A DNA stretch of 64,000 nt from Nitrosopumilaceae archaeon (GTDB lineage Archaea; Thermoproteota; Nitrososphaeria; Nitrososphaerales; Nitrosopumilaceae). How positions within the stretch are numbered: the stretch's first letter is position 1; every line of letters starts with the position of its first letter. A program made the position numbers and the translations under genes. The notes under the pieces were generated by a model, which worked only from the letters and a program-made list of their open reading frames with translations, ran no database searches and had not been told where the DNA came from. Location of the stretch: assembly GCA_965208905.1 (NCBI GenBank), contig OZ242365.1, forward strand, positions 1,600,001-1,664,000, given 5' to 3'. Below are positions 1-64,000 of this stretch, piece after piece.

Positions 1-735
1 TGCCATCGGCCATGGTATCGTCAGTGTGCGTGTGTACTTTCGTATTATGTCAATTACAGCATCAACTTCATGTAACCCGTATTGGACCAACTCCAACGGA
101 TTACGGCTGACTGATGCGCGGAACATACCATGTTTGGTATGCTGGAATGTTAATACTGTGGCGCAATCTGTGCACAAAAGTAGTATGTGGTCACCCCGCA
201 CATGACATGCCACATGCTCGTGATTGCAATTTATGGAGTTCCACGTTTTTTCAAAGTCACGTTTGGTCTTGGCTGTCGTGGTGGCCCTGCGCAGGTCGAG
301 CTCCTCAATCATTATCCCGAGCATTATGTTGTCACGCTTCGGTGATTCACTTTCCGGGTCTGCACCACCTCTAGGCACAACCACAACAATTCCAATATCT
401 TTAATGAACTCTCTGACATCACTTGCCAGGACGCGCCCGACATACCGCTCAGAGTCCTCCAGAACAGACACATCAAATGTTCTGGGGTGCCCAAACTGTA
501 TTGAGAATTTTAACATCATACTGCCGTCAGCACGTCTTATCATGAAACATCGGCCATACAACCCACCAACCATGTTTCGGTGGTGTGGGTATTGCATAGC
601 AGACCAAAGATCCTTCAACACTGAATTATCAATAAAACATTCGGGATTCGTAGAACTATTCGGTGGCGCCCCAACATCTCTTATATCTCCACCATTCTGC
701 CGTTTTGTATATTGTATCTTTTCCCTACGCCCCAT
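1..735 (-). CDS. Hypothetical protein, runs off the left edge (MGRREKIQYTKRQ...)
   Basis: Hand-translated stop-free minus frame from ATG 735 to base 1; TTTTAA box ~29 nt upstream; the listed + ORF 224..802 is its antisense shadow. Confidence 0.65.
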   Translation of the reverse strand, partial: MGRREKIQYTKRQNGGDIRDVGAPPNSSTNPECFIDNSVLKDLWSAMQYPHHRNMVGGLYGRCFMIRRADGSMMLKFSIQFGHPRTFDVSVLEDSERYVGRVLASDVREFIKDIGIVVVVPRGGADPESESPKRDNIMLGIMIEELDLRRATTTAKTKRDFEKTWNSINCNHEHVACHVRGDHILLLCTDCATVLTFQHTKHGMFRASVSRNPLELVQYGLHEVDAVIDIIRKYTRTLTIPWPMA

Positions 736-1187
736 GTCATATATTGGAGCTCGGCGCCTTAAAAGGAGGATATTTACGGGGGATTGTCAAAAACTTGTGT
801 GATGGTATAGACTGTCAAATTTGTGGAGATGGGCGTACCTCATGTAGTGCAGTGAAATACCGGATTGAGAGTGAAATCATAATACCACGTTGAACTATAA
901 TAACATTATAGTTTCTTTCGGTATCTTCATGATAAGTGGAATTTCTGTGGAATGCTCGGTTTTGGATTTGCTATAAACTGTCCTGATATCGGCCCCAAAT
1001 GCCACAATCATATCACCAATCACAGCAATCCATTTTCCTAAATGCTTGGGCTGTGACGTTATGTGTGGTGCCGTACACGCGTTACACAGCTGCCAATCAA
1101 AGGTCTGCGCAACCCCCACAGTCTAGCATCTTTCACAATACGTACAATCCCAGACCACCCCCAACATACAATCACGTCCTTGATCGC

Positions 1188-3419
1188 TCAACTAATCATG
1201 GTAAGCCCGTTCTGCTTGGCAACCTGGTGTATGTTGTGTACCATCCCTTCCATCTCATTCTCATGTGATACAATGATGCACTGGCCAACCTTCAGTTCAT
1301 GCAGCACGTCCCTGAACGCGTGCATCTGCTGGCGTGAGAACCCTTCGGTAGGCTCATCCAGTATCAATATGTCTATGCCCTCCACCTGCTGATTCAGTGC
1401 CAGACGGTACGCCAGGGATACCGATGTACGCTCACCGCCAGAGAGATTTCTTACATTTTGTTATATGCCTGTCTGTGTTAACATGGGCTCAAACTTTTCG
1501 GATATATGCGATGTCTTTGTCGCATCATCTACCAGACGATTATACCAGTGCTTGTACTGTGTTGCAAACCTCTCACGTCTCTCATGCAGTATGTATTGTT
1601 CGATTGTCTCGCACGCGGGTATGAATTTGTCTACCAACCATGAGATTGAATCCTTGTGCTTTGTGTATGCTGCCTTATGTTTGGTCTGCTGTGCAATCTC
1701 GCCGCCCAGCCGTTCCTTCTCCTTGTTTAGATTCTCCAATCTCTCCTCATGCCTTGCCAACGAATCCCGCGCGGCCTGCAGGAGTTTGTTACTCTCATCC
1801 CGCTTTGCTCTTATCTGGGCTTCAACACCCCTGGCCTCATCCAACTCCCTGTGCAGGCCTGGCAGCTTCTGATGTTGTTCATTGTATTCGGCCATCTGCG
1901 TTTCTATCTCCTGCTTGCGCTTGTACAGCTCGGATATGCGCGCCGACACAATACTGATGGTCTTTTGCGCATCCCTATATGCGGTATAATCCCTGTCATA
2001 GTTGGCACGCCTGTCAATGTCGGCCCTCACTCCCTCTATGTTGGTCTGGGGCAGTGACTCCAACTGTACAGTACATTCCCGGCGCTTGGAGTTTAGCGTA
2101 TCGTACAATTCCTTGTTTGTATTATACGTGTTGAGTTCTGCCTTGTACCTGTCGAATAGTACCTTGTATTCATCATGTTTTACCTGTCGCGTATACAGTT
2201 CGTCCTCCGCACTCTGCAACTGGTCCGATATTGCCTGTATATTTGACTGGCGTTTGGATTTCAGTCCCTCCACATCATGTATCGTACCATCACAATACTC
2301 GCACTTTGCTCCCGTATTCTTTATGGACTCAAACAACTCCCTGGCGCGCTGCAGGTCTGCGCGCAGCCGGCCAACCTCCTCGGTATGCGCGGCTATATTC
2401 AGTGCCTCCATGTCTTTCTGTAGGGTGTTGCTTTCCGGCTTGCGCAGAGCGGGCATCTCATCAGTGTAGCGCCGTATCGCATCCTGTAGTGTGGTGTATC
2501 TGCTCTGTATGTTCTGCGCATCGTATAGGCGTTGCTGAAGTGTTTCGGCATCATCCACATCTATATCTGCGGGCTTTTTGCAACTCTCGGCCTGCTTTAG
2601 TTCCTCGGAATACTTGCGTATCCCATCCAGCGGGGATTCACCCTCCAGTTTTGATACATCCAGCGACTCTATCTGCCTTATCTCCATCTCAGACTCACGT
2701 ATGATGTCCTGTATCTGGGATAGGCGCGCATCATAGTTGTTGTTCTCGTATTGTATGATGGCTGTGCGCGTGGTACTACATACCTCCCCAAGGTTTAGTA
2801 TGTCTTTGCGTATTGTGCGTATTGTAGACTTGTTTGCATCCATATTTTCAAAGCGCGGAGCCAAGCCCACACACTCCTGTTTGAGATGTTTTATCATCTC
2901 CTTGGCGTTCTGTACGGCCGTTGAATAGTCCTGTATGCCAAAGGCTCGGCGTATCACCTCCTCGCGGCCCGTACCGTTTAGTATTGATTTTATCTCCTCC
3001 TGTGGGGTGTATATTGCGTAGCGGTACACCTTTGAGCGGCCGGTCTCACCAAAGCCCAGTATCTGCAGTATGCGGGTGTTGAGGTCCGATGCGGTCAGCA
3101 ACTCCGTTATGCCGTTGCATATGATGCATGTATCTGTCTGTGAGGCGTTGCCGCCCTTGATGCGTATGGTACGCTGTACCTCGTATGTGTCATCACCTAC
3201 CTTGAATTTCAGACTCACCTCTGCGCTGCTCTTGCCTTTTGAAACAAACCCATCAGATGATATGTATCCGAACCCAAACAAGGCAAACTCTATGCCCATC
3301 AGTATGGTAGTCTTGCCCGAACCCATGTCACCGCGATACAGCGTAATACCATCCTGGAAATCCAGCCTCGTATCCTGATGGGAGCGTATATTGTGCAGTT
3401 TCAATGATACCAGTCTCAT
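1188..3419 (-). pseudogene. rad50: Rad50 ABC-ATPase interrupted by an in-frame TAA at 1461-1463
   Basis: Walker A GDMGSGKT, Q-loop YTPQEE, coiled coil with CEYC zinc hook; after the TAA the same frame continues [12 protein letters not shown]...ILILDEPT...IIVSH (signature, Walker B, H-loop). Confidence 0.9.
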
Positions 3420-4495
3420 AATATGTCCACCCCGTCTCGTATGATGCGAGCCGCATAGTCACGCTTTGTCTCATTTTCGGGCTTCTCGTGGCGCAGCGTA
3501 TGTAGTAATGTGATGCCGCGTCTATCATCCCCCATGACTTCCTTCATGATGTCATCTTCCGTATCGTGCGGCGAACGCTCCGCATGCCGCGTGTTGTGTA
3601 GTGGGAGTGTTGTATCATCCTGTATCTTTGTGTATAGAGCGTCGGTCCTGATGCTTGATATATCCGGCGGGGTCGTAACCTCACCATGTATGCGCATGTA
3701 TAGTATCTTGCCTGGATACACAAAATCCCCATGTATGTCGTCCGGCGTGATGGACAGGTATTGGTATTGTGCCAGTTGTACCGGTATGAATTCCGGTTTG
3801 TAATCATCATATATGACATATCCGCGCTTCACCCCGCGCGCCGAATTATACATATCGTTGGGATGCCCGCCAAACAGCGTACCCGGATATATGATGTTTT
3901 TGTTATGCGTCTGGTAATCATGCATGTGGCCACCCAGGTATAGTTTGCAGTCGGCGGGCAGCATCTCTGCGCTCATCATATCATATGTGCCTGATATGTC
4001 CCCGTGAAACAGGAATATGTCCGGCTGGTTCTGTAGTATGTAATCTTTATCCAATATACGATATAGTTCCGCGTCCCGCCCGAGTTTCAACCCCGGCAGT
4101 CCCATTATGCAATACTCCCCTACATGTGTTGGTGTTGGACGCACCTTCCCTTCGTGTATCGTCGTATATGATAGCTTCTGCATCAAGCCTGCAGCCACCA
4201 GGACGTCTATGAAGGAGTTTGAGAGGGGTGAAAAGTCATGGGAACCGTATATCGTATACACCGGAATGTTGTTCTCCTTCAATCTCATCAGCTGTTTAAT
4301 CGCCAATTTTTGCACACGCACCTCGGGTATATTCACATGGAATGTATCCCCGCAGAACAGTACTACACCTACACCGCGCTGTATTATGTCTGATATCACA
4401 TACTCGAATGTCTCTGATTCCAGTTTTTGCAGCACTACATCTTTTTGGTATCCCAGATGCGTGTCTGCAAGGTGTGCTAGTGTAGCCGGTTTCAT
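3416..4495 (-). CDS. mre11: Mre11 nuclease
   Basis: Phosphoesterase motifs ADTHLG, GDTFH, GSHD, FHG, GHMH; start moved to 4495 (27 nt after CCTTAAAA); ATGA overlap with rad50. Confidence 0.92.
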   Translation of the reverse strand: MKPATLAHLADTHLGYQKDVVLQKLESETFEYVISDIIQRGVGVVLFCGDTFHVNIPEVRVQKLAIKQLMRLKENNIPVYTIYGSHDFSPLSNSFIDVLVAAGLMQKLSYTTIHEGKVRPTPTHVGEYCIMGLPGLKLGRDAELYRILDKDYILQNQPDIFLFHGDISGTYDMMSAEMLPADCKLYLGGHMHDYQTHNKNIIYPGTLFGGHPNDMYNSARGVKRGYVIYDDYKPEFIPVQLAQYQYLSITPDDIHGDFVYPGKILYMRIHGEVTTPPDISSIRTDALYTKIQDDTTLPLHNTRHAERSPHDTEDDIMKEVMGDDRRGITLLHTLRHEKPENETKRDYAARIIRDGVDIL

Positions 4496-4664
4496 ACCGT
4501 TATACTGCTTCATCGCTTTTAAGGAGGAAAGTGAGGTATTCGACTCAAAATATTACTTGATTGGTGGGAAGTAAAGTTCAGATTACTGGGTTCTCCCTAC
4601 AAAGTAGACTGGCCCATGACCATACCCCCCGCCTACGATGTATTTCTTACCTGGGCGTGTTACA

Positions 4665-5210
4665 TTATGGTGTGGGTTTTTTCTTGGCCTCTTCGATTAG
4701 TCTAAAAATACTTCTGCATAATAAGCCACCATGCCTATCCTTACCGAACTCTTCCACACAATCCCAATAGGCTGTTGCCATTCTGTCTAGATGTTCTTGC
4801 ATTCTCTTTTGTTTCCCTGATGGGTTGTTCCTGTTCATGGCTTTGAGCTCATCTATGATATACTCCATGGATTGTAACATGCCTTCCATTGCGTTTAATG
4901 TGGCATTTCGCTTATCTTTCCCCTTACGGACCTCAGCCCCCAAATATTGGTAATTGGCTATTGCGTGGCTTGCAATATCCAACATATGTGTATGTACATA
5001 TGGACTTTTCATGGGCCACACACCCATATTACACCGCAAATCGTCATCCACAAGTCGATAGTGGCCTTGTCCAACAGACAACATATACATCAACTCACCA
5101 ATTGGTTTACTAACATCATCATAGTGTGTTTTAGTGGCTAATTTCACCTGATTATCACCCACGCATGGGTTTTGAAAATATTTCCCAACCCTACGGGAAC
5201 ATTCTATCAC
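4665..5210 (-). CDS. Hypothetical protein inserted in the repair cluster
   Basis: 181-aa ORF, no recognisable motif. Confidence 0.55.
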   Translation of the reverse strand: MIECSRRVGKYFQNPCVGDNQVKLATKTHYDDVSKPIGELMYMLSVGQGHYRLVDDDLRCNMGVWPMKSPYVHTHMLDIASHAIANYQYLGAEVRKGKDKRNATLNAMEGMLQSMEYIIDELKAMNRNNPSGKQKRMQEHLDRMATAYWDCVEEFGKDRHGGLLCRSIFRLIEEAKKKPTP

Positions 5211-5502
5211 ACACGGCTATATACCACACCATCCTTGCCGCCCTCTCGGTATACGCACTCTCCATACACTCCTCCCAACTTGAAGACCCCTTCAATACTA
5301 ATCCTATATCTGGTGTTACCTCTACATCTGTCGTGGGGGTGTTTAAGAAAAGGAAACCGAGAGATATGATTATACCAACTATCAGTAACACAACACCGAG
5401 ACCCATCTTGGTACGGGGTAATACACAGAAAATCCCACCTGTTACGGTCATACATATTCCCAACATGAAGATGGGGGAGTGTATCAACAACTCAGTTGTC
5501 AT
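5191..5502 (-). CDS. Small membrane protein (2 TM)
   Basis: Two hydrophobic stretches; preceded by a G11 run on the coding strand. Confidence 0.5.
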   Translation of the reverse strand: MTTELLIHSPIFMLGICMTVTGGIFCVLPRTKMGLGVVLLIVGIIISLGFLFLNTPTTDVEVTPDIGLVLKGSSSWEECMESAYTERAARMVWYIAVCDRMFP

Positions 5503-5559
5503 TTAGAGTCCCCCCCCCCCAGTACCAGGATAGCCCACATCTTCAAACAAAAAATCCAA

Positions 5560-6982
5560 CTAACCTATCACCTTATAGTCTGCACGTTTTGACTCCCGCG
5601 CCTCAAATAGTGGAATTTTAATCGGTATGGCAAACGGCACGAACACGCTGGATATGATGGCCTCACCCTTGTCAAGTCCTGCGATATTCAGCATGTCTTT
5701 TGAGAGGTCTTGCGCAGCAGACTCTATTACGGCCTTGCGTTCCTGTATCATCTCGTTGCCGAGTATAATCTTCGTGCCCAGATTCGCCAGTATGTCCCGC
5801 GGTATCATGCTTGTAAGCTGGGTGATTGCCACCAGACCGACCTTGAACTTGCGTCCCTCACGCGCAATCGTACCGAACACATTGCCCTCACCCATGTCGT
5901 TTAGCACGCGCGGCGCCTCCTCAAGTATTATGGATGCTACCGGCAACTCGTGCAGTCTGCCTTCCCGCTGTGCCATACGGTAATGATACAGTATGCTATA
6001 CGCGAGCACAGAACCTATGAGCAACTCCTCCTTGTCGTCCAGCGTGGATGTATCTATCACAACCACCTCTCCCGCCGCAACAGCACCAACAATATCATGT
6101 ACGGTATTGCCGCCGTCCAGCGTAAATGTCTCCCCCCTTCCTATATTCAGGGCGCGCCCAATTTTTCTGCGCAGTACGAGTCGTGTCCTAAGCACGCGCG
6201 CATCCAAGCCCTCATCATCACTCTCATCGAATAATCTGGCAATCCAGTCTCTGCCGTGTCTGCTGTTCAACTCCCACACCATGTCTGACTGCGCATCAGA
6301 CAGTTCGACAACCCCCCCTTAGCTGTGAGGGATGTATGTGCTGCGTGCTTATCGCGAGGCTCTTCCCGTACTGTTTGAGATTCCTGCCGGCCTTTGGATG
6401 GCTATCCAGCGTATGATACTCGTTATGCGCATCCAGTACCAGCATGCCGACATCATTTGAGTCCAAAAGATTCCACAGTATGTTCTTTACCAGGTTTGAC
6501 TTGCCGCGGCCGGTCGTCGCGGGTATCAACACATGGTGCGAGAACACATCCTGAGCGTTGAGTTTCACATCAACCCCAAGCACCTTACTGCCGCTCCGTA
6601 TCATGCCCAGCGATAGATTGTTGCGCGGGTCGCCGGACAGAAACCTAAAGTCCTCATCTGACACATCATGTATCTCGCCAAGAAACTTGGGTAGTTTCTT
6701 TGTCTTGTGCACCTCGCCTCCCCGCACATCACACAGCGCCTTTACGGTACAGATGATATACTCTGTGTCTTCCCGCTCTATGAAGTCATCCATGTGCTGT
6801 ATAGACCCGGCCATCATGCCCCACAGGTTCATGTTGTTCTTGGGTGCGTACTGTATATCATATACCTGCAGTATGTTGTGTTTTGTCTTTAGCAGGTCGC
6901 CTATCTCTATATCATAGTCCTCGGCCTGCCGTATTATGATCTCATCAAACGCCCCACCCATTACGCGTCCCACAACAGTCAT
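5560..6982 (-). pseudogene. herA: HerA helicase/translocase split by a +1 frameshift in a G7 run (6312-6318)
   Basis: HAS barrel N-terminus, ATTGRGKS, LDAHNEY; second ORF has ILEEAP, IAREGRKF, AITQ; removing one G joins them (LRGVVELSDAQSDM). Confidence 0.9.
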
Positions 6983-7977
6983 CTGTTCACCTCGTTTAGT
7001 TTTTCATGCATCTCCATGTCGGCTATGTCGCGCTGTATGTCTTTGGAGAGGTTGTGCCGGATCTTCCACAATACAATCCTGCCCTCGTCCTTTCTTATCT
7101 TCGCCATATGGTCGGCGCGTATCAAACCCGTGGGATACCCGTACATGCGCACATCCTTTGAGTTGGCGCGTATGGTATTCACAATATCATGTATGTCTTG
7201 TGTGTCCAATGTATCATATGCCGCCTGATCTATATCCAGCAGGTATGGCCTGCTTTTTTCATGCAACATAACACCGAGTGTGGCAGCCGCATCGCGCACG
7301 TGCCCAATCCTGACAAACGCAGGTCCCCGTGAATGCATACTGCGCAGGTGTGATATCAGGGGCCTGCCGTTGTACATCGCGTTTGTGGTCTTTGCCAGGG
7401 CGCATACGACAACACCCTTGCGGTGTGCTGCATGGCATAATTCCGACATTAACTGACTCTCCTTCCCACCCCATGCGTTCAATGCCCCGTCCATGACCAG
7501 TATGTTTAGTCTGTCTTTACACTCCATCTCCTGAATGATTTTTGTTGCATATGTCCACTCCGAATATGAGCGCGCCATTGAATCATGTCTGTGCGTCTGC
7601 GGGGCGTGTATCAGGGCAGATGCATCGTTCAGTATACGCTCCGATACCAGATACCCGCGCTCGTCCCGGTGTATTGGATATATTGCATGTGTGATGGGAT
7701 CATACCGTATAAGCGAATAGAACGACACGCGCGGATACTCCCGTATACGGCTCATTCCATTGTACGTGGCGCCGAACAGCCGGTTTATCTCCAGGTGGCA
7801 GTACGGCGTGTGCAGTATGCTCATGTTGCCGCCATCCACAAATGTACAATCCAGTGTGGTGTTTGACTGGATTGGCTCAAAACCATCGTCTATCCTTACA
7901 CTACCGCCAATTCCATCAAACGGTATGCGGTTTATCTCCTGTATGACGGCCTGCCGTATAACAGATACTGTACTCAT
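6979..7977 (-). CDS. nurA: NurA nuclease
   Basis: FVDGG, MDGAL, LAKTT, GYPxxLxxAD motifs; directly upstream of herA; start MSTVSV 27 nt after CCTTATA. Confidence 0.85.
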   Translation of the reverse strand: MSTVSVIRQAVIQEINRIPFDGIGGSVRIDDGFEPIQSNTTLDCTFVDGGNMSILHTPYCHLEINRLFGATYNGMSRIREYPRVSFYSLIRYDPITHAIYPIHRDERGYLVSERILNDASALIHAPQTHRHDSMARSYSEWTYATKIIQEMECKDRLNILVMDGALNAWGGKESQLMSELCHAAHRKGVVVCALAKTTNAMYNGRPLISHLRSMHSRGPAFVRIGHVRDAAATLGVMLHEKSRPYLLDIDQAAYDTLDTQDIHDIVNTIRANSKDVRMYGYPTGLIRADHMAKIRKDEGRIVLWKIRHNLSKDIQRDIADMEMHEKLNEVNR

Positions 7978-7998
7978 ACCCTCCTGATGCACGATACA

Positions 7999-8046
7999 AT
8001 ATAAGGCGCAATATGGCATTTTCCACACCCATATAGCGCCTTAAAT
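7999..8046. promoter_or_regulatory. Back-to-back promoters for nurA-herA and radA
   Basis: CATATAGCGCCTTAAA (+) and CATATTGCGCCTTATA (-), 28 and 27 nt from the respective ATGs. Confidence 0.8.
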
Positions 8047-8068
8047 GGAACGACACTTTACACTGCCA

Positions 8069-9043
8069 ATGGAAGATATACAACTTGACAGTCTGGAGGG
8101 CGTCGGACCGGTAACCGCACGCAAACTGGCTGAAGCAGGCATACACAACATCATGGATTTGGTAGTGCGGGGGCCCATTGAGATCTCCAACATCACAAGC
8201 ATGGAGAAGGAGGCTGCCGAAAAGCTGGTCACCAAGGCCAGAAAACATCTATCCGAAAGCGGGCAACTGGCAAAAGAGTTTGTCAGTGCGGCAGAAATCT
8301 ACAAACGTCGACAAGAGATAGGAAAGATATCCACCGGAACCGACTGCCTCGACACGCTGTTTGGCGGAGGCGTTGAGACGCAGGCCCTTACCGAGGTATA
8401 TGGTGAGTTTGGCTGCGGTAAGACCCAATTCTGCCACACCCTATGCGTCATGGTACAAAAGAGCATACAGGACGGCGGCCTTGGGGGCGGCGTGCTGTAT
8501 ATGGACTCTGAGAATACCTTCAGGCCTGAAAGAATAGCCTCTATTGCCAAGGCCAATGGCATGGACCCACAGCGCATACTGGAGAACATCATAGTGGCCC
8601 GTGCATACAACAGTGCCCATCAGATACTCATACTTGAGGAGGCCGGTGCGATAATACGTGAGAATAACATCAAGCTACTGGTGGCAGATTCGGCAGTCGG
8701 TCTGTTCAGATCCGAGTATCTGGGACGCGGCACACTGTCCGAGAGGCAGCAGAGATTAAACCACTTTGTGCACCTGTTGGTGCGCATAGCCGAGACGTAC
8801 AATGTTGCCGCGGTGGCCACCAACCAAGTGATGTCATCCCCGGATTCGTTCTTTGGGGATCCGACAAAGCCCATTGGAGGCAATGTGGTGGCTCATACCA
8901 GCACGTACAGGGTTTACTTTAAAAAGTCCGGCAAAAAGAGGATAGCCCGCATGGTGGACAGTCCGCACCATCCCGAGGAGGAGACGATGTTCGCCATAAG
9001 CGAGGCGGGCATAATCGACCCCGTAGAGCCAAAAACCAAGTAA
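8069..9043 (+). CDS. radA: Archaeal RadA recombinase
   Basis: HhH N-terminus LEGVGP, GEFGCGKT, TFRPERI, GRGTLSERQQ, PIGGNVVAH; start MEDIQL 28 nt after TTAAA; T-rich terminator 9044-9055. Confidence 0.97.
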   Translation: MEDIQLDSLEGVGPVTARKLAEAGIHNIMDLVVRGPIEISNITSMEKEAAEKLVTKARKHLSESGQLAKEFVSAAEIYKRRQEIGKISTGTDCLDTLFGGGVETQALTEVYGEFGCGKTQFCHTLCVMVQKSIQDGGLGGGVLYMDSENTFRPERIASIAKANGMDPQRILENIIVARAYNSAHQILILEEAGAIIRENNIKLLVADSAVGLFRSEYLGRGTLSERQQRLNHFVHLLVRIAETYNVAAVATNQVMSSPDSFFGDPTKPIGGNVVAHTSTYRVYFKKSGKKRIARMVDSPHHPEEETMFAISEAGIIDPVEPKTK

Positions 9044-9060
9044 TTTTTTTGTTTTATTTG

Positions 9061-9170
9061 ACCGGGGATCACCCCCCGGCAAGGTTTGCCGTGTAGGCAA
9101 ACCAGCAACATACAGCAGGGGCGCCGGACACTGACCCACGTGTGTGCTAGGACGTAAAGTCTCGCCCGGC
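9061..9170 (-). ncRNA. Structured small RNA: GCCGGGC pseudoknot plus two 3' hairpins, the last CRISPR-repeat-like
   Basis: Starts exactly 28 nt after GCGCCTTATA; GCCGGGC pairs with GUCCGGC; GGUUUGCC/GGCAAACC and CCGGGG/CCCCGG stems; no credible ORF. Confidence 0.7.
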
Positions 9171-9224
9171 CCTATGGATGCTGCGTGGCACAATATAAGG
9201 CGCTATGTGGCTTTGGGTCGAAAT

Positions 9225-9506
9225 TATTCAGTCGTATCTACAAGAGCATTCGGCGTGGTCAGGGGTTGACTGTAGCCGTTCCACGGAACCGTCCGTCATT
9301 GTTTTGGCGATGTCATGTGTATGGTGAAGTTATGGACATCCTACCACGCCTGCCTTTCGGCCAACCGAGGCTGTCCAGTGTACAGAAGTCATGTGTTTGT
9401 TGATGTTACGAAATAGTACGAGTACTACTGCTAGATGTTGTGACATGCATCGAGTGACAGTCCTCGGGCTTATTGTATGCCGTCTGTGTCGATGATGTGG
9501 CTTCAT
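9225..9506 (-). ncRNA. ~280-nt highly structured RNA candidate
   Basis: Own promoter (CCCTTAAACG, 28 nt); long-range stems 9456-9467/9365-9375 and 9340-9350/9252-9263, GCC-GAAA-GGC hairpin 9352-9361; a weak 58-codon ORF (9506-9330) is the alternative. Confidence 0.55.
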
Positions 9507-9590
9507 GCCAAGGTAGCAGATCGGTTACGTTTAAGGGAGTATATGGCTTTGGACTGATGGTGACTATAGTCCCACAACATCATAAAATTT

Positions 9591-9670
9591 AACCGGGGGC
9601 TTTGGGCCCCCGGCAAGGTCTGGGGGACTACCGCCCCCGACCTAGGCGCATACGCCGGCACCTACCATAA
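9591..9670 (-). ncRNA. Three-hairpin small RNA ending in a CRISPR-repeat-like stem-loop
   Basis: CCTTTAAA box ~30 nt upstream; stems UAGGUGC/GCGCCUA, GGUC-GGGGGC/GUCCCC-GACC (bulged), CCGGGGGC/GCCCCCGG; same ACCUUGCCGGGGG junction as the 9061 RNA. Confidence 0.6.
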
Positions 9671-9704
9671 GACGGTATGATACATATCGATTGCATTTAA
9701 AGGA

Positions 9705-11141
9705 CTATGTGGCTTTTGTACCCGAGCCGCCACCGGCCTTGCCCATGGCTGCGCCGGCAGCCCCGGCAGGCTTTGCACCAGCACCCATGCTACCCATGCC
9801 AAGTCTTCCCGCGCCCGCGCCAACTGCACCCTGCGCAGTCTGTATCATGCTGGTGAACGAGCCGGTAACCTGCTGTATAATCGTAGCAAATGCGCCCAGC
9901 GATACAATGGGTATGGCTATTGCCATCGACATTATGCCCGTGCCGAACATCCATACAACCAGTACGTCATTCCCATAGTCGGACAACAGCAGCCCGACCA
10001 TCAGCTCTGATGATATGCTGAACAGTATGGCCATCTCTATTGGGTATAGTATGGCGGCCGCCAGTGATGCGGGGCCGTATGTTGTCAGCACCTGCTTTAT
10101 CCTTCCGCCGCCGTGCATATGCTCCCAGGGCATCAGCATAAGCAGAAGGTATGCCGGCACAAACACGAGCATTGTGGCTGTTGCCACATCCACTGCGACG
10201 TTTGATATAATCATGCCCGTACCGGTCATTATTACGGCCTGCGCCTTTATCATGCCGAACAGTATGTTCACGATAAACTCGCCAAAGCCCCTGTACATCC
10301 AGTCGGCCGCATTGTCCCAGTGTGAGGTAATGGTCTCCCAGAAGGAGCCGGATACATCAACGGGTGGCGGTATGGCCTTTGTATTGCCGCCCCACTGCTC
10401 CAGCATGTATCGGACGCGCAGTTCCGGCTGGCACATCGCATCCAGTTTACCGGTCTTGTCCTGCATGAGCAAATACCGTGTTGCATGATAGTGTTTCTGC
10501 AGGGCCTCGTTGTCCGTATCCAGCACGCCGTTTGTATACCACTGCGGGGGGCACGGATACTCCCTGTTGCCGGAGTATGCGTTGTTTAGTATCTTTGTCG
10601 ATACCCACTCCGAACCGTCTATCGAATAATCCCATATGGGCGGTAGTATGAACAGTATCACAATGCACAGTACGCACCTTGATGGCAGGCTTGACATCCA
10701 CACGTATGCCCAGTGTGACCCGCGCGGGTCTGCGCCAAACCCCACCGTACCATAGTTTTCCCCCCGCCGCATCATGGTTTTTTTGGGCCTCATCATCGGA
10801 TGTACGCCGTCTGTGACCTCCTGTGTATGTTCGCCCTCCATTACATATGATGCCCTGTGTCCGAAACGGCCGGTTATCAGCCAGGCTATCGCGCCCAGGC
10901 CTATTATACCATACAGGACGGCCTCGCGCTGCTGCTTGAATACATGAAACAGCATGTTGCCGTTCTCCCCCGTGTGATCCAGACTGTACTCGAAGTCCGG
11001 CATGTCTATCAGTATATCTACCAGGTTTTCGACCAGAAAGTCCTTGATGATACCGGATATCGTGATTATGGTTACCACAAGCGCCAGTATGATTGCCAGG
11101 TCAAGCACGATCTGCACGACAAAGAGGATTGGCAGCGCCAT
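9705..11141 (-). CDS. VirB6/TrbL-like polytopic membrane protein (paralog 1)
   Basis: Many TM segments, Gly/Ala-rich tail; shares PPIWD and CxPxLRVxY with 58518..61202. Confidence 0.65.
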   Translation of the reverse strand: MALPILFVVQIVLDLAIILALVVTIITISGIIKDFLVENLVDILIDMPDFEYSLDHTGENGNMLFHVFKQQREAVLYGIIGLGAIAWLITGRFGHRASYVMEGEHTQEVTDGVHPMMRPKKTMMRRGENYGTVGFGADPRGSHWAYVWMSSLPSRCVLCIVILFILPPIWDYSIDGSEWVSTKILNNAYSGNREYPCPPQWYTNGVLDTDNEALQKHYHATRYLLMQDKTGKLDAMCQPELRVRYMLEQWGGNTKAIPPPVDVSGSFWETITSHWDNAADWMYRGFGEFIVNILFGMIKAQAVIMTGTGMIISNVAVDVATATMLVFVPAYLLLMLMPWEHMHGGGRIKQVLTTYGPASLAAAILYPIEMAILFSISSELMVGLLLSDYGNDVLVVWMFGTGIMSMAIAIPIVSLGAFATIIQQVTGSFTSMIQTAQGAVGAGAGRLGMGSMGAGAKPAGAAGAAMGKAGGGSGTKAT

Positions 11142-11416
11142 ACCGTATCACATATGGTTGATCCGTTTTTGGGTTACTAAAAATTAGTTCTTTTGGAGTT
11201 TGTTGTTTGTCAAGTCTGCGCAATCTCTACACATCACAGGATTCACACCTCAATAATCGGCATACCGTGAAAGGGTGGTTTATCAGTCCCAAAAGTGGGT
11301 CCCACTAACATATAATCCGTGAAGGGCCTATAGTTTGATGCTGCCAGGTGGCCATCCAAGAGTCGCGCAGTTGGCTTTTTCGCGCTCCTTTGGTCCACGC
11401 GCCTTCACCCCTAACG

Positions 11417-12052
11417 CTAACTGGAATGCTCAAGATTCTTGCCACTGACCTGCGTCAGAGCACGAAGGAATCCCATAGTTTGCCGCATGTCCTTAGCATA
11501 CTCCGGGTGTGTATCACTTGCTATCCAGTGACGAACCTTTCGGTTGACATAGATGAGACCGAATCCTGTAAGCGAGAGTAGTCGCAACGCCCAAGCTGGC
11601 CTCACTATATACTTGTTTAATAGCCGTTCATATTCACCAATGGTTCTTGCTGTTCGCTTCTCCAACCATTTGGCCATATAATTAATCAGTGCAGCATTCT
11701 CTTCCTGGGTTCGATCTAGATTTTGGGCAACATCTACCATAAATCGAATGGTATTCGGTGGTACAACTATGTAATAGTCATTTTCCGTAAGGAAGAGGTA
11801 CACAGTAAGTAATGCTGTCCTCTTGTTGCCGTCAGGAAAGGGGTGGAGTCGAATAATGCCCTCCATCAGTGACGCAGCCTGTTTGAATATCGTGTCATGT
11901 ACGGACTGACCATATACGGTGAGAAATGCTGTCTGTACTATGCCTTCGACCGCCTGACGATTTATGTGTCCATCAGTAACGCGTTTGGGAAACATCTTCC
12001 GAATCTCACTATGAAATAACAACACATCGTCGGCGGTTATATGATCTGTCAA
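11417..12052 (-). CDS. Fic/Doc family toxin
   Basis: HPFPDGNKRTA motif; TTG start overlapping upstream stop. Confidence 0.9.
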   Translation of the reverse strand: MTDHITADDVLLFHSEIRKMFPKRVTDGHINRQAVEGIVQTAFLTVYGQSVHDTIFKQAASLMEGIIRLHPFPDGNKRTALLTVYLFLTENDYYIVVPPNTIRFMVDVAQNLDRTQEENAALINYMAKWLEKRTARTIGEYERLLNKYIVRPAWALRLLSLTGFGLIYVNRKVRHWIASDTHPEYAKDMRQTMGFLRALTQVSGKNLEHSS

Positions 12053-12156
12053 ATCTCGGCCAAGCGGTCAAAGACAATCTTGTTGTCCTTTATGCAATTC
12101 CTTGCGAGCTTACTCAACCTTGTCTTCCTTTCTGTCGTGTTTGATCTGCTGTCCAT
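12049..12156 (-). CDS. Probable small antitoxin (35 aa)
   Basis: Overlaps toxin start; ends IVFDRLAEI like Doc-partner helices; TTTTATA box ~29 nt upstream. Confidence 0.6.
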   Translation of the reverse strand: MDSRSNTTERKTRLSKLARNCIKDNKIVFDRLAEI

Positions 12157-12281
12157 GTATCTTATACTTCCTAGAAATATAAAAAGATAGGGTGCGTCCC
12201 ACGGGGGCTTATCCCTGTAACTACAACCTAGGGAATTATATCCATAAGTAAACATTACCCGTGCCTTTTCCTAGAGCCTTA

Positions 12282-12494
12282 CTAGAGAATGCGTTCACCC
12301 CCACACTTGATTAGTTGTAGTAGTTTTTCAGGCGTACGTATGATGTCAAACCCCGTACCATTCCTTTTGCCAAAATCCAAAAGTTCTAACTCGTCTACAT
12401 GCCGCTTAACCTCGTAGAGTCTGCCATCATACGCCAACACTATCTCCACCTCCACTCCGTCCAAGGATATGGAATTTACCTCAATAGCAATCAT
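12282..12494 (-). CDS. Hypothetical protein
   Basis: ATG 28 nt after GCTTAAACG. Confidence 0.6.
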   Translation of the reverse strand: MIAIEVNSISLDGVEVEIVLAYDGRLYEVKRHVDELELLDFGKRNGTGFDIIRTPEKLLQLIKCGGERIL

Positions 12495-12518
12495 TGTTGA
12501 ATAACATCTCCATCACGT

Positions 12519-12794
12519 TTAAGCAGGTGGTTGGTTGTTTACCCAGCCGGTCTTGCCGACCAGGTTGCTGCAATCCCTGCAATCCACACAGTCTACACAA
12601 CTAGTGCAGTGCTCACACCTTTGACACCGGACGCAGTTTTTGCAGTTCGCACAACAAACACAATGTATACATTCCTCACAATCCCTGCAACTGGTGCACT
12701 CCTCACACTCCCAGCAATTCCTGCAGTCTGTACAGTTGCTGCATGTGCGACATTCCCCACACCCCGAACAATCATCACAATACATGTTTGACAT
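12519..12794 (-). CDS. Cys-rich (CxxC)n repeat protein, copy 1
   Basis: Cys at every third residue over ~75 aa; ends LVGKTGWVNNQPPA; paralog of 31588..31953. Confidence 0.8.
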   Translation of the reverse strand: MSNMYCDDCSGCGECRTCSNCTDCRNCWECEECTSCRDCEECIHCVCCANCKNCVRCQRCEHCTSCVDCVDCRDCSNLVGKTGWVNNQPPA

Positions 12795-12847
12795 CATTAT
12801 AGTGGGTCCATTCCGTTTAAGCGGAGTTCCGCCCGCACCTGTTAAAG

Positions 12848-13591
12848 TCAGGTAGCATCTTTGATAGCCTTGGCCAGGTCCTGTCTGCGCAGCCTGACCG
12901 AGACGGTCGAGACTGCGGCCGCATCGGCAATCTCCTGCTGCGTTACCCCACAGTTGTGTGCAGCACATACGGTATACAGGGCCGCCGCAGCCAAGGTAGC
13001 GGGGTCTTTGCCTGACATCTGCGACATCACCGACTGCAATAGTTCAACCGCCTTGCGCAGTATTGTCTCCGGCACCTTACAGGATGTGGCAATACTACTG
13101 ATGAATGCTGCCGGGTCCGGGGGCGGCACGGACAGCGACAGGCCATTGACCAGAACGCCATAAATGCGCTTTACCTGCCCGGGTTTTACGGCCGCCACCT
13201 CGCAGATCGACTTTGTAGTACGGGGTACGCCTTCCAGCCTGCATGCCAGTGTAACCAGCGCGGCTGCAAAAGCTCCACGATGCCAGCCGCGGTTCAGCCC
13301 GTGCGCGTTGGCATTTGTGTTTAAGGAAACTGCCCTCCTATATGCGATATCGGGCACGCCACACTTTGTACATATTGATTCAATTACGCCTATCATTGCC
13401 CAGTTGGGACGGCTTATCTTCCTGTCCAGTTTGTGCAACCTCCACTTCCCCTCGAACGTCTTGGTACGGCCCATCTCCGACCATATCTGGGTGAGTGTTG
13501 GCGCGGCCCTGCGAACCTCCCCGCACTTCGTACACACCAGTTCACCATCATCCTCAAGTATACGACCTCCGCATCGACATGTCAGCACCAC
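12848..13591 (-). CDS. tfb: Divergent transcription factor B
   Basis: Zn ribbon CRCGG...VCTKCGEV, two cyclin folds (LNRGW...AAALVTLACR; GKDPATLAAAALY), C-terminal HTH; GTG start 13591 or 13588. Confidence 0.88.
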   Translation of the reverse strand: MVLTCRCGGRILEDDGELVCTKCGEVRRAAPTLTQIWSEMGRTKTFEGKWRLHKLDRKISRPNWAMIGVIESICTKCGVPDIAYRRAVSLNTNANAHGLNRGWHRGAFAAALVTLACRLEGVPRTTKSICEVAAVKPGQVKRIYGVLVNGLSLSVPPPDPAAFISSIATSCKVPETILRKAVELLQSVMSQMSGKDPATLAAAALYTVCAAHNCGVTQQEIADAAAVSTVSVRLRRQDLAKAIKDAT

Positions 13592-15219
13592 ACATTCCAA
13601 CCCCCGTCGAACTTGGTAAGGCCGCAATCCGCCCGGCTCACCCCACCGTGCCGTATCATGGCCGCGTTGACCGGCTCTGCCATGCCGCACCATATCACCC
13701 CCGTCCTTGATACGGGGGGAGGAATCGCCAGGCCGGTATCCCATGCGGTCGGCCCATCAGCGCTTATCGTGTATCGCATGGCATCACCCACATGCTGTAT
13801 TGTAGCAGTCACCACATCGTGATACGTGGATGATACAAGCGGCTCCAAAACCATGCCGTCCGCCATATATGTGACATTTCCGGTCATCGCCGGCATCCTT
13901 AATGTGATTGCCGCCGGCTCTCCCGTTGCGTCTACATGTATTGTGGAGCCCTCCCGTGTAATATCAACATCAAGTACCGACTCGTATGTGGTCGCATAGG
14001 GTATTACGAGCGGCGCATATGATGAGTGCATAACATCAAAGTCTACAGTTACAATGCTGCCAGGCGGACATATTGCGGCAGCCATATTGTCCGGGTCGCC
14101 AGACACCAGACTCATGCGTACGGCTCCATGGAAGCCGTTCCCATATACTATGCCGGTCGCGCCATCCCATGCGCGAACCACCATGTCCTGTATGCAATCA
14201 CCAGTACACATGTCATTGGGTATGGAGTGTATTGTTATCATATCAGATGTATTATGCGGTATTGTTGCCGACAATACGCCGCCTACCACATCATATGTGG
14301 CGTCCAACATTGTATTCCCCTGCCAGAATGTAAAAGTCCCGCCGAATGCCGGCATGACTATATGCAGCATGCCTCCACCATCGGATACGCCGCGTATTGC
14401 GGCCGTATTGTATGATCTTGATATGCTCTGAACCTGATATGTATCCGATGACCATGACACGCCCGACAGCGTTCCTGCGCGCATCACATTATCCGGGCCC
14501 GATACATCAACGCTTACCCCGTCCTGTATGCCGTACAGCATATCCATGTATCTCTTCTCAGAGTAGAACCAAAAAGAGTTCTGTATGTGTGGGTCGTATC
14601 GGTCGGCCACATACACGCCTGCCAACGGTATTGGCCTGTCCATATCTACCAAAAACCTGGCACTACCCTCGCCCACATACTGTATTATGTATAACCCGTC
14701 CACACTCTCCATGACGGCCACATCTCCCCATACCTCCCCCACACGTACGACCCCGGGCCCGTCAAGAAAGTCGTTTATGCCAAACAATACGTCATTTAGC
14801 GAGTCTGCAACCGTTCTTGAGTAGTCTACAAAGGGCGTATACATCATGTCATTATACAACAGCACGTATGTTCTTGTCGGTATGCCCGGAGGGGCCGAAT
14901 CATCAAGCAGGGGTATGTCGTGTATAGGGTCGCCCGTAATCTCAAAGGCCGTATCCGGTGAGAATACCACGTCTGGGGGCATTTCCGTTGGCAGGCCGGC
15001 CAGTATGGTGTGGTCGGCTCGTACCACCCAGTACGGAGTCTGATTATGCAACACCGGCGCGATGAACTCCAGCTCAGCATAATAGCAGTATTGCCGCAGT
15101 GTATCGCATATCGTGTATGCGTGGGTTTCGGGCGCGGCGTCCATGCCCGGCTCCCAGTATGCGCCATGTGCAGCAAGGGGCATGCATATGCCAATTACCA
15201 CCAACAGTACATACTGCAT
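13582..15219 (-). CDS. Exported protein with degenerate thermonuclease(SNase)-like C-terminal region
   Basis: Signal peptide MQYVLLVVIG...; VVRAWDGAT, CPPGSIVTVDFD, GVIWC...VNAAMIRHG recall thaumarchaeal SNase-like proteins. Confidence 0.6.
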   Translation of the reverse strand: MQYVLLVVIGICMPLAAHGAYWEPGMDAAPETHAYTICDTLRQYCYYAELEFIAPVLHNQTPYWVVRADHTILAGLPTEMPPDVVFSPDTAFEITGDPIHDIPLLDDSAPPGIPTRTYVLLYNDMMYTPFVDYSRTVADSLNDVLFGINDFLDGPGVVRVGEVWGDVAVMESVDGLYIIQYVGEGSARFLVDMDRPIPLAGVYVADRYDPHIQNSFWFYSEKRYMDMLYGIQDGVSVDVSGPDNVMRAGTLSGVSWSSDTYQVQSISRSYNTAAIRGVSDGGGMLHIVMPAFGGTFTFWQGNTMLDATYDVVGGVLSATIPHNTSDMITIHSIPNDMCTGDCIQDMVVRAWDGATGIVYGNGFHGAVRMSLVSGDPDNMAAAICPPGSIVTVDFDVMHSSYAPLVIPYATTYESVLDVDITREGSTIHVDATGEPAAITLRMPAMTGNVTYMADGMVLEPLVSSTYHDVVTATIQHVGDAMRYTISADGPTAWDTGLAIPPPVSRTGVIWCGMAEPVNAAMIRHGGVSRADCGLTKFDGGWNVWC

Positions 15220-15253
15220 AGTAACGTATGCTATGAGAACCGTAAATAGGTTA

Positions 15254-15320
15254 CAGTGGTGGCGGGTATGCCGGGCCCCAACCACCAAGTGTGAAAACGG
15301 GATACCCTACCCCGCCCGGC
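15254..15320 (-). ncRNA. GCCGGGC pseudoknot small RNA
   Basis: Starts 28 nt after GCGCCTTAAA; GCCGGGC pairs with GCCCGGC in the loop of the UGGUGG-U-UGGG/CCCG-CCACCA hairpin. Confidence 0.72.
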
Positions 15321-15366
15321 TGGTTATACAAAGCATGGTTGCATTTAAGGCGCCATATGGCCAGGC

Positions 15367-16062
15367 TTATTCATTTTTGCGGGCGGACCTCTTGTCCCGC
15401 GGACTCTTGCGCAGCTGCCCGCCACAACACCCACACCGCTTCACATCAGCAGGAACGTCCTCATATACTACGACACACTGCATGCAGTATGCCCGACCGG
15501 GCCCGGCCCTGAACTTTTTTGAGCCTTTTCCATGCCGCCCGCAACACCTGGATCCGGTTTTCTCCGAATCCTCGCATTTGGTGTATTTTGGTACGGGCTT
15601 GCCATTGTATTTGGCCTGTCCCTCGGCTATCTTGAGCGGCCTGTCCCCGGGCGCCACACCCTCCACCGCCAGACGCCTCCACTCCAGATACTCAGCGTGG
15701 TATGGTTTGTCAGGTGGAATCTTGGAGCGGCTTTGCTTCTTTGGCGGCTTGCCCTTAAATGCCACGTACCGCCTGTACTCGTTGGCCATGGCCCTCTCCT
15801 GTTCGGTAGGCTCCACACCCTCGCGTATCTTGCGGCTGAATATTGCGTGAGCCTCCCGCAACTCTTTGGGTATGTAGTCGTGCTTTGGCTTCCGGGTGGT
15901 GGACTTGGCCTGCGGCTTGCCCTTGTGGTACAGCCAAGATTTGTACTCGTTTGACTTTTTACGTATATCATCAGGTATTGGCTTGCCCTCCCTGCGCAGT
16001 CTGTTGGCCTCGGAACAGGCAGCCCTCAGTTCCTCAGGTATATAGAGTAGCTTGCTTTTCAT
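15367..16062 (-). CDS. Basic protein with internal repeats and C-terminal Zn ribbon, probably nucleic-acid binding
   Basis: YIPxELRxA...REG...NEY...KGKP twice; CMQC/CGCC; ATG 28 nt after CCTTAAA. Confidence 0.7.
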   Translation of the reverse strand: MKSKLLYIPEELRAACSEANRLRREGKPIPDDIRKKSNEYKSWLYHKGKPQAKSTTRKPKHDYIPKELREAHAIFSRKIREGVEPTEQERAMANEYRRYVAFKGKPPKKQSRSKIPPDKPYHAEYLEWRRLAVEGVAPGDRPLKIAEGQAKYNGKPVPKYTKCEDSEKTGSRCCGRHGKGSKKFRAGPGRAYCMQCVVVYEDVPADVKRCGCCGGQLRKSPRDKRSARKNE

Positions 16063-16143
16063 ATATAGTATACGTGGTGAGGATATTTAAGGCGTCCCTC
16101 ATGCCATATAGCGCCTTATAACATACCGTGTAGTTCGACGGGC

Positions 16144-17433
16144 ATGAAAACAGCAATCATTGCGGCAGCATGTCTGGTATTTGCTGCCGCGTACAATGCA
16201 GACGCGCACTACACATATGCGGAAGAATCCGTGCCATGGTTCTTTGCGCAGACGGTGCATATACAGAGCGGAGGCAACACGCAAGCAGGCATAATATGGG
16301 ACGCAAATACAATAGTAACATCCAGTCATGGTATCGTGAACAACACAATCCACATAACAGACGCATACGGCAATCACATACCCGGCACATTGCTCATCGC
16401 AGACCCGTACTCTGATGTCGCAGTAATACTGGCATACACGGGCGAAGAGCCGGTTAGAGGAGAGTTAGATGCAATACCTGGCCAGTGGGTTTATGCGGTC
16501 GGCCATCCAAAAGACCGGCCATACGCGGTAACATTTGGCATAATATCCAGCACTCATCGCAGCGTACCGGTATCAATACAACACGATGCCGTGGTGTCGA
16601 CCGGCAATTCCGGCGGACCGCTATTCACTCTGGATGGTAGATTGGTCGGCATGACCGTTGCCTCTGATGATTTGGCGTTTGCCGTTCCCTATGAGATACT
16701 AGATGCGGTAGTACAATCCATACATGAAACCGGTACGTACGCACCTGGCTGCATCGGCATAGTACTGGATGACAACACGATAAGGACCGTACGAGACGAG
16801 GTAGCGGGCATATTGCACCCCGGTGATGTTATTATGTCTATAGACGGAAAACCTCCCTACGAGCTGCAGTATGATCGTTCCGCAGGCGAGTATGTTGTCG
16901 TGGTATTGGAGGACAGAACGGTGCAGGTACAACTAGGCTACATGGGAGAGTGGTTTGGCATACACAGATGCATGGACTCGCCAACCAGCCTGGACAGACT
17001 GATGGTACGGAATCTGATGGCATACACAGGTGGAGACAGGGTTGTCGTGGCCGGTGATATACACAATATTGGCAGCACCGAACTAACCTCTTTGACACTC
17101 GATAGGCTAGCCATACATGACCTGATAATCACACAGGATGATACAACCGGCGATATGTCGTTGTACTATAACGGGACAGATTATGGGGTATATTCAGCCG
17201 CTGCAGGGTATACGACGTTTCACTTTGGTGAGACATTTGATATTGATCTGACCGGCCTGACAGTACATGACACAATACAGCACGGCCTGTACCCAATGAC
17301 ATCAAACCCATTCAGGGTTGTTATAACCGGTGATATGCACATACCATCTGGATCAACCATGCACGTAATCATATCCGGTACTGACGGCAACACGACAATG
17401 TTCTCTGATGTGCAATCCACTATTGTGCAGTAA
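16144..17433 (+). CDS. Exported HtrA/trypsin-like serine protease with PDZ-like and extra C-terminal domains
   Basis: Signal peptide; triad TSSH, SDVAV, GNSGGPL. Confidence 0.88.
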   Translation: MKTAIIAAACLVFAAAYNADAHYTYAEESVPWFFAQTVHIQSGGNTQAGIIWDANTIVTSSHGIVNNTIHITDAYGNHIPGTLLIADPYSDVAVILAYTGEEPVRGELDAIPGQWVYAVGHPKDRPYAVTFGIISSTHRSVPVSIQHDAVVSTGNSGGPLFTLDGRLVGMTVASDDLAFAVPYEILDAVVQSIHETGTYAPGCIGIVLDDNTIRTVRDEVAGILHPGDVIMSIDGKPPYELQYDRSAGEYVVVVLEDRTVQVQLGYMGEWFGIHRCMDSPTSLDRLMVRNLMAYTGGDRVVVAGDIHNIGSTELTSLTLDRLAIHDLIITQDDTTGDMSLYYNGTDYGVYSAAAGYTTFHFGETFDIDLTGLTVHDTIQHGLYPMTSNPFRVVITGDMHIPSGSTMHVIISGTDGNTTMFSDVQSTIVQ

Positions 17434-17444
17434 TTTTTTTCTTT

Positions 17445-17549
17445 TTATTTATCTGCGCAACCGACACAATACTCGGCATCTGCCATGGCACTCTCTGGAA
17501 ATTCCTTCCCACACTTCACACAATCATACATGTCTTCTATCTTACCCAT
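17445..17549 (-). CDS. 34-aa Zn-finger microprotein MGKIEDMYDCVKCGKEFPESAMADAEYCVGCADK
   Basis: Hand-translated; two CxxC; ATG 28 nt after GCCTTAAACG. Confidence 0.75.
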   Translation of the reverse strand: MGKIEDMYDCVKCGKEFPESAMADAEYCVGCADK

Positions 17550-17635
17550 ACTGGTGGTTGTGTACCATTGCGTTTAAGGCTGTCTGGGAATGTACAAAAG
17601 TTCTCCTTTAACGTGAACAATACGCATACAATATA

Positions 17636-18169
17636 ATGGAATCCATTATCGACAACGTAAACATCACAATGCATGACAAGCTAATAGAACGGCTTGCCGG
17701 TGCACACACATTGGACATTGCAGTTGGGTATTTTCATGTCAGCGGGTTCAACGAGTTAATCAGACACATGAACGGTGTGCGGATGCGTCTGGTAATGGGT
17801 AACGAGACGGATGCCGATACGGCAGCCCACCTGCGCAAAGGCCACAAGCCAAAGACCAAGTGCAAGCCGGTGCCAACCGAATTATACGAATTCATAAAAT
17901 CCGGCAGGCTCAAAGTCCGAATATACACGCACAGTAAGTTTCACGCCAAGGCGTACATTATACAGGATAGTTGTGCGTTTGTCGGCTCCTCAAATTTGTC
18001 AAAGGCAGGCCTTGGCCGGGGAAGCAGCAACCTGGAACTAAATTTGATGGTGTCAAGTATAGATGAGTTGTCAGCATGGTATGAAAACATCTGGAATGAG
18101 TCTGTACATTATAATTCCAAACTCATCAAGGTTCACCGGCGCAGATACAGACGCTCAAGGAGGCTGTAA
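17636..18169 (+). CDS. Stand-alone PLD (HKD) nuclease domain
   Basis: IAVGYF, FHAKAYIIQD, GSSNLS, NLELN. Confidence 0.85.
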   Translation: MESIIDNVNITMHDKLIERLAGAHTLDIAVGYFHVSGFNELIRHMNGVRMRLVMGNETDADTAAHLRKGHKPKTKCKPVPTELYEFIKSGRLKVRIYTHSKFHAKAYIIQDSCAFVGSSNLSKAGLGRGSSNLELNLMVSSIDELSAWYENIWNESVHYNSKLIKVHRRRYRRSRRL

Positions 18170-18187
18170 AATTAACGATGTTTATCG

Positions 18188-18574
18188 TTAGTCTATGAGT
18201 TTATTCCATGTTATCTGCGTCGCACCATGTGTAGCCCTGCCGCGTATGTTGATTGACACCTGTACCGGTTCGCCATCCCACAAATAGTGGTATTCGGCCT
18301 TTCTGCCGAACCGCGCAGAGAGTATTGTATAACCCGTATACTTTGGAAAAGATTCGGCTACATCCATGCATCGCTCTATCTGATGCGCAGGTATCCGTAC
18401 AGTATCACGTATGGTGGTCTTGAGTTCATGTACATGTATCCTGTCTGTTCCAACGGCAAGTATGTCTGGCAGGCCGTTTGATGATGCTCCCAGTCTCCAT
18501 GCGCGCCATCCACATCGTACATACCGTTTGGCTAGGTCGTTCTCGAATCTGTATCCCCTTGTACGGCCACTCAC
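18188..18574 (-). CDS. hjc: Hjc-like Holliday junction resolvase
   Basis: GYRFE, LPDILA, HELK PD-(D/E)xK motifs; GTG start 28 nt after CCTTTAACG. Confidence 0.8.
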   Translation of the reverse strand: MSGRTRGYRFENDLAKRYVRCGWRAWRLGASSNGLPDILAVGTDRIHVHELKTTIRDTVRIPAHQIERCMDVAESFPKYTGYTILSARFGRKAEYHYLWDGEPVQVSINIRGRATHGATQITWNKLID

Positions 18575-18797
18575 TGTATGGTAGCGTATCGGGTGCGTTA
18601 AAGGGCGGTGTTGGGTTTTGCACTCCTTAAAAGGCTCTGATGTGCTACCACAACATGCAATTATGTCCAATATGCGAACGCAAGGCCAGGCAGGTGGACT
18701 TTAACCACGATGCCAACTATCGGGAGTTCGTTTGCCATACATGCAAGATAAGATTCAGAACACGGTTTTGGTAACCAAAAGGTTGGCCAGATTGCGC

Positions 18798-19208
18798 CTA
18801 TGGTCCCACCTTGGCTAACAACTCCTCATAGGTCATCATGTCCGGTTGTGTGGTATTTGATGGTGGCTGCGCACACTGTATTGTAGCGTTGTATATCTGC
18901 GCGTTTGCAGGCGTACCAGGTACGGGACTCACCCAGGCTACGGACAATACGGGACACCTGGGAGCGTCATCTGATACATATATCAAATCATTTCCAGCTG
19001 CCAGCATCCCCAGTATTGCATTTGGTGTTGTGCCGGATACTGCGGGTTCGATCCCACCAATAAATGAGTCATTGAGCCACACACGTACAGTAACAGGGTA
19101 GTATTCGGATGTTCCGCCATACCCGCCGCCACCTATTATGTATGCGGATACGCCACACATGACTGCAACGCCCATAATGCATAACCCTACGCGCAGAACG
19201 CGGTTCAT
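18798..19208 (-). CDS. N-terminally anchored membrane/exported protein
   Basis: Hydrophobic N-terminus; ATGA overlap with peptidase stop. Confidence 0.55.
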   Translation of the reverse strand: MNRVLRVGLCIMGVAVMCGVSAYIIGGGGYGGTSEYYPVTVRVWLNDSFIGGIEPAVSGTTPNAILGMLAAGNDLIYVSDDAPRCPVLSVAWVSPVPGTPANAQIYNATIQCAQPPSNTTQPDMMTYEELLAKVGP

Positions 19209-19735
19209 AAAAGCAGGCCCACTACAATACCGGCAAAGACAATCGATGTGACCATTGGAAGTCCGGGATACACTATCGCGCCCGCAGGCACGGAATCCAT
19301 TCTGCCGGTTGCAGGATCCACACAGAATCTGTCGCCTTCGCGCTTCTGATACCTGTATAGTCTGAGGGGAAATCCAAGTCCGGGCCGCCGTACACACAAT
19401 ACAACATGACTGCACATCAGGGGCACCATACCGCCGACTATACAATACACTACCGCCATCGGATGTATTGTACATATGGCCATCGATATGCCTGCAACGA
19501 ACCACCAGTCGCCACTCCCCATCATCCGCCTAAATACGAATGCCACACCACCCACACTCCCCCCCATTATGCCGCTGGTGACGACCTCCTGCATGCTGCC
19601 TGTCAGTGCATGCATGATGAATACCGCGCAGCCGACTACAAGTGCAGCTACACATGATTCCAGTGATACGGTTCTGTATTTTGCATCAGATATGGCTGCC
19701 GGTATCATGCACAACAAAGCCAGAAGCCATTCCAT
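19205..19735 (-). CDS. Prepilin peptidase (A24, FlaK/PibD-like)
   Basis: SDxKYRTV, MGSGD, PGLPMV, multiple TMs. Confidence 0.8.
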   Translation of the reverse strand: MEWLLALLCMIPAAISDAKYRTVSLESCVAALVVGCAVFIMHALTGSMQEVVTSGIMGGSVGGVAFVFRRMMGSGDWWFVAGISMAICTIHPMAVVYCIVGGMVPLMCSHVVLCVRRPGLGFPLRLYRYQKREGDRFCVDPATGRMDSVPAGAIVYPGLPMVTSIVFAGIVVGLLL

Positions 19736-19746
19736 GCACGGTAGAA

Positions 19747-20100
19747 TTATTCATTACGTTTAAGCGGCGATATGACATCATGCTCAAAGTGCAGCAACAT
19801 CCTGTTCATGTACAGGGAGATATGCACCCTGTCGCCCTTCCGTATCATACCCGACAGTTTTTTTGGGAGTGATATCACCCAGTAATATCTATACATTATG
19901 CCGCATAACTCCCGTATCTTTACTATGCGTATTGGTATGCCGTCCACATTGTCTATGCGGAATGTATCAGAATTATGTATGTTGATGTATGCATCCTCAC
20001 CGTTTTGTTCAATGTATTTTTTGGCCTGTTTGAACGGCAATCGCAGCCGGTAATATGGTGTGCCATCTATATACTGCATCTGCACACGCCTCACCTTCAT
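19747..20100 (-). CDS. Possible tandem AbrB/SpoVT-like regulator
   Basis: YRLRLP.K and VISLPKK...KGDRVHISL; start MKVRRV. Confidence 0.5.
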   Translation of the reverse strand: MKVRRVQMQYIDGTPYYRLRLPFKQAKKYIEQNGEDAYINIHNSDTFRIDNVDGIPIRIVKIRELCGIMYRYYWVISLPKKLSGMIRKGDRVHISLYMNRMLLHFEHDVISPLKRNE

Positions 20101-20167
20101 ACCGTATAATGCATTTGGGGTTCGCAAAAAGGTTAACATTTTTGCGTTTGTGCGCGCATTATATGTC

Positions 20168-21163
20168 ATGTGGTGCAGCATACGACTGGTCGAACACCAA
20201 CAAGAGAAGCGAAAGGAGTTGGTGCAGTCGATACTCTCCTATGTGAGACTTGCGGCATTCCTCACGTACAGGGATGTAGAGGGCTTCGTACGGTATTCAA
20301 TCTGGTTTGAGGACCAGTATCTGAGTTATGTGCTGGGGCTGCATGCGGCCAAGCCAGATCTGGGAGGTGTTGAGATTACACCGACTGATACGCCATCCAT
20401 ATTGGAGAACTGCATGATTGCCCAGGAGATGGAGATGCGTGGGTACGGGGCTGCCGAACTACCGCTTGATACGGGCATACGCTCGGCGACCGCCGCACTG
20501 GGTACGCAGATTACCGACACAGCATACAGGCTGCTGATATGCCACAGGGTTGAACGGTCTGATTTGATCGACGGGTACGTAAACAGTGGAGGCAGGCCGA
20601 CATCAATGTACAGGAAGGTGGCGGGCATGGCTGCGCGCGAGGCCATGGGATTCTTTGACAGCTCGCCCAGGCCTGCGGCTGAAAAACCCACCATCGATGC
20701 CAAAAAACCGCCATACACGCATACGCGCATCATACTGGGGGCGAATACCGAAGAGCACATAACAATACTTCGTGACTCATTTCCCGCCGGCAGTCTGAAG
20801 AGACTGAACCGCATACCGCCCGTACAAGTGGCCGCGCAGGCATGTATAATACCAAAGGTGCGGACAAGCATGATTCACTTTCCCGTGTTCAATGATGCCG
20901 AACTGGAGAGTCTGGAGATCCTGCCGACCAATGTGACCGAAGTTCCCATGGAGTACGGACGCGCCATCACATCCACAACGCAGCCCCCCACCGTATTTAT
21001 GGATTTGATAAACGACATAATACATACATCCATGCCCAGGCGCGTCCCGCTATATCTGGACATATCCGAAGAGCCCGACGACGCATCAATGCAGCCTGAG
21101 TTTCCAGTACAAATCATAGGCGGTGAACCCGAGTTTCCCATCAGTATGATTCCACACGCCTGA
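20168..21163 (+). CDS. Hypothetical protein, possibly transfer-associated
   Basis: Long ORF; start 29 nt after the box in palindromic CGCAAAAAGGTTAACATTTTTGCG. Confidence 0.6.
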   Translation: MWCSIRLVEHQQEKRKELVQSILSYVRLAAFLTYRDVEGFVRYSIWFEDQYLSYVLGLHAAKPDLGGVEITPTDTPSILENCMIAQEMEMRGYGAAELPLDTGIRSATAALGTQITDTAYRLLICHRVERSDLIDGYVNSGGRPTSMYRKVAGMAAREAMGFFDSSPRPAAEKPTIDAKKPPYTHTRIILGANTEEHITILRDSFPAGSLKRLNRIPPVQVAAQACIIPKVRTSMIHFPVFNDAELESLEILPTNVTEVPMEYGRAITSTTQPPTVFMDLINDIIHTSMPRRVPLYLDISEEPDDASMQPEFPVQIIGGEPEFPISMIPHA

Positions 21164-21196
21164 CGTGTGGCAGTGTGTCAACAAGCTCCGCCCGGC
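21152..21196 (-). ncRNA. Possible minimal member of the GCCGGGC pseudoknot family
   Basis: GCCGGGC 28-29 nt after TTTAA; CCACAC/GUGUGG hairpin with loop GUCAGGC (6/7 complementary to 5' end). Confidence 0.4.
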
Positions 21197-21288
21197 CACA
21201 CCATATATTGCATGATTGTGTTAAAGACGCATTGTGGGATTAACGATGCCCATGCGCGTACAACCGGCCTTACCGGCCAACCAATAAT

Positions 21289-21504
21289 ATGGATGCGCTC
21301 GTACAATCTAGCATTCTGCACAACCTCCTCACACTCTTACTAACAGATACAGTAATGTGGACTATTGGATCACTTGCAATTCTCTTTGGGGCGACAATAA
21401 TAATCACTGTTGTGATAACCAGTGTTGGATATGAGTTATATTTTGCAAGTTCACAAGTTGTTATATGGGTTTGGATATACCAAACACTGAGAAATATCGT
21501 GTAA
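21289..21504 (+). CDS. Small membrane protein
   Basis: Highly hydrophobic 71-aa ORF. Confidence 0.4.
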   Translation: MDALVQSSILHNLLTLLLTDTVMWTIGSLAILFGATIIITVVITSVGYELYFASSQVVIWVWIYQTLRNIV

Positions 21505-24161
21505 AGGCAGCCAGATTTGTGGAGCGCTGGCGCGGTGAGACATATGAGCGAGGTGAATCACAGACGTTCTGGAATGAGTTCTTTGATATATTCAGTAAGG
21601 ACAGACGTCTGGTGGCCCTCTTTGAGAGACGGGCCCGCCGATTAAAGGGACGTGGTTTTGTGGATTTGTTCTGGCCGGGTAAACTAATTGTAGAACAAAA
21701 AAGTGCTGGCCGTTCCATACAGGATGCCATGAAGCAGGCAGAGGAGTATACCATCAAACTACCTGAAAATGAGATACCGCGATATCTGCTAGCGTGTGAC
21801 TTTGCCAACTTTTTACTAGGAGACCTTGAGGATGATACAGAGGAAGAGTTTACCTTAGAGGAGTTACCAGACAAACTACACCTATTTGGATTCATGACTG
21901 ATGATGCAAGGAGTGGTCCTGATGTTGACCCTGTAAACCAAAAAGCTACCGGTATAATGGGTAAGATATACGATGGGTTGGTGCGAAACAACTACCCCAT
22001 ACAAGACAGTGGGAAGATGCTAACACGGCTCGCATTCTGCATGTTTGCCGATGATGCAGGCATATTCGAGCATGGTACATTCAGACGATTGTTTGGAAAG
22101 TATGATGTGGAGTCTACGGGTGGAGCCATTACGCATATGTTTGAGATATTGAATACGCCCAAGGAGAAGCGCCAACATACACTACGTGATGAGTTGGCCG
22201 CATTTCCACACGTAAACGGTGACCTGTTCGCTGAAAACATAACATCTGTTAGTCTAGACATGGAGTTAAGAAAATTTTTACTTGAGGCCGATGGTTATGA
22301 ATGGTCCAATGTAAACCCGGCCATATTTGGCGGGATGTTCCAGTCGGTGATGGACGCTGGTGAGCGGCGCCATATGGGAGCACATTATACGACTGAAGAG
22401 AACATACTGAAGGTGATCAACCCCTTGTTCATGGATGAGTTGAGGTCTCAATTCGAGAAGATTAATTCAGAGAATGTTAACCAACGCGCACGACTTGAGG
22501 AGTTTCAGGAACATTTAGCATCACTAAAATTCTTTGATCCAGCCTGTGGAAGTGGCAACTTCCTGTCAATCGCGTACAGAGAGTTGCGCAAATTGGAGTT
22601 GAAGGTTATTGAACTATTGCATGATAAGAGGGTAAAGCGGCTTGATGTCACAGGACTATCAAAGGTTGACGTTCACCAGTTCTACGGAATTGAGATAATG
22701 CCATTCTCAGCCCAAATTGCCGAGATCTCACTTTGGATGACCGACCATCTAATGAATAAGGAGTTGGGTAGAATGTATGGGATAGCATACGCCCGCATAC
22801 CGCTCAAAAAATCGCCCAACATAGTATGTAATGATGCACTGGAGATGGACTGGAATGACATACTACCTGCACATGAATGCAATTACATTCTAGGCAATCC
22901 TCCATATGAGGGCTCCAAAGTCATGACTTCACAACAGCGTGAGCAGGTCCGGCGGATAGCCAACCTAGGCAGGTCCGGCGGCACTTTAGACTATGTGGCT
23001 GCATGGTGTATAAAGGCGGCCCGGTATACACAGGACAATCGTCATACACGTATCGGATTTGTCGCAACTAATTCAATAACGCAGGGGGAACAGGTAGGGC
23101 AACTTTGGCCTACACTATACAGTATGGGTCTAGACATTGAGTTCGCTTACAAATCATTCAAGTGGGATAGTGAGGCGCCCGGTATGGCTCATGTACATGT
23201 GGTGATAATCGGACTCGGAAGAGATGTGAGATGTCGTAGACTATTCCATACTGGTGAATATGAGCATATAGATGACAGTCCGCCAAGGATATCGCCATAT
23301 TTGTTGGGCGCCAACCGGGTGCGTGTAGTGCATGAGTCATACAAACCACTGAATGGTTTGTCGGACATGAGGATGGGTTCCAAGCCGATCGACGGTGGCC
23401 ATTACATATTTACCGATACCGAAAGGGAAATGTTTCTTCAAACAGAACCCAAAGCCAATCAATTGATAAGGCAGTATGTGGATGCTCGGGGATTTCTTCA
23501 CGGCAAACGCCGTTGGATATTGGCGCTACAAGAGGCTGAGCCAAACGTACTGAGAATGCTACCACGCGTAACAGAACGAATAAACCTAGTGAAGGCGCAT
23601 AGACTAGCAAGTAAGGCTCCATCTACAAGGGATTTGGCTGGTACACCAACATTATACCACCTTAACGTGTTACCGGAGAAACCTTTTCTGGCTATCCCGG
23701 AAGTGAGTTCGGAGAAACGCAAGTATGTGCCCATTGGGTATATCGAGCCTCCAGCAATACCGAGCAATCGCCTCATGGTTGTGTTAGATGCAAGTCTTGG
23801 ACTCTTTGGACTGCTTACATCCAAGATGCATATGACTTGGCTGAATTATGTAGGTGGTCGGTTGGAGACGAGATATACGTATTCAAAAGGCGTAGTGTAT
23901 AACACATTTCCCGTCCCGGACTCACCACTGAATGTCTTGGAGCCTTATGCTCAGGCAGTACTAGATGCACGTGCTGCACACCCAAAATCCACTCTGGCAG
24001 ACCTGTATGATCCTGATATAATGCCGCCGGATTTGTTCAAGGCGCATCGTAGACTTGATAAACATGTTGACAGATTATACCGGAAGGAACCATTCAGGTC
24101 TGATGATGGACGGATGGAGTTCCTATTGGCGCGGTACGAGGACATGATTCATGCTTCATGA
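21465..24161 (+). CDS. MmeI-family (type IIG/IIL) restriction-modification enzyme
   Basis: FWNEFF, VDLFWPG...EQKS nuclease; DPACGSGNF, GNPPY; C-terminal YNTFPVP...TLADLYDP. Confidence 0.92.
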   Translation: MGLDIPNTEKYRVKAARFVERWRGETYERGESQTFWNEFFDIFSKDRRLVALFERRARRLKGRGFVDLFWPGKLIVEQKSAGRSIQDAMKQAEEYTIKLPENEIPRYLLACDFANFLLGDLEDDTEEEFTLEELPDKLHLFGFMTDDARSGPDVDPVNQKATGIMGKIYDGLVRNNYPIQDSGKMLTRLAFCMFADDAGIFEHGTFRRLFGKYDVESTGGAITHMFEILNTPKEKRQHTLRDELAAFPHVNGDLFAENITSVSLDMELRKFLLEADGYEWSNVNPAIFGGMFQSVMDAGERRHMGAHYTTEENILKVINPLFMDELRSQFEKINSENVNQRARLEEFQEHLASLKFFDPACGSGNFLSIAYRELRKLELKVIELLHDKRVKRLDVTGLSKVDVHQFYGIEIMPFSAQIAEISLWMTDHLMNKELGRMYGIAYARIPLKKSPNIVCNDALEMDWNDILPAHECNYILGNPPYEGSKVMTSQQREQVRRIANLGRSGGTLDYVAAWCIKAARYTQDNRHTRIGFVATNSITQGEQVGQLWPTLYSMGLDIEFAYKSFKWDSEAPGMAHVHVVIIGLGRDVRCRRLFHTGEYEHIDDSPPRISPYLLGANRVRVVHESYKPLNGLSDMRMGSKPIDGGHYIFTDTEREMFLQTEPKANQLIRQYVDARGFLHGKRRWILALQEAEPNVLRMLPRVTERINLVKAHRLASKAPSTRDLAGTPTLYHLNVLPEKPFLAIPEVSSEKRKYVPIGYIEPPAIPSNRLMVVLDASLGLFGLLTSKMHMTWLNYVGGRLETRYTYSKGVVYNTFPVPDSPLNVLEPYAQAVLDARAAHPKSTLADLYDPDIMPPDLFKAHRRLDKHVDRLYRKEPFRSDDGRMEFLLARYEDMIHAS

Positions 24162-24630
24162 TATCCTAGTACCTGTCATAGTCGGCCTAGGTGGAGGTAT
24201 ACTAGGTGGTGTGATCGGTGTTCTTGGTAGTATGCGTCTGGCCCAGAAACAAACACAAAGACAGAAGGCTGAAGAGCGTCGAAAACGCATCCAAGACCAG
24301 TTGGTGACATACGACACGTTGTGGCGGTTCCTAAAGGAGCGCAACAGTAGGTGGCAGTCACATCCTGCATCCACTAAAATAAAGCAGTATACACATTGGT
24401 TTACGCTGGACTCCTACGAATGGCTGCGTAAGCACTTTGAGCAATCAGGTAATTTGCTGACGAGTGAGACATTCTCCATATATCTTGATTTGTTAAAGAA
24501 GGACACATTGGGCATGTCTGCGTTGGCAAGTGGTAAGCCAAACCCATTCATCATGGCAAACTACATGAAACTACAAGATGATGCAGAACAGATGTGCGCC
24601 AACCTAAAAAAGACATTGGATAATTTTTGA
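24151..24630 (+). CDS. Membrane-anchored hypothetical protein
   Basis: N-terminal Gly-rich TM; overlaps RM gene end. Confidence 0.65.
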   Translation: MLHDILVPVIVGLGGGILGGVIGVLGSMRLAQKQTQRQKAEERRKRIQDQLVTYDTLWRFLKERNSRWQSHPASTKIKQYTHWFTLDSYEWLRKHFEQSGNLLTSETFSIYLDLLKKDTLGMSALASGKPNPFIMANYMKLQDDAEQMCANLKKTLDNF

Positions 24631-24661
24631 GTGGTGGGGCATATTTACAATCCCCGCCACA

Positions 24662-27286
24662 CTATCGCACATCTATACTGAACGTCTTGAAGATAAACTG
24701 CGCAACAACACTCTCAAACTCCGTACTGGTGCATAATGGTGTGAAAGTGCCGGTTACACTTTGTATTGAAAGACGCACCTCAACAGGTATGTGCTCGCCC
24801 TGATGCGCCGGCACGGCAATAGTCCTTACCGTATAGCCTGAATCATCCGGCATACTGACGAACCTCCCGTAGCACCTATCGCTATATTTGGCGTACTCTT
24901 CCTGCTGCACATCATACGTATCAACCGTCCAACTGCCAAGACTGGTAACGGACTGGCCTACCCACACCTCACCGGTTGCGGTGAGTGTCCCATTATACCA
25001 TTTGCTGATGTTTCCCGTCCAGCCGGTATTATCCCCCATACCCAGAGCGGCAACCGACACGCCAATACTGGTAGTTATGTCCAGAGACAGCACGCCATCA
25101 CGCGGGGACTGCACCCCTCCCCTATACACGTATGTGCCCACGGACCCCGCATTAAATCCCCTATCCAGGGGCGCAACACCCTCCCCACCACCAAGTGATA
25201 AATATGAACTGCCAAACGGCAGGCCGTACAGCAAATACTGCGACTCCAGGATGTTGGGGGCTATCACCGTGCACAGATATGGGCGGTTTCCCAGTATCGG
25301 CACGTGTATGCTGTCACCGGCAACATAATCTCCATCCAGATAGTCCAAGTATGTGCGGCTGGCCTTGTATGCATTCTGCATTAGCATATTATGTTCAATG
25401 CCGCCTGTCGTGTTTGGGGCAAACAACAAAACCCCCAACATGTCTAGATCATACCCACCTGAACCATACGCTTCAAGTACTACACCCCTCAAATCCCCAG
25501 CCGTCACTGTTGACTCCGTGGGGCCGCACGGCAGGCTGGATAGATACGTACCGGATATACGGGTCGGTTTTACGACTGGTATTGTAGCATACATGTCTAC
25601 AATGACAAAACCATCTCTTGGCAACTCCACACCGTACAACTCCCAGAATGGATTCTTCTCTATGGCCATCCACGGTTCTATGTACGGCATGGGCAGATGC
25701 GTACCATCCCAGAATTTGAACATACCTATGTCGGTGCGCAGCATCTTGTGGTTCCGTATATCGTATATTTCAGACGACATGAGATTGCTTCTGTCTGATG
25801 CGCCGAGCAGTCTGAATTTGTCGGCAGCCGAATAATTAAACCCGTAGAAGTGTGGCTCAAACGGATCAAACGATGCAGAAGAGGGAGCCCACATAAAGTT
25901 AGTTCTGTTGGAATCGACAAACCTCACCTTGTAAGGCTTCCAATCAGTGGACGTATCATCATACAGGAACCCATGATATATCGGGTCGCCCGTATTGCTG
26001 TGCGCAATCCACCTGGTAGTTGTGTTTGTCATTTGGTTTATTTCATTTCGTACGGTCTGCATCTCGCGCAGTACGGGATGGTCTGCCGGTATCTCGCCCC
26101 TGCCGGGTATTATGAGCAGGTGTCGGTCGGCATTGTGTATTACGGCGGGCTTGTTTGCACGGTTGTAGATGCCGCCGTCAAACGCATGGCAGCACTCAGT
26201 GGCCCCACTGAGACGAACCTGCAGCTTGGCATCCACACCGGGGCTCGTAACTACTATCGCGCTGTTTTGTTCGGCGCTGTATATGGCATTCCAGCCCGGG
26301 TATAATGGCTGCCATGCCCTGGACTGGACGGCGCCAGTCTGCAGAGGGTCGGCGCCGCCACCCGTGCAGGCACCCACTATACTGTTGCCCGATATGGCCA
26401 GGTTGGGTGTGCAACCCCCGCCGTCCTGCCAGTATCCTATGTAATCACTCCGCGCGTTGGGCAGTGTGGAGTGCGACTCATGTATGCTGTCCCATGCAAG
26501 TCCTGTTAGGTTGCCCGCACGAAACACGTATGGTACGGCGGGTGTTACCGCCCAGGAACTGGTATGCCTGTACCCCAGAGTCTCAAAACTTCTCAGGGGC
26601 TCCACGTATGTGGCATGTGATGTATCGCGGCATTCGGGGCATGTAAACATAACCTCAAGCGTTGAGGTACTATTCGGCAGTCTCATGTGTATTATGGTGC
26701 GGCCATCAACAGGGAGATCCAACACGTGTCCGTACTGTGTGGTATTGGCGATGTACAGTGTGCTGTTTCGGAAGTTGTCCACACACCTTGTGCCGCCTAG
26801 ATGATTGCAGCTTCCCAGTATGTCTATTGAGGGGTGGGGGCCAACACGTGCAGTGGCCATATACGGCACGACGCCATGCCTTGCAATTTCGCCGACCGGC
26901 ATGTTTGCGTATAGATACTGTGATGCGCCGCCCCACTCGCTTATTATATCCGCCCGCATGTATGTTCGGGTTTTGTCATATGGCGGTAGTGGGTTTACGG
27001 TACCGGCCTCATCAAAATGTATTGTGGGCCCGGTGGTGGACGTCCTGCCGGCTGCCACTGCAATCATGGAATCCAGCGGCTCCATGTTCAGAAACGGCGC
27101 TGAATCGAATCCGGGCGGCCGCTCCGGGGGCGGTCCTATTATTGGGTATACGTTGCCCAAATCCGTAACAACCCAGAACTGTGTTATGTTCTGCGCCGTT
27201 TGTCCAAAGACGGCCGGCAGTATGCCGGCAGACAGTATTATTGCCATAACGCCAGCATACATGATGATGAAGGACCAACCTGCCAT
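24662..27286 (-). CDS. Large exported/surface protein (874 aa)
   Basis: Signal peptide; Gly/Thr/aromatic-rich. Confidence 0.75.
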   Translation of the reverse strand: MAGWSFIIMYAGVMAIILSAGILPAVFGQTAQNITQFWVVTDLGNVYPIIGPPPERPPGFDSAPFLNMEPLDSMIAVAAGRTSTTGPTIHFDEAGTVNPLPPYDKTRTYMRADIISEWGGASQYLYANMPVGEIARHGVVPYMATARVGPHPSIDILGSCNHLGGTRCVDNFRNSTLYIANTTQYGHVLDLPVDGRTIIHMRLPNSTSTLEVMFTCPECRDTSHATYVEPLRSFETLGYRHTSSWAVTPAVPYVFRAGNLTGLAWDSIHESHSTLPNARSDYIGYWQDGGGCTPNLAISGNSIVGACTGGGADPLQTGAVQSRAWQPLYPGWNAIYSAEQNSAIVVTSPGVDAKLQVRLSGATECCHAFDGGIYNRANKPAVIHNADRHLLIIPGRGEIPADHPVLREMQTVRNEINQMTNTTTRWIAHSNTGDPIYHGFLYDDTSTDWKPYKVRFVDSNRTNFMWAPSSASFDPFEPHFYGFNYSAADKFRLLGASDRSNLMSSEIYDIRNHKMLRTDIGMFKFWDGTHLPMPYIEPWMAIEKNPFWELYGVELPRDGFVIVDMYATIPVVKPTRISGTYLSSLPCGPTESTVTAGDLRGVVLEAYGSGGYDLDMLGVLLFAPNTTGGIEHNMLMQNAYKASRTYLDYLDGDYVAGDSIHVPILGNRPYLCTVIAPNILESQYLLYGLPFGSSYLSLGGGEGVAPLDRGFNAGSVGTYVYRGGVQSPRDGVLSLDITTSIGVSVAALGMGDNTGWTGNISKWYNGTLTATGEVWVGQSVTSLGSWTVDTYDVQQEEYAKYSDRCYGRFVSMPDDSGYTVRTIAVPAHQGEHIPVEVRLSIQSVTGTFTPLCTSTEFESVVAQFIFKTFSIDVR

Positions 27287-27400
27287 GCTATTATTATACG
27301 GCGGAGACGTTTTTGGATTATAGTCAGGGTGATGGCAAACCAGTGTACAAACTGGAATTCAGGTGCTACGCCCAGGCGGTCATCCGTGGCAGGAAAAACG

Positions 27401-27622
27401 TCAAGATTCGTTGAAAGTACTAGAATTTGAGAGAAGGTTCATCAATTCTTCTTTTTCAACTGGATCGGTGATTTCACCAGTTATCTCATAGCAGGGCTTC
27501 TGGGTCAGGCTCTGGCTTACTAGTTCAGCAGTGGTTATATCATACTCGGCGCAGATTGTATCCCAGTCCACATAGTGTACCTTGCGCTCAGTAGGAATTG
27601 GGCTTTCTTTGTCTTCTGTCAC
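27401..27622 (-). CDS. Small acidic hypothetical protein
   Basis: GTG start 29 nt after CCTTAAA. Confidence 0.5.
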   Translation of the reverse strand: MTEDKESPIPTERKVHYVDWDTICAEYDITTAELVSQSLTQKPCYEITGEITDPVEKEELMNLLSNSSTFNES

Positions 27623-27680
27623 AGTTATAGAGAAGCCGAATAGATATTTAAGGTCGGTGTTTGCATGTAACTGGTGAAGT

Positions 27681-27929
27681 GTGATGTATGAAGACCGAAT
27701 ATTACGTCTATTAGAACAAAACCCAACAACCTTATACACAGAGGAAGATATACAAGTAACACTTATTGGTAAAAATCCTTACTTATATCGTCAACATACC
27801 CCATTTGTGGTTCAGAATGAACGTGATAAACTCAGTAAGGCTTTAGAGAATTTAGTACAACAGGGCAAGATATACAAAAATGAAACTGAAGACAAAGTAT
27901 TGTATGGTGTCCAACAATGGTTCTCGTAG
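27681..27929 (+). CDS. Winged-helix-like DNA-binding protein
   Basis: ILRLL...LSKALENLVQQGKI...LY pattern; directly upstream of the GTTAC repeats. Confidence 0.55.
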   Translation: MMYEDRILRLLEQNPTTLYTEEDIQVTLIGKNPYLYRQHTPFVVQNERDKLSKALENLVQQGKIYKNETEDKVLYGVQQWFS

Positions 27930-27946
27930 TTTGACACAAGGCATTG

Positions 27947-28072
27947 TTGGAAAATGTGTTTTAGGTTACGCGTGTTACACCATGATACAGGTTACGTAGA
28001 TGTTACGGTTACTTGGAAAGTGTGTTTTAGGTTACCCGTGCTACACTATACATCAGGTTACGTAGATGTTAC
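27947..28072. repeat. Two ~60-bp direct repeats (period 66) rich in GTTAC
   Basis: TTGGAAAnTGTGTTTTAGGTTAC...CAGGTTACGTAGATGTTAC at 27947-28006 and 28013-28072. Confidence 0.9.
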
Positions 28073-28148
28073 AAAATCTATCATTAGGGTTTCACAGATT
28101 CTCCTCCCAACCCATATAGCGCCTTAAATTGTATCGTACGGTTAACCT

Positions 28149-28787
28149 ATGATGCAACTTGTGTTGGAGAAGGACTGTTTGCACCACCTCGCGGCGATGT
28201 TGGGTGAGATGGACGAGGTGGTAGTCAGCCCAAAGCGCGGTGCGCTGGTTGCGTATGATATGGCCAGAACGCGGCGCATCTCGTATATCATACCGGAGAG
28301 TGATGAGGATGACACTGGCCTGCAGGGTATTATATTCGCCAAGATAGCAAAGCGGATACGCGATACATGTGATGTAAGCATTACACGGGATGGATGTATT
28401 CTACGGTCGGGCAGCACAACATACAAAATACGCCCGTTTATGGCGTCCGAATATCTGCCTACACCGGCTGCGGATCACACAGGCCAGGTTACGGTACGGG
28501 CAGAGGATGTGAAGGAGGCCCTCAAGGACATCCAAATATCAGGCTCAGGCGCCGTCGTAATATCAATACATGATAATATGGTGCGGTTTAGCGGCGTGGG
28601 GGCATTCGACGCGGAAATAGAGATACAGTCCACACATCATACGGGCATGGGATATTCCCGCCTGGACTGCGAGTTGCTGATGCTGTGCGCGCAGCACATG
28701 TACGGGGATATCACACTGCATCTATCGCCAAAGAAACCCACGGCAATCAAGTTTGGCGGTTTCACGTACCATCAGGCGGCGATGTGA
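28149..28787 (+). CDS. pcn: Divergent PCNA-like sliding clamp
   Basis: DEV, AYDMART, VKEALKDI, ITLHLSPKKP pattern; coupled to MCM; promoter identical over 19 bp to radA promoter. Confidence 0.7.
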   Translation: MMQLVLEKDCLHHLAAMLGEMDEVVVSPKRGALVAYDMARTRRISYIIPESDEDDTGLQGIIFAKIAKRIRDTCDVSITRDGCILRSGSTTYKIRPFMASEYLPTPAADHTGQVTVRAEDVKEALKDIQISGSGAVVISIHDNMVRFSGVGAFDAEIEIQSTHHTGMGYSRLDCELLMLCAQHMYGDITLHLSPKKPTAIKFGGFTYHQAAM

Positions 28788-30574
28788 TGATACCTGACAT
28801 ACACAAGACGCTCTCCGAGCGATACGTTGCCATTCCACATGCCGACCTGCCCGACGGCTTTACCGACAATCCCGAACCCGTGCTTTGGAAACTAATCGAC
28901 GAGTATAAGGAGTGTGTGTTCCGTACATCTCCCGAGCTGGTGCAGAGGCACAATGACTGGTCCGTGCGCATAGGGGTGGACGCAGACAACACCATACCCG
29001 TAAAGGATGTGGGCGTATCGCAGACAGGCAGGTATGTGCAGATACGCGGCATGGCGGCGCGCATAGGCCAGCCAACCCCGCGCGTTCTGGAGATAGCATG
29101 GGTGTGCCAGAAGTGCGAAAATGTGACGCGCAAGCCGCCGTCGGCGGGAAAGCCCGTGTGCTCGTGCGGTTCGCAGAACTTTAAGGTTGATCAGGACGGA
29201 TCAACCTTTGTTGACTCGCAGACAGTCATACTGGCCGAGAGGTTTGAGGAGATAACCGGCTCTAGGCCCCCAAGACTGCTGAGCTGCAGGCTGGACGGAA
29301 CGTTGATTCAGATACTCAACCCCGGAGATCGGTGCGTGGTGGGCGGCATACTCCGGATACTTGAGACCAAGCATGGATATGAGTATGAGTTGCAGGCCAA
29401 CAACGTCACACCATATAGGGAAAAGACGGTGGAGCCGCCACAACTGGAGGGTGACATACTTGAGAAGCTGGCAAAGTCGTTCGCGCCCCGCATATACGGC
29501 CATGAGATGCTAAAAAAGTCCATCATACTGTTGCTTGTAGGCGGCTCGGGTGCGATGGGTGGCCGCACAAACATAAACATGCTGCTTGTGGGGGATCCCG
29601 GGATTGCAAAGTCCTCACTTCTGCAGGATGCAGCGGACGTGGCGCCGCTGGGCAGATATACATCGGGACGCGGCGCGACCGCAGCGGGTTTGACGGCCGG
29701 CGTGGCGCGAGATAAGGACGGTGTGATGTATCTGGAGGCTGGAGCCGTCGTCTTGACCGATGGTGGTACTGTGTGTATTGATGAGTTTGACAAGACGGCG
29801 AAGGCAGACCGTACAGCCTTACACGAGGTCATGGAGCAGCAGACCGTCAGCATAACAAAGATTGGCACGATTGTCACACTGAAGGCTCGCGTATCCATAC
29901 TGGCGGCCGCCAACCCCAAAAAGTCTTTCTGGGACGACTCACTGTCGTTGGCTGAGAATATCAGTCTGCCCGACAGCCTCCTGACCAGGTTTGACTTGAT
30001 ATATGTCCTCCGGGACAAACGTGATGCGGATACGGACCGGAAGGTTGCGCGCCACATACTGCGCGGCGGGAGTGGGGATATTATGCAGCCTGCGGAGATT
30101 ACCGCGTATCTGGATTCGGTGCGCGGTCTTGCACCTGAGATGTCCGAGGAGGCGGCCGCGGCCCTTGAAGACTACTATACAATTGAGCGCCAAAAGTCCG
30201 TTGAGATAAGTATTACAGCGCGCCAACTGGAGGCTGCGCGCCGTCTTGCAGGTGCGCGGGCCAAAATATACCGGCGCGATGCAATAACCACAGATGACGT
30301 AAAGCATGCACTATACCTGCTGAAGAACATGATACAATACACACTGATTGATCCTGAGACTGGCAGACCCGACTACCTCAAGGCCACAACAGGGAAATCG
30401 CGCTCCGTTGTGCGCACCATAGACGAGGCGGTATCGTCTATGGGTGGGGACTTTACGGCCACTGATCTGGATGTACAGATGCCGTTTCTGGACATAGAGC
30501 GCGCTCTGGAGAAACTGCACCAGCAGGGCATACTGATGGAGTCCAAGCCGGGCATATACCGTGTGGTGCGTTAA
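28787..30574 (+). CDS. mcm: MCM helicase (N-terminally shortened)
   Basis: CQKC..CSC Zn motif, GDPGIAKS, TAAGLTA, IDEFDK, HEVMEQQ, AAANP, LLTRFDL. Confidence 0.95.
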   Translation: MIPDIHKTLSERYVAIPHADLPDGFTDNPEPVLWKLIDEYKECVFRTSPELVQRHNDWSVRIGVDADNTIPVKDVGVSQTGRYVQIRGMAARIGQPTPRVLEIAWVCQKCENVTRKPPSAGKPVCSCGSQNFKVDQDGSTFVDSQTVILAERFEEITGSRPPRLLSCRLDGTLIQILNPGDRCVVGGILRILETKHGYEYELQANNVTPYREKTVEPPQLEGDILEKLAKSFAPRIYGHEMLKKSIILLLVGGSGAMGGRTNINMLLVGDPGIAKSSLLQDAADVAPLGRYTSGRGATAAGLTAGVARDKDGVMYLEAGAVVLTDGGTVCIDEFDKTAKADRTALHEVMEQQTVSITKIGTIVTLKARVSILAAANPKKSFWDDSLSLAENISLPDSLLTRFDLIYVLRDKRDADTDRKVARHILRGGSGDIMQPAEITAYLDSVRGLAPEMSEEAAAALEDYYTIERQKSVEISITARQLEAARRLAGARAKIYRRDAITTDDVKHALYLLKNMIQYTLIDPETGRPDYLKATTGKSRSVVRTIDEAVSSMGGDFTATDLDVQMPFLDIERALEKLHQQGILMESKPGIYRVVR

Positions 30575-30616
30575 AGCCATGATGTGGCTTAAACGTCTTC
30601 GACCTGTATGTATTCC

Positions 30617-30826
30617 ATGAGATTTGACAATGCCGCCAAAATAGTAGCGCAGTCAACATTGATGACTGCAATAGTCCAAAGATATGGGGAGAATTGGCAG
30701 AACATTGGGTGGATACGCACGATGCTTGCCGGGTATCTCGGCGCCCTTGAGGGTACCACATCACCTGATGAGGTGCTAGACGAGATGGATGATATGGCAC
30801 GGCGTCTCGGCATGGTGGCAAACTGA
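30617..30826 (+). CDS. Hypothetical protein
   Basis: ATG 28 nt after GCTTAAACG. Confidence 0.6.
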   Translation: MRFDNAAKIVAQSTLMTAIVQRYGENWQNIGWIRTMLAGYLGALEGTTSPDEVLDEMDDMARRLGMVAN

Positions 30827-30857
30827 CTCCTTAAAAGGGATGGGTATGTAATACCGC

Positions 30858-31376
30858 ATGAAAGGTACTATACGGGTGCAAAACATCATGGCACTCGCCA
30901 GCACGGGCCAAAAACTGGATCTAAAACATATAGCCGGACATATACCTGATGCCGTATATACAGATGACTTTCCAGGCATACGGTACCGCATACACGAGTT
31001 GAACTCCAGTGTGTTGTTGTTCCGCTCGGGCAACATAGTCTGCGCGGGGGCCAAGTCCGAAGAACATGTACACAGGGTATATGAGCATATATGCGATATA
31101 CTACGCAGACTCGGCTATGACACACAACAACCAAACATCACAATAACCAACATCGTGGCAACTGCAAACATCGGCCGCGGGCTGGACATGCAGTATGTCT
31201 CCGACCTGCTGCCCGGAGCAAGGTATGAGCCGGAGATGTATGCAGGCGTTACGTATCATGCCAAAAACAGGGTAGTCGCGCGCATACATGCATCAGGCAA
31301 GATAATCTTTGTCGGCGCCCGCTCCATGCAGGACATCGTAGATGCATACAACAACATACGCTCACTGCTGGCATAA
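30858..31376 (+). CDS. tbp: Divergent TATA-binding protein
   Basis: Two repeats: QNIMA..LDL..DFPG..LFRSGNIVCAGAKS and TNIVAT..YEPEMYAG..IHASGKIIFVGARS. Confidence 0.92.
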   Translation: MKGTIRVQNIMALASTGQKLDLKHIAGHIPDAVYTDDFPGIRYRIHELNSSVLLFRSGNIVCAGAKSEEHVHRVYEHICDILRRLGYDTQQPNITITNIVATANIGRGLDMQYVSDLLPGARYEPEMYAGVTYHAKNRVVARIHASGKIIFVGARSMQDIVDAYNNIRSLLA

Positions 31377-31587
31377 ACCACATGCCGCCTTTTTGGGTTT
31401 CTTCCGCAAAGACACGTACTAAACACGTCCTGTAGATAGCTTGTGTCTGTAACTGTACACGGACCTGCAAAGCGGGGTAAATTTGCTTAAATATTATGAT
31501 GTTTAGTACCGTATAATGGCGTCCGAGCGGCAAACCAGGGTAGTCACACGACCGTACAACAAGGATGTCTTTGCGGGAGGAACCTAA

Positions 31588-31953
31588 ATGTCAAACATAG
31601 AGTGTTTCAAATGCACAGATTGCACTGGATGTTATGACAACTACAAGTGCAAGGATTGCTCAGGCTGTACTGGATGTGTTGAGTGTGGGTGGTGTAAAGA
31701 TTGCTCGGATTGTTGGAGGTGCTATCATAGCACGAACTGCAAGGACTGCCACATAGCGAACGACTGTATTAAATGTGTGGGCTGTGAAAAATCTATGGGT
31801 TGTGTGGACTGTCATTACTGTGAGGGTTGCCTGAATTGTAAAAACTGCCTTCAATGTGTGAATTGCACCAACTGTGTGAATTGCACGGATTGTAAGGATT
31901 GTGAGGGTCTGGTCGGCAAGACCGGCTGGCGAAACAACCAGCCACCTGCTTAA
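31588..31953 (+). CDS. Cys-rich (CxxC)n repeat protein, copy 2
   Basis: 3-residue Cys periodicity; ends LVGKTGWRNNQPPA. Confidence 0.82.
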   Translation: MSNIECFKCTDCTGCYDNYKCKDCSGCTGCVECGWCKDCSDCWRCYHSTNCKDCHIANDCIKCVGCEKSMGCVDCHYCEGCLNCKNCLQCVNCTNCVNCTDCKDCEGLVGKTGWRNNQPPA

Positions 31954-31978
31954 ACGTGATGATGCGGTATGATAGTAA

Positions 31979-32180
31979 ATGGACTGTATGTTTTGCGGTG
32001 GCGAAGTTGGGGTTGAAAACCAAGAGGGGGATGTACATGATGCCTGCTATGATGAATTATGGAGACGGTGGAGGGGAGACCTCTATTTTTTGTGGCGAAG
32101 AATCAGTGGTGTGGGATGCACAGGCCTGTGAACAATGCCAGGCTAATCAGGTGTATGTAGGCTACTCGGGTGGTACATGA
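31979..32180 (+). pseudogene. Frameshifted Zn-finger paralog of 32177..32383
   Basis: MDCMFCGGEVG.EN...HDAC in one frame, IFCGEE...CEQC...YSGGT in another; shift near 32082. Confidence 0.65.
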
Positions 32181-32383
32181 TGGATGTATGCCGATATTGT
32201 GGTGGAGAGATTGGGCCTGAAAACCTTGGCAACAGTGCGCATGACGCATGTTTGTCCGAATATTCCCGGCGGAAGGATTCCGGCCTTTGTGTGTCGTGCG
32301 GTGAAGAGACTGATGGTTATCAGTGCGAGGAATGCCATGGGCGCGGCGGGATGGAGTATGACAACTACCCGGGCGGTACATGA
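32177..32383 (+). CDS. Small double Zn-finger protein
   Basis: CRYC, HDAC, CVSC, CEEC. Confidence 0.75.
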   Translation: MMDVCRYCGGEIGPENLGNSAHDACLSEYSRRKDSGLCVSCGEETDGYQCEECHGRGGMEYDNYPGGT

Positions 32384-32451
32384 TGGTATGCATGTTTGTG
32401 GTGGGGAGACATCTCTGTAACCCTAAAACGAATCCTACCACATAACATATT

Positions 32452-34287
32452 ATGGATTTAAAGTCATTTCTTTCGGCCAAGTCAAAGAAAAGCACGCCCA
32501 TCACATATCAGGTGAACGGCATAAACTACAGAGCACTGTCACCGGACGACCAGCGCGAGCAGGAGGAGGCATTCCTTACGATACTGCGCTCTCTGGAGAA
32601 ACCCGTCGAGATAGCGCGCGCACCGCAGGGTGGTGTACTGTATGACGGCACCGAATACTCGCAGTACATGATATACTTTACATCCGAGCAGGACCTGGAG
32701 GTTCCGCTTCGCCGCGCAGGGTACTCACCCGTTCGGCTGGACAGGCCGTTCACGCACAATGTCAAACAGGAGTATGCAGACCACCTGCAACTGGCCGATG
32801 ACTCGCGCGTGCGCGTATACAACATATACGGTCTAAGGCACGGGCTGAACGAGACGGCCTGGATTATCAACCTGCCCTCGCACGAGATAATCACGCGCAT
32901 ATATCCCATGGAGCCATCAAAGGCAAGAAGCGAACTGACAAAGTTCATCAATGTGGGCGCCTCAAGGATGAACGACCCCACAATAAATTATGATGTGCAG
33001 GAGGCAATACAACTGCGCACGGCCATAAACAATGACGAGACCGGCATGGTGGAGGTATCGATACACGCACTGCAGTACGGCTTTGACGCAAAACATCTGC
33101 GGGAGGAGTGCAGAAACATGGAGCGCACATGCAGGCTCCAACAACTGCGATACACGACCGTGCGCGGCCTGCAGAGAAGGTTGCTTGAGGGGTGGGGCAA
33201 CTCGTTCATATTCGAGATTGGCTCGGCAGCGCTGGCATTCTTTCCGTTTAATTCCGCAGACTTGGTAGAGCCGGGCGGCGTCATACTTGGATACAACAAC
33301 ATGACCGAGACTCCGGTGGTGTATGATTATACGCGCAGGGTAAACTCAAACGTAACGTTTGTCGGTGAATCCGGCAAGGGCAAGTCCACGACCACAAAAA
33401 CATACCTGGACAACTTTCTGTCCCGCTCCACGCAAAACACGATGGTCACCATAATAGACCCGCACGGCGAGTATGTTGCACTCGCAGAGAGGTGGAACTG
33501 CGAGGTGCGCGATCTGGCCAAGCGTGACAATATGGGCCTGGATCCGTTCAGGATATTGGACAATCCATCCAACGCGGTCGGACTTTTGGCAGAGTGTACC
33601 GGCATGGATGATGCCGCAAAGTCCGTCTGCATATCCCAATGTGAAGGCATACAGTCCGTACACGACATGCATAAGACATTGGATACATCAGACTACCAGA
33701 AGGATGTATCAAGACGTGCGGCGGCATATCTTGCGCAGTTCACGTCATCCGATATCGCGGGGATATTTGAGGGAGATCCCACCGCCCCGCAGCGTGTAAT
33801 ATACACACTGCGCGGGGAGGACAAGACCAGGCTGAACGCGATGCTTGTATCGATGGTGATGGCGCGCGCCTGGCGCTCGATGCGCGAGGCCGAGACGCAT
33901 ACGCCAAAACTTTTCGTGATAGACGAGGGGTGGTACGTATCATCGATGGATGCGACCGGAGCAATACTTTCGGATATAGCCCGTTCGGGCCGCAAGGAGA
34001 ACGTGCATCTGCTGTTTTTGACCCAAGAGCCGGACGACATACTGAACAACCAGTACGGCAAGGATGTGCTGATGAACTCCGATACTACGTTTTTGCTGGG
34101 CCTGAAGCCCGCACTGGCCGACCAGCTGCAGTCGGTACTACATTTGTCGGATACCGAGAAGAAGGATGTCGAACGACTGGGTCTGGGTGATTGCATTCTG
34201 CGGGCCGGAGCCAACCGCATATACATGCACTGTACGCCCACTGCGCAACAGATGACGGCATTTACGACCAAGCCTGGTGATGTGTAA
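32452..34287 (+). CDS. VirB4-like conjugation/secretion ATPase
   Basis: GESGKGKS, IDPHGEY, FVIDEGW, RSGRK, TQEP. Confidence 0.85.
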   Translation: MDLKSFLSAKSKKSTPITYQVNGINYRALSPDDQREQEEAFLTILRSLEKPVEIARAPQGGVLYDGTEYSQYMIYFTSEQDLEVPLRRAGYSPVRLDRPFTHNVKQEYADHLQLADDSRVRVYNIYGLRHGLNETAWIINLPSHEIITRIYPMEPSKARSELTKFINVGASRMNDPTINYDVQEAIQLRTAINNDETGMVEVSIHALQYGFDAKHLREECRNMERTCRLQQLRYTTVRGLQRRLLEGWGNSFIFEIGSAALAFFPFNSADLVEPGGVILGYNNMTETPVVYDYTRRVNSNVTFVGESGKGKSTTTKTYLDNFLSRSTQNTMVTIIDPHGEYVALAERWNCEVRDLAKRDNMGLDPFRILDNPSNAVGLLAECTGMDDAAKSVCISQCEGIQSVHDMHKTLDTSDYQKDVSRRAAAYLAQFTSSDIAGIFEGDPTAPQRVIYTLRGEDKTRLNAMLVSMVMARAWRSMREAETHTPKLFVIDEGWYVSSMDATGAILSDIARSGRKENVHLLFLTQEPDDILNNQYGKDVLMNSDTTFLLGLKPALADQLQSVLHLSDTEKKDVERLGLGDCILRAGANRIYMHCTPTAQQMTAFTTKPGDV

Positions 34288-34523
34288 TGTCGAAGGTTCT
34301 TGCGCAGCGTACTGTACAGGCATCCGGGAATAATATAACATGTGAGATCATTGCTACCGGGAACGGACCTGCACTCAAGGTAGAGGATTGTCCTCTTGTG
34401 CCGCTATCATTGGCGGAGACGCATAAACTGCTGTATAGGTTCGCGCGTGCAACACCTGGTGATGGGGAGGGGCTTACGCCGGCCGGTGAACGGCTGGCGG
34501 CAGTATTGGGGGAGTTGGTATGA
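34287..34523 (+). CDS. Hypothetical protein
   Basis: Translationally coupled between VirB4 and SSB. Confidence 0.6.
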   Translation: MSKVLAQRTVQASGNNITCEIIATGNGPALKVEDCPLVPLSLAETHKLLYRFARATPGDGEGLTPAGERLAAVLGELV

Positions 34524-34801
34524 AGCAGTACGACAACCTCAAGTATGCGCAGCGCGCCGGCTCAGATATTACTTTACGCTGTACAATACATGCAGTATAC
34601 CCCATAGAGAAGCGGGGAGGGGTTGATGTGCGCAGACTGGACATAACAGATGGTACAATGACGGCAAAACTCGTGGTGTTTGGCAATCAAGCCCAAATGC
34701 CGTACAAAAAGGAGCATAGTATAGTTGCCGGGCCCGTATATTATAGCGACCAGTACCAGAACTTTTCACTAAAGCGCGGCGGCTTCATACACATTCAGTA
34801 G
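34520..34801 (+). CDS. OB-fold ssDNA-binding protein
   Basis: LDITDGTMTAKLVVFG...SLKRGG resembles archaeal SSB/RPA OB fold. Confidence 0.65.
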   Translation: MKQYDNLKYAQRAGSDITLRCTIHAVYPIEKRGGVDVRRLDITDGTMTAKLVVFGNQAQMPYKKEHSIVAGPVYYSDQYQNFSLKRGGFIHIQ

Positions 34802-35586
34802 AGACCCGCGGCCTTGTCCTTCTCGTGCTGTTGTACAACACTCTCAAATGTTACGTCCGGCTCCTTGGCCTCCCAAAATCCCTCGGGCGCGCCTGCCCAC
34901 TCCTCACCGCAGAATATGCAGTTGCTGAATTTGGGGTACTTGTTGTAATACTCTCCATATGAGTAGTGTATCATACATTCGTGCTGGCCTCCCTCCGGAC
35001 ACGTACCACATCGCACCCGGCCAATCGCAGTATATGTGTCCACCAAATCCAGATACCTCAATGTGTCTTTCTTGAATGGCGCTATACGCATGGAGTCCAA
35101 CTCCTTCTTGGTGGCGCACCTTGGCTTCTCCCAGGGTTCGTCCCACGGTATCTTCTCCGGCCTTATGTTATCACAGCTGTTCATCGTACTCCCGCAGTAA
35201 ATGCAGTTGCACTCTACTTTGTCCGGCGTCACAGTAACGATATACGCATGGTGCTTTAGATTTACATCATAGTTTATCTCTTCATGGCGAAGTTTGTCTC
35301 CCAGTCCGTGTATCCTCATCTCCATCCTTGTTCTGTCATCACTATCCCCGAAAAGCGTCTTGGTATCGTCATCCTTGATGGTATCACACCTGCCAAAATT
35401 GTACCGCCCTACAAACATTTTGGGGCCTACGCGATCCATGTAATCCCAATCCTCTCCTGCCCCCTTCATGTCTAGGCGGACAAACTTCTCCCATGCTGTC
35501 TGCCTGGCGCGCCGTGTACGAACGCCTGCATCAGTTGGCTTGTAGTTGGGATTGGTCATATCGACCTCCCGTTTTGGCTCTGCCAT
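34795..35586 (-). CDS. Hypothetical Cys/His-containing protein
   Basis: 263-aa ORF with CxCxxC and CxxC motifs. Confidence 0.7.
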   Translation of the reverse strand: MAEPKREVDMTNPNYKPTDAGVRTRRARQTAWEKFVRLDMKGAGEDWDYMDRVGPKMFVGRYNFGRCDTIKDDDTKTLFGDSDDRTRMEMRIHGLGDKLRHEEINYDVNLKHHAYIVTVTPDKVECNCIYCGSTMNSCDNIRPEKIPWDEPWEKPRCATKKELDSMRIAPFKKDTLRYLDLVDTYTAIGRVRCGTCPEGGQHECMIHYSYGEYYNKYPKFSNCIFCGEEWAGAPEGFWEAKEPDVTFESVVQQHEKDKAAGLY

Positions 35587-35676
35587 ACTGAGTATTGTAT
35601 TGGTGGCATAAAAGGGGTGGGGGCGTCAAGAAACGCAGACTATACAAAACCATCAACGTTGTGGGTTTAAGGGGAA

Positions 35677-35745
35677 GGGTGGCGGGTGTGCCGGGCCCGC
35701 ACCACCCAGACATGATACAACGAGGGAGAATAAACCCCGCCCGGC
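35677..35745 (-). ncRNA. GCCGGGC pseudoknot small RNA
   Basis: Starts 28 nt after GGCCTTAAA; promoter plus 5' end (~41 bp) identical to 15310-15351; hairpin GGGUGG-UG-CGG/CCG-CCACCC with GCCCGGC in loop. Confidence 0.72.
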
Positions 35746-35815
35746 TGGTTATACAAAGCATGGTTGCATTTAAGGCCACATATGACGTTAAACGTGGTGG
35801 CACCGTAAGTTAACC

Positions 35816-36622
35816 ATGAGTGCACAATTCCAGGTGAGCAGCGGCAGAAATCAGTACCATCTAATCCCGTATGTTGGCAACAAGTCTGGATTCTCCCACA
35901 TATTTGACAGTCTTATCCCGAATTCAATACGGGGGAAGAATATATTTGATCTGTTCGGTGGCGGGGGGTCGTTCTCCATATACTGTTCGTACAGGTTTGG
36001 CGCCAAATACGTCACGTATAACGACAATAATCCAATAATCACCAATTTTATCGACTGGGTCAGGAGAGATCCAAGGGAACTGGCAGCAGAATACAACACA
36101 CACAGGGAAAAATCAGACAATCAATACTATCTGGGTATACGCGACATGTCGCTGGATGATGGTGTGGTTGGGGCGGGGAGATTCCTGTATCTGGCAAAGA
36201 ACGCATTCTCAGGCAAGATTCGCTTCAACAAACACAATAAATTCAACTCGCCCATGAGGAAAGACTCCAAATGCCCGAATCTGGATGTCGGGCAGTTTAT
36301 GCGCATAAGTGATGCAATACGGGAGATGACAATAACAAATGAGAGTTTTGAGCATTATGTTGATGTTCATGACGGGTTTGTCTATCTGGATCCCCCATAC
36401 ATGGAGAATCCAAACAACCACTACAACGGTGTACCCGATACCGAAGATTTCATCGACTTTGTCAGGAGGGTGGGCAAGCATAACCTGGTGATGATATCCG
36501 AGCAGAATAGGGTTGAACTGCCTGCATCATTTCAAATACATCGCATATTACTGAGGCGTTCACTTCAATACAGAACGCAGACAGACAGTAGGGAGATAAT
36601 CGCCATTAATTACCGCACATGA
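35816..36622 (+). CDS. Dam/D12-class adenine methyltransferase, no adjacent cognate nuclease
   Basis: PYVGNK, DLFGGGGS, DPPY. Confidence 0.9.
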   Translation: MSAQFQVSSGRNQYHLIPYVGNKSGFSHIFDSLIPNSIRGKNIFDLFGGGGSFSIYCSYRFGAKYVTYNDNNPIITNFIDWVRRDPRELAAEYNTHREKSDNQYYLGIRDMSLDDGVVGAGRFLYLAKNAFSGKIRFNKHNKFNSPMRKDSKCPNLDVGQFMRISDAIREMTITNESFEHYVDVHDGFVYLDPPYMENPNNHYNGVPDTEDFIDFVRRVGKHNLVMISEQNRVELPASFQIHRILLRRSLQYRTQTDSREIIAINYRT

Positions 36623-36795
36623 TGGGGGGCTGGTAAGAAACGCTGACCTAATCGTCGTTGTTAGTTGGTGGGTGTGCGTTGCTTTTGAGCAGACCGCCGA
36701 ATGATACCAAGCAGACTACCAACAACCATGATGTAGGTCACATCTATCTGTCACGCCGAACAGTACTACAAGCAGCATGGTAGTGAGTAACCCCA

Positions 36796-36900
36796 GGAAG
36801 ACTTGGCATGGGTGCTGGTGCAAAGCCTGCCGGGGCTGCCGGCGCAGCCGTGGGTAAGGCTGGTGGCGGCCCAGGTACAAAAGCCACATAGCGCCTTAAA
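36796..36900 (+). repeat. Copy of the 3' end of the VirB6-like gene (9705-9809) plus its downstream promoter
   Basis: ~96 bp match with a 9-bp deletion and 5 substitutions. Confidence 0.9.
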
Positions 36901-36923
36901 CGTAACCGGTATGATTACGGGGC

Positions 36924-37037
36924 ATGCCGTTCAAGTGCGATTGGTGTGGGGAGATATGCGATGACAGCCTCCGTACAGCAATTCCCAATACATGTCGATA
37001 TTGTGAGGATACGGCTACTGACTTTTCACGGGAATAG
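36924..37037 (+). CDS. 37-aa Zn-finger microprotein MPFKCDWCGEICDDSLRTAIPNTCRYCEDTATDFSRE
   Basis: Hand-translated; two CxxC; ATG 28 nt after GCGCCTTAAA. Confidence 0.75.
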   Translation: MPFKCDWCGEICDDSLRTAIPNTCRYCEDTATDFSRE

Positions 37038-37236
37038 TTTCATACATGAATAAACACTACTCATGCCTTTTTTGGAGCCATGTATTGTACCCTGCGCAGC
37101 GCTGGTTTGTTGCCGCCGTGCCAGAGTGCCAGTTTTGCGGATACGAGATATACAACGGGACAGTCCACAAATTATTGTAATGGGTCAGGAGTCAGGATGT
37201 GTTGCACGTAGATTATCCGGCCTTGCGCAGTACCTT

Positions 37237-37770
37237 TTATCTGTTCTCCAGTTCCATTAGTAGTTGTCGTTTCTTCTGAATGGCATCCAAAAGATGGTTG
37301 GAGTACCACGGGCTTATATGCTCATTGCGCTTGGCTATCTCTTCGTATCGGTCCAGCGGCCCACGGTCACTTAATATCCGCACACATGCATCCATACATT
37401 CCAGTTCAGCATATTCTTTCTGGAGTTTAACCAATTCACGCCCGTCTGCGCGACCGATCTTCTCCTTGACGGCGCGCATCTCTGCCTCATAAAAACACGG
37501 TCTGTCCAAAACTCTCAACTGTTCCACCGACCTCATGAGGGCGCCAGCGAACCAGGGAGATGCGTGTTCGGCGCGCTTGGCTATCTCTTCGTATCGGTCC
37601 AGCGGCCCACGGTCACTTAATATCCGCACACATGCATCCATACATTCCAGTTCAGCATACTCATCTTGGAGTTTGGTTATAATGGTATGATTGCCATTTT
37701 GTTCTGCTCGTCTGATGTCATCAAGTTTGCTTTTCATCTGCGTTGCCCAGTAACCTTCCATACATACCAT
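37237..37770 (-). CDS. Helical protein with internal duplication
   Basis: 87-bp perfect repeat 37327-37413 / 37573-37659. Confidence 0.7.
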   Translation of the reverse strand: MVCMEGYWATQMKSKLDDIRRAEQNGNHTIITKLQDEYAELECMDACVRILSDRGPLDRYEEIAKRAEHASPWFAGALMRSVEQLRVLDRPCFYEAEMRAVKEKIGRADGRELVKLQKEYAELECMDACVRILSDRGPLDRYEEIAKRNEHISPWYSNHLLDAIQKKRQLLMELENR

Positions 37771-37810
37771 ATACCAACTATGTTTTTAAACGTGGTGCGT
37801 GTAGGAATGT

Positions 37811-37999
37811 GTGTCACCTGAAACCGAATACAACGATCTTATGGATGAAAAAATAAGATTGGGTAAATTTATAGCAGTAGTGGAAAATGAAATATCTCGC
37901 TTCGAAGTTGAGATTGAGGTGGGTAAACTACGCATATCAGAAGCAGAAGATAGAATTACCGAGATTGATGTACGGTTGGCCGAAATTCAGGGCACTTAA
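37811..37999 (+). CDS. Small acidic coiled-coil protein
   Basis: Heptad pattern; shares bidirectional TTTTTAAA box. Confidence 0.6.
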   Translation: MSPETEYNDLMDEKIRLGKFIAVVENEISRFEVEIEVGKLRISEAEDRITEIDVRLAEIQGT

Positions 38000-38095
38000 T
38001 GGTTGGGACTGGTAAGTTAGCGTGAGATACCAGCCTGCGTTTCCACATATGTTGGCGCCGGGTTTCATCAGCACCACCGTACCCCAATCATCAAG

Positions 38096-40012
38096 ATGCA
38101 CCAGTTCCTTGAAGTCGGTACACTTATTTATACATACCAGATCTGGAGTTTGAAAATGATGCCTGACTACGCGGACCTAGAAATGAAGGTGGAACTCACC
38201 GTTATAGAGGATCTTGGCATGAACCTGTACGGCAAGCTCCCTTCAGTCATATCAGAGCTGGTGGCCAACGCGTGGGATGCCGACGCAACCACGGTCAAGA
38301 TAACGCTGGACGAGGGCGAAGTTAACGAGAGCACCAAAATCGTTGTTGAGGATGACGGGTACGGTATGTCGTACGACGACATTCAGGACAAGTATCTGCG
38401 GGTTGGGCGAAAGCGACGCGACGAAGAACGCGAGATAACCCCCAAAGGAAGAAAGGTCATGGGCAGAAAAGGCATAGGCAAGCTGTCGGTGTTTGGAGTG
38501 GCGACCGACACCAAGATCAAAACCGTCATGCAAGGCAAGATGACCGTATTTCAAATGAATGTCGACAATATGATCAAGATGGCCAGGGAAAACCGAAAGT
38601 ACTACCCAGACACAAAATGCCAAAATAGTATGACTGATGAGGTGCAGGGTACCACCATCACGCTCACTAACCTGAAACGAAAGAGCGACATAGATGCCGA
38701 AGCGATTCGGAGAAGCATCGCTAGACATTTTTCCGTAATAGGTGAGGAGTTTACGGTATCGGTAAACGGACGTGACGTTTCGCCCTCCGACAAGATCAAC
38801 AAGTCCGCATTAAAAGAGGATGTGTGGGAGTTTGACGAGTTTGTTGACGATAAGCGCAAATGGCGCGTGTCTGGCTGGATCGGCGCGACGGAGAGTACGC
38901 TGGACGAGGAAGATCTCGGCGTTACGATAATGGCCAGGGGGAAGATGATCCAGAGGTCCACCATGTTTGACGTTAAGAGCGGAAACAGGTTTTACTATTC
39001 GTATATTACGGGACAGATTGACGCAGAATTCTTTGATGCGGAGTTGGATCTCATGTCCACGAACAGACAGTCCGTAATATGGGATACGCCCCAGGGGGAT
39101 ATGTTGAAGAAGTGGGGTGCGGGCAAGATTCGCGAAATATCGGGAAAGTTGGCTGAAACACGAAGAACCCGAAGCGAAGAAATTCTGATGAGCGAGCCGG
39201 AATTTGACGTCTGGCGCAAGGGACTTGAGAGAAGGGAAAGACAGAAGGCAGACAAAATCATATGCATTCTAACTGCAAAAGAGAATATGAGCGATGAGAG
39301 ACGGAAGGAAATCATGCAGCACATCATAACCGTGTTCGAGCAGAACGTGTTTCAGGATCTGTTGGCAGAGCTTGAAAAAAATGAGGATCCGGCTACCCTG
39401 CTGAGCGTATTTGAGCAGTGGGACATAGTAGAAGCGCGCGAGATCGAAAGGGTGGTCAAAGGCAGGCTCAAAACCATAGAAATGTTAAGAGAACATATCG
39501 AGAAACGCTCCACAGAAGTACCAAAACTACACAACTATTTCAAAAAATGGCCTTGGATGCTGGATCCTACTTGGACGAAGTGGCGCCATGAGGTCCACTA
39601 TTCCGAGATTCTACGGCATAATTTTCCAGAAAAACGGCTAAATGAGGGTAATCGCCGCTTGGACTTTATTGCAGTGGGTACGGGTGACACGATACACGTA
39701 GTGGAACTGAAAAGACCAGGATACGCAATAACCGAGAAAGATATGATACAATTGATCAACTACGTGGAATTCGTCAGAGAGAAATTGGGGAACGACGATG
39801 AGAGGGGCTACAGCGCTGTTGCCGGATACATTGTTGCGGGAAAGATACCGCGCTCCCGTACCGTGCGAAAACTGATTGAGGAGGGAAAGCCGTCCAGGCG
39901 CTACGTCAGAACGTACGACGGCTTACTCACGACGGCTAAAACTCTTCATGCCGCATTTGAAGAAAAACTGGCCGAATTCAGTCATTCCACAAGAGACGAT
40001 AAAGATGACTAA
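38096..40012 (+). CDS. GHKL (MutL/MORC-like) ATPase fused to a PD-(D/E)xK nuclease
   Basis: ELVANAWDA, EDDGYGM, GRKGIGK, GTTI; C-terminal RLDF...VVELK; true start probably ~38156. Confidence 0.85.
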   Translation: MHQFLEVGTLIYTYQIWSLKMMPDYADLEMKVELTVIEDLGMNLYGKLPSVISELVANAWDADATTVKITLDEGEVNESTKIVVEDDGYGMSYDDIQDKYLRVGRKRRDEEREITPKGRKVMGRKGIGKLSVFGVATDTKIKTVMQGKMTVFQMNVDNMIKMARENRKYYPDTKCQNSMTDEVQGTTITLTNLKRKSDIDAEAIRRSIARHFSVIGEEFTVSVNGRDVSPSDKINKSALKEDVWEFDEFVDDKRKWRVSGWIGATESTLDEEDLGVTIMARGKMIQRSTMFDVKSGNRFYYSYITGQIDAEFFDAELDLMSTNRQSVIWDTPQGDMLKKWGAGKIREISGKLAETRRTRSEEILMSEPEFDVWRKGLERRERQKADKIICILTAKENMSDERRKEIMQHIITVFEQNVFQDLLAELEKNEDPATLLSVFEQWDIVEAREIERVVKGRLKTIEMLREHIEKRSTEVPKLHNYFKKWPWMLDPTWTKWRHEVHYSEILRHNFPEKRLNEGNRRLDFIAVGTGDTIHVVELKRPGYAITEKDMIQLINYVEFVREKLGNDDERGYSAVAGYIVAGKIPRSRTVRKLIEEGKPSRRYVRTYDGLLTTAKTLHAAFEEKLAEFSHSTRDDKDD

Positions 40013-40114
40013 CAGATTGGATGAAAACCTCTGGAGGAAAAGGTAGGTCTGGTTTGATGTCAAGGCGTTTGAATGCCAGATGCGTGTTTGTCAATCGAAA
40101 ATGCATTGGTCGGA

Positions 40115-41116
40115 TCAAGCAGTTGCATGAACAACTATCGCCTCGCCCAACGCCTTGGCCATGAGCGGCGGTACCGCGTTGCCTATGTGAGCGGCATTTC
40201 TGGTCATGCAGGAGTAAAATACGTAATCGTCACCGAACGACTGGAGAGCCGCCGCCTCGCGTACCGATATTGCCCTATGCTGTTCGGGATGACCGAACCT
40301 CCCGTTGCTAAAACTTATGCACTTGCAGGTAAGAGTCGGAGCGGGTGCGTCCCAGCGCATCCTTCCGTAGGTATCGGTGTGGCCCGTATGATTCAAGTGG
40401 CACCCTGTCCACATACTCCTTTCGGTATCGGTCCTCGATCCGCCGTTTATGGGCGTACGTTTTATCCGTTCTAGGAGTCGATTCGACAGACGGGGCGCAA
40501 CGTGATTTTTCACGTCCGGTACGCTCTGACCCACCTTCATTTCCGGAAAGTGGGATATTGCGTGTCGAACGGTTTTGATCTCGTCGTTGCCGTCGGGTAT
40601 GGATATGCGCCCTTTTCTGGAGGCGAGCAGAACGTAGCGCCGTCGGGTCTGCGGCACCCCGTAGCGTTTGGCGTTGACTACGCGTTCGTCCACAACGTAT
40701 CCGTTATCGTTCAACGTTTTCCGAAAGGCGGTTTTAAACGGGTTGTTCTTGCGGAATCCGGGCACGTTTTCGATCAATATATAGTCCGGTAAAACGTCCT
40801 TGACGATATCCCCTACGCATCCTATCAGGGACCTGCGCTCGTCGTCGGCTCCACGTGGGGCGTGTTGGGAAAACGGTTGGCAGGGGGCGCATCCGGCCAA
40901 CAGCAACCCCTCGTCGCGATTCACCCCGTCTATCACATCGTCCGAAGAGATATCGCGTATGTTTGCGTGAACGAACTCGGCGCCCGGATTGTTTCGTTCG
41001 TAGGTTTCCTTGACGGCTTTGTCCGCGTCTATGCCTCGAACTACTCGTACGCCAGCGTCCAGCAAGCCGCGCGTGAGGCCGCCCGCACCGCAGAATATGT
41101 CGACGCAGTACACCAT
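40115..41116 (-). CDS. dcm: C5 cytosine methyltransferase
   Basis: DIFCGAGG, PCQPFS, ENVPG, PQTRRR, IGNAVPP. Confidence 0.95.
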   Translation of the reverse strand: MVYCVDIFCGAGGLTRGLLDAGVRVVRGIDADKAVKETYERNNPGAEFVHANIRDISSDDVIDGVNRDEGLLLAGCAPCQPFSQHAPRGADDERRSLIGCVGDIVKDVLPDYILIENVPGFRKNNPFKTAFRKTLNDNGYVVDERVVNAKRYGVPQTRRRYVLLASRKGRISIPDGNDEIKTVRHAISHFPEMKVGQSVPDVKNHVAPRLSNRLLERIKRTPINGGSRTDTERSMWTGCHLNHTGHTDTYGRMRWDAPAPTLTCKCISFSNGRFGHPEQHRAISVREAAALQSFGDDYVFYSCMTRNAAHIGNAVPPLMAKALGEAIVVHATA

Positions 41117-41117
41117 G

Positions 41118-41543
41118 TTACGATACCTCCGCCCCGCTATTTATTTTTAGTAAAACCGATTCGGGATCGTTCGCCTCGTGCTCCCATATCTCGACCACGG
41201 CAAATCCCAAAGACTCCAATTCGATTTTTACTTTGTCGCGCCGTCTTCGATTACCTTCTATCTTGGAGCGCCAAAAATCGACGTTGGTTTGGGGCAAGGT
41301 GCGACACGTTGGGCATCCGTGCCAAAAGCAACCGTCCACGAATATCGCCATTCGTTTACTCTTGTTGGATATGTCGGGCGTTCCCGGTAGCGTTCTGTCG
41401 TGTATCCTGTACCGAAAACCGGCCCTCCACAATATTCGACGAACCGAGAGTTCGGGTTTCGTGTTCTTTGACCGTACGCTGGACATTATCCTGCTACGCG
41501 CCTCCGCCGAAACCCGGTCCGTCATTGCTGACGTCTGGTCCAT
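41118..41543 (-). CDS. vsr: Very-short-patch repair endonuclease
   Basis: RSRIMS..NTKPE, PGTPD, FVDGCFWHGC, IWE. Confidence 0.95.
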   Translation of the reverse strand: MDQTSAMTDRVSAEARSRIMSSVRSKNTKPELSVRRILWRAGFRYRIHDRTLPGTPDISNKSKRMAIFVDGCFWHGCPTCRTLPQTNVDFWRSKIEGNRRRRDKVKIELESLGFAVVEIWEHEANDPESVLLKINSGAEVS

Positions 41544-42013
41544 GCGGTATTAAACTGTTAAATCTGAAGGGGACCGGTAAGAAATGCTGACTTATACGCG
41601 ACTGGGAAAGTACGGACCTGGAGTCTAGGCGTGTGGAGCGGAAACATACGTAGATCACAAACCCCTCCCGGCCGCCACAACTTTCCCACCCAGCCCAGAT
41701 TAACGACACATACCGTTAATCATACTGAAAAAAATTATTCGGGTGGTTGGTTGTTTACCCAGCCGGTCTGCCATACATGCGGCCTGCGCCAACCGCCGCT
41801 TCTGTATGGCTTCCCGGCCAATGCCAGGTGGCTTACAGGGGCGTGCACGCCTCCAAGGCAGCGTGGTGGCGCGCGGGTAACAATCCGAATCAGACCCAAT
41901 CTGGCGCCCGCCACGCCGTCCCGACCGCTAGAACCATGCACGAGGAGAATCTGGTCTGAACTATTTCGTCCACGTTTACTCATATTTGTGTGAGCTGTGT
42001 AATAATCGGCGCT

Positions 42014-44109
42014 GTAACATGTCACCTCCCCCACTTTCTGTAGTCATGGCATCTATCAAACAGGCGTCATTATCTATGCCAAGATGATGTGTTAAACGGC
42101 AACGAGAGCCAATATGTTGTGCTTAAATAGCGATGTTACGATCTTCTCATGATCACTACAAAATGAGAAGACAGCAACATCACCAACAAACACTTGCAAA
42201 AAGCATATTTAACGATAATCGGTCAATAGGAGATGAACGTGACGCCCTGATAACACAACAGATGGATGAGATAGCACGTCTAAAGGCAGACATCAAGCAT
42301 AATTCCCAAATGTATGATGAAAAGGATGCAGTGTATGTAAAGATAGACAGTAGTGTATGTAAAATCACCGAGCGCTGCAATATGCTCTTCACGAAGGGAA
42401 AATATGACGCAACAGCCAGAGAGCAGATACTGTTGGACCTGTCACGTTCCACTGTAGAATATGCAGACCACAAAAGCCGGGAAACAAAGGAGATAATGAA
42501 AAGACTTGCCGCCATGGCCGGTGAGGTGGAGGATCTCAAGGCAAGGATGAAGGACGTTGAGCGCAGGGACGCTGCAAACGACTCGGGATCGACGCCGCCC
42601 TCACACGGCACCATAACACGGCAGCAGATAAGGGCGCGGCACCAGCAAGAAAACGAACAGGCCGCAACCCCGGCCAAGATGGGCCCGCCAAAGGGTCACA
42701 CGGGCCATGCACGCTCATATGATGTGGATGACAGGGTGGACCTTTCACTTGACACATGTCCTGACTGCGGCCGGCCGCTTGTACGGCTGGACCGATACTC
42801 CAAGGTGGCACTTGAGCTTGAGAAAATCGGAGTTACAGAGAAGCTGTACGACGTGTATCTTTACATGTGCGGCACGTGCGGTCCCATATCAACCGAGCCC
42901 GACTGGATGCTTAACGGCACCAGCATAGGCAAGAAGTGGTTGATCAAAATTATCAGATTGTCTCACACCAACAAGAGCATGTCGGAGTTAAGCGAGACAA
43001 TCGAGATAGCATACGGCAAAAGGCTGTGCCGCGATACACTCAAGAAGGCATTGGAGACAAGCCAAGCCCCGTTGCGGCCGGAGATCGATACAATACAGGC
43101 CAATATCGCAAAATCCGAGTCGGGTCACCTTTATGATACGGTCATGCCCCTTGGCCGGGACAGGAACACATATGACTGCAAGACCCGTGATAGGGCAGGC
43201 GGTAATGGCAATGATGATAACCGGGGCAGGGCAGGCAAAGACGGCCGTATGTGGGTCATGGTCGGGGACAGAAATTGGGTCAGGTACATGGCCGCCCAGA
43301 CACGCACCAAAGCCGAGATGATGGCGAATTTTCCGTATCCAGACCTGCCGATACACTGTGATGCGTATCCCGCACACAATTATTTTCAGGTACGCCAGCT
43401 GTGCTGGGCACATGTCAAGACCAAGGTTGAAAACGGGGTCATCAAGAACGACGCCCCTACAGGACAGTATCTTTATCACCGGCTCATGAACATATACCAT
43501 CATGTCAAGGATCTGCTGCCTGACACGCCAATACAATACATACAACACATCATATCCGAAACAGAGACAATAGGCCGACTCCTCTTGCAGGAGGGCATAA
43601 ATGCCGGAACCTGCGTGCGCAACTGTGCACCATACCTGTTCACGGCAGTCACCCACACGTCCATGGAGTTTACAAACAACCTTGCCGAGCGTCTGCTGCG
43701 CAGGTACGTGATTCGGCGCAAGGTGACATACAGATTTGCCACGCTGCGTGGGGCGCAAAGATACTGCACTATTGCAAGCTGCCTTGAGACGTGGAAGCTT
43801 CAGGGCAGAAACGCCCAGACAGAGCTTGAGCGGCTCTTTGGAATATGACTTGAATCCCTGTACATGCAGGGCCGTAGGAAAACACCAGCCCGCAGAGGGA
43901 CGCACAAGGCTGCGCACATCATTTTGATATCACATATGTGGCAACGGCCCATACCGCACAACAAACCAATTCACGTCAAATCCGCAACAGCCTGTGGACG
44001 TACACTTGCATGACATGGTCATAATACACATCCCATTACCGATTCCGGTGTGATTTTGCACGATGTTCATGCCTGTGCCTAAACAGGTTGGGGGGAGGTG
44101 ACATGTTAC
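42014..44109 (+). mobile_element. IS66-family element (single-ORF, ISBst12-like), 2096 bp
   Basis: 19-bp TIR GTAACATGTCACCTCCCCC at both ends; 8-bp TSD TCGGCGCT at 42006-42013 and 44110-44117. Confidence 0.95.
42133..43848 (+). CDS. IS66 transposase
   Basis: Coiled coil, SGSTPPS, CPDCG..CGTCG, QLCWAH, TNNLAER. Confidence 0.92.
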   Translation: MLRSSHDHYKMRRQQHHQQTLAKSIFNDNRSIGDERDALITQQMDEIARLKADIKHNSQMYDEKDAVYVKIDSSVCKITERCNMLFTKGKYDATAREQILLDLSRSTVEYADHKSRETKEIMKRLAAMAGEVEDLKARMKDVERRDAANDSGSTPPSHGTITRQQIRARHQQENEQAATPAKMGPPKGHTGHARSYDVDDRVDLSLDTCPDCGRPLVRLDRYSKVALELEKIGVTEKLYDVYLYMCGTCGPISTEPDWMLNGTSIGKKWLIKIIRLSHTNKSMSELSETIEIAYGKRLCRDTLKKALETSQAPLRPEIDTIQANIAKSESGHLYDTVMPLGRDRNTYDCKTRDRAGGNGNDDNRGRAGKDGRMWVMVGDRNWVRYMAAQTRTKAEMMANFPYPDLPIHCDAYPAHNYFQVRQLCWAHVKTKVENGVIKNDAPTGQYLYHRLMNIYHHVKDLLPDTPIQYIQHIISETETIGRLLLQEGINAGTCVRNCAPYLFTAVTHTSMEFTNNLAERLLRRYVIRRKVTYRFATLRGAQRYCTIASCLETWKLQGRNAQTELERLFGI

Positions 44110-44271
44110 TCGGCGCTTGAAAAGTCCATGTGAGATTTACAATATTTTTTCAGAAAGATGTGATTTTTACATTTTACCTAATCTGATGAGGTGTTGCGCA
44201 GCCTGATCCCCACATAGTCTTGTACGGTAGGACCTCTATGATTGTCGGTAGTCAAGGTGTGTCGAGCTCGA

Positions 44272-45741
44272 TCAATTCGGACAGTCTCCTCGTATAGTTG
44301 TGTCAACACGTGTCAGCGCGGTACTGGCAATACTTCCCAACATTCTACTCAGTTCCAACTCATACTCGCGGGTTACGTCTTCGGCCCCACTAGTTGCATG
44401 GGCCGCCTCGTGGAGCAGTACACCGGCATACTCACTGAGACTGGATAGTGTCGTTCTCTTGACTGTGATATACTCCCCATCCCATATGCCGTCCACGTCA
44501 AACTGCCCCGGTCTCATGGTCTCAGAGATGCGTACGCCTCCCGCTAGATGCCGCGCGCCAACCAACTCTAGAATAGATTCAGTCCTGTCCCATATACCAC
44601 TCTCGGCCGGGCCGAGGTCAGCAGGGTCCACGAACCGGAACTCAAAGCGCTCATTGAGATCAGTCACGTACTGTGTCATGTCGTGTACCATACCGCCGGC
44701 CTCATCTTTGGCACCGGCCAGCTTGCTCCATATACTGTCGGTAACTGTAACAATAGTCCTACCCTCACACCGCGCGTCATCCATGACAGCAGCCATCTCG
44801 CGCTGCTCACCGGCAGTTGCAAATATGACCGGGTTGTCACCCGCGTTGAGCAACTTACATGCCCTGACGGCGACATCGACCCATTTTGTTTCGTCACGTT
44901 GCTGTCCAGTCTCATGCTCGCCGATGTCGGCAGCCAGCATGACTGCAACATTGGTGCTTTTTGCCTCCAATAGAATTGACTTTACGCGCTCTGTGTACGC
45001 CTGGCGTCCGACGTTGGCCCGCTCCCGGTTGAGCATGCTCCTCATCTTCTTCGTTGGTTTGGTTATATCATACGAGAATAGAAAGTTGTCCTCGGTGGAT
45101 ACCAACACGCCGTTCACGTATATACGGCTGGGTCCGCTAACTGGCCTCCTAATGATGTCCCCAAACTTGGTGGACTCCAAGTCCTCCTCTCTACTGAACC
45201 TCCTGAACAGGGACTTTGCTCCCTCTATCTCATCTGGCTGTACGTTCTCCAGTATCACCTCCGTTCCAACCATCTCAGCATCATCCGGCGGACTGACCAG
45301 CGCATGGAGTGTAGTGATGTCCTCGAACCCGTGCTTTTCAGCCAGCTTTGTGGTGAGTGTGCAATGCCGTGAGGATATTCGTACATTCACGCCGCGCCTG
45401 TCAAATACCGCCAAGGCATCCTTCAGGCCAACCCCGAACCTCCCTATGACTGGAGCCTTTCCGGATGTCTTTTCGTCATCTTCGTTCTGCGTGAGATGCT
45501 CCGGCTTGATACCGCGTCCCCAGTCCCGGACGACGAACGACTTTTTGGCGGTCTTTCGTATCTCAATATCTTTGGTACTGGTCAGTAACTGTTCGTCCAG
45601 CGCGTTGGCTATTATCTCGCGGATGGCGTGCTTCACTTCCCAATCGTCCAGAACCTCCTCTATGTTCAGATCAAACTTGCACTCTTCCGTGGTTGATTCC
45701 CGTTTGCTCCTGTATTTGATCCCAAACAAACCCATGATCAA
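44272..45741 (-). CDS. GHKL ATPase with C-terminal HExxH motif
   Basis: REIIANALDE, DWGRG, GRFGVGLK, GTEV; LLHEAAH. Confidence 0.8.
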   Translation of the reverse strand: MIMGLFGIKYRSKRESTTEECKFDLNIEEVLDDWEVKHAIREIIANALDEQLLTSTKDIEIRKTAKKSFVVRDWGRGIKPEHLTQNEDDEKTSGKAPVIGRFGVGLKDALAVFDRRGVNVRISSRHCTLTTKLAEKHGFEDITTLHALVSPPDDAEMVGTEVILENVQPDEIEGAKSLFRRFSREEDLESTKFGDIIRRPVSGPSRIYVNGVLVSTEDNFLFSYDITKPTKKMRSMLNRERANVGRQAYTERVKSILLEAKSTNVAVMLAADIGEHETGQQRDETKWVDVAVRACKLLNAGDNPVIFATAGEQREMAAVMDDARCEGRTIVTVTDSIWSKLAGAKDEAGGMVHDMTQYVTDLNERFEFRFVDPADLGPAESGIWDRTESILELVGARHLAGGVRISETMRPGQFDVDGIWDGEYITVKRTTLSSLSEYAGVLLHEAAHATSGAEDVTREYELELSRMLGSIASTALTRVDTTIRGDCPN

Positions 45742-45878
45742 AAATAAGTTATAATGTATTTAAACCCCACACACAGAAAACTATAATGTTGTCCGAGAGT
45801 GACGCTTGCATCGTCCCCCAGTCACACTACAACTTCGATACAACCACGTTTAGATATATCCGGCATCATTGATCATGT

Positions 45879-46187
45879 ATGGCTTGGTCAATCTTCACCG
45901 TCATCGTGATTGCTGTAGTATTATTCTTGGTTTGGAATTATACAGTAGACAACCCAGAGATACTGGAGGATATTGACGATGCAGTCCTGATACGCTGCAC
46001 GATAAGCGATATGCTGTACGAGAGATTGGTTGATGTTGGTTTAAACCGGGACCAAATACTTGTACTGGATGCCATGCTACAGGGTGAGAGAGTGTTGGCC
46101 GGAGACATACGCGACATAGCCAAACATGCCAAAGAAGTGAGCAAGTCAGTTGCGTGGAATGCCATATGTTATACTGCGGACAGTTAA
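45879..46187 (+). CDS. Membrane-anchored hypothetical protein
   Basis: N-terminal TM. Confidence 0.6.
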   Translation: MAWSIFTVIVIAVVLFLVWNYTVDNPEILEDIDDAVLIRCTISDMLYERLVDVGLNRDQILVLDAMLQGERVLAGDIRDIAKHAKEVSKSVAWNAICYTADS

Positions 46188-46398
46188 ATCTGGGAGCCGC
46201 ATATTCTTGAGCATGCGCTCGAACCACCACATAGTAAACCATTTACTATGCCCCAGACGGGTCTGAACTGTATAATAATCGGCGCTTGAAACACCTATAC
46301 AAGATTCCCAAAAAGGTGTAATTCCCGCATTCACCCAAACCCCGTCATACCTGCACATCTTGTGATAACCTTAAAACGTATCTGGCGAAAATAATAAC

Positions 46399-48861
46399 AT
46401 GAAGCCATTTCACAAGCTCCTCGAAGTCAGACCTGACGTGCGCGACGGGACGCTGGACCTGTCTGTATATGCGGCCAACCTCGGAGACGTAGTATCCAAG
46501 ATAGACAAGCCTGCCGCCAGAGAGTACCGCGACCCTGTACTGTTTAGAGAGATGACATACGAGACTGAAGGAATGCGCAAGGCATTGAACGATATTCGTG
46601 TACGATTACAGGAAGGCAGGGGGAACGGAGTGCGCCAGTTGGAGACTAGTTTTGGCGGCGGAAAGACGCACGCCATGATAGCAATGTACCACAAGTGCAC
46701 GGAGTGGAACGCAACACGTATAGCGATAGATTGCCAGTTTCTAGACACAGCCTATACGATATGGGGGGAGATGGAGCGCCAGTTAGACGGCACAATAACC
46801 AAGATGACTGGTCAGGTTGCGCCCTCCGGAGACAGAATCTACGAGCTGCTGTCAAACAGGGACAAACCCGTACTAATATTGATGGATGAGATATTCAACT
46901 ACATAAAGAGGGCGATTGCCGTAACGATTGGCAACTCTGATCTGGCGGCCCAGACAACCACATTCATGCAGAACCTCAACGGTCAGCTTGGCAGTCTGCC
47001 AAACGTATGCCTGGTGATGTCATTATCCAACCGCGATGATGTCCTCAAGGCGGACAACAAGACTGCGCGAACGGAGAACGAATATTACGAGAAACTACAA
47101 CGCATAGCCGGACGGCACCTACAACCTGTAACCATATCTGAGGATAATGACATATCCCATATTATACGCCGTAGGCTCTTCAAGACCGACGAGGGTATAA
47201 TATCAGACCGCGCACAGGACACAATACAGTATTGTATGGACAAGATGAAGGAGGGCGGCCTCATATCTGCCGATGATGTAAAGTCATACACCACGCGATT
47301 CAGCAACACATACCCCTTCACGCCAGACGTAATAGACATACTGAACAACAGGTGGGGGTCGTACCCAACCTTTCAAAGGACACGTGGTGTGTTGCGGCTA
47401 TTGTCGCTGGTTGTACACTCAATGCTGAAATCCAAAAGAGGGTGGATTGCACCAGGCGACATAGACCTTTCTGTATCCGCGATACGGGGAGAGTTGCTCA
47501 AACATTCAGGAGACAATACCGCGAGTGTGGTTGACGCAGACATAGTTGGAAGTAGTGCGTGGGCTAGGAAAGCGGACGGGGATACGGGCGTGCGCTGTGC
47601 AACAAGCATATTCATGTACTCGTTTCCACCCAAGATAGGTCATGGCGCAACACTTGAGGAGGTAAAGCGCGCCTCGTTCACGGACCAAACATCACACTGG
47701 GTTGCGGGTGACTCGGTGGGCAAACTAAAACGGCGCTGCTTCTATCTGGAAGAGACTGATGAGGGAATGTTGTACTTTGACATTAACCCCGGCATCAACC
47801 ACATGATAGACCAGGCCAAGCGGAACGTAACTGACGCTGCCGTACATGATGCGGAGCGACATCTGTTGGACGGGGCGAGGGATGGCGGCAGGTTTGTCAA
47901 CATACACATATGGCCTGATGAGACCGAGGCGTACAATATACCGGACAGGCCGGTTTTACAGTTGATAATATGCAAGAAGAACAACCCGGAGTGGTGCAAG
48001 AGGGTGGTAGACGGAACGAACAAGTCACGCCGCACAAACATGAACGGTCTGATATTTGTGCTTCCCACGGATGGAATTGTGCTAAATGACATGTTACGTT
48101 TACAGTTGGGCGCAGAGTCCGTACACTCACACATGAAAAATACGACAGAATATACATCCGCACGACGCTCATACGTAAACTCGGAGATTAATCGGGCTAG
48201 GGAGGTGATGGGTGATGAGTTGTGCAAAAAGTACTCGGTGGTGTATGTACCGGACAGGGAGGAGGGCGTAATCAAGTTTAATGAATACCTGTTTAATCCC
48301 CGTCAGGATAGTAACATATCGCTGGATGTTCTGTTGTGGGAGCGTCTCGTACGGGACAACCAGATAGCGGAAAATATAGCTCCGGATATAGCCAGAGAGC
48401 ACGGGAGTGACGCCGATAGCGTATATGATACAATGATACGCATACCGGGCAATGCGATGCCTGCATCCTTGGAGGTTGTACGAAGGGCGTTTGAGACTGA
48501 AGAGGTGGAAGATGGGCCTGAACCGGAACCCACCACACCCGCAACGGGTGGTTCAATCTGGGGTGGATTTTCGCCTGGTGAGAGGCCTGTTGAGCCGGAA
48601 CCTCCCGAGTCAGAGGCGACGCATGAAAGGATGGTATACACAGATGTGCTTGATGCAGTAGGAGTGGCTGATATTCGTAGCATACTTTGGGCGCCACAAA
48701 AACTATCTCTTAATGGATTTACCTGTAATATAGACAAGCGTCCTGATGGAATGTATGATGTGCGTCTGGAGATGAGCGGGAAGATACCTGATAGTTTTGT
48801 ATCTACCATAAGGCCCACCAACCGGGGAAATGTGGAGATAGATGGCGGCTGGGACGAATAG
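46399..48861 (+). CDS. DUF499 AAA+ ATPase
   Basis: YAANL, FGGGKTH, LILMDE, IIRRRLF, YPF, FQRTRGVLR. Confidence 0.9.
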   Translation: MKPFHKLLEVRPDVRDGTLDLSVYAANLGDVVSKIDKPAAREYRDPVLFREMTYETEGMRKALNDIRVRLQEGRGNGVRQLETSFGGGKTHAMIAMYHKCTEWNATRIAIDCQFLDTAYTIWGEMERQLDGTITKMTGQVAPSGDRIYELLSNRDKPVLILMDEIFNYIKRAIAVTIGNSDLAAQTTTFMQNLNGQLGSLPNVCLVMSLSNRDDVLKADNKTARTENEYYEKLQRIAGRHLQPVTISEDNDISHIIRRRLFKTDEGIISDRAQDTIQYCMDKMKEGGLISADDVKSYTTRFSNTYPFTPDVIDILNNRWGSYPTFQRTRGVLRLLSLVVHSMLKSKRGWIAPGDIDLSVSAIRGELLKHSGDNTASVVDADIVGSSAWARKADGDTGVRCATSIFMYSFPPKIGHGATLEEVKRASFTDQTSHWVAGDSVGKLKRRCFYLEETDEGMLYFDINPGINHMIDQAKRNVTDAAVHDAERHLLDGARDGGRFVNIHIWPDETEAYNIPDRPVLQLIICKKNNPEWCKRVVDGTNKSRRTNMNGLIFVLPTDGIVLNDMLRLQLGAESVHSHMKNTTEYTSARRSYVNSEINRAREVMGDELCKKYSVVYVPDREEGVIKFNEYLFNPRQDSNISLDVLLWERLVRDNQIAENIAPDIAREHGSDADSVYDTMIRIPGNAMPASLEVVRRAFETEEVEDGPEPEPTTPATGGSIWGGFSPGERPVEPEPPESEATHERMVYTDVLDAVGVADIRSILWAPQKLSLNGFTCNIDKRPDGMYDVRLEMSGKIPDSFVSTIRPTNRGNVEIDGGWDE

Positions 48862-51484
48862 ACTCATTGGTACGATAATACCAATAAACGAGATATCAAA
48901 GGGTGGAGCCGCAGAGAAGAACAAAAGTCGTAATAGAATCAACAACTTACATCGGTGGTGGGCTTCGCGGCCCACCACAGTATCCCGCGTAACGGCATAT
49001 GCGGCGCTTGTAGACCCACCAATAGAGGAGCATAGAGAAATGATACGAAACATGTGCGATTATGATAATACAACCAAACCTGATCGTATACTAGTACGGG
49101 ATGCCGCGCGCAAGCGAATCAAAGAGAAATGGAAAACCCCACCAAAGGTGTTGGACCCGTTCGGCGGCACGGGAGCATTACCATTTAGCGCCGCATGGTT
49201 GGGCTGTGACTCTCATTCTATAGATTACAATCCGGTTGCTGTACTTATACAGAAATGCGCATTGGAATATCCACCAAAATATGGACAGAAGTTAAAGGAA
49301 GATGTCATACAATATGCCAAAAAGGTTGGAGACATGTTGAGGGAGCGCACTGCACAATACTACCCAAGCAGCGACCACTACGGATACATCTGGTGTCGCA
49401 CTGTTCAATGTAATTGTGGATACATAATACCACTTGTACACAACTATATGCTCTCAAAGAGGCAGGGGGTTCACTTCAGGCCAGCAGCCAAGGGCGGCGA
49501 GATCAGGTTTACGGTTCACGGTAAGGGTGAGGTACCTCACCCACAAGTGGGCGGCAATCGCGGCATGTGCATGAGTTGTGGCCGCCCATACACCTACCTT
49601 GAATTGCGGGACATGATATGGGAGCATGGCTCTGCAATGATGTGTGTCGCAGTGTCGGCTCCAAAACGCGGTAAGGGTAAGACCTTTAGACCGGCGAACG
49701 CAGACGACGCGGCGCTGTACGAATCGTGCTCGGCACAACTTGCAGAGCGGCGCGAGTGGTTCCGCAAAAAGCATGGTGTGGATCCAATACCGGACATGCC
49801 AATCCACACGCCGGATGAAAGGGAGTATAGGCGCGGCGGGCCTGCGTGGCATGTGCTAGGTGTGGTCACCTATGGGCAGACGCGATGGTCACACCTCTTC
49901 AATGACCGCCAACCACTCTGCATGACAATACTATTGGAGATATTGCGCGAGGTCGAGTCGGACGTAGTCGCGCAGCATGGTCGTGAACGCGGCACCGCAA
50001 TCGTGACTTACCTCGGACTGATTATGGACAAGGTACTGGAAAACTACTGCCGGCTATCTCGATGGCGATCAGACAGTAGTGCGATTGTGGACTGCTTTGC
50101 GCAGCAGAACATAGACAAAAAGTGGGACTATGCGGAGGCGGCGCCGCACATATTCTGGCAAAACACCACTGAGTCGCTCCTGGGGGGCATGGGGGCCGCG
50201 CTTTCTAGTGACGTGGTCTGCGACGTACAGCGCGCCTCGGCGACCAAATTACCCTACGAAGACGATATGTTCGACGCGGTCTGCACTGACCCGCCTTACT
50301 ACGACTCCATGCAATACTCTCGCCTAGCTGACTTTTTCTACGTCTGGCTAAAGTGCTCTGTCGGCCATCTACACCCTGAACTTTTCCGGGGTGCACATAC
50401 GCCAAAAAAACACGAGGTGGTAGAGAATGAGGGCAACGCCATAGGCGCGACTACGGACTGCGAGGTGCGCGACAGTGACGGCTACCTAAAATTGATGTCA
50501 CAGTCACTACGCGAGATGCATCGTGTGCTGAAGCCTGGCGGCGTACTCGTACTTGTATACGCGCACAAGACCACCGAAGGATGGGAGACTCTCATCAAGT
50601 CAATACTGGACGCGGGCTTTACAATAACAGCGGCCTGGCCCATTGACACAGAGAACACATCGCGGATGGGGTCCCGCGTTGGCGGGCAGGGCACCGCGTC
50701 ACTCGCCTCATCAATATACATGGTGGGTCGCAAGTGGGAGCGCAGGCCACCAGCCGAGTGGCGTATAGTACAGCGTGAATTCCGCGAGCACACATGCGCG
50801 ATACTGGATAAGTTAATCAAGGCCAACATAACCGGCTCGGACTTTTACATCGCGGCCATCGGCTCCGCTCTGGAGATATTCGGCAAGTATAAGGCGGTGC
50901 GAATGATAGACGGTGAGACAATCGATGTGGGCTTTATTCTAGATGAGATACGCAAATTGTGCTCGGAGTTCATAGTAAAGACACTCACGACTGGTAAGGG
51001 TGGAAACATAGACAATCTCACCAAACTATACATTGTATGGAGATGGTCATATGGTAACCAAAAAGTACCATACGATGATGCGCGCAAACTCTTCACCGGT
51101 GTGGGACTGAACCTGGATGACTATACAGGTAAGGGTGGTATCGTAAAGATAAAGAAAACGAAATCGAAAAGTGAGGTACACTTACTAACGCACCAGGAGC
51201 GCGACGATGAGATACAGATTAAAGGCAGTATAGACGTAACACATCAGGCAATACGTCTACTAAATGCAAACAAACGTGATGAGATGAAGGAATTACTCCT
51301 CAGTACAGGTAATACGGGTGATGAGTTCAACGCAGTCTGTAAGGCAATCGTACAGGCGGGCCGCTCGCAGGGCGGACAGACGGACGAATCAAGGGAGATT
51401 GAACAGTTCTGGTCTGGGCGGCAGGGAGAGGTATACGAATCAACGCCGGGACAGCAAAGGATGACTGATTATAATGAAGTTTGA
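48842..51484 (+). CDS. DUF1156 adenine methyltransferase
   Basis: LHRWWASRP, DPFGGTG, TDPPYYD, ITAAWP. Confidence 0.9.
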   Translation: MAAGTNRLIGTIIPINEISKGGAAEKNKSRNRINNLHRWWASRPTTVSRVTAYAALVDPPIEEHREMIRNMCDYDNTTKPDRILVRDAARKRIKEKWKTPPKVLDPFGGTGALPFSAAWLGCDSHSIDYNPVAVLIQKCALEYPPKYGQKLKEDVIQYAKKVGDMLRERTAQYYPSSDHYGYIWCRTVQCNCGYIIPLVHNYMLSKRQGVHFRPAAKGGEIRFTVHGKGEVPHPQVGGNRGMCMSCGRPYTYLELRDMIWEHGSAMMCVAVSAPKRGKGKTFRPANADDAALYESCSAQLAERREWFRKKHGVDPIPDMPIHTPDEREYRRGGPAWHVLGVVTYGQTRWSHLFNDRQPLCMTILLEILREVESDVVAQHGRERGTAIVTYLGLIMDKVLENYCRLSRWRSDSSAIVDCFAQQNIDKKWDYAEAAPHIFWQNTTESLLGGMGAALSSDVVCDVQRASATKLPYEDDMFDAVCTDPPYYDSMQYSRLADFFYVWLKCSVGHLHPELFRGAHTPKKHEVVENEGNAIGATTDCEVRDSDGYLKLMSQSLREMHRVLKPGGVLVLVYAHKTTEGWETLIKSILDAGFTITAAWPIDTENTSRMGSRVGGQGTASLASSIYMVGRKWERRPPAEWRIVQREFREHTCAILDKLIKANITGSDFYIAAIGSALEIFGKYKAVRMIDGETIDVGFILDEIRKLCSEFIVKTLTTGKGGNIDNLTKLYIVWRWSYGNQKVPYDDARKLFTGVGLNLDDYTGKGGIVKIKKTKSKSEVHLLTHQERDDEIQIKGSIDVTHQAIRLLNANKRDEMKELLLSTGNTGDEFNAVCKAIVQAGRSQGGQTDESREIEQFWSGRQGEVYESTPGQQRMTDYNEV

Positions 51485-54400
51485 AGACCTGAAAACAGGC
51501 ATAATGATAGAAGGTCCACAGTGGGATGGACCGGTCACATTGGAGAAGTTTGAGAGCATAGGCGAGCGTACAAAATTAACAACACGACGCGATGACGGTA
51601 ACACAAGAACGGTACGTGTAAATCTCAAAGATATACACATGTATAATACACAACACGGTACACCGTGGCGTACAAGGGCCGCCGTTGATATGCTACGCCA
51701 CAAATATGCAAGGGGTAGTGGGGCAGATTATGGCCGGATGGACCCCCTTCCGCACCAGATACAGTCCATATACCATATAACCGGCCAGTATGATGACATA
51801 AGATTCCTACTGGCAGATGAGCCTGGTGCAGGCAAGACCGCAGTAGCAAGCAGTGTAATACGCGAGTTGCAGCTACAGGGACGCGCAGACCGCACACTGA
51901 TAGTTACACCCGCACACCTCAAATACCAGTGGAAGGAAGAGTTAAAGCGCTTTGTAGGCTTGAAATCACATATAATTGAGGGCAGTACTGCTGACCCATC
52001 AGACCCGTGGCCAGACGACCACAATATTCTGATAACATCAGTTGACTATGCTAAACGGGACAAAAGACTCGCCACTCTACAACATACGGACTTTGACTTG
52101 GTGGTTGTGGATGAGGCTCACCACATGAACTCATCAGGCAAGACTGTAAGCACCAGATACAAGTTGGAAAGGGTGCTCTCGACAAGAACCACACACATGA
52201 TATTCCTGACGGCAACTCCGCACCGCGGCAAGTCTGAGAACTTCCGTTTGTTATTAAACCTGTTAAAGCCAGAACTATTCCACGATGGTCTTACACCCGA
52301 AGAGGTGGCAGTCCGCAAGGAACCGATGTTTCTGCGCCACCTCAAAACAGATATGACAGATATGGAGGGTAGGCCAATATTCAAGGCCCGTACAGTGAAA
52401 TCTCTCAAATACGAGATGTCCATACCCGAGCAGGGAATGTACAGGATGGTGAGTAACTATGTGCGCATACAGCATCAAAGATTGGTAGCGCAGGGAGAGA
52501 AGCTCGCACCATTCGTATTACTACTGATACAGAAGCGTATGGCATCAAGCACATATTCACTTCAAAAGACATTGGAGAGACGCAGGGACAAGCTCAAGGA
52601 CTATCTGGAGAGGGACGTATTCCCAAGACCCAATCTGGAGTACGAAGAAGTGGACGACGAGTACGACGAGGATGACCCCGAGCATGAGAGGCGGGATGAC
52701 GAATTAAGTGGAATAACCGCATCGCGCACACCAGAGCAACTAGAGGAAGAGATATCTGAACTGGATGACTTAGTCAAGGCCGCAAACGAGGCCGCAACCA
52801 CCAAGCCAGACAAGAAGCTCGAAAAACTACTCGATATTGTAAATAATCTTGGTGGAGACAAACTGCTGATATTCAGTGAGTACAAGGATACCATAGAATA
52901 CCTGGAGAAGAATATTGGTGAAGATACATGTCGTATTGACGGTGATATGAAGCAGGAGCAGCGCGACAGGGCCGTGCAGGAGTTCAAAGACAAATACCGC
53001 ATAATGTTGGCCACAGACGCCGCGCGTGAGGGAATGAACATGCAGTTCTGCAATGTGATGGTGAACTATGACTTGCCTTGGAGCCCCATAGTACTGGAGC
53101 AACGCATGGGCCGTCTGCACAGATACGGACAGAAGAAGGATGTCATGATACACAATATGATAGCAGACAATACAATAGAGGGGGATGTACTTGAAAGACT
53201 GTCTGATAAAATCATGGAGATTCAAAAACAGTACAAGGCAGTAGATGTTATCGGCACGATACTATCGGAGGTCAACATGAAGGATATTATGATAAAGTCG
53301 ATAGAGGGACGCGCTGCTACCGGTGTGGATGATCAGGTACAACAGGCCAAGAAACAATTGGAACAGGCACAAAAGATGCTGGAGCACACACCCGTAGACC
53401 GGGACGCGGCACTACGTGCAAAGGAAGAGATTGACGCGAAGCGTGTAGATGGTGAGTATCTAAAGAAGATGATGTATGGGATATTTGAGGGGCTTGGTGG
53501 GAAGATAAAATCCACCAATACAAAGACCACACTACAAGTACCTGATGAGTTGCGCGGTGGGCCGTTCAGGCGCAAATCCGAATCACTCGTCGGGCCGATA
53601 CAACAGATACTGTCAAGAGGCACAAAACATTACAAGCATGTAGAGTCTTGGGTTTTGGATAACTGTAAGGGAGATTTGTTAGGTGGGTCCGTGTTTGCTG
53701 GTAAGCACGCGGGACATATAGTATTTCATACGACTGAATTGAAGGATCGCGCAGGCAAGACCGTCGAGGTGTTGGTGCAGGCACATCACATTCACACGGA
53801 TGGTACAGTGCAATCCGTACATCCGGATATATTGAGTGAGTTGGAAGATGTTGGCGGTGATGCCGGGAGTAAGCCGGAGGCTAACGTGGTTGATGCGGCA
53901 TACAACGACGCGCAGGTGAGGGCAAACCAACTAAACGAAGATGAAAGGGAGTTTTGGAGGCGTAGAATCGAGACAGTGGATATCAGTAGTGGTTTGGAGA
54001 ATCTACGAATGGAGATGGGGGAGGTTATGAATGGAACGCCTGAATGGAGGGAGATGGATGAAAGAAGAAAGAGGTTGGAAGAATGGGAGGATAGCATGGA
54101 GAGGCGCGCCAGCACGGACAAGTTGTATGTGGAGGAGCCCGTTTTGATAGGATGGGTAAAGGTTGTAAAAAACAAGGAAACACAGGATACGGAGATGCGC
54201 GGCATGAACCGCAGTATGGAGATAGAACGCAAAGAGGGTTTCATACCCGAGGATGTCTCAAACAAGCGCGGCCTTGGATACGACATACTGTCAAAACATC
54301 CGGATGGCCGGGAGCGTCATATAGAGGTGAAGGCGCGGTGTTCATTTACAGGCATACAGTTTACACCCAACGAGGAGAAGGCGCGTCTTAACGACCCACA

Positions 54401-54584
54401 CTACATGCTACACGTACATGTGTTTGATGGCCAGGAATGCCGCACGCGTAGAGTCAAAGACCCATCCAAGTTAAAGACAAAGAAAGAGACAGTGTTTACC
54501 ACACCAAACTCTGAGATTGACCGTCTTGGTGAGGAATACCTTGTAGAATCGGATGTTATGAGGGGAGGTGCGCAGTTCATATAA
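51474..54584 (+). CDS. SNF2 helicase with C-terminal DUF3883-like nuclease
   Basis: LLADEPGAGKT, DEAHH, TATP, EQRMGR; GYDILS...IEVK. Confidence 0.92.
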   Translation: MKFEDLKTGIMIEGPQWDGPVTLEKFESIGERTKLTTRRDDGNTRTVRVNLKDIHMYNTQHGTPWRTRAAVDMLRHKYARGSGADYGRMDPLPHQIQSIYHITGQYDDIRFLLADEPGAGKTAVASSVIRELQLQGRADRTLIVTPAHLKYQWKEELKRFVGLKSHIIEGSTADPSDPWPDDHNILITSVDYAKRDKRLATLQHTDFDLVVVDEAHHMNSSGKTVSTRYKLERVLSTRTTHMIFLTATPHRGKSENFRLLLNLLKPELFHDGLTPEEVAVRKEPMFLRHLKTDMTDMEGRPIFKARTVKSLKYEMSIPEQGMYRMVSNYVRIQHQRLVAQGEKLAPFVLLLIQKRMASSTYSLQKTLERRRDKLKDYLERDVFPRPNLEYEEVDDEYDEDDPEHERRDDELSGITASRTPEQLEEEISELDDLVKAANEAATTKPDKKLEKLLDIVNNLGGDKLLIFSEYKDTIEYLEKNIGEDTCRIDGDMKQEQRDRAVQEFKDKYRIMLATDAAREGMNMQFCNVMVNYDLPWSPIVLEQRMGRLHRYGQKKDVMIHNMIADNTIEGDVLERLSDKIMEIQKQYKAVDVIGTILSEVNMKDIMIKSIEGRAATGVDDQVQQAKKQLEQAQKMLEHTPVDRDAALRAKEEIDAKRVDGEYLKKMMYGIFEGLGGKIKSTNTKTTLQVPDELRGGPFRRKSESLVGPIQQILSRGTKHYKHVESWVLDNCKGDLLGGSVFAGKHAGHIVFHTTELKDRAGKTVEVLVQAHHIHTDGTVQSVHPDILSELEDVGGDAGSKPEANVVDAAYNDAQVRANQLNEDEREFWRRRIETVDISSGLENLRMEMGEVMNGTPEWREMDERRKRLEEWEDSMERRASTDKLYVEEPVLIGWVKVVKNKETQDTEMRGMNRSMEIERKEGFIPEDVSNKRGLGYDILSKHPDGRERHIEVKARCSFTGIQFTPNEEKARLNDPHYMLHVHVFDGQECRTRRVKDPSKLKTKKETVFTTPNSEIDRLGEEYLVESDVMRGGAQFI

Positions 54585-54786
54585 TGCGAGTTCCACAGGT
54601 GGACATAAATCCACACAAATCAATTCGGGTTCCCCACTACCAATTGTGGAGGAATTGAGTATGCACGCGGTAGACTTATCATTCCCTTAAATAACGCCGC
54701 GTCCCATATACGGGAATGAACAAGTCAACAATGAAAAAGGTTGAAGAAGAATCTCGCTGCGGGCATGACTCCCCCGCAATCAGCGA

Positions 54787-56891
54787 ATGAACAAACCAAC
54801 AATGAAAGAGGTTGAAGAAGAGTGGAATAGAATATTCATGCTTGTTAGGGGTGAAAAGCCGACGGTTCGCCTAACATGCCTCGTAAAGTCCAAGTGGCCC
54901 AAACTGCACAAGAAGATGTGCATTTCGTGGGGGTTCGCGTGGCAGGCAATCGTAACGGGTCTACTTGACCAAAGTGAGGTAGATGTGATTGGTGCGGAAC
55001 GTGATTGTGACTGTATCGAGTGTATAGGTAAAGACCAAAATGATCGCCCGCACGATGTAGACGCACTGGTTAAGCTGAGAGGATATGAAGTGCCGATACA
55101 GATTGGTATGTTTGAAGGGGCGCTGATACATGATTCTGATGTGGTGGACAAAGAGTATGGCGCCGTGGACACCAAATGCATCCACAAGAGGGACACCGAA
55201 CTTATACGTCGCAAAATCCGACAAACACCACCGGACGGCATTACGCTGATTTATACCAACATCGTGGTATCACCAGGTGGTGGTTTTGGGGCATTTAGTT
55301 ACGACGCGGGGTCTCCGGATGATGACTGGTGGTATGAGGGTGTGAGAGACAGGTGCATCATACTATGGCGGAAGCAGAGTGATAAGGTATACCATGTGGT
55401 CAATGAGGATAGTGCGGACAGAAGACTTGTACTGGCACGGAGTGGAACGTGTTCGATATACTATGGTGTGGGAGGCTGTGTGGATGCGGCCAAGGAATTG
55501 TGCGGTGTGTTGGGCTACGAGCGCATCATTCCACAAGTGATAAAACCGCGCCATTCACCAAAAATCCCCAAAGATACACCTCCAATGCCATTCTGTCCGA
55601 GAACGGTGGCCGGCTTAAAAGAAGCAGTAAGTGCAGAACCCAAAAAATGGACCGGTAGCCCTGACAGTGTGATAGCGGCGCTGTACTATCCCGATTATGC
55701 GCGCGCGTATTTCGAGGCGTTGGGGGGCGCCGATAAGGATGTACAAACTAACGGTTTGGTACCCGTACTGCGACATGTGGTGGAGCGGCATGGAGAGTCG
55801 GTGAGGGAGGGTGCCGTTGACGAGGAAAAGTGGCGCCGTTCTGTGTCGGCCGCGTTGTCAACGCTTAAGGTACTAGCCGAAACCAACGACACCAAATTCG
55901 AGCAAAATACATTGGTTGAAATATGCCGCATCTTGCAGGATATCGCGTCTGGACGGCACGAGGATTATGTATGCAAGATGTTGCATCTAGGTGAGATTAA
56001 CAAAAGGTTACACCTTGAGGCGTTGTTTTGCCTTACATATATGGTGATTTACAGACTGGGTGACAGGACACCGCCAGAAGTTTTGGAGACACTAACCACC
56101 GCCGCAAAGGTAGACGGGCAAGATGGAAAAGGGCGCCGTATCGTACTTGGCTATGCATTGCTGATGGGCTCCAACGGGAGATACCTGATTGGTACACCGA
56201 GAACGAATCACTACTCTTCGGCAATGATTCACCCAATGGCATGAACTCGGTTTTGATGCGCGTCTACCTGCGCGACAGACTACCAGACAAGCAAACCATG
56301 GAGAAGTATAACACACTCGTGTTGGAGGCATTGACTGAGGAGATGTTGGATATGAGAGTGTTGGAATCCAAAACCGGAAACCGGGTGAAGATAAACGGCC
56401 CTGTTAGGCATTTCATGATTAGTGTATTGTATGACTGGCGCGGTTATGGAATAGAGGATTCGGTTCGGAATTTGGCCCGCATCGGGCCGGATGCGGTGTG
56501 TATGGCCGGCCACGAGTGCGGACATCTCATTCATGACGAAAACACTGAGAAAAAAATCGTGGATCGCGGCGTGCAGTTCTGGGAGGCGGTTCTAGACTCA
56601 TCGCCGGAGCCGGAGGCGCTGTATGGCTTTGGATGGTGGGCATTGACCAAGTCCATCGACCAAAACACATGGGAACGGTTGATGCTGCGCACATGTGAGA
56701 TTGCCAAGGGTATTGTGGAGAATCCAACTTGGGTGATTGAACGCGCATCATCCGGTTGCAACCCCACAGCTGATGGGATCCAGATTATTGAATCAATACT
56801 ACGCGCCGACAGAAGTATTTCCTCAGACCTTGCCATAAAATGTGATATCATCAAGATGCGGGAGAATAATGTACTGACAGATATCGAATGA
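54787..56891 (+). CDS. Hypothetical protein(s): ORFs 54787..56244 and 56241..56891, perhaps one frameshifted gene
   Basis: Downstream frame is open and protein-like upstream of its ATG (EIPDWYTENESLLFG). Confidence 0.55.
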
Positions 56892-57083
56892 TCTGAACCC
56901 AGACCTTTAATGCGCAAATCTTACCTGAGCTGGAAACCAGTGCCGTCCACTTCCAATCCACACACCTAATGTATGATGTACAACTTTGGGTCACGGATTT
57001 CCCAACCGTACACTAGGTCACCATGTTTTCCCACCTCCGGCTTTTCACAACTCTTATAGCACCCAAGTCTGCGCAGGCCACCT

Positions 57084-57776
57084 ATGGACGGATCCATGAA
57101 GAAACCAGACATGACGAACATCTCCGACGCGGCAAAGCAGGCGGCCGGCGAAGCCGAGATGTCGGGCCGCGCCCAAGTGTTCCTTGACTACGACCCCGAC
57201 TACAGGCAGGCAAAGATTACCGTGGGGAGCAACTTCCAAGTGCGGCATCCCAAGGGCACCGAAACGTACTGCGCCGAGTACACCAGGCGCGCGGTGCCGC
57301 TGACTGCCGTATACCGGCACGAGGTGGTTCACAAGGAGCCGCGGCGCAACACTGACGTTGCCAAAGACAAGATAATCGAGGCGCTGGAAAACGAGTGGGA
57401 TCTGTACGTTGGGTACCACACCCCGGAGCCGGAAGTCATACCCCGGTCAATGGAGGACTTTAACTGGGCAGCCAGAACCGCCCATGGCATCCACGGAAAG
57501 CGAACCGTGTCGCTTTGGAGGGAGTGCAGGCTGAAGCGCGAGGACGAACTGTACTTCTTGTGGGTGAGCGCCGACATGGTCAAGAGGGATCCGCCTGGAG
57601 CCGTACAGGTGACAGACCTCTGCTCGTTCGAGGGCGACTACGACTACAAGGAGATGGTAGGCGTGATTGGAAAGGCTGTCCGCGAGTATATGGTAGTGGA
57701 GGATCTGAACCCGCTGTGGTCGCACGACTGCTTCCTGCATCACATGCAGTATAAGTGCCCTCCCGGAACGTCGTGA
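57084..57776 (+). CDS. Hypothetical protein
   Basis: 230-aa ORF with strong third-position GC bias. Confidence 0.7.
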   Translation: MDGSMKKPDMTNISDAAKQAAGEAEMSGRAQVFLDYDPDYRQAKITVGSNFQVRHPKGTETYCAEYTRRAVPLTAVYRHEVVHKEPRRNTDVAKDKIIEALENEWDLYVGYHTPEPEVIPRSMEDFNWAARTAHGIHGKRTVSLWRECRLKREDELYFLWVSADMVKRDPPGAVQVTDLCSFEGDYDYKEMVGVIGKAVREYMVVEDLNPLWSHDCFLHHMQYKCPPGTS

Positions 57777-58138
57777 GCCGATAACAGCGTGCTAAGATTG
57801 TATACTACCGTGCTCTTGTAACTGGGTTCTGTCAAAAACTAGGTACATAATGTATAGTGTCAAAAAAGATACATGACATCAAGAATGAAACAAAACTCAT
57901 ACCTCTGATTCTGGTTTAGTTACTATGATTCCGCCATACTGTCGGACTTGCGCATATATCACAATTTTGTGATACCACATCAAGGGTTGCCAAACCAAAT
58001 GACGCCCGCTGAGGCCGCAGGTATCCAGATAGAGGGCGCCAACAAATGGATGACACTCATTCAGGCTGCGGCCAAGGCCAAGCAAAAATAAGTAGTATAT
58101 TTTTCATCTTTTATTCAGCATCAGGGCAGTTCATGTCT

Positions 58139-58359
58139 GGAGTGGAAACATTGGTCAAATTAGCGGAGTGGAAATTGGGGTCGGAGTGGAAATCTAGGTC
58201 AGGTCAGCACTTCTTCCCACTTCAGGTCAGCACTTTCCCTGGGTCAGCATTTCTTCCCAATTCCGTTGGAGAGGAACTGTCCCATTAACGACACCTGTCC
58301 CAAAGTGGCGCTTGGAATGGAAACGGAGGTCCTGTACGATCAGGCGTTCGGAATGGAAA
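58139..58359 (+). repeat. Cluster of GGARTGGAAA (x5) and GGTCAGCAYTT (x3) boxes next to an AT-rich tract
   Basis: Boxes at 58139, 58165, 58183, 58314, 58350 and 58202, 58225, 58242; AT-rich 58084-58116. Confidence 0.8.
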
Positions 58360-58361
58360 TT

Positions 58362-58460
58362 GTACATCTGAGATGAAACCCCCCAGCCCCATTGAAGTAG
58401 AACATAATTCATAAACTATGTACGCTGTTGAGTGTACCAGTAGTGAACGCCCACTCTCCA
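58362..58460 (+). CRISPR. Degenerate solitary repeat-spacer unit
   Basis: 37-nt repeat-like ending CCCCATTGAAGT, then a segment nearly identical to the reverse complement of 61879-61903. Confidence 0.6.
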
Positions 58461-58517
58461 AGACAACCGGGCCTACGGGCGGTAACCCAAAAACGGGGCG
58501 CCACACAATACTACAGT

Positions 58518-61202
58518 ATGACTGAGATGTACGTCGTAGGGAGTAGTGGGGCGCCCCGCGCCAGTGGCTTTGCCATGGCATCGATCATGATGTTGCTGCC
58601 GATGATTGCGGGCGTGGTGGCAACGCTGGTAGTATCGTGGGGCGGCTTTATAGAGACCGCCTTCATGGACATGACGCTGAGCCTGGAGGGGTTTGACTAC
58701 AAGTTTGGCCCAGCCAAATGCAACGGCGAGTGGAAGGAGTGCGGCAACGCCACATTTGACGTATACGTGCAGTCAAGAAATCTGTCCATCATGCTGTTTA
58801 TTCTGGCGCTGGTGTTTGTGGCAATAAAGGACATGCTGAGCGCCGGCTTTGACGGCAATATCAGCATGGATGTGGCGGACAACAAAAGCCTCCCCGAACT
58901 TCTCAAGTATTCGGTATTGGTCTTTGTCGTGCTGTTTATCTTCCCGCCCATATGGGATGTTGCGGCAGGTACGATGAACAACGTAGGCGTTTGGATTCTA
59001 AACCCCCACTATAATATTGCGGGGAGCGGCGGTTCGTACACACCCGGCCAGACGCAGGATGCGATGTGCACCGGTATAATTACCTTTGAGGATCTGGCCG
59101 CGCTGGCGCCGGTCGTGCGCAATGCGGACGAGTGGGCCGTATACCAGAACGGGGATGCCGGCCCGCTCGACAACGGCGCTACCGTACCGCACAGGTTCGC
59201 CACAAACATGATTATACAGAAGGGGGAGGTGTTGTCCAACCAGTGCCTGAACCAGGGCATGGACTGTCCAAGTACAATATCCAACCGGCCCCCCGACAAG
59301 CAGTTGGGCGACATACTGTGCAATCCCGACCTGCGCGTAAAGTACGTATTCCAGCAGGCACTCAGCGTAACGGAGACCGAGCCCGCCAATGCCGAGGAGA
59401 TACTGGGCTCGGTAACGGGCAACATCGGCGATGATATTCTCGTAGGGATATTTACGCAGTTCCTAAAGGGTTCAGTGACGATACAGGTGATTATGGTGAC
59501 GTTTATGGTGGGGGTGATGGTGGATGTCGTTACCGCGTTTGCGCTTGCTATCTTGCCGGTGGTGTTCTTTTACCGCTTCCTGCCGATGTCGGGCAAGATA
59601 AAGCTCGGCGATTATTCTGGCGCGGCCTTTGCATTGTTGGCGATGCCGATGATTGCATCCATCATACTGGTTGCGGGTTCTGGTGCGGTTGCGGTCATGG
59701 CCGCCGAGCATCAGGACTTTGCGTCGTTCTTTGTGTGGCTGGCGGCCTTGTCGGTAGTATTGCTTGTGATTGGCATACCGTCTACGATGGTTCCCCTGAT
59801 AGGCGCGGCAACCGCGCAGGCCACGGCTGCAGTTCAGACCGGCGTGCAGACCGCGCAGTTTGCGGTGACTGCCGCGGGCGCGGCCGCAAGCGGGGCGATA
59901 CGGGGACGTGCGCAGTACAGGGCGGGCATGGGAGACTATGCAGGCCTGAAGGGAATGGATAGAAGCAAGATGAGCGCGGCGCAGGTGGCAAGGCTTGATC
60001 AGCTCAAGAAGGAGGGGCATGGCGGCAGGTTTGGCGCGGCGCGCGCGGCGTTTGGCGGCGCTTCGGGCGGACTGCGGGGCGAGATATATGACGACAAGGG
60101 GCAGTTCAGGAAGGAGTTCAGGAATGTCGGGATGCCCGATACGGGCAAACTGCAGGAGGGGTCATTGAGAGGTCTGGGAATGAACGTGGATTCGGGAGCT
60201 CTCCGGGACTCTGCGGCACTTACTACTACTGCGATGCAGGCAAGCCAGGCAGTCGGGCAAAGTGCTATACAGCAGGCATCGGATGCCAAGTGGGATAAGG
60301 AGAAGGAGGCGGCAAAACGACAGGAGGAGGCAAGGCAGGCCGAGGGAAGGGTCAAGACGTCGCAACATATGCAGGATACCACGCATCAGGTTGTCCGGGA
60401 GGCATATGAGTCAGATGATCGTACCAAGACGCTTGTGCAGCAGTCGGAGGTGATTGACGGCCACAAGGCTCGGCTGGAGGGTGCGCAGAAGAATGACAAA
60501 AATCTTATCAGGGGGTGGCAGAGGGCTGTCGGCGAGCACGCGGAGGTCAAAGGACAGCACGAGGCCGCCTGGGGCGAGGTAAAACCTGAGGATGCGGCCG
60601 CGTACAGGAATCTGAAGGATGATGTTGCTGTCAGGGAATCCCGGATTGCACAGATGGGTGCAGAACACAAGGCCGAGATGGAGCAGATGAAAGACGAAGG
60701 CGCTTCACTTGGTGATATTGCACTTCGGCAGGAGGATATGAGTGCCCAGATAGAGAATCTCCGGACTGAGCATGCCAACACTCAGGGTGAGTTGAAGACG
60801 ATGCTGCGGGAGAACGAGAATCTGGGCAAGGCTGCCGGGCTGGACGACTCGCTTGCGCAGTCAGAGGAAGCGATGGAGAAGGCCAAAAAGACCATGGACA
60901 ATAACCAGGCGAATATTGCAAAATTGAATGGTATGTTGGGGGAGCAACGGGCCGAGTACGGACGGTCTTTGCATTACATGGCCGGTATGGCCGGCGCGCT
61001 ATCACCCCAAGTTGCGAATGCCGTGCTGTCGGAGCGGGCGACCTGGGATGCGCTGCAGGAGGCTGAGGCTGATTATAATACTAAATCACTGGTCAGTGAG
61101 TATACACGAGAGGGTGTAATCTTGGATCAGGGAGCTAACCAGCCGGGTGAGTCAAAGAATAAGGAGGGGGATAAGCCGAAACGCCGATTTGTACAGAGGT
61201 GA
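58518..61202 (+). CDS. VirB6/TrbL-like membrane protein with long coiled-coil tail (paralog 2)
   Basis: Multiple TMs, PPIWD, LCNPDLRVKY, Ala/Gly linker, coiled coil; start 29 nt after the A-tract box. Confidence 0.7.
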   Translation: MTEMYVVGSSGAPRASGFAMASIMMLLPMIAGVVATLVVSWGGFIETAFMDMTLSLEGFDYKFGPAKCNGEWKECGNATFDVYVQSRNLSIMLFILALVFVAIKDMLSAGFDGNISMDVADNKSLPELLKYSVLVFVVLFIFPPIWDVAAGTMNNVGVWILNPHYNIAGSGGSYTPGQTQDAMCTGIITFEDLAALAPVVRNADEWAVYQNGDAGPLDNGATVPHRFATNMIIQKGEVLSNQCLNQGMDCPSTISNRPPDKQLGDILCNPDLRVKYVFQQALSVTETEPANAEEILGSVTGNIGDDILVGIFTQFLKGSVTIQVIMVTFMVGVMVDVVTAFALAILPVVFFYRFLPMSGKIKLGDYSGAAFALLAMPMIASIILVAGSGAVAVMAAEHQDFASFFVWLAALSVVLLVIGIPSTMVPLIGAATAQATAAVQTGVQTAQFAVTAAGAAASGAIRGRAQYRAGMGDYAGLKGMDRSKMSAAQVARLDQLKKEGHGGRFGAARAAFGGASGGLRGEIYDDKGQFRKEFRNVGMPDTGKLQEGSLRGLGMNVDSGALRDSAALTTTAMQASQAVGQSAIQQASDAKWDKEKEAAKRQEEARQAEGRVKTSQHMQDTTHQVVREAYESDDRTKTLVQQSEVIDGHKARLEGAQKNDKNLIRGWQRAVGEHAEVKGQHEAAWGEVKPEDAAAYRNLKDDVAVRESRIAQMGAEHKAEMEQMKDEGASLGDIALRQEDMSAQIENLRTEHANTQGELKTMLRENENLGKAAGLDDSLAQSEEAMEKAKKTMDNNQANIAKLNGMLGEQRAEYGRSLHYMAGMAGALSPQVANAVLSERATWDALQEAEADYNTKSLVSEYTREGVILDQGANQPGESKNKEGDKPKRRFVQR

Positions 61203-61221
61203 TAGTCAACTCCAACAGAAA

Positions 61222-61596
61222 TCAGGTGTGCTTGAAAACCATGTCCGGCATTCCAAACCCGTACACGTATCCCGGCAGCGGCTTCTCTTCCATATTCGTC
61301 TCAAGTTTGTTGTGATTGTGGATGTAGCCCTCATTGCCAGTGTAGAGTATCTTATACCATTCACGCACATCAATCCCTAACTCCTTTGCATTTTTTTGGT
61401 TTTCTGGGTCATGGCACCATCCATTGTAGTTGAGGATATCCCGGTATTTGCCTGGTATTTTTTCAAGCTCTGCTTCAAACCGCTTACCTTCCTCATCCGT
61501 CCAGTCCTCGGGGTTTTTTCCCTTCAGGTGCGCCCTCTCGACTGTAATGTCAAACATCTTTAACGACTTGATATGTTCTTCTTCGCTTGGGTACAT
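61222..61596 (-). CDS. Hypothetical protein (MYPSEEEHIK...)
   Basis: ATG 28 nt after CCTTATA; the listed upstream extension runs through the repeats. Confidence 0.7.
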   Translation of the reverse strand: MYPSEEEHIKSLKMFDITVERAHLKGKNPEDWTDEEGKRFEAELEKIPGKYRDILNYNGWCHDPENQKNAKELGIDVREWYKILYTGNEGYIHNHNKLETNMEEKPLPGYVYGFGMPDMVFKHT

Positions 61597-61631
61597 GTTG
61601 TTGTTTAGTACCCATCCCATATAAGGGACTA

Positions 61632-61967
61632 ATTTCAATGGGCCGGGGGCTTTTGCCCCCAGAAAGGATGAAGAAGTCACACGAGGCCGAGATTGAGAAG
61701 ATACTTCAATGGGGCCGGAGGTTTTCACCCCCGGAAAGACTGTGAATACTTCCATCATCCTGTTGTTCACCCCGTCCAACATAGTAATCATCACGTTTAA
61801 GGTTCCATATAACAACGTACATAATGTATGAATCATGGTCTACTTCAATGGGGCCGGGGACGTTCACCCCAGACACCCTCAACAACGTACATAGTTTATG
61901 AATCTCATTTCAATCTGGTCGGGGGTTTCACTCCCAACATACTCAACAACGTACATAAGATATGAAT
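61632..61967 (-). CRISPR. Orphan degenerate CRISPR mini-array with type I-G-like repeats
   Basis: Repeats 61632-61668, 61703-61740, 61842-61877, 61907-61942 (best GTCTTTCCGGGGGTGAAAACCTCCGGCCCCATTGAAGT); 34-nt spacer 61669-61702; no cas genes in window. Confidence 0.75.
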
Positions 61968-62030
61968 GGTGGTTCGCCGCCAACATCTGTTGTACTGGGC
62001 GCAAGCCCAACTGTACAACAGGCTGGCATC

Positions 62031-62918
62031 TTACGTTAACTTACCGGTTCCCTTACGCTTTGCTCGGTCTAGTGGCTGAAGTTTAGAGCGTAGGATGTTC
62101 TCAAACTCATGGCGTTTTATACGTTCGGCTGCAAGCAGTTTGGTGGTTGAGTCTTCCAGGGGCAACACTTCCCAATGCCGTACCTCAAGATTGCGTTTCT
62201 CTGACACGCCAACCACCAACCATATAATGTCGCCCTCGTTAATGTCATGAGATGGTTTGTTGCTAGCTCCACCAACAGCCTCAAAAAAGTTCTCGTCCAT
62301 AGCCACGGCCATCTTGGTCCCCCATTGTCGTAGCATGGGAACCTTTGTTTGGAGTTGCGGCATGAGCCGCTTTGCGCCGGATGAGCGCCAGTCGGGGCGA
62401 CGGAGTCTGTTTGGATATGGTGGTTTGTTCTGATTATCCTGTTCAAGAATCTCAAACTCTATTGACATGTTAGGGCCTGAGAAGTAAACTGCTTGTATTT
62501 CCAATCCATACCACTTGGGTCCGTCCTTGCCATCGGCCAGCACTAAATCTATGAGGCCCGCCGCCTTGTTTGTTGTTGGCGACCGCATGAATGGCACCTC
62601 ACGCGCTATGAACGACTTTGACTTATCAAATTTCACCACGCTTGCTAGATGTTTTAGAATTGTATCATCCTGATCGAATCTCTGCGGGCATAATATGACC
62701 GGGCTTCCTACTGGCTTGCCTAGACGGTCACCGTCCTGTTCGTATTCTTGAAATGAACAGACGCCTCCCCTTTTCCCACAAGCAACACTACCAGCCTGAA
62801 ACGGGCACTTGGGCGGGGTTGCCTTCTGTGAAACAATTTTTGCCAGTTCTTGGCGACGTTTCGGAGGCATTACGGCGAACGGTTCCCCAAACCACTCCAT
62901 TATTCCATAGCGCGTCAT
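62031..62918 (-). CDS. NotI-family restriction endonuclease
   Basis: EWFG, CPF..C.K.GGVCS, CPQRF Cys cluster, IDLVL, LEIQAVYFSG, RPDW. Confidence 0.8.
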   Translation of the reverse strand: MTRYGIMEWFGEPFAVMPPKRRQELAKIVSQKATPPKCPFQAGSVACGKRGGVCSFQEYEQDGDRLGKPVGSPVILCPQRFDQDDTILKHLASVVKFDKSKSFIAREVPFMRSPTTNKAAGLIDLVLADGKDGPKWYGLEIQAVYFSGPNMSIEFEILEQDNQNKPPYPNRLRRPDWRSSGAKRLMPQLQTKVPMLRQWGTKMAVAMDENFFEAVGGASNKPSHDINEGDIIWLVVGVSEKRNLEVRHWEVLPLEDSTTKLLAAERIKRHEFENILRSKLQPLDRAKRKGTGKLT

Positions 62919-63811
62919 TGGAACAATGGCTCCCTAGTTATCACAAGCTCCGGTATCGTGTTGTGGTGGGCGTTGTGCATGAACACACATACCGCATGGA
63001 ATCGATGTTCCCGCACGAGGTCGGCAATTTCGGGAGAGCAATCATAGGTCATGAGGAAGTTCATGTCCGAATCTGCCAGCAGGTCAAAGAGTCTCAGGTG
63101 GTCTATCTCACTATGGGCATACAGGCGACTACCCGCCCGTTTGCCCCCGGCGGTGTACGGCGGGTCTAGGAACAATGCCTCGTTATCGTTTCTGTGTACC
63201 AATGATTCGATAGTATGCATCCCGTCACCCTCCCGGAATACAATTCGGTCAGCATGGTTGGATATGTCGGACAAACGCCGGATCAATGTTTCTGGGTACC
63301 ATCTGGACTGTATTCCCTTTCCATTCTCCCCATGCTTCACAAACGACGCGCCCGGCGCCAATATGCCGGAGTTCCGTGTCCTGTTGAGTACCAGCGTCCT
63401 AAACCCACTGGTTTCTTGTAGCTCGATTGTGGACACATTCTCCAATGTGGGTTGAAACTGCGAGATAAACTGAATCAGGGCATCCGTACTATACAGGGCA
63501 TCCCGCCAGAATGCGGCCACGTCCCGATCAAGCTCTACCATGACGCAGTGTTCAACCAACCCCTCCATGATTGCGGTAAGCGGCACTATGCCGCCTCCAA
63601 CAAATGGATCCACCAACATGTGTGGTTTCGTCTTATCTAACCACTCTCGGATGTGTGGTATGAGCCACGTCTTCCCTCCCGGGTATCGTAGTGGACTTCG
63701 TTGTGGTATGGTGGAGACGTTGACGGCCGGAAACCGTGAGATCGGGAATTCCATGCTTATGGCCATACATATCTTCTTGGTGTTCCTTTTTTTAAGGTTT
63801 GACGGCCTCAT
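62915..63811 (-). CDS. D12-class DNA methyltransferase
   Basis: SPLRYPGGK, DPFVGGG, DPPY; coupled to nuclease. Confidence 0.9.
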   Translation of the reverse strand: MRPSNLKKRNTKKICMAISMEFPISRFPAVNVSTIPQRSPLRYPGGKTWLIPHIREWLDKTKPHMLVDPFVGGGIVPLTAIMEGLVEHCVMVELDRDVAAFWRDALYSTDALIQFISQFQPTLENVSTIELQETSGFRTLVLNRTRNSGILAPGASFVKHGENGKGIQSRWYPETLIRRLSDISNHADRIVFREGDGMHTIESLVHRNDNEALFLDPPYTAGGKRAGSRLYAHSEIDHLRLFDLLADSDMNFLMTYDCSPEIADLVREHRFHAVCVFMHNAHHNTIPELVITREPLFQ

Positions 63812-64000
63812 TTTCTCTCTCGAATTGTGATACTCTGCTTCTCTGCCCGTACCTCGCGCTTGGCCCCATATTCTGTACGCTTATTGGGACTGAGTTTGTA
63901 TGGCACAGTCGAGATGGCGGACGGGTCTGACTTGGCGTCTATAATCCACCGCAGTTTGTCTCTGGCCCGAAATTCACACAGCCCAACCACTATCTCCTGT
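63808..64000 (-). CDS. 3' end of an unidentified gene entering from the right edge
   Basis: Open frame with ATGA overlap onto the methyltransferase. Confidence 0.5.
   Translation of the reverse strand, partial: QEIVVGLCEFRARDKLRWIIDAKSDPSAISTVPYKLSPNKRTEYGAKREVRAEKQSITIRERK

Follow-up and report, generated by a model that had tools for sequence, protein, structure and literature searches.

A probable integrated conjugative element with a decaying accessory recombination module in a sponge-associated Nitrosopumilaceae archaeon

INTRODUCTION

Conjugative elements integrated into thaumarchaeal chromosomes (ICEs) are an established kind of mobile DNA. Those described by Krupovic et al. 2019 (PMC6563490) have a median size of 64 kb, carry a tyrosine integrase, are flanked by direct repeats, and usually encode a TFIIB followed by ParB. 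Their conjugation genes include VirB4- and VirD4-like ATPases, TadC, a FlaI/PilT-type ATPase and a prepilin peptidase (PMC6563490, PMC5797428), as well as a VirB6-like membrane protein (PMC6563490). Replication modules vary among them, and some integrated elements of thaumarchaea have been found to carry MCM (PMC6563490, PMC5797428). Archaeal conjugative elements are not known to encode a relaxase, and none turned up in the survey of thaumarchaeal ICEs (PMC6563490). The words Mre11, NurA, TATA and PCNA are absent from the main text of that survey.

Genes of DNA end resection have been connected with archaeal DNA transfer in another setting. Beltran et al. 2023 proposed HerA-NurA as the source of single-stranded DNA for Ced/Ted transfer, and HerA and Rad50 genes were found next to Ted genes (PMC9905601). 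In the Thermoproteales, Ced and Ted are chromosomally encoded import systems that have been domesticated.

Here, we describe a stretch of 64,000 nucleotides (the window; genome positions 1,600,001 to 1,664,000) from the chromosome of a Nitrosopumilaceae archaeon (genome G000), in which an earlier note had inferred a large, autonomous plasmid or ICE with its own repair, replication and transcription-initiation genes. The locus resembles thaumarchaeal ICEs (PMC6563490, PMC5797428) in its VirB4- and VirD4-like ATPases, TadC, FlaI/PilT-type ATPase, prepilin peptidase and TFIIB, in a candidate VirB6-like membrane protein, and in the lack of a relaxase among the 89 open reading frames (ORFs) scanned. 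Unlike the ICEs described in PMC6563490, it spans ∼197 kb, has no tyrosine integrase or att repeats that we could find, has no ParB beside its TFB, and carries a NurA-HerA-Mre11-Rad50 operon together with RadA, Hjc, TBP, clamp-like, SSB-like, PriL, TopoVI and RNR paralogs. It is an element of a known kind, probably a thaumarchaeal ICE, single or composite, with an unusual accessory recombination module.

RESULTS

The borders of the island were set by synteny with the closest relative, G005, which is lost at genome position 1,584,809 and regained at ∼1,781,742. The strain-specific region between them (1,584,810 to 1,781,740) encloses the entire window and is far larger than the 34-kb element first proposed. 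Apart from small pieces, the island is absent from both G005 and G008. Its GC content is 50.6%, compared to 45.6% for the genome. The chromosome was assembled as one 2.2-Mb contig with the island inside, and in sequencing run X1 the read depth of element contigs (15.6 to 17.9) equaled that of the chromosomal RadA locus (16.7). Given the single contig and the equal depth, the element is integrated and present in single copy, and the idea of a free plasmid was not borne out. The inferred thaumarchaeal host was the right one: the genome contains an archaeal amoA (E value of 1.7e-116). The host is a sponge-associated ammonia-oxidizing archaeon of the Nitrosopumilaceae type.

The sequences that flank the island are non-adjacent and rearranged in G005, and we found no att repeats, empty site or excised form for the island, nor any tRNA-derived repeats. 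Given the lack of att repeats, empty site and excised form, together with the non-adjacent flanks in G005, the island may have been built up from several elements. Insertion sequence (IS) and TnpB genes are numerous in it, restriction-modification and defense genes are abundant, and a truncated NurA'/RadA' remnant lies at genome positions 1,776,194 to 1,777,407. The regions that flank the recombination and conjugation genes, within and beside the window, hold restriction-modification, IS and conjugation genes; core genes are not among them. Searches for tyrosine, SSV-type and serine recombinases (PF00589, PF16795, PF00239) returned no match anywhere in the genome. The sole Orc1/Cdc6 is chromosomal, at 411,971, and none lies in the island. 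Because no recombinase was found, Orc1/Cdc6 is only chromosomal and two recombination genes are broken (see below), the autonomy that had been ascribed to the element is doubtful.

The recombination and replication genes of the island are extra copies, since canonical ones lie elsewhere on the 2.2-Mb chromosome. The host NurA-HerA-Mre11-Rad50 operon occupies genome positions 1,201,267 to 1,207,593, and canonical RadA, MCM, Hjc and PCNA genes are found at 2,193,877, 777,738, 1,977,608 and 381,469, respectively. Beyond the window the island also encodes spare PriL, TopoVI A/B and RNR, another TBP and more TFBs; canonical TBPs, TFBs, RNR, TopoVI and PriL are likewise present elsewhere in the genome.

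The element operon is encoded on the minus strand and begins with a NurA paralog (6979 to 8028). Its Pfam NurA match is weak (0.0025), and the protein is 29 to 32% identical to host NurA over ∼300 amino acids, with the conserved blocks aligning. Its only close relative is the database protein P0001 (92% identical), and we found no close copy among 400 other genomes of the family. The HerA paralog follows as two ORFs (5560 to 6982; N-terminal part at 6296 to 6982, with a DUF87 match of 8e-20, and C-terminal part at 5560 to 6282), which are 44% and 50% identical to host HerA, or 58% over the core. Next come orf181 (4665 to 5210), a 181-amino-acid protein without a Pfam or NCBIfam family, a paralog in the genome or a counterpart in the host operon, and an apparently intact Mre11 paralog (3416 to 4513; Metallophos, 2.9e-12), which is 37% identical to host Mre11, with which its phosphoesterase motifs align. 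Its end overlaps by 4 nucleotides the start of a Rad50 paralog (1194 to 3419; AAA_23, 6.4e-20 for the ORF at 1461 to 3419) that is 29% identical to host Rad50. Orf181 aside, the gene order is that of the host operon. Family searches thus agreed with all four assignments made from the sequence alone. Like the chromosomal archaeal nurA-herA-mre11-rad50 operon (PMC9905601), the island version has this gene order, overlapping gene ends and catalytic motifs; unlike it, it is a second copy that is 29 to 50% identical to the host one, with the extra 181-amino-acid ORF and with Rad50 and HerA interrupted.

Two of the four genes are thus broken in this genome. An in-frame TAA at 1461 to 1463 interrupts Rad50; the 88 codons past it have kept the coding sequence for the signature motif, Walker B and the H-loop. 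In runs X5, X6 and X7 the same codon reads CAA (G at 1463), giving a 743-amino-acid open frame, and the database protein P0004 is an intact Rad50 relative of 743 amino acids (91% identical). HerA is split by a frameshift in a run of seven G residues on the minus strand (6312 to 6318); a base is missing at 6312 in runs X5 and X6, and this opens a HerA frame of 473 amino acids. The Rad50 stop codon and the HerA frameshift are apparently recent; intact versions of both genes exist in other runs, and of Rad50 in the database. Neither lesion appears in the earlier note. Among the 31 X5 differences in Rad50 and Mre11 that were displayed, from 985 differences over a 20-kb stretch, 28 are synonymous.

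Divergent from NurA is a full-length RadA gene (8045 to 9043, plus strand; Rad51, 3.6e-89). It shares 90% of its amino acids and 83.5% of its nucleotides with the chromosomal RadA, with dN of 0.056, dS of 0.96 and dN/dS of 0.058. The sequence GEFGCGKTQ and a second region, which we take to be the Walker A and Walker B motifs, are unchanged in the host alignment. In the gene tree RadA falls inside the genus clade (100/100 support), with the G000, G005 and G008 copies at 90/98. Judging from these sequence comparisons, RadA was captured from the host lineage and has been kept under strong purifying selection. HerA, by comparison, is sister to the whole family clade on a branch of length 1.61, next to the housekeeping copies of the family. 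The NurA-HerA-Mre11-Rad50 operon is a much older or a faster-evolving acquisition than RadA. The Hjc Holliday-junction resolvase paralog (18188 to 18670, minus strand; Pfam Hjc, 1.4e-8) is 37% identical to host Hjc, whose conserved blocks align with it, and 66% identical to the copy in a related element in genome G009; the acidic and lysine residues in the aligned blocks are presumably catalytic. The contrast drawn previously between a conserved RadA and divergent companions thus held, in identities (90% versus 29 to 50% for NurA, HerA, Mre11 and Rad50, 35% for MCM and 37% for Hjc).

The replication genes were assigned with varying confidence. The MCM helicase paralog (28787 to 30574, plus strand) is clear, with matches to MCM (1e-78), MCM_OB (7.2e-19) and MCM_lid (4.6e-13), 35% identity to host MCM, and aligned Walker A and B motifs. 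Alignment with the host copies showed that Mre11, NurA, Hjc, MCM and TBP have all kept their motifs. Upstream of MCM, the gene called PCNA previously is a probable sliding clamp (PCNA/gp45-like; 28149 to 28787, plus strand) for which the hints are weak and mutually consistent. Its ESM features reach 0.95 to gp45/PCNA clamp clusters, hhalign aligned it with host PCNA (E value of 0.0028; 31% identity over 135 columns, at a probability of only 10.8%), NCBIfam sliding-clamp families matched at E values of 0.006 to 0.09, far below their cut-offs, and a fold prediction gave no usable model (pLDDT 31.6). The clamp TGA overlaps the MCM ATG (TGATG at 28785 to 28789), an arrangement that indicates translational coupling of the clamp-like gene to MCM. 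A small protein at 34520 to 34801 (plus strand), previously called SSB, had no sequence-family match. Its predicted structure (pLDDT 95.9) has an OB fold whose top matches in the PDB are RPA/SSB OB domains (TM of 0.62 to 0.77; E value of ∼2e-3), its ESM features reach 0.93 to 0.94 to OB_Ssb-like clusters, and a 52% identical protein lies next to VirB4 in G009. At the level of the predicted fold, then, it is SSB-like.

The conjugation genes include a VirB4-like ATPase (32452 to 34287, plus strand; AAA_10, 1e-13; TraG P-loop, 5.7e-9) that is 77% identical to its counterpart in the G009 element. A prepilin (type IV leader) peptidase (19205 to 19735, minus strand), with four membrane spans and 58% identity in G009, matched Peptidase_A24 at 26.5 bits, exactly the cut-off; no pilin homolog was identified. 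The proposed VirB6-like gene encodes a polytopic membrane protein (9705 to 11141, minus strand) with eight predicted membrane spans, to which a G009 element protein is homologous at 58% identity; it matched no Pfam or NCBIfam family and is kept as a candidate. A search with PF02534 for a coupling protein gave zero matches; a VirD4/TrwB-like protein is nevertheless encoded beyond the window, at genome positions 1,751,097 to 1,753,355 (TrwB_AAD_bind, 8.9e-12; TraG-D_C, 1.6e-6). Elsewhere the island encodes TadC (T2SSF, 1.7e-14), an intein-bearing VirB11/FlaI-type ATPase (T2SSE, 5.6e-25) and ArdC. The search beyond the window that had been proposed thus yielded a VirD4-like protein, and neither an integrase nor an Orc1 in the island.

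The transcription factors suggested earlier were likewise recovered by family searches. The TFB (TFIIB) paralog (12848 to 13744, minus strand; Pfam TFIIB, 1.1e-24) has a homolog in the G009 element with which it shares 54% identity, and is followed downstream by three further TFBs; the single ParB_N match of the genome lies at 820,885. The TBP paralog (30858 to 31376, plus strand; TBP, 3.4e-40) is 32 to 34% identical to host TBPs. Two proteins on the minus strand begin with a hydrophobic segment, as expected for the exported proteins noted before: an exported or membrane-anchored protein of 568 amino acids (13582 to 15288), 60% identical in G009, where it lies beside VirB6-like and TFB genes, and one of 874 amino acids (24662 to 27286) without a Pfam or NCBIfam family. 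Other window genes encode a Fic/DOC-domain protein (11417 to 12052, minus strand; Pfam Fic, 1.4e-11) and, on the plus strand, a trypsin-like peptidase (16144 to 17433; Trypsin_2, 3.9e-17), a PLD-family nuclease (17636 to 18169; PLDc_2, 4.8e-15, with a weak DrmC-like PADLOC match) and an MmeI-type restriction-modification enzyme (21465 to 24161; five MmeI domains, the best at 2.7e-85). None of the 59 window ORFs scanned matched a metabolic, ribosomal or virion family.

The related element lies in the congeneric genome G009 (G009:C1, 2.31 to 2.42 Mb), where it is matched by 61 island ORFs, with further DNA matches to 2.44 Mb. Conjugation genes of the island are full length and 58 to 77% identical to their G009 counterparts. 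In the 120 kb of the G009 element examined we found no NurA, Mre11, Rad50, RadA or MCM, and the whole G009 genome has one NurA only. Given that the G009 element lacks the recombination module, the module is accessory and dispensable in this element family.

DISCUSSION

We think it likely that the island represents a thaumarchaeal-type integrated conjugative element, single or composite, whose accessory recombination module serves the DNA of the element itself and is decaying in this genome. Mre11-Rad50 and HerA-NurA would resect the DNA ends of the element, RadA would exchange strands, and Hjc would then resolve the junctions. By recombination the module could rescue and replicate a very large transferred molecule, and allow the element to recombine into the recipient chromosome, no integrase being detectable in the element family. 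The decay, a nonsense codon in Rad50 and a frameshift in HerA, may have just begun, which would suit an element by now fixed in the chromosome. Such a role has parallels among large mobile replicons. Large phages carry recombination modules, as T4 does with gp46/47 and UvsX, and haloarchaeal megaplasmids carry extra TBP, TFB and Orc genes. The island resembles these in having its own end-resection, recombinase and transcription-factor paralogs; it differs in being integrated, in having no virion genes or Orc1 that we found, and in belonging to another domain and element type.

An unlikely alternative is that the module stands in for a relaxase and integrase, with HerA-NurA and Mre11-Rad50 making single-stranded DNA for VirB4/VirD4, and RadA and Hjc inserting it by homologous recombination. 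The missing archaeal relaxase (PMC6563490), the HerA-NurA proposal for Ced/Ted (PMC9905601), the failure to find an integrase in either G000 or G009, and the position of the operon 1.7 kb from the VirB6-like gene all point this way. Like Ced/Ted (PMC9905601), the island has HerA and Rad50 beside VirB4/VirB6-homolog genes, here in a Nitrosopumilaceae element with a full operon, RadA and Hjc. However, the G009 relative has conjugation genes without the module, the element NurA is without a close copy in the other family genomes searched, and the module is decaying here, all of which argue against this reading.

It is similarly improbable that the island is a non-mobile accretion of mobile-element remnants, shuffled by IS elements, in which the paralogs are passengers without a role and on their way to loss. 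The many IS and TnpB genes, the NurA'/RadA' remnant, the broken Rad50 and HerA, the lack of any integrase or att sites found and the flanks rearranged relative to G005 would all suit such a history. It does not readily explain a RadA with dN/dS of 0.06 over a dS of ∼1, the mostly synonymous changes displayed for Rad50 and Mre11, the intact versions in other samples (X5, X6, X7 and P0004), the full-length conjugation genes or the preserved clamp/MCM stop-start overlap.

Far less probable is a defense cargo, in which HerA-NurA and Mre11-Rad50 would form an anti-phage or anti-plasmid nuclease, like HerA-linked systems and SbcCD, within a defense island. The neighbors (MmeI, Dcm-Vsr, a NotI-like enzyme, Mrr, the PLD nuclease, Fic and an Hma system) and weak PADLOC HerA matches to the C-terminal part of HerA (2.8e-12) are in keeping with this reading, but NurA has no PADLOC match, the gene order is that of the housekeeping operon, HerA has a core close to that of host HerA and branches by the housekeeping copies of the family, and RadA and Hjc accompany the module. 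Finally, a free plasmid misjoined into the chromosome, or a core region with the organism's only copies, would account for nothing but the different GC content and is refuted by the single contig, the canonical copies elsewhere, the equal depth in X1 and the near-complete absence of the island from G005 and G008.

An integrated conjugative element with an accessory recombination module bears on how archaeal conjugative elements that have neither relaxase nor integrase handle their DNA. Should the module prove to substitute for these enzymes, the HerA-NurA hypothesis of archaeal conjugation could be tested on intact variants of the element as they occur in nature.

A recombination module among conjugation-type genes

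Pfam scans of 59 ORFs in the window upheld most of the identities that the earlier note had read from the sequence alone. On the minus strand are Rad50 (1461-3419), Mre11 (3416-4513), HerA in the form of two ORFs (6296-6982 and 5560-6282) and NurA (6979-8028), the last with a weak Pfam match and 29-32% identity to the host NurA over ~300 residues. RadA (8045-9043, plus strand; E 3.6e-89) and Hjc (18188-18670, minus) were matched as well, as were TFB (12848-13744, minus), MCM (whose ATG lies in the TGATG at 28785-28789), TBP (30858-31376, plus), a VirB4-like ATPase (32452-34287, plus) and, with a score exactly at the cut-off, a prepilin peptidase (19205-19735, minus). In alignments, the window Mre11, NurA, Hjc, MCM and TBP share their conserved blocks with the host copies. 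Two large window ORFs start with a hydrophobic segment, and no metabolic, ribosomal or virion families were found among the 59 ORFs, as had been noticed before.

Three other assignments held in part. The proposed SSB (34520-34801) stands at the level of fold, an OB fold (pLDDT 95.9) with RPA and SSB domains as the best PDB matches, but a search for a sequence match returned none. Similarly, the VirB6-like candidate (9705-11141) has eight predicted membrane spans but no family match in Pfam, searched to E 10, or in NCBIfam. For the proposed PCNA (28149-28787), the matches were weak and clamp-like: E 0.006-0.09 against NCBIfam clamp families, a beta-clamp match at E 0.084, a score of 0.95 with ESM features against gp45/PCNA clusters, and an hhalign match to the host PCNA with E 0.0028 and 31% identity over 135 columns at a probability of only 10.8%. 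The AlphaFold2 model of this ORF was unusable (pLDDT 31.6). Its TGA stop overlaps the MCM start codon, which ties the gene to the helicase, and clamp-like proteins in the database are 93% and 90% identical to its product. Judging by these matches, the ORF probably encodes a sliding clamp.

Several smaller features accompany these genes. Small proteins rich in cysteine, with numerous CxxC repeats and a conserved C-terminus, are encoded at five or more places in the island (window 12519-12968, minus, and 31588-31953, plus; genome 1,589,904, 1,591,975 and 1,711,069), and the two in the window lie just downstream of TFB and just downstream of TBP. Two pairs of ~105-nt intergenic repeats, one inverted (9683-9790 and 36806-36913; 89% identical) and one direct (15258-15359 and 35678-35784; 82% identical), may be shared regulatory regions; one of the two also matches a contig of the comparison genome G008. 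A 177-aa ORF without a family match (37237-37770, minus) contains an internal duplication of ~100 nt that is 96% identical (37327-37428 and 37573-37674).

The window genes are not the organism's only copies. A tblastn search of 52 window proteins against the whole genome located a host NurA-HerA-Mre11-Rad50 operon at 1,201,267-1,207,593 (29-50% identity to the window copy), a host RadA at 2,193,877-2,194,830 (90% amino acid and 83.5% nucleotide identity), a host MCM at 777,738 (35%) and a host Hjc at 1,977,608 (37%), together with several TBPs and TFBs and a PCNA at 381,469. We therefore rejected the possibility, which the earlier note had named as its refutation, that the window carries the sole copies of these genes.

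The element is integrated and extends far beyond the window

The genome is a single contig of 2,214,775 bp, in which the window occupies bases 1,600,001-1,664,000; GC content is 50.6% for the window and 45.6% for the genome. The genome contains an archaeal amoA (E 1.7e-116), which marks the host as an ammonia-oxidising thaumarchaeon, and several public runs with parts of the window DNA are labelled sponge metagenome; of these, X6 was the one aligned to the window (below). Regions of two comparison genomes (G009:C1 2,300,001-2,420,000 and G006:C1 1,560,001-1,620,000) have a GC content of 56-70% against the 45.6% of this genome, an unusually wide span for genomes placed in one genus.

Borders were set by synteny with the closest relative, G005, whose shared parts are ~90-98% identical in DNA. 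This synteny is lost at genome position 1,584,809 and returns at ~1,781,742, with hardly any match to G005 or G008 in between, except for RadA and IS-like pieces. The element is thus far larger than the stretch to which it had been assigned (window 1188-34801), and the island may represent one element or a composite. An IS66-family transposase element lies within the window (42014-44110) and recurs with 98.5% identity at genome 1,540,360-1,542,456.

The element is integrated in single copy. Contig depth was 15.6-17.9 for the element and 16.7 for the chromosomal RadA locus in run X1, a run that probably represents the source sample and is therefore not independent. This equal depth, and the position of the element in a single-contig chromosome, speak against the free plasmid that had been considered; a misassembled plasmid was rejected on the same grounds.

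Profile searches for tyrosine, SSV-type and serine recombinases, with models that match in control archaea, returned none in the genome, so an integrase outside the window was not found. PF00589 gave zero matches in the whole genomes of this archaeon, G005, G008 and G009 and matched in 14 of 14 control genomes; as far as this model can detect, the four have no Xer-type recombinase. No relaxase was present among 89 ORFs scanned (59 in the window and 30 outside), and the sole Orc1/Cdc6 of the genome is chromosomal, which leaves the element without the Orc1 that had been sought for it. We found no partial duplicates resembling att sites near the tRNA genes that lie beyond the right edge of the window (Ser/Arg, genome 1,664,528-1,664,679; Met, 1,672,832; Ile, 1,722,105). 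The two flanks of the island are not adjacent in G005, where we looked for an empty site, so a simple insertion could not be demonstrated.

Rad50 and HerA are broken here and intact elsewhere

The window Rad50 stops at a TAA (1461-1463), beyond which the frame continues for 88 more codons that include the signature motif, Walker B and the H-loop. A frameshift within seven consecutive G residues (6312-6318, minus strand) divides HerA in two. We aligned contigs of four public runs to window positions 1-20000, of which X6 and X7 cover only parts. X1 is the same as the assembly at both sites. At 6312, one base of the assembly is missing from X5, which comes from a different study under a different organism label, and from the sponge metagenome X6; at 1463, X5, X6 and X7 have a G, which changes TAA to CAA. 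The states found in X5 and X6 produce open frames of 473 aa for HerA and 743 aa for Rad50. Independently of the runs, a 743-aa database protein is 91% identical to the window Rad50, and a database NurA is 92% identical to the window NurA. The X5 differences in Rad50 and Mre11 were synonymous in 28 of the 31 displayed, a tool-chosen sample, since the display was limited to 40 of the 985 differences across these 20 kb. The element appears to be fixed in this genome, and decay of the module to have begun.

Origins of the module

A DNA tree built from 14 RadA genes placed the copy of the element within the genus clade (support 100/100). A protein tree, read without the G004 row (a wrong-frame extraction with a branch length of 10), grouped it with the chromosomal copies of this genome, G005 and G008 (90/98), on a longer branch. 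Element and host RadA differ with a dN of 0.056 and a dS of 0.96, a ratio of 0.058 that is similar to those of host-host pairs (0.04-0.05). Tree position and dN/dS together show that RadA was captured from the host's own lineage, at roughly the time of the split between this genome and G008, and has stayed functional since. The C-terminal part of HerA was placed as sister to the clade of the entire family, a clade supported at 93/95 when this copy is left out. It sits on a branch of 1.61 compared to a median of 0.12; this would fit either an older capture or fast evolution, with long-branch effects possible.

For NurA, nothing above 33-35% identity was found in searches of the genus (9 other genomes), the order (150) and the family (400, a count that includes one genome flagged unpublished, G643), and JGI metagenome contigs contained no close relatives. 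A second NurA in G006 stands alone amid repeats and IS genes and has one internal TGA. The congeneric G009 has the canonical NurA only. Genome 1,560,001-1,910,000 yielded 316 ORFs, of which 71 match a region of G009, 61 of them within 1,590,200-1,776,107, at 30-77% identity and with their order shuffled. At the DNA level, matches carry the G009 element on to ~2.44 Mb. These matches point to a related large element in the genus. The 120 kb of the G009 element that we examined contain no NurA, Mre11, Rad50, RadA or MCM, and carry a HerA-like C-terminal fragment adjoining a TFB. Given this, and the absence of a close NurA from the genomes searched, the module is best regarded as accessory cargo of one branch of the element family.

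A truncated second NurA/RadA divergent junction lies at genome 1,776,194-1,777,407 (about 12194-13407 of locus L009, outside the window), with protein identities of 90-91% for the NurA N-terminus and 80% for the RadA N-terminus and a DNA identity of 93-94%. Such a remnant points either to duplication within the island or to a second copy of the element there that has degraded.

Conjugation, replication and defence genes in the rest of the island

Outside the window, the island encodes a VirD4/TrwB-like coupling protein (genome 1,751,097-1,753,355), so that the search for a VirD4 beyond the window was answered by a TrwB-type protein, PF02534 itself giving no match. A T2SSE (VirB11/FlaI-type) ATPase at 1,753,300-1,755,375 (minus strand; 9300-11375 of locus L008) carries an intein-like insert (Intein_splicing, 3.7e-5), and a TadC-type T2SSF protein is also present. 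Further genes include a second PriL, TopoVI A, TopoVI B and ribonucleotide reductase, all with host copies elsewhere, three more TFBs, an ArdC-like protein, methylases, TnpB and IS110 genes; the island has no ParB.

The island also carries a dense restriction-modification load (window 21465-24161, 35816-41543 and 62031-63811; genome 1,590,200-1,591,543), comprising an MmeI-type enzyme, Dam, a type II REase-like HATPase protein, Dcm with Vsr, a NotI-like enzyme with a D12 methylase, and an Mrr-like nuclease. At window 46357-54430 lies a defence system of the Hma type, with three genes (ORFs 46399-48861, 48842-51484 and 51474-54584) that encode the HmaC ATPase (DUF499), the HmaB methylase (DUF1156) and the HmaA SNF2 helicase. 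Two more copies are found in the genome (140,539-148,578 and 1,116,997-1,125,036; ~73% DNA identity).

A proposed role in maintaining and establishing element DNA

The island operon has the housekeeping gene order with overlapping gene ends, and is accompanied by a RadA under selection and by Hjc. End resection, recombinase filament formation and junction resolution are established roles of these families, from which the module could resect DNA ends, build a recombinase filament and resolve junctions. For a putative transferable replicon of ~200 kb with no recognisable integrase or initiator, the most economical reading is that the module would support both recombination-dependent repair and replication and the insertion of the element's own DNA by recombination. 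The clamp, MCM, SSB and PriL set and the TBP and TFB paralogs would bring host machinery to the element.

A bolder reading is that HerA-NurA would produce the single strand for conjugation-like transfer of the element. Archaeal conjugative elements have no known relaxase according to a 2019 survey of thaumarchaeal ICEs (PMC6563490), and Beltran et al. 2023 (PMC9905601) propose HerA-NurA as the maker of single-stranded DNA for archaeal conjugation-like transfer, with HerA and Rad50 genes adjoining Ted genes. Unlike the Ted loci, the island has the full end-resection operon plus recombinase and resolvase, so that the link to conjugation genes is physical and more complete here; the related G009 element, however, manages without the module. 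That the module is a defence system is unlikely, a reading we rejected on PADLOC results, as NurA had no PADLOC match and HerA is nearest to housekeeping copies.

Two papers (PMC6563490; PMC5797428) describe thaumarchaeal ICEs that have VirB4, VirD4, VirB6, TadC, prepilin peptidase and TFIIB but no relaxase, and MCM has already been described on thaumarchaeal integrated elements. The main text of the 2019 survey (PMC6563490) does not contain the words Mre11, NurA, TATA or PCNA, and has RadA only as an inactivated homolog on one cryptic element. We searched published full texts for homologous recombination genes carried by conjugative elements of archaea or described from sponge thaumarchaea, and found none that reported such a case.

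This island bears on the question of how conjugative elements of archaea prepare their DNA and establish it. In it, VirB4, VirD4 and VirB6-type genes are physically linked with a complete operon for end resection, a recombinase and a resolvase, and no integrase is detectable. It also indicates how far a mobile element can duplicate the information processing of its host, here spanning homologous recombination, MCM, clamp, SSB, PriL, TopoVI, ribonucleotide reductase, TBP and TFBs. The module has been caught in this genome at a moment of decay, and its intact variants in other sponge samples offer a concrete object for testing the HerA-NurA proposal.

What the first reader, a model, noticed from the sequence alone, without database searches (positions are those of the whole stretch)
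9044..9704. Three tandem ncRNA genes behind radA; two end in a CRISPR-repeat-like hairpin (possible crRNA mimics)
Seen: this 660-bp gap has three minus-strand promoters (boxes at 9198, 9534, ~9700), each followed by structured sequence. The flanking RNAs both end hairpin-UUG-hairpin. The 9.6 kb one, CCTTGCCGGGGGCCCAAAGCCCCCGG, closely resembles array repeat CCTTTCTGGGGGCAAAAGCCCCCGG (61667-61643). The 9.07 kb one, CCTTGCCGGGGGGTGATCCCCGG, resembles CTTTCCGGGGGTGAAAACCTCCGG (61738-61715). Both lack the ATTGAAR handle. Established: Cas6-family proteins (Csb2 in type I-G) bind and cut such hairpins, and mobile elements use solitary repeat units as RNA anti-CRISPRs. Inference: structured RNAs with a Cas6-binding tail that decoy host Cascade or borrow Cas6 for 3' maturation.
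Basis: partly seen in the sequence, partly recalled or inferred. Interest (0 to 1): 0.85.

Follow-up and report, generated by a model that had tools for sequence, protein, structure and literature searches.

The report
Small RNAs ending in CRISPR-like hairpins
A mobile genetic island in an ammonia-oxidising archaeon seems to make two short, tightly folded RNAs whose last hairpin looks like part of a CRISPR repeat, so they might blunt the host's CRISPR defence, but this is untested.

Summary
The gap 9044-9704 carries three tandem copies of one promoter module, with TATA boxes at 9198, 9534 and 9701 on the minus strand. The box-to-start spacing fits this genome's own promoter geometry. Units A (about 9673 to 9583) and C (about 9170 to 9050) fold well and both end hairpin-UUG-hairpin. 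Unit B folds no better than shuffled sequence.

This radA is a second copy inside an accessory island with conjugation genes (TFIIB, VirB4-like ATPase, MCM). The genome carries archaeal amoA.

The host has one type I-G CRISPR-Cas system (Cas3, Cas8g, Csb1, Csb2, Cas4-Cas1) and a 128-repeat array. The RNA tails share the 5' flank and the CCGGGG/CCCCGG stem typical of type I-G repeats and of the island's mini-array. They lack the GGCCCCATTGAAG part. That stem occurs nowhere else in the genome.

The resemblance is statistically modest (14.8 and 14.6 bits; genome E about 7.5). I found no homologues, no RNA data and no host spacer against the island.

Verdict: A and C are plausible island RNAs with a repeat-derived 3' hairpin. 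The layout recalls the RNA anti-CRISPR RacrIF1. Decoy function is unproven (about 0.2-0.3). Plain terminator or stability hairpins remain an equal rival.

The parts
9044..9059 (+). T-rich run directly after the radA stop codon. It is the likely termination signal of the radA paralogue and lies upstream of the C-tail hairpin on this strand.
   Evidence: Read from the sequence. That archaeal termination uses oligo-T tracts is recalled knowledge.
9695..9716 (-). Promoter module alpha, with TTTAAA at 9701-9696. Its upstream part overlaps the last codons (TKAT*) of the 478-aa membrane gene 9705-11141.
   Evidence: Repeat family D1/D2, the 5-copy alignment A2 and the genome-wide TATA spacing.
9583..9673 (-). 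Predicted RNA A, about 90 nt. The start is inferred at G 9673, 28 nt after the box. It ends at a U4 tract, 9586-9583.
   Evidence: MFE -46.7 kcal/mol, z -3.1, 0 of 200 shuffles fold as well. A terminator-like site was called at 9614-9592 on the minus strand.
9617..9642 (-). RNA A penultimate hairpin (GGUC GGGGGC .. UCCCCC A GACC), followed by UUG at 9616-9614.
9593..9613 (-). RNA A terminal hairpin, CCGGGGGCC-CAAAG-CCCCCGG. With the 5' flank CCTTG (9618-9614) it resembles the 5' two-thirds of a type I-G CRISPR repeat.
   Evidence: 19 of 21 against mini-array repeat R1. 14.8 bits with model R2, which was built from 14 bacterial type I-G repeats.
9529..9550 (-). Promoter module beta, with TTAAAC at 9534-9529.
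9215..9506 (-). Unit B. It starts with a leaderless ATG at 9506 and has a 58-codon ORF (9330-9506) with no relative found in the comparisons made here. It is not structured and has no T4 tract before unit C.
   Evidence: z = +0.11. The first ~25 nt are shared with the genome 2134 kb copy. No tblastx match to the Zn-ribbon ORFs of related elements.
9193..9214 (-). Promoter module gamma, with TTATAT at 9198-9193.
9050..9170 (-). Predicted RNA C. The start is inferred at G 9170-9172. It runs about 109 nt to the base of the last hairpin. No U-tract follows until 9037-9033, which lies inside radA antisense.
   Evidence: MFE -48.4 kcal/mol, z -2.0, 8 of 200 shuffles fold as well. The whole-region fold shows a long 5' hairpin plus the two tail hairpins.
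9083..9103 (-). RNA C penultimate hairpin (GGUUUGCC UACAC GGCAAACC), followed by UUG at 9082-9080.
9062..9079 (-). RNA C terminal hairpin, CCGGGGGG-UGAU-CCCCGG, with 5' flank CCTTG (9084-9080).
   Evidence: 14.6 bits with model R2. CCGGGG..CCCCGG hairpins occur only here and in RNA A in the 2.2-Mb genome.
61634..61946 (-). The comparison object: the island's mini-array of 4 degenerate type I-G-like repeats. They share 5' TTTCC and 3' GGCCCCATTGAAG with the host repeat but have G-rich stems.

Best explanation
The gap is the non-coding end of a conjugative-element-like island in an ammonia-oxidising archaeon.

One island-specific promoter module is present three times in tandem. Elsewhere this module drives leaderless small ORFs. 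Copies alpha and gamma have no start codon at the start site. They drive two paralogous, highly folded small RNAs: A of about 90 nt and C of about 110-140 nt.

Each RNA ends in hairpin-UUG-hairpin. The last hairpin carries the 5' flank, the CCG/CGG stem base and the G-rich 7-bp stem typical of type I-G CRISPR repeats. It lacks the 3' GGCCCCATTGAAG part. I read it as a repeat-derived, solitary-repeat-like hairpin.

Inferred mechanism: the Cas6 domain of the host's Csb2 binds this 3' hairpin. The RNA then either ties up Csb2 (and perhaps Csb1) in dead-end complexes, as RacrIF1 does with Cas6f and Cas7f, or gains a protected 3' end.

Unit B is most likely a decayed leaderless small ORF or a read-through leader of C.

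Shown here: the repeats, the folds, the promoter geometry, the host type I-G system and the island context. Inferred: transcription, RNA ends, Csb2 binding and any anti-CRISPR effect.
For: Promoters.
- Three module copies here plus two elsewhere in the genome, with an ATG 28-29 nt downstream in 3 of the 5 copies.
- The same spacing is the genome-wide peak across 1386 ORFs.
- Relative G009 has TTAAAC about 29 nt before the Zn-ribbon ORF that follows its homologue of the 478-aa gene.

Structure.
- z-scores of -3.1 (A), -2.0 (C), and -3.1 and -4.1 for the two tails.
- The penultimate hairpins differ completely in sequence, yet both sit between a conserved GGU and ACC-UUG.

Link to CRISPR repeats.
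- CCGGGG..CCCCGG hairpins occur only at the two tails in the 2.2-Mb genome. G5/C5 hairpins occur at 9 loci: 4 have tRNA T-arm-like loops, and 3 of the other 5 are in this window.
- Tail A is the best genome-wide match to mini-array repeat R1, at 19 of 21 positions.
- Repeats of the form TTTCC-GGGG..CCCC-GGCCCCATTGAAGC were found in 37 loci of bacterial genomes. One such array (L051) sits beside Csb1, Csb2 and Cas4-Cas1.
- A model built only from 14 such bacterial repeats (5' flank plus hairpin) ranks R1, R2, tail A and tail C as the top four hits of the window. Both tails score above the genuine repeat R3. In the whole-genome search, R1, R2 and tail A are the only three hits at E 10 or below.
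- Genuine type I-G repeats within the genus (G000, G003, G006) vary freely in the inner stem but keep the CCG/CGG base and the TT flank. The tails keep these too.

Host system.
- One type I-G locus plus a 128-repeat array.

Literature (passages read).
- Csb2 binds the hairpin alone and not the handle.
- In RacrIF1 the stem-loop is essential and the handle dispensable.
- Thaumarchaeal conjugative elements carry TFIIB, VirB4 and VirB6, and sometimes stand-alone arrays with host-like repeats (PMC6563490).

One weak correlation.
- G009 has a related element but no Csb2. It carries Zn-ribbon ORFs where the RNAs sit here.
Against: - The similarity is not significant by profile methods. An nhmmer profile of full repeats gives tail C E = 98 and does not list tail A among 159 hits.
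- Rfam gives no CRISPR-DR hit at E 10 or below.
- Model R2 gives a genome-wide E of about 7.5 for tail A, and window E of 0.22 and 0.25 for the two tails.
- The inner stem (GGGG/CCCC) differs from the host repeat (AGAC/GUCU). The 3' third of the repeat is absent.
- Tail A is also a textbook hairpin plus U-tract.
- No homologue of the gap or its tails was found. The whole-gap DNA search found 0 of 40 relatives. The tail pattern found 0 of 400 family genomes and 0 matches in the metagenome and genome collections. It gave 3 hits in IMG/VR, all inside longer GC-rich or coding-looking sequence. Covariation therefore cannot be tested.
- None of the 127 host spacers matches the island, so no ongoing conflict is visible.
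- The two tails are paralogues, not independent observations.
Confidence: 0.3

Rival explanations
1. A and C are real island transcripts, but the terminal hairpins are only 3'-end or terminator and stability elements. Their likeness to CRISPR repeats is a by-product of a short G/C-run stem. No Cas protein is involved.
For: - Tail A is a GC hairpin followed by UUAAAUUUUAU and is called terminator-like.
- Profile E-values for repeat likeness are not significant.
- There is no handle.
- No host spacer matches the island.
Against: - Tail C has no U-tract after its hairpin.
- This stem type is used nowhere else in the genome as a gene end.
- The 5' flank CCTTGCC and the stem base match the repeat family.
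- From recall: archaeal termination needs oligo-T, not hairpins.
Confidence: 0.33
2. The gap is non-functional debris. It holds tandem partial duplications of the end of the 478-aa gene with its downstream promoter, plus decayed solitary repeat units, left at the edge of a rearranging island.
For: - The module overlaps the gene's last codons, and a 34-aa remnant of that gene end sits at 36790-36891.
- B is unstructured.
- The island holds several other degenerate repeat units.
- Nothing is conserved outside close strains.
Against: - Both TATA boxes in alpha and gamma are canonical and correctly spaced.
- A and C fold better than shuffles.
- The two tails keep stems and flanks while their loops differ (families D4 and D6).
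- A strain about 98% identical, from another study, keeps the whole gap on one contig. Its 3 reported indels lie in a loop or in G/C runs of the tail hairpins. These could also be homopolymer assembly errors.
Confidence: 0.22
3. The hairpins act at the DNA level, for example as an origin of transfer, a nick site or a recombination site of the conjugative element.
For: - They lie next to the conjugation-type membrane gene, at an island junction where synteny with relatives breaks.
- There are two direct copies of the hairpin flanks 531 bp apart.
Against: - No relaxase or integrase was seen among the ORFs scanned. Not every ORF was scanned.
- The motif occurs at no second site such as the other island end.
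- The promoter modules point to transcription.
Confidence: 0.07
4. A and C are crRNA-like regulators (CreA or crlRNA type) that guide the host Cascade to a partly matching promoter.
For: The island holds degenerate repeat-spacer-repeat units whose 'spacer' recurs at 58392-58429 and at genome 2134771-2134809.
Against: - A and C have no 5' handle and no spacer-like unpaired segment.
- No complementarity of 15 nt or more to any other genome site was found.
Confidence: 0.04

Closest known systems
RNA anti-CRISPRs (Racrs), that is solitary repeat units on mobile elements, e.g. RacrIF1 (PMC10651486; abstract and passages read)
   Same: - Encoded on a mobile element, away from cas genes.
- A predicted promoter, then about 80-110 nt of RNA, then a repeat-like stem-loop at the 3' end.
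- In RacrIF1 the stem-loop is the essential part and the handle is dispensable.
- The host has the matching CRISPR subtype family.
   Different: - Racr candidates were picked for similarity to the whole repeat. Here only the 5' flank and stem are alike, the inner stem differs from the host repeat, and the 3' third is missing.
- The upstream RNA is tightly folded, which would hinder a Cas7 filament.
- The host is an archaeon with type I-G. 'I-G' occurs 0 times in that paper's main text. Its supplements were not seen.
- Nothing has been tested here.
Stand-alone or mini CRISPR arrays on archaeal viruses and thaumarchaeal integrative-conjugative elements (PMC6563490, passages read; PMC6858448, search listing and abstract start only)
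   Same: The island carries such a mini-array (61634-61946) with host-like repeat flanks. The RNA tails resemble its repeats.
   Different: A and C are single hairpins without handle or spacer. They are 531 bp apart and each has its own promoter, so they are not an array.
Type I-G CRISPR repeat hairpin bound by Csb2 (10.1101/2022.08.08.503147; passages read)
   Same: - A roughly 7-bp stem with a CCG/CGG base and a TT-containing 5' flank.
- Csb2's Cas6 domain binds the hairpin product alone.
   Different: - No CCCC-AUUGAAGC follows the stem, so the published cleavage site (4 nt 3' of the stem) has different letters: UUAA/UCAA, then AU.
- Whether this host's Csb2 tolerates these stems is unknown.
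Hairpin plus U-tract intrinsic terminators
   Same: Tail A fits the pattern.
   Different: Tail C has no U-tract. There is a second hairpin joined by a conserved UUG. The stem type is unique in the genome.

Membership tests
Racr / solitary repeat unit | Sequence and structure similar to the cognate CRISPR repeat of the host | tested here: inconclusive
   The 5' flank, stem base and stem length agree. Tail A scores 19 of 21 against island repeat R1, and the tails score 14.8 and 14.6 bits with the type I-G hairpin model. However, the full-repeat profile and Rfam CRISPR-DR models do not find them, the inner stem differs from the host repeat, and the 3' third is absent.
Racr / solitary repeat unit | Promoter within about 250 bp upstream | tested here: met
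   Predicted only. Canonical TATA boxes lie 108 and 136 nt upstream of the hairpin ends. The module is conserved in 5 copies and its spacing equals the genome-wide peak. No RNA data exist.
Racr / solitary repeat unit | Encoded on a mobile element, not next to cas genes | tested here: met
   The island carries TFIIB, a VirB4-like ATPase, MCM and defence genes. It is absent from the closest relative G005. The cas locus lies about 615 kb away.
Racr / solitary repeat unit | Bound or processed by the host Cas6-type enzyme and inhibits interference | not testable with these tools
   This needs Csb2 binding and cleavage assays and an interference assay.
Type I-G CRISPR repeat | A 36-37 nt unit of the form (A/G)TTTCC + stem + GGCC(C/T)CATTGAAG(C/G) | tested here: not met
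   The tails end in GGTTAAATTTT and GGTCAAATAAA. Genuine repeats of the host, G003, G006 and 14 bacterial arrays all keep the 3' part.
Type I-G CRISPR repeat | Stem of about 7 bp with an invariant CCG...CGG base | tested here: met
   Tails: CCGGGGG..CCCCCGG and CCGGGG..CCCCGG. The family alignment A1 and the genus repeats show the same base.
CRISPR array | Regularly spaced repeats separated by unique spacers | tested here: not met
   The two hairpins are 531 bp apart and each follows its own promoter.
Intrinsic terminator (hairpin + U-tract) | GC-rich stem followed within 0-2 nt by a T-rich run | tested here: inconclusive
   Met for tail A. Not met for tail C on either strand.
Known RNA families (Rfam 15) | Match at the gathering score | tested here: not met
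   0 matches in the window. In 8900-9900 the only matches have E 1.4 or worse. No tRNA was found.

The most novel reading that the evidence does not exclude
An archaeal conjugative element encodes handle-less, hairpin-only mimics of type I-G CRISPR repeats as the 3' ends of small structured RNAs. They are driven by an element-specific promoter module, perhaps read by the element's own TFIIB. They titrate the host's Csb2 (a Cas5-Cas6 fusion). This would be the first RNA anti-CRISPR in archaea and for type I-G, and a minimal form that needs only the Cas6-binding hairpin.
Probability: 0.2. Interest if true: 0.8.

Novelty: new variant of a known kind. Interest (0 to 1): 0.55.

Why it matters
RNA anti-CRISPRs have so far been shown in bacterial phages and plasmids. 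The main text of the founding paper does not mention type I-G.

If these RNAs bind Csb2, three things would follow:
- Mobile elements of ammonia-oxidising archaea fight, or borrow, host CRISPR machinery with RNA.
- A bare Cas6-binding hairpin is enough, without the handle.
- There would be a simple sequence signature for finding more such RNAs: an element promoter, a folded RNA, then a repeat-type stem without a handle.

If they do not bind Csb2, the locus is still a clean example of one promoter module reused for coding and non-coding units in a thaumarchaeal mobile element.

Tried and rejected
Searches and tests that led nowhere.
- Known RNA families: Rfam at gathering score over the window gave 0 matches. 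At E up to 10 over 8900-9900 it gave only chance-level hits. ARAGORN gave 0. By eye there is no C/D-box D motif (CUGA) after the AUGAUGU at 9584-9578.
- Coding readings of the gap: six-frame translation, plus tblastx and blastn against the Zn-ribbon ORF regions of G009 and of window 36892-37240. tblastx gave nothing better than E 0.02. blastn matched only the shared promoter module. The 58-aa ORF of B was not searched against protein databases.
- Homologues of the gap. DNA search of 40 relatives found 0. The tail pattern found 0 of 400 family genomes, 0 in metagenome contigs and 0 in genome contigs. In IMG/VR it found 3 hits, all inside longer GC-rich or coding-looking sequence with no further likeness.
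- The promoter module found 0 in IMG/VR. It found 11 metagenome hits, none sharing the sequence after the box, which I judged to be chance.
- RNA evidence: no RNA holder is listed for this stretch. Only DNA contigs could be laid. The substitution list of the related strain was cut off, so covariation could not be read.
- Antisense targets of A, B and C in the genome: nothing beyond 13-16 nt chance matches, apart from the paralogous promoter and leader at 2134 kb.
- Host spacers against the island: 0 of 127 with a meaningful match.
- Full-repeat nhmmer profile: it does not recover the tails.
- Covariance model R1 was built with a structure line shifted by one column. That was my error. I discarded it and used R2.
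- G006 test: a hairpin with the exact stem of G006's own repeat lies in the gap upstream of G006's homologue of the membrane gene. G006 is 67% G+C in that locus, and the reversed control pattern hit 13-14 times, so I do not count it as support.
- Literature search for thaumarchaeal promoter and leaderless data gave nothing usable. I replaced it with the genome's own statistic.
- Supplements of the papers were not seen. The candidate table of the Racr paper may list type I-G or archaeal candidates.
Full report
WHAT IS THERE

The gap between the stop codon of radA (8045-9043, +) and the stop codon of a 478-aa membrane-protein gene (9705-11141, -) is 660 bp. On the minus strand it holds three direct copies of one module, AAAGCCA(C/T)ATA..CCTT(A/T)(A/T)A, at 9716-9695, 9550-9529 and 9214-9193.

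The module occurs only twice more in the 2.2-Mb genome, at window 36880 (+) and at genome 2134732 (-). In those two copies and in the middle copy here, an ATG lies 28-29 nt after the first T of the box.

I tested whether that spacing means anything in this organism. Over 1386 long ORFs, TATA-like hexamers peak sharply with their first T 28-30 nt before the ATG, at 35-41 counts against a background of 1-7. Leaderless transcripts from a box at about -28 are therefore the norm in this genome, and the module has the right geometry. In relative G009, the homologue of the 478-aa gene is likewise followed by TTAAAC about 29 nt before a small Zn-ribbon ORF.

In copies alpha (9716) and gamma (9214), no ATG stands at the predicted start. 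These two units look like non-coding derivatives of a promoter for a leaderless small gene. The predicted starts are G 9673 and G 9170-9172.

THE THREE UNITS

- Unit A (9673 to about 9583, about 90 nt) folds at -46.7 kcal/mol, z = -3.1.
- Unit C (9170 to about 9050) folds at -48.4 kcal/mol, z = -2.0.
- Both end in hairpin-UUG-hairpin. In A: 9642-9617, UUG, 9613-9593. In C: 9103-9083, UUG, 9079-9062. The tails alone give z = -3.1 and -4.1.
- The penultimate hairpins have unrelated stem sequences, but both sit between GGU and ACC-UUG. The last hairpins share their flanks and stem ends while their loops differ (families D4 and D6).
- Unit B (9506-9215) folds no better than shuffled sequence, z = +0.11. 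It begins with a leaderless ATG and a 58-codon ORF. Only its first ~25 nt are shared with the 2134-kb copy. It has no T4 tract before unit C.

So 'three ncRNA genes' becomes two candidates plus one doubtful unit. Rfam finds nothing at gathering score and only chance-level hits below it. There is no tRNA.

CONTEXT

The genome carries archaeal amoA. The radA in the window is a second copy. The copy syntenic with the closest relative, G005, lies at genome 2193868-2195091 and is 97.8% identical in protein, against 89% for the window copy. In five genomes of the genus, radA is followed by a small convergent ORF and not by these RNAs.

The first 20 kb of the window are hardly shared with relatives, apart from radA itself. 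The window encodes:
- Rad50, Mre11, a split HerA and a NurA-like protein to the left of radA.
- To the right, a Fic protein and a TFIIB homologue.
- A VirB4-like conjugal ATPase and an MCM helicase.
- An IS66 transposase and several restriction or defence gene sets.

This matches the published picture of thaumarchaeal integrative-conjugative elements, which all carry TFIIB and sometimes stand-alone CRISPR arrays with host-like repeats (PMC6563490, passages read). The 478-aa protein has no Pfam or NCBIfam match. It has weak relatives in 6 of 300 genomes of the order.

THE CRISPR LINK

The host has one array of 128 repeats at genome 981217-990460. The repeat is ATTTCCGAGACATTTTTGTCTCGGCCCCATTGAAGC. 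It is flanked by Cas4-Cas1, Cas3, a Cas8g2-like protein, Csb1 and Csb2, so this is type I-G. Only one Csb2 was found in the genome.

The island's 'array' at 61634-61946 (-) has four degenerate repeats. They share TTTCC and GGCCCCATTGAAG with the host repeat but have G-rich stems. Rfam CRISPR-DR16 hits two of them below threshold.

A scan of one genome per species found repeats of the form TTTCC-GGGG..CCCC-GGCCCCATTGAAGC in 37 loci of bacterial genomes. One array (L051) sits beside Csb1, Csb2 and Cas4-Cas1. A second (L054) sits beside a Cas3 with helicase and HD-domain matches. The G-rich stem therefore recurs widely in this repeat family. Within the genus, the repeats of G000, G003 and G006 differ freely in the inner stem but keep the CCG/CGG base and the flanks.

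HOW ALIKE ARE THE RNA TAILS?

For the resemblance:
- CCGGGG..CCCCGG hairpins occur only at the two tails in the whole genome. G5/C5 hairpins occur at 9 loci. Four have T-arm-like loops, and three of the other five are in this window.
- Tail A is the best genome-wide match to the flank plus stem of repeat R1, at 19 of 21 positions. Three simulated genomes gave no hit at 18 or more.
- A covariance model made only from 14 bacterial type I-G repeats (5' flank plus hairpin, model R2) ranks R1 (22.4 bits), R2 (19.9), tail A (14.8) and tail C (14.6) as the top four of the window. Both tails score above the genuine repeat R3 at 12.7. In the whole genome, only R1, R2 and tail A reach E 10 or below.

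Against the resemblance:
- Those E-values are not significant. Genome-wide, tail A has E about 7.5. In the window the tails have E 0.22 and 0.25.
- A profile of full repeats misses the tails.
- Tail C against R2 stays below 16 of 19.
- The 3' third of the repeat is absent.
- The two tails are paralogues, so they count as one observation.

MECHANISM

Published biochemistry makes the decoy idea workable.
- Csb2 cuts 4 nt 3' of a 7-bp stem. Its Cas6 domain binds the hairpin product alone with a Kd of 43 nM and does not bind the 8-nt handle (10.1101/2022.08.08.503147, passages read).
- RacrIF1 consists of a promoter, about 70-76 nt of RNA and a repeat stem-loop. The stem-loop is essential and the handle is dispensable. 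The resulting complex lacks Cas5 and Cas8 (PMC10651486, passages read).

A and C have this layout, with 81 and 109 nt from the predicted start to the 3' base of the hairpin.

Points against, or unknown:
- Whether this host's Csb2 tolerates the G-rich inner stem.
- The upstream RNA is tightly folded.
- No host spacer targets the island.
- Tail A is equally a hairpin plus U-tract terminator. Tail C is not.

NO COMPARATIVE OR EXPRESSION EVIDENCE

The gap has no relative in 40 related genomes, 400 family genomes, IMG/VR, the metagenome collection or the genome collection. No RNA run is listed.

A strain about 98% identical, from a different study, keeps 8320-9734 on one contig with 28 substitutions and 3 indels. 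The indels fall in the loop of C's penultimate hairpin and in G/C runs of two tail hairpins. They may be homopolymer errors. The substitution list was truncated.

VERDICT

But the likeness is modest and nothing functional has been shown.

My estimates are as follows:
- A and C are real transcripts: about 0.6.
- The terminal hairpin derives from a type I-G repeat: about 0.5.
- The RNAs act through Csb2: about 0.2-0.3.

The closest known kind is the Racr or solitary repeat unit. This would be a handle-less, archaeal, type I-G variant of it. The tails are not members of the repeat family proper, because the 3' part was tested and is not met.

Noticed in passing
window 1461-9043; genome 2193868-2195091: The window's radA is a second copy. 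It sits beside Rad50, Mre11, a HerA split into two ORFs (5560-6282 and 6296-6982) and a NurA-like gene, all within the accessory island. The native radA, syntenic with relative G005, lies elsewhere in the genome.
   Followed up: partly
window 61634-61946 (-): A mini-array of four degenerate type I-G-like repeats without cas genes. Two of its 'spacers' are near-copies of each other (..TTCATA.A.TATGTACGTTGTTGAG), so part of it is a tandem duplication of repeat plus spacer. One spacer region also contains a copy of the promoter box with its downstream sequence (CCTTAAACGTGATGATTAC).
   Followed up: partly
window 58362-58430 (+); genome 2130864-2130895 (+), 2104280-2104309 (-), 2134771-2134809 (-): Further solitary repeat units with the proper CCCCATTGAAG end and G-rich stems, or fragments of them. 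Some are followed by the same ~30-nt 'spacer' or by a TATA-containing segment (AGTYCCTTAWATGGGATG). These are better Racr-type candidates than the RNA tails.
   Followed up: partly
window 36790-37037 (+): A 34-aa remnant of the C-terminus of the 478-aa gene, 88% identical. It is followed by the promoter module and a 37-aa Cys-rich (Zn-ribbon-like) leaderless ORF. This is the arrangement seen intact in relative G009.
   Followed up: partly
window 58120-58360 (+) and genome about 2130780-2130860 (+): Iterated GGAGTGGAAA / GGAATGGAAA motifs and repeated GGTCAGCAC..TTCCCA units upstream of a solitary repeat unit. They look iteron-like, perhaps an origin or a regulator-binding region.
   Followed up: no
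window 17636-24161, 35816-36622, 46399-54584, 62031-63811: A dense defence cargo: a PLD-type nuclease, an MmeI-type restriction-modification enzyme, a DNA methyltransferase-like ORF, a DUF499 / DUF1156-methylase / SNF2-helicase set, and a NotI-family endonuclease next to a 298-aa ORF that was not scanned. An IS66-family transposase lies at 42133-43848.
   Followed up: no
L085 (G006:C1:371522-371542): In relative G006, which has type I-G, a hairpin with exactly the stem of G006's own repeat (CCGCGGC..GCCGCGG) lies in the gap upstream of its homologue of the membrane gene. The locus is 67% G+C and the reversed control pattern hit 13-14 times, so this may be chance.
   Followed up: partly
window 9567-9576 vs 9621-9630: A 10-nt segment just after RNA A's U-tract is 90% complementary to the 3' arm of A's penultimate hairpin. 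This is a possible alternative pairing on read-through, or chance.
   Followed up: no

What the first reader, a model, noticed from the sequence alone, without database searches (positions are those of the whole stretch)
15254..15360. Dispersed family of promoter-driven GCCGGGC pseudoknot small RNAs (9170, 15320, 35745, possibly 21196)
Seen: protein genes here typically start 27-29 nt after the TATA-like box. At three minus-strand promoters the base 28 nt on begins GCCGGGCG instead of ATG, and no credible ORF follows. Each transcript has the same layout: 5' GCCGGGC, a small hairpin, a variable linker, then a bulged hairpin whose loop holds GYCCGGC, complementary to the 5' end. The hairpin shows a compensatory change (UGGUGG/CCACCA at 15.3 kb vs GGGUGG/CCACCC at 35.7 kb). 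The 15.3 and 35.7 kb copies share ~41 identical bp of promoter plus 5' end but differ in the linker. Inference: an ncRNA family with a constant 5'-protecting pseudoknot scaffold and a variable segment that could be a guide or antisense region. I cannot match it to a known RNA class.
Basis: partly seen in the sequence, partly recalled or inferred. Interest (0 to 1): 0.9.

Follow-up and report, generated by a model that had tools for sequence, protein, structure and literature searches.

The report
Island-borne structured small RNA family
About 70 bases long and sitting right behind a strong promoter, this hairpin-forming RNA element recurs on mobile-DNA islands in one genus of ammonia-oxidizing archaea; it looks like a real, undescribed RNA family, but the proposed pseudoknot, the guide idea and its function are unproven.

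Summary
The sequences are there as described. A consensus promoter (CATATRGCG-CCTTAAAT-N22) puts the expected transcript start on the G of GCCGGGC at window 15320, 35745 and 9170. At other island sites the same promoter and spacing put the ATG of leaderless genes at that spot. A covariance model finds 5 copies in this 2.2 Mb genome, two of them outside the window, and one each in 3 of 9 congeneric genomes. It finds none in any genome searched outside the genus. There are also two decayed copies. Window 21196 is not a member. No Rfam family, tRNA, box sRNA or attC signature fits.

Well supported:
- A conserved 5' 11-mer, a UCCUCGU block and a CCCGGC loop block.
- A 3' hairpin (P2) whose stem sequence differs between copies.
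- Strand specificity, seen as G·U pairs.

Not supported:
- Folding energies are no better than shuffles (z about 0).
- Formal covariation is not above shuffles.
- The 5'-end/loop pairing never covaries and is not compensated in one copy.
- The "variable guide" idea: no targets were found, and the linker type does not follow the downstream gene.

A and B are followed by real genes that have their own TATA boxes. No transcript data exist. Verdict: a real, narrow, new structured-RNA family of an ICE-like island, mechanism open.

The parts
15343..15359 (-). Promoter of copy A: CATATGGCG + CCTTAAAT (BRE/TATA-like), 22-nt spacer to G+1
   Evidence: same motif and spacing precede the ATG of leaderless genes elsewhere on the island
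15257..15320 (-). Copy A element, nt 1-64: 5' GCCGGGC (15314-15320), P1 hairpin (15298-15313), linker (15288-15297), P2 hairpin (15257-15287)
   Evidence: 73.3 bits, E 3.1e-10; P2 beats 993 of 1000 shuffles
15270..15276 (-). GCCCGGC in the P2 loop of copy A, complementary to nt 1-7
15243..15248 (-). TATTTA, own TATA-like box of the downstream gene, 29 nt before its ATG
   Evidence: sequence; background rate of such a box 0.214
13582..15219 (-). Downstream 545-aa gene with an N-terminal hydrophobic (signal-like) segment; no Pfam hit; followed by a TFB paralog (12848-13744)
35768..35784 (-). Promoter of copy B: CATATGTGG + CCTTAAAT
35677..35745 (-). Copy B element, nt 1-69 (5' GCCGGGC, P1, linker, P2 at 35677-35707)
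   Evidence: 81.3 bits; 17 of 1000 shuffles as good
35690..35696 (-). GCCCGGC in the P2 loop of copy B
35608..35613 (-). TTTTAT, own TATA-like box 27 nt before the ATG of the next gene
34795..35586 (-). Downstream 263-aa Cys-rich gene, no Pfam hit
9193..9209 (-). Promoter of copy C: CACATAGCG + CCTTATAT
9100..9170 (-). Copy C, the most diverged copy in the window; GUCCGGC at 9123-9129; no gene downstream (converges on radA, which ends at 9043)
   Evidence: (52.6 bits, E 1.6e-6); P2 weak (229 of 1000)
9031..9035 (-). T5 run at +136 of copy C, after two further hairpins: possible 3' end
21141..21196 (-). Site D: TTTAAC promoter-like box, GCCGGGCGG, one 7-8 bp hairpin, then an ATG; not a family member

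Best explanation
This is a small family of discrete, promoter-driven structured RNAs carried by an ICE-like mobile island of an ammonia-oxidizing archaeon. The conserved core is about 65-70 nt; the transcripts are perhaps 70-140 nt. Archaeal RNA polymerase starts at the G of GCCGGGC, 28 nt after TTAAAT. The RNA forms a short hairpin P1 (CGGGG/CCUCG), a 10-16 nt linker, and a bulged hairpin P2 of 8-13 bp. The P2 loop always carries (R)YCCGGC, which can pair with the 5'-terminal GCCGGG(C). That gives either an H-type pseudoknot that buries the 5' end or an alternative long-range helix. The element acts as RNA of that one strand. It is independent of the gene that follows, which has its own TATA box and survives when the element decays. 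Shown here: the family, the promoter geometry, the conserved blocks, the P2 hairpin and the strand asymmetry. Inferred: that it is transcribed, where it ends, that the 5'-end/loop pairing forms, and the role. I guess the role is a stable regulatory or decoy RNA of the island acting through its constant parts, not through the linker.
For: Copies: the model finds 5 in the own genome, E 1e-11 to 2e-6. It finds one each in 3 of 9 congeners, with a clean gap of >=44.8 bits against <=19.7 bits. Start point: the same promoter and 22-nt spacer give ATG at other island sites, and genome-wide the TATA-to-ATG distance peaks at 28-30 nt. The GC-rich 5' 11-mer is absent from those ATG promoters, so it is not a promoter requirement. 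Selection: the E and G009 loci are syntenic with flanking proteins 47% and 62% identical, yet they keep GCCGGGCGGGG, UCCUCGU and CCCGGC, and a P2 with a different stem, GGCGGCGCG/CGCGCCGCC. P2 beats shuffled 5' flanks in 7 of 8 copies (0-60 of 1000 as good). In the structure-anchored table, columns 6, 8, 9, 10, 11 and 12 carry changes on both sides. Strand: 10 of 81 P2 pairs are G.U, and the sense strand folds lower than the antisense strand in 8 of 8. Independence from the gene: all 5 independent downstream genes have an AT-rich hexamer at -27..-30, where the background rate is 0.214. The decayed copy (G000 1590192-1590120) lost the upstream TATA, the 5' motif and the P2 3' arm, but keeps the proximal TATA and an intact 64-aa gene. 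Copy C has no downstream gene. G009 has a hairpin plus a T-run before the next promoter.
Against: There are no transcript data. Minimum free energies are not below shuffles: z is -1.40 to +0.15 on the sense strand. On the model-fitted alignment, covariation is not above shuffles: 2 pairs change on both sides against a shuffle mean of 2.0, and the score 0.123 is reached by 310 of 500 shuffles. Only the share of paired cells stands out, 86.7% against 43-60% when partners are slid. RNAalifold gives a covariation term of only -0.45 and 0 compensated pairs. The 5'-end/loop helix has no covariation. G008 has GCCGGAC opposite GCUCGGC, giving one A.C and one G.U, which is not compensatory. The G008 copy is 87.8% identical to E while the upstream flank is 95.8% identical. 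P2 of copy C is not better than chance. T4-T5 runs lie inside A (+24), E and G008 (+12) and G005 (+12). A, F and G005 have no T4 run downstream of the element core within 140 nt, so the 3' ends are undefined. Seven of 8 copies are co-oriented with a gene that starts 97-160 nt downstream, which also fits a leader. My structure-anchored table is circular, because each hairpin was folded on its own.
Confidence: 0.5

Rival explanations
1. It is a cis-acting structured 5' leader. The upstream consensus promoter makes a second, leadered mRNA of the downstream gene. The folded 5' end stabilises or regulates that mRNA, or transcription through it interferes with the proximal promoter.
For: Seven of 8 intact copies lie co-oriented 97-160 nt upstream of an ATG. 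A, F and G005 have no T4 run between the element and the gene. The promoter+element module is found in front of unrelated genes and is swapped between them: G005 has the E-type element in front of the F-type gene, and G008 has the A/B-type promoter on the E-type element. In G009 the P2 3' arm (11 nt) is repeated in the first codons of the next gene.
Against: Each downstream gene has its own TATA-like box at -27..-30, as leaderless genes do here. None shows a Shine-Dalgarno-like run before the ATG (sequence). The gene persists intact after the element and its promoter decay. Copy C has no gene. G009 has a hairpin plus T-run and a new TATA before the gene.
Confidence: 0.25
2. It is a neutral repeat. 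A promoter plus its first ~70 bp was copied around the island by recombination and looks conserved only because the copies are young. There is no RNA function.
For: The distribution is narrow: 4 of 10 genomes of one genus, and 0 of 141 genomes from 26 other genera of the same family. Fold z-scores are about 0. Formal covariation is not above shuffles. A and B share 43 identical bp. The G008 copy diverges faster than its flank.
Against: The E/G009 loci and copy C are old enough for promoters and stems to have diverged, yet they keep the same three sequence blocks and a hairpin at the same place. Decay follows loss of the upstream promoter. The G.U bias is strand-specific.
Confidence: 0.12
3. 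It is a DNA-level site. The inverted 7-mers GCCGGGC / GCCCGGC and the palindromic arm are bound by a regulator, methylase or recombinase of the island (operator, recombination or transfer site).
For: The two 7-mers are a perfect inverted repeat at the DNA level and never covary. The island carries several methylases and restriction systems and a VirB4-like ATPase. The modules appear to recombine.
Against: The spacing between the 7-mers varies from 34 to 47 nt. G.U pairs would be A.C mismatches on the other strand. The position is locked to the transcript start, not to the TATA of the gene it precedes. No tyrosine recombinase was detected in the genome with PF00589 at E<=0.01, although the control genomes all ring. 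No attC core sites are present.
Confidence: 0.07

Closest known systems
H-type pseudoknot RNAs such as the guanidine-III, SAM-II and preQ1 riboswitches (topology recalled from my own knowledge, not from a call)
   Same: The strand order a - b - a' - b', with a short GC-rich first helix that includes a CCGG core. Small size. Position at the very 5' end of a transcript.
   Different: No Rfam model matches, even at E<=5. A hairpin plus linker of ~25-35 nt is inserted between a and b. The downstream genes share no family. The genes have their own promoters. The host is an archaeal mobile island.
HDV-like self-cleaving ribozymes (topology recalled)
   Same: A 7-nt strand that begins at nucleotide +1 with G pairs with a downstream strand, nested with a second helix. 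The size is about 65-85 nt. They are often carried by mobile elements.
   Different: The hairpin lies between a and b, not between b and a' (no P3/L3 equivalent). There is no P4 and no identifiable catalytic C. The Rfam HDV-type models are silent. The RNA already starts at the site where such a ribozyme would cut.
Exonuclease-resistant RNAs and 5'-terminal stabiliser stem-loops (recalled)
   Different: No three-way junction or ring can be inferred. No Rfam xrRNA match. Resistance cannot be tested here.
Small regulatory RNAs of plasmids and integrative elements (counter-transcripts and the like; recalled)
   Same: Short, own promoter, hairpin loops with conserved sequence, carried by a mobile element with replication (MCM) and transfer (VirB4-like) genes.
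   Different: It is not antisense to a neighbouring gene, except for the tail of copy C over the radA 3' end. There are several copies per island. No target complementarity above chance.

Membership tests
Any Rfam 15 family | Covariance-model score at or above the family's gathering threshold | tested here: not met
   0 matches in the window at gathering. On 8 loci holding the copies (23,209 bases) at E<=5 there were only 2 matches (raiA-hairpin E 2.1, snoTBR7 E 2.2), neither at an element.
tRNA / tRNA-like | Cloverleaf recognised by ARAGORN | tested here: not met
   0 tRNA or tmRNA genes in the window. The 48 tRNAs of the genome include none with this 5' end plus a matching 3' end at these sites.
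HDV-like ribozyme | P1 formed by nt 1-7 with a downstream strand | tested here: met
   Nt 1-6 pair with the loop motif in 47 of 48 cells. This is complementarity only; pairing is not shown.
HDV-like ribozyme | P3/L3 hairpin directly 5' of the P1 3' strand, P1.1, P4, and a catalytic C in J4/2 (recalled definition) | tested here: not met
   Only 1-6 nt lie between the P2 5' arm and the motif, and 3-5 nt after it. No Rfam ribozyme model matches.
Riboswitch (H-type pseudoknot classes) | Consistent association with one class of regulated genes and a conserved ligand-pocket consensus | tested here: not met
   All-against-all BLASTP of ORFs within +/-1.5 kb of the 8 loci: no family is shared by all. 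Only the E/G008/G009 and F/G005 syntenies appear. No Rfam hit.
C/D-box or H/ACA-box sRNA | RUGAUGA with CUGA boxes, or an ACA box 3' of the hairpin | tested here: not met
   No C box in 8 of 8. CUGA occurs only in G009, at +14. ACA after the hairpin occurs only in B and C, at non-equivalent places.
Integron attC site | R''/R' core sites RYYYAAC ... GTTRRRY flanking an imperfect palindrome | tested here: not met
   RYYYAAC in 0 of 8. GTTRRRY only in F, at +24.
Trans-acting guide or antisense RNA with a variable targeting segment | The variable segment is complementary to targets beyond chance and/or a co-located effector gene exists | tested here: not met
   There were 12-47 shared 12-mers per copy, counting both orientations; my own estimate of the chance level is about 33. 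The longest run was 14 nt. Cognate downstream regions are not preferred: the diagonal is lowest in its row in 2 of 8. No shared neighbouring protein.
Exonuclease-resistant RNA | Stalls a 5'-3' exonuclease; ring-like fold around the 5' end | not testable with these tools
   Needs enzyme assays and probing or a solved structure.

The most novel reading that the evidence does not exclude
The element is a new class of mobile-element RNA whose 5' triphosphate end is locked into the loop of its own 3' hairpin. It would then be either a compact nuclease-proof 5' structure or a self-processing or protein-recruiting scaffold. An ICE-like island of ammonia-oxidizing archaea, which also encodes its own TBP and TFB, would use it to control or protect its transcripts. 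The P1 loop and linker would serve as exchangeable specificity segments.
Probability: 0.12. Interest if true: 0.8.

Novelty: new member of a known kind. Interest (0 to 1): 0.45.

Why it matters
The paper and Rfam searches made here found no structured non-coding RNA described for ammonia-oxidizing archaea or their integrated mobile elements. The survey of thaumarchaeal integrated elements that I searched has no occurrence of 'ncRNA', 'small RNA', 'non-coding' or 'promoter' in its main text. A promoter-locked, multi-copy RNA with a conserved loop/5'-end complementarity gives a concrete, small object to test for RNA-based control or RNA stability in a lineage with leaderless mRNAs. It also marks a distinctive island promoter, on an island that encodes its own TBP and TFB paralogs. 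If it turns out to be only a leader fragment, it is a minor annotation point.

Tried and rejected
Expression:
- The look-up of sequencing runs: no RNA holder listed; 5 runs from 2 studies hold the DNA.
- Read laying on window 9000-21400 with X1, X2, X3 and X5: only DNA-type contigs. Contigs break at the 43-nt repeat 15309-15351. Nothing on starts or ends of RNA. X5 is a near relative with two substitutions inside copy C (9106, 9138). Only 40 of 233 differences were shown, so copy A in X5 could not be judged.

Homolog hunting outside the genus:
- Viral contigs: 5, 0 and 7 stretches with three patterns.
- Metagenome contigs: 22 stretches.
- I scored all 125 loci (85, 40), the 22 and the 7. The best were 25.8, 17.9, 17.2 and 23.7 bits. 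These were high-GC bacteria or coding sequence. L203 reads as an open frame with no promoter. The 22 metagenome hits share nothing after the imposed 11-mer. I rejected them as chance.
- BLASTN of copy B against plasmids and phages: no match.
- Class-level model scan: 0 of 147 outside the genus.

Other readings rejected:
- tRNA fragment or att site: no tRNA in the window. The nearest tRNAs are unrelated in sequence. No PF00589 integrase.
- Small ORF: an ATG-led frame exists in B only (one search lists 35531-35803) and has no counterpart in A.
- Antisense targets: 12-mer index at chance level. The duplexfold matrix is uninformative, giving long spurious duplexes.
- Neighbouring proteins: no Pfam family for the genes next to E, G009, F and C.
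- MAFFT alignment A3 misplaces the P2 5' arm of the E-type copies by 2-3 columns. I therefore did not use it for counts.

Literature: three searches were made. One search found 0 papers. One search found 13 papers, 10 listed. One search found 77 papers, 12 listed, none on RNAs of ammonia oxidizers by title. For PMC6563490 I saw the listing, the start of the abstract and three passages in find mode. Its supplements, which hold the element annotations, are closed and may bear on the island's classification.

Full report
WHAT IS IN THE SEQUENCE. On the minus strand, GCCGGGCG lies at window 15320 (A), 35745 (B), 9170 (C) and 21196 (D). The 8-mer occurs 7 times in the window against 2.14 expected, and 1 of 100 shuffles reaches 7. 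In A, B and C a TTAAAT or TTATAT box starts 28 nt upstream. A and B are identical over 43 bp, from GCCTTAAAT through GGGGT. Public DNA assemblies break there into a 43-nt double-depth unitig, 15309-15351.

THE START POINT. The genome is one 2.21 Mb contig with 45.6% GC and encodes archaeal AmoA. In it, TATA-like hexamers peak sharply 28-30 nt before the ATG of ORFs of 100 aa or more: 155 at 29 nt against about 22 background. The extended motif CATATRGCGCCTTAAAT plus 22 nt occurs only between 1.608 and 1.777 Mb. At seven sites it is followed directly, or within a few bases, by the ATG of a gene. At three sites (A, B, F) it is followed by GCCGGGCGGGG. This is the best available argument that the element begins at the transcript start. 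It also shows that the GC-rich 11-mer is not part of the promoter.

HOW MANY COPIES, AND WHERE.
- A covariance model built from five copies finds exactly five in the genome: A, B and C, plus E at G000 1591881(+) and F at 1755473(-), with E-values 1e-11 to 2e-6. D is not found, even with filters off.
- Among 100 relatives, 3 of 9 genomes of the same genus have one copy each (G005, G008, G009) and 0 of the other 91 do.
- A second model run with lax filters over the 10 genomes of the genus separates 8 matches at 44.8 bits or more from noise at 19.7 bits or less.
- Just below the noise line lie two decayed copies next to E and its G008 ortholog.
- Family-wide, 0 of 141 genomes in 26 other genera match. 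Class-wide, 0 of 147 outside the genus match.
- Pattern scans of viral, genome and metagenome collections, and BLASTN against plasmids and phages, gave only chance hits.
- Rfam has nothing at gathering thresholds, or at E<=5 at the elements. ARAGORN finds no tRNA in the window.

CONTEXT.
- Window 1-9043 holds Rad50, Mre11, NurA-like and RadA genes.
- From 9100 onward the window is a mobile or defence island. It carries Fic, a TFB paralog, a trypsin-like peptidase, a PLD nuclease, Hjc, MmeI-type and NotI restriction systems, MCM, a TBP paralog, a VirB4/TraG-like ATPase, Dam and Dcm methylases, MORC-like ATPases, an IS66 transposase and a DUF499/DUF1156/SNF2 system.
- A published survey states that all thaumarchaeal integrative-conjugative elements encode TFIIB homologues together with VirB4-type machinery (PMC6563490, passages seen).
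- In G009 the copy lies 5.8 kb from a 77%-identical VirB4-like gene. In G005 it does not lie near the VirB4-like gene.
- No protein family is shared by the neighbourhoods of all copies. Only the E/G008/G009 and F/G005 loci are syntenic.

ANATOMY. All intact copies read as follows:
- GCCGGGC, except GCCGGAC in G008.
- P1, CGGGG ... CCUCG, with a 7-13 nt loop of variable sequence.
- A 10-16 nt linker.
- P2, a bulged hairpin of 8-13 bp.
- A P2 loop holding GCCCGGC, GUCCGGC, ACCCGGC or GCUCGGC.

I folded each P2 on its own with the motif kept unpaired. All eight then form a hairpin around the motif, at -8.5 to -23 kcal/mol. Seven of 8 beat at least 94% of 1000 shuffles of their 5' flank; copy C does not, at 229 of 1000. 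Anchored on the 3' arm, the pairs at offsets 6, 8, 9, 10, 11 and 12 take two to four types. Examples are U.G/C-G/U-A at offset 6 and U-A/C-G/G-C at offset 9. Swapping partners among copies breaks about 13 of 76 pairs, and 0 of 2000 shuffles keep all of them. This table is circular and overstates the case. Ten of 81 P2 pairs are G.U, and the sense strand folds lower than the antisense strand in 8 of 8. Both points speak for a single-strand reading on the promoter-driven strand.

WHAT DOES NOT HOLD UP.
- Whole-element folding energies equal those of dinucleotide shuffles. Sense-strand z ranges from -1.40 to +0.15, and MFE structures disagree between copies.
- On the model-fitted alignment, 86.7% of cells pair, against 43-60% with slid partners. 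But covariation is not above shuffles: 2 pairs change on both sides against a mean of 2.0, and the score is reached by 310 of 500 shuffles.
- RNAalifold picks the 5'-end/motif helix plus P1, with a covariation term of -0.45 and no compensated pair.
- The 5'-end/loop helix is 97.9% paired but varies only by C-to-U opposite G. G008 has an uncompensated A.C.
- The two helices (5'-end/motif and P2) cannot both be nested. The data therefore fit either a pseudoknot or two alternative folds and cannot choose between them.
- The G008 copy is 87.8% identical to E, while the upstream flank is 95.8% identical.

RELATION TO THE DOWNSTREAM GENES.
- A, B, E/G008, F/G005 and G009 are followed by genes starting 97-160 nt downstream.
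- Each gene has its own AT-rich hexamer at -27..-30. The background rate is 0.214 per position, so five independent cases give about 4.5e-4.
- The decayed copy has lost its upstream TATA, its 5' motif (now GCCUGAU) and its P2 3' arm. The proximal CTTAAAC box and a 64-aa Cys-rich gene, a paralog of the gene behind E, are intact.
- C has no gene behind it and runs toward the 3' end of radA through two further hairpins to a T5 run at +136.
- G009 has a hairpin, a T-run and a new TATA before the next ATG.
- These points favour an independent RNA over an obligatory leader. However, T4-T5 runs also lie inside four elements, and three copies have no T4 run downstream of the element core within 140 nt. 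Ends therefore cannot be read from sequence.

THE GUIDE IDEA.
- The linker and the P1 loop do vary, but G005 carries the E-type variant in front of the F-type gene.
- G008 carries the A/B-type promoter on an E-type body. So modules recombine, and the variable parts do not track the neighbouring gene.
- Genome-wide 12-mer complementarity is about what chance gives: 12-47 hits per copy against my own estimate of about 33 by chance, with the longest run 14 nt. Cognate downstream regions are not preferred.

VERDICT. This is a real, narrowly distributed, undescribed family of promoter-locked structured RNA elements on an ICE-like island of an ammonia-oxidizing archaeon. P2 and the three conserved blocks are the solid features. 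The pseudoknot is plausible but untested. The guide function is unsupported. Site D is not a member. My odds are:
- 0.5 for an independent short RNA.
- 0.25 for a cis leader.
- 0.12 for a neutral repeat.
- 0.07 for a DNA-level site.
Interest is moderate. It is new for this lineage and easy to test, but it is small, has few copies and lacks expression data.

Noticed in passing
window 7671-8231 and G000:C1:1776235-1777404: The nurA-radA divergent promoter region and the first ~190 bp of radA are duplicated in inverted orientation (93-94% identity, two blocks). The duplicates bracket about 168 kb that holds copies C, A, B and F. This is a possible footprint of an insertion or inversion of the island.
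   Followed up: partly
window 12848-13744 (-) and 30858-31376 (+): The island encodes its own TFB (TFIIB) and TBP paralogs alongside MCM and a VirB4/TraG-like ATPase. The CATATRGCGCCTTAAAT promoter type is confined to 1.608-1.777 Mb of the genome, which suggests island-specific transcription initiation.
   Followed up: partly
G000:C1:1591981 onward (+) and 1590095 downward (-), outside the window: Two paralogous small proteins (73 and 64 aa) are made almost entirely of CxxC repeats and end in GLVGKTGWVNNQPP. One lies behind copy E and the other behind the decayed copy. Neither has a Pfam hit.
   Followed up: no
L029 (G009:C1:2412292-2415374), about 1562-1572 and about 1650-1660: The 11-nt P2 3' arm CGCGCGCCGCC of the G009 copy recurs exactly within the first codons of the next gene. 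This allows an alternative pairing with the P2 5' arm in a read-through transcript.
   Followed up: no
window 21141-21199 (-): Site D could be a leaderless GTG-start ORF of about 40 aa beginning MAGRS. A gene at G000 507804 begins ATG-GCCGGGCGGAG with the same first five residues. Alternatively it is a short hairpin leader of an 88-aa ORF.
   Followed up: partly
G000:C1: 339728, 530267, 864651, 1760255, 1896956, 1975114: A six-copy repeat has its own promoter (CATACAACTCCCCTTAAAT-N22-(T/C)ATGATACG...). It is probably the start of an insertion-sequence gene.
   Followed up: no
G000:C1:1664528-1664679, 0.5 kb past the window end: ARAGORN calls two directly abutting, atypical tRNAs, Ser(ACT) and Arg(TCG). 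This could be a mis-split intron-containing tRNA or island-borne tRNAs at the right edge of the window's island.
   Followed up: no
window 9031-9100 (-): If copy C is transcribed to its T5 run, its 3' part is antisense to the terminator region and the last codons of radA (stop at 9043).
   Followed up: no

Follow-up and report, generated by a model that had tools for sequence, protein, structure and literature searches.

The gene for a VirB4-like conjugation ATPase in the genome of a Nitrosopumilaceae archaeon is preceded by a short sequence that differs from the promoters of the host, and the question is whether this sequence marks a promoter class of its own, which genes such a class would serve, and which factors would read it. 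We analyzed a window of 64,000 nucleotides, bases 1600001-1664000 of the single-contig 2.21-Mb genome (G000), which has 45.6% GC. Rfam has no match in the window at gathering score. An initial annotation had proposed a TATA-less promoter class, situated mainly upstream of transfer and export genes, and had derived from it a separate conjugation regulon that canonical TBP would read poorly. The six sequences that it quoted are all found where it had placed them (6/6). Coordinates are collected in Table 1.

Table 1. Promoter elements of both classes, genes downstream of them and candidate factors; positions count from the first base of the window except where marked as genome positions.
Feature	Position	Strand	Details
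VirB4-like conjugation ATPase, 611 aa	32452..34287	+	Pfam AAA_10, TraG P-loop, DUF87
Class-2 promoter of the VirB4 gene, GTAACCCTAAAACG	32417..32430	+	21 nt, then ATG at 32452; first base to ATG 35 nt
15-mer GTAACCCAAAAACGG, identical before both VirB6-like genes	58482; 11163-11177	+; -	
Class-2 promoter GTAACCCAAAAACG	11164..11177	-	ATG 36 nt downstream
Class-2 promoter GTAACCCAAAAACG	58482..58495	+	ATG at 58518, 36 nt from first base
Class-2 variant ATAATCCAAAAACG, 874-aa gene	27308..27321	-	PWM score 20.7; ATG at 35 nt
Class-2 variant GTAACCTATTTACG, 545-aa gene	15241..15254	-	PWM score 17.4; ATG at 35 nt
Sequence GTAACCTATTTACGG upstream of the 545-aa gene, as initially quoted	15240-15254	-	present as quoted
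ATAACCTTAAAACG before the DUF499 defence gene (46399)	46365..46378	+	fits relaxed class-2 core; ATG at 34 nt
Palindrome CGCAAAAAGGTTAACATTTTTGCG, 24 nt, probable bidirectional promoter	20123..20146		ATGs on both strands
Multi-pass membrane protein, 478 aa, VirB6/TrbL-like (weak lead)	9705..11141	-	8 hydrophobic segments
Second multi-pass membrane protein, 894 aa	58518..61202	+	26% identical to the 9705-11141 protein
874-aa protein	24662..27286	-	N-terminal signal-like segment
Exported protein, 545 aa	13582..15219	-	
TFB paralogue (true start uncertain)	12848..13744	-	frame overlaps end of the 545-aa gene
TrwB/TraG-type coupling protein	genome 1751097-1753355		
Island TBP1 (divergent TBP)	30858..31376	+	CCTTAAAAGG upstream at 30829
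Class-1 core GCGCCTTAAA (ccATATAGCGCCTTAAATGG) of the island RadA copy	8036..8045	+	
Further class-1 core	8000-8009	-	
Further class-1 core	16111	+	
Further class-1 core	28119	+	
Further class-1 core	36891	+	

In front of start codons across the genome lie an A/T signal (TTTAAATA, TTTATATA, CTTAAATA) at -30 to -23 and an A-rich stretch at -37 to -32, the host BRE position. No Shine-Dalgarno signal was found before them, and most genes therefore look leaderless. Start codons follow our own ORF rules rather than a gene caller, and all positions are relative to the ATG rather than to mapped transcription starts.

The element upstream of the VirB4 gene, called class 2 here, is described by the 14-mer GTAAYCCWWWAACG (GTAAYCC-WWW-AACG), which occurs three times in the window, compared to a mean of 0.01 in 100 shuffles, none of which reached three, and 15 times in the genome, compared to 0 for a reversed control. 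Thirteen of the 15 exact matches lie in the higher-GC region at 1.53-1.78 Mb that includes the window, and one is found at 559.9 kb, in another GC-rich patch. A position matrix, which was built from 13 sites that it then scores and is circular for those 13, has 20 hits with a score of at least 17 in the genome (18 of them at 1.53-1.78 Mb) and 24 hits with a score of at least 14.5 (19 of them in the region). All 19 regional sites at the lower threshold are followed, 35-37 nt after the first motif base, by an ATG on the same strand that opens an ORF. A relaxed 12-mer is not enriched genome-wide by itself (86 matches, versus 114 for the reversed control) and is therefore informative only when joined to the ATG-distance rule; with an ATG at 31-37 nt, it defines 24 units in G000, of which 20 are in the island region, one is at 559.9 kb and three are elsewhere. 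With 21 of 24 units in islands, and with no class-2 site found upstream of recognizable host genes, the suggestion of a distinct promoter class that is restricted to foreign DNA, and is not equally common before host genes, is borne out.

The same element emerges when the motif is not used as input. A comparison of 7-mers at -40 to -18 of every ATG that opens at least 60 codons with the regional background returned GTAACCC, TAACCCA and TGTAACC for island ATGs, together with CCTTAAA, CGCCTTA and TATAGCG, and returned TTAAATA and TTTATAT, plus k-mers of an unidentified G+C-rich repeat, for host DNA. The flanks of most class-2 sites are unrelated to one another. The sites at 1730131 and 1778436 are copies of one segment. 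We also considered that a GC-rich stem-loop unit further upstream might form a larger module together with the promoter, and rejected the idea, as only 2 of 21 sites have the stem-loop.

Canonical archaeal BRE/TATA core promoters are read by TBP and TFB, which reportedly form a ternary complex with BRE-TATA DNA in Pyrococcus woesei. In such promoters, the center of the A/T-rich element is about 26 nt upstream of the transcription start, and the BRE next to it determines the direction. The class-2 element is built on a comparable plan. A conserved heptamer, (G/A)TAAYCC, is located at about -35 to -29 from the ATG, which is the BRE position, and every site continues with a 5-bp A/T run (AAAAA, ATTAA, TTTAA or TAAAA) at about -28 to -24, and then with CG. 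Measured from the start codons, this A/T run takes the place of the host TATA signal (TTTAAATA/TTTATATA), and its distance of 24-28 nt from the start codon is consistent with the 28-29 nt given originally. The heptamer lies directly upstream of the A/T core, as in a BRE-type feature, and 19 of 19 sites face their gene (16/17 in the congener G316). A TATA matrix derived from half of the host genes and tested on held-out ones yields median scores of 1.8 bits for class 2, 2.9 for the second private class described below, 3.3 for held-out host genes and -0.7 for random positions. "TATA-less" is therefore the wrong label, since every site retains a 5-bp A/T core at the TATA position and the scores are intermediate. 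Class-2 sites are weak, yet not unreadable, on the host matrix, and what defines the class is its BRE-position heptamer together with the CG that follows the core. The motif has no dyad symmetry.

As an oriented element 22-36 nt before leaderless starts, with an A/T core and a conserved block upstream of it, class 2 resembles the canonical promoter. It differs from it in the core, a stretch of just 5 bp between C and CG, and in the block at the BRE position, which is GTAAYCC or AACC(C/G), whereas the host has an A-rich stretch. Unlike host promoters, it is also far more invariant, and it is confined to islands.

What do these promoters have in common on the side of the genes? A hydrophobic segment is present in 14 of 19 class-2 proteins versus 58 of 269 other regional ORFs (Fisher p = 5e-6), although the comparison ORFs (at least 60 aa) have longest-ORF starts and possibly include non-genes, and some of the class-2 genes are paralogues. 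Beside these 14, the VirB4 and FlaI-like ATPases are two further transfer or export products, and the class is indeed located mainly upstream of genes for transfer, export and the cell surface, as had been proposed. VirB4 is about 25% identical to DUF87 proteins of Sulfolobus conjugative plasmids, and 105 of the 401 genomes examined in the class contain homologues (the unpublished genomes G282, G230 and G326 enter only this tally, except that G282 also supplies one of the VirB4 loci inspected below). For the 478-aa membrane protein, Pfam and NCBIfam give no match, and the look-alikes in the atlas are TraJ/TrbL clusters at 0.90, under the recognition threshold. The FlaI/TadA-like ATPase gene under a class-2 motif contains an intein signal and has a VirD4/TraG-type coupling-protein gene directly after it. 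Class-2 units further include five proteins of 208-874 aa with signal-peptide-like N-termini, three small coiled-coil proteins that recur in the congeners G070 and G153, and several short proteins that have a single hydrophobic helix at the N-terminus, among them one with a pilin-like start (RRPAISGLIVTLILIG), pilin-likeness being judged from the hydrophobic profile alone. The signal peptides begin exactly at the predicted ATGs, which supports these start codons. The TFB paralogue whose frame overlaps the end of the 545-aa gene is probably co-transcribed with that gene. In two query sets, 17 of 19 and 11 of 14 proteins downstream of the motif belong to no Pfam or NCBIfam family.

Two further promoters in the window deserve comment. 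On either side of the palindrome at 20123-20146, in-frame ATGs at 20168 (+) and 20100 (-) are each 21-22 nt from GTTAAC(A/C)(T/C)TTTTTGCG, in keeping with the bidirectional promoter proposed for it. The DUF499 defence gene, listed from the start as an exception, is a genuine one, as its promoter fits the relaxed class-2 core; the functional split is thus strong, but not absolute.

The split has a counterpart in a second private class, class 1, which the initial annotation had assigned to repair and replication genes as (GCG)CCTTAWA. GCGCCTTAWA has 19 matches in the genome, 16 of which lie at 1.53-1.78 Mb, where 2.1 would be expected, and its extended consensus is ccATATAGCGCCTTAAATGG (ccATATAGCGCCTTAWA). 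The assignment holds: class 1 precedes the island copies of RadA and HerA, an MCM-containing operon, ribonucleotide reductase and TBP2, as well as a trypsin-like protease. Both classes have a short, C-flanked A/T core and, at many sites, an AACG(T) end, and the main difference between them lies at the BRE position, in the 6-9 nt that precede the core. Intermediates exist, namely the DUF499 promoter and TAACCCTTATATAC, the promoter of the TFB gene el_1689k. Taken as a whole, the idea of a separate conjugation regulon survives in part: an island-confined class with a transfer and surface gene set is real, while its TATA-less character is not.

The class-2 motif is not peculiar to this genome. 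Exact 14-mers occur in four other genomes of the genus (G153, 6; G070, 4; G316, 1; G335, 1; reversed control 0 in every genome), where they are located before orthologues of the same genes, and five other genomes of the genus contain no match. In eight orthologous pairs with congeners, 105 of 112 motif positions are identical (94%), compared to 241 of 408 (59%) in the flanks; this footprint covers 51 flanking positions and leaves out two near-identical pairs. The most stringent comparison is offered by an island of 140 kb and 66% GC in G316, which has orthologues of 16 of 21 query proteins at 31-77% identity. Among the 14 of these orthologues that have their own upstream region, 12 show AACC[C/G]-WWWW-AC[G/C] 33-39 nt before the start; the 874-aa protein, for example, has an orthologue of 45% identity with AAACCCATTAACG upstream, and the orthologue of the 545-aa protein has ATAACCCTTTTACG. 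The relaxed pattern has 17 matches in the G316 island, 16 of them followed at 33-42 nt by an ORF of at least 45 aa, mostly with a hydrophobic N-terminus. The reversed control has 7 matches in the same island, so that the pattern alone is not rare there, and it is the link to ORFs that counts. The core common to the two diverged islands is AACC(C/G)-WWWW-AC(G/C). By inspection, VirB4 genes at 28 other loci of the class have C/G-flanked TTAAA(A) promoters without a class-2 motif, and the only other VirB4 site of class-2 type belongs to the 77%-identical copy in G316.

The region around the window, from about 1.57 to 1.78 Mb, has 47-54% GC, compared to about 44% elsewhere. Its borders are drawn from GC content and gene content alone, with host-type genes at about 1580-1584 kb on the left (CdvA, acetyl-CoA synthetase) and from near 1781.9 kb on the right (proteasome alpha). 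It contains many IS elements and restriction or defence systems, as well as second, diverged copies of RadA, MCM, Rad50/Mre11/HerA, ribonucleotide reductase, TopoVI-A, PriL and Hjc. Four tRNA genes lie inside, but none at the presumed borders, and the tyrosine integrase family PF00589 has no match in the whole genome, while control genomes all matched.

Integrative and conjugative elements (ICEs) of thaumarchaea are described as carrying VirB4, VirD4, VirB6, TadC, FlaI and pilins along with a TFIIB homologue, and their borders are set by an integrase and attachment-site repeats (Krupovic et al., 2019, PMC6563490). The island resembles them in its VirB4 (32452-34287) and TrwB/TraG-type coupling protein, in its TadC-like T2SSF gene, FlaI-like ATPase, pilin-like N-termini and VirB6-like protein (a weak lead), and in its TFIIB homologues, of which it has four TFBs plus a truncated one. 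Compared to these elements, however, it is much larger, and it contains TBPs as well as second copies of many genes for replication and repair; a tyrosine integrase was not detected in it. For the TFIIB of such elements, Abby et al. (2018, PMC5797428) suggest that it "could alter the promoter specificity". In the portions of the two articles available to us, no cognate promoter for it is named, and the words promoter, TATA and TBP are absent from the available text of PMC6563490; nor did we find a description of a thaumarchaeal ICE promoter or of an element-borne TBP in the literature that we searched.

Which proteins could read these promoters? The island holds two of the four TBP genes and four of the nine TFB genes in the genome. 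In both TBP1 and TBP2, the Thr of the conserved VCTGAK motif is replaced in both repeats, and TBP1 is without both Phe of repeat 2; the TFB el_1689k has TTLANRY, compared to VTIRNRY/VTIRNRC in its two closest host TFBs. Going by solved TBP and TFIIB complexes, we take the altered residues to be DNA-contact positions. In addition, one of the class-2 units encodes a truncated TFB-like protein of 176 aa, in which one weak TFIIB cyclin repeat is combined with a C-terminal HTH.

Across genomes, the motif core co-occurs with TBP2. Of the 301 genomes in the family, only six, all of this genus, have TBP2-type genes (E <=1e-35), and the motif core AACCCWWWAACG is present in all six (G000, 13; G316, 11; G335, 7; G070, 6; G153, 4; G443, 1; reversed controls 0-4), although its counts are no higher than the reversed control in G153 (4 vs 4) and G443 (1 vs 3). 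It has 0 matches in G113, G258, G270 and G117, the four genomes without TBP2, so that among 10 related genomes the core goes with TBP2 in 6 of 6 and is missing in 4 of 4 without it. Since motif and TBP2 are on the same islands, physical linkage alone would yield the same co-occurrence, and the pattern agrees with TBP2 as part of the reader and equally with linkage on one island family. The other factors do not qualify as shared readers. For TBP1, none of the five congeners searched contains a homologue that exceeds 40% identity. TFB el_1666k and el_1670k are members of the host 348k family, with 58% and 47% identity, and have homologues of 50-60% in all five genomes tested, including the motif-free G117. 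Homologues of el_1612k and el_1689k are found only in G316, and the truncated TFB is absent from G153, where the TFBs are of host type only, plus one weak extra hit. There is thus no island TFB common to all motif-bearing genomes, which weakens a pure TFB-BRE model and keeps alive the possibility, discussed below, that the motif is an operator.

TBP contacts the minor groove of DNA, and a TBP that reads a flanking heptamer is not known to us; a TFB or another protein would therefore still be needed for GTAAYCC. The heptamer has the place and length of a BRE, and only the A/T core is variable, which fits base-specific reading of the flank and TBP-type tolerance in the middle of the motif. That TBP and TFB would bind the motif at all, and which paralogues would do so, is an inference.

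Fixed position and orientation, confinement to islands, the gene set and conservation are what we observe for the motif. The reading that we prefer, with confidence that we would put at about even, is that about 20 leaderless units of a foreign, conjugation-type island of roughly 190 kb have the 14-mer as their core promoter, and that island factors read it. In the corresponding mechanism, class 2 would mark a regulon for transfer and pilus machinery and for secreted and surface proteins, the replication and repair genes of the island would be served by class 1, and basal factors encoded on the island would select the class-2 promoters. Selection would fall to the divergent TBP2, perhaps joined by an island TFB paralogue, in the manner of an alternative sigma factor for late or transfer genes.

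Host TBP and TFB might, however, read the weak A/T core themselves, with GTAAYCC and the ACG flank forming the site of an island repressor or activator that covers BRE and TATA and keeps the transfer genes silent until induction. Overlap with BRE/TATA is the usual mode of archaeal regulators, the A/T core alone scores at an intermediate level on the host matrix, and G153 has kept the motif without any island-type TFB. Regulators could hide among the many island ORFs, small ones included, that have no known family, or among the three coiled-coil proteins, whose own genes have the motif and which are also found in G070 and G153. We nevertheless consider this explanation rather unlikely: an operator would not need a position that is fixed within 1-2 nt and a strand that is always that of the gene, which a core element does need, the motif lacks dyad symmetry, and no DNA-binding regulator that co-occurs with it was identified.

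It is also conceivable that the motif is simply the promoter consensus of the donor lineage, readable by any TBP and TFB, and that the classes reflect promoter strength or module history. Its retention before the same set of genes in an island of 66% GC, where proteins are only 31-77% identical, and the 94% identity of the motif next to flanks that are down to 59% speak for selection on a specific sequence and not for inherited drift, and make this explanation improbable, even if the C-flanked short A/T core with its frequent AACG(T) tail is common to both classes and intermediates such as the DUF499 promoter and TAACCCTTATATAC of el_1689k would suit it. Chance matches, or copies of one duplicated segment, can hardly account for the data, given the numbers of matches in the window (3 versus 0.01) and in the genome (15 versus 0) and the mutually unrelated flanks of most sites; duplication does apply to the pair at 1730131 and 1778436, and some of the genes are paralogues.

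For the preferred reading, recognition by island factors, there are parallels. The closest in function comes from haloarchaea: in Halobacterium, multiple TBP and TFB paralogues, some of them on megaplasmids, have been proposed for different promoter classes (PMC2121645, PMC3261711). As far as the available parts of these articles go, the island shares with that model extra basal factors on accessory DNA, with changed putative DNA-contact residues, and the idea that factor pairs would select gene sets. It differs in having two sharp sequence classes that could be assigned to gene modules from the sequence, and in being an integrated thaumarchaeal island of conjugation type. On the bacterial side, alternative sigma factors encoded by phages and ICEs have their own late or transfer promoters. 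Here, too, a mobile element brings a promoter code and, plausibly, its reader, but the machinery is archaeal TBP/TFB, and the reader is only a candidate.

A more far-reaching version, which we put forward tentatively and hold to be somewhat doubtful, is that a giant island, apparently without a tyrosine integrase, has a private transcription system, in which its own divergent TBPs and TFBs read two core-promoter codes. If so, one code would belong to replication and repair and the other to the apparatus of conjugation, pilus and surface, TBP2 would be specialized for a short, C-flanked A/T core, and the truncated TFB could act as a brake. Element-encoded sigma factors, with their early and late promoters, would then have an archaeal counterpart.

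Archaeal mobile elements, and thaumarchaeal ICEs above all, are known to have TFIIB homologues, and the island supplies concrete candidate target promoters for these. It has two sharply defined promoter classes that are tied to functional modules and are conserved although one island has 50% GC and the other 66%; one of the classes tracks a divergent TBP family. The class-2 motif can also serve as a sequence tag, both to find transfer and surface genes that have no recognizable family and to trace the extent of such islands when an integrase is lacking.

The higher-GC island extends over about 190 kb (genome 1.57-1.78 Mb), and the window, 1-64000, lies inside it. Diverged second gene copies in the island encode RadA (90% to the genome's other copy at 2.19 Mb), MCM (35%), Rad50/Mre11/HerA, ribonucleotide reductase, TopoVI-A, PriL and Hjc. 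The island also holds tRNA genes and many IS elements and defence systems; a tyrosine integrase was not detectable in the entire genome. In the window, the defence cargo comprises a cluster of DUF499, a DUF1156 methylase and an SNF2/NOV_C helicase, together with an MmeI-type restriction-modification enzyme, a NotI-like endonuclease paired with a Dam-type methylase, and Dcm with Vsr. In the FlaI-like ATPase, Pfam finds a signal for intein splicing (Intein_splicing, E = 3.7e-5) and NCBIfam an intein C-terminal region.

TBP1, one of the two island TBPs, lacks both phenylalanines of its second repeat, reading EMYAG and RIHASGK where the host TBPs have EQFPG and LLFASGK, and no homologue above 40% identity was found in the five congeners searched. 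In the 176-aa TFB-like protein, which has no zinc ribbon, a C-terminal HTH accompanies a single TFIIB cyclin repeat whose match is weak (E = 2e-4) and falls below the cut-off. Its gene lies downstream of a unit with the class-2 promoter, the type found mainly before transfer, pilus and surface genes, and adjoins a full TFB gene. Relatives with 38-39% identity are encoded in the sister island of the congener G316 and twice in the congener G070, where one of the two genes lies 2.4 kb away from the TBP2 orthologue. A second G316 patch (G316:C1:1026017-1038315) has three copies of the core motif, which are adjoined by a third homologue of the island TFB el_1689k (1034602-1035396).

Features of the island, in window coordinates unless stated otherwise (L005, L006 and L007 are stretches of the studied genome)
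Feature	Position	Strand	Description
TBP1	30858-31376	+	
TFB-like protein, 176 aa	genome 1688664-1689191 = L006:4661-5191	-	weak TFIIB cyclin repeat and HTH
Perfect palindrome	20123-20146		probable back-to-back promoter of two divergent genes
RadA	8069		start suggested by promoter spacing
Mre11	+18 nt		start suggested by promoter spacing
VirB6-like gene	58518 instead of 58428		start suggested by promoter spacing
tRNA genes	L005:528-679, L005:8832-8904, L007:18105-18179		Ser anticodon ACT (unusual), Arg-TCG, Met, Ile-GAT
Defence genes	46399-54584; 21465-24161; 62031-63811		
FlaI-like ATPase	genome 1753300-1755375	-	intein-splicing signal
Stem-unit copies	15242-15353	-	
	35667-35776	-	
	genome 1591851	+	
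	genome 1755503	-	

For several genes, at 8045-9043 and elsewhere, the distance from the promoter points to a true start downstream of the longest-ORF start. On either side of the palindrome there are in-frame ATGs, at 20168 (+) and 20100 (-), and the annotated longest-ORF starts of both flanking genes are probably too long. In host DNA (0.6-1.5 Mb), the 7-mers strongly enriched 18-40 nt upstream of ATGs include GCTTTAC, TTACGCG, CGCAAGT, AGTGAAA and TTGGAGG, which probably belong to a dispersed repeat.

A unit roughly 60 nt long occurs four times, each time with the conserved 7-bp stem GCCGGGC/GCCCGGC, and none of the copies contains an ORF. All four have a promoter of the class-1 type, which otherwise precedes replication and repair genes, about 22 nt upstream (CATATGGnGCCTTAAATGC). 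Rfam gave nothing significant for the unit (best match int-alpA, E = 0.28). It is a candidate small RNA of the island.
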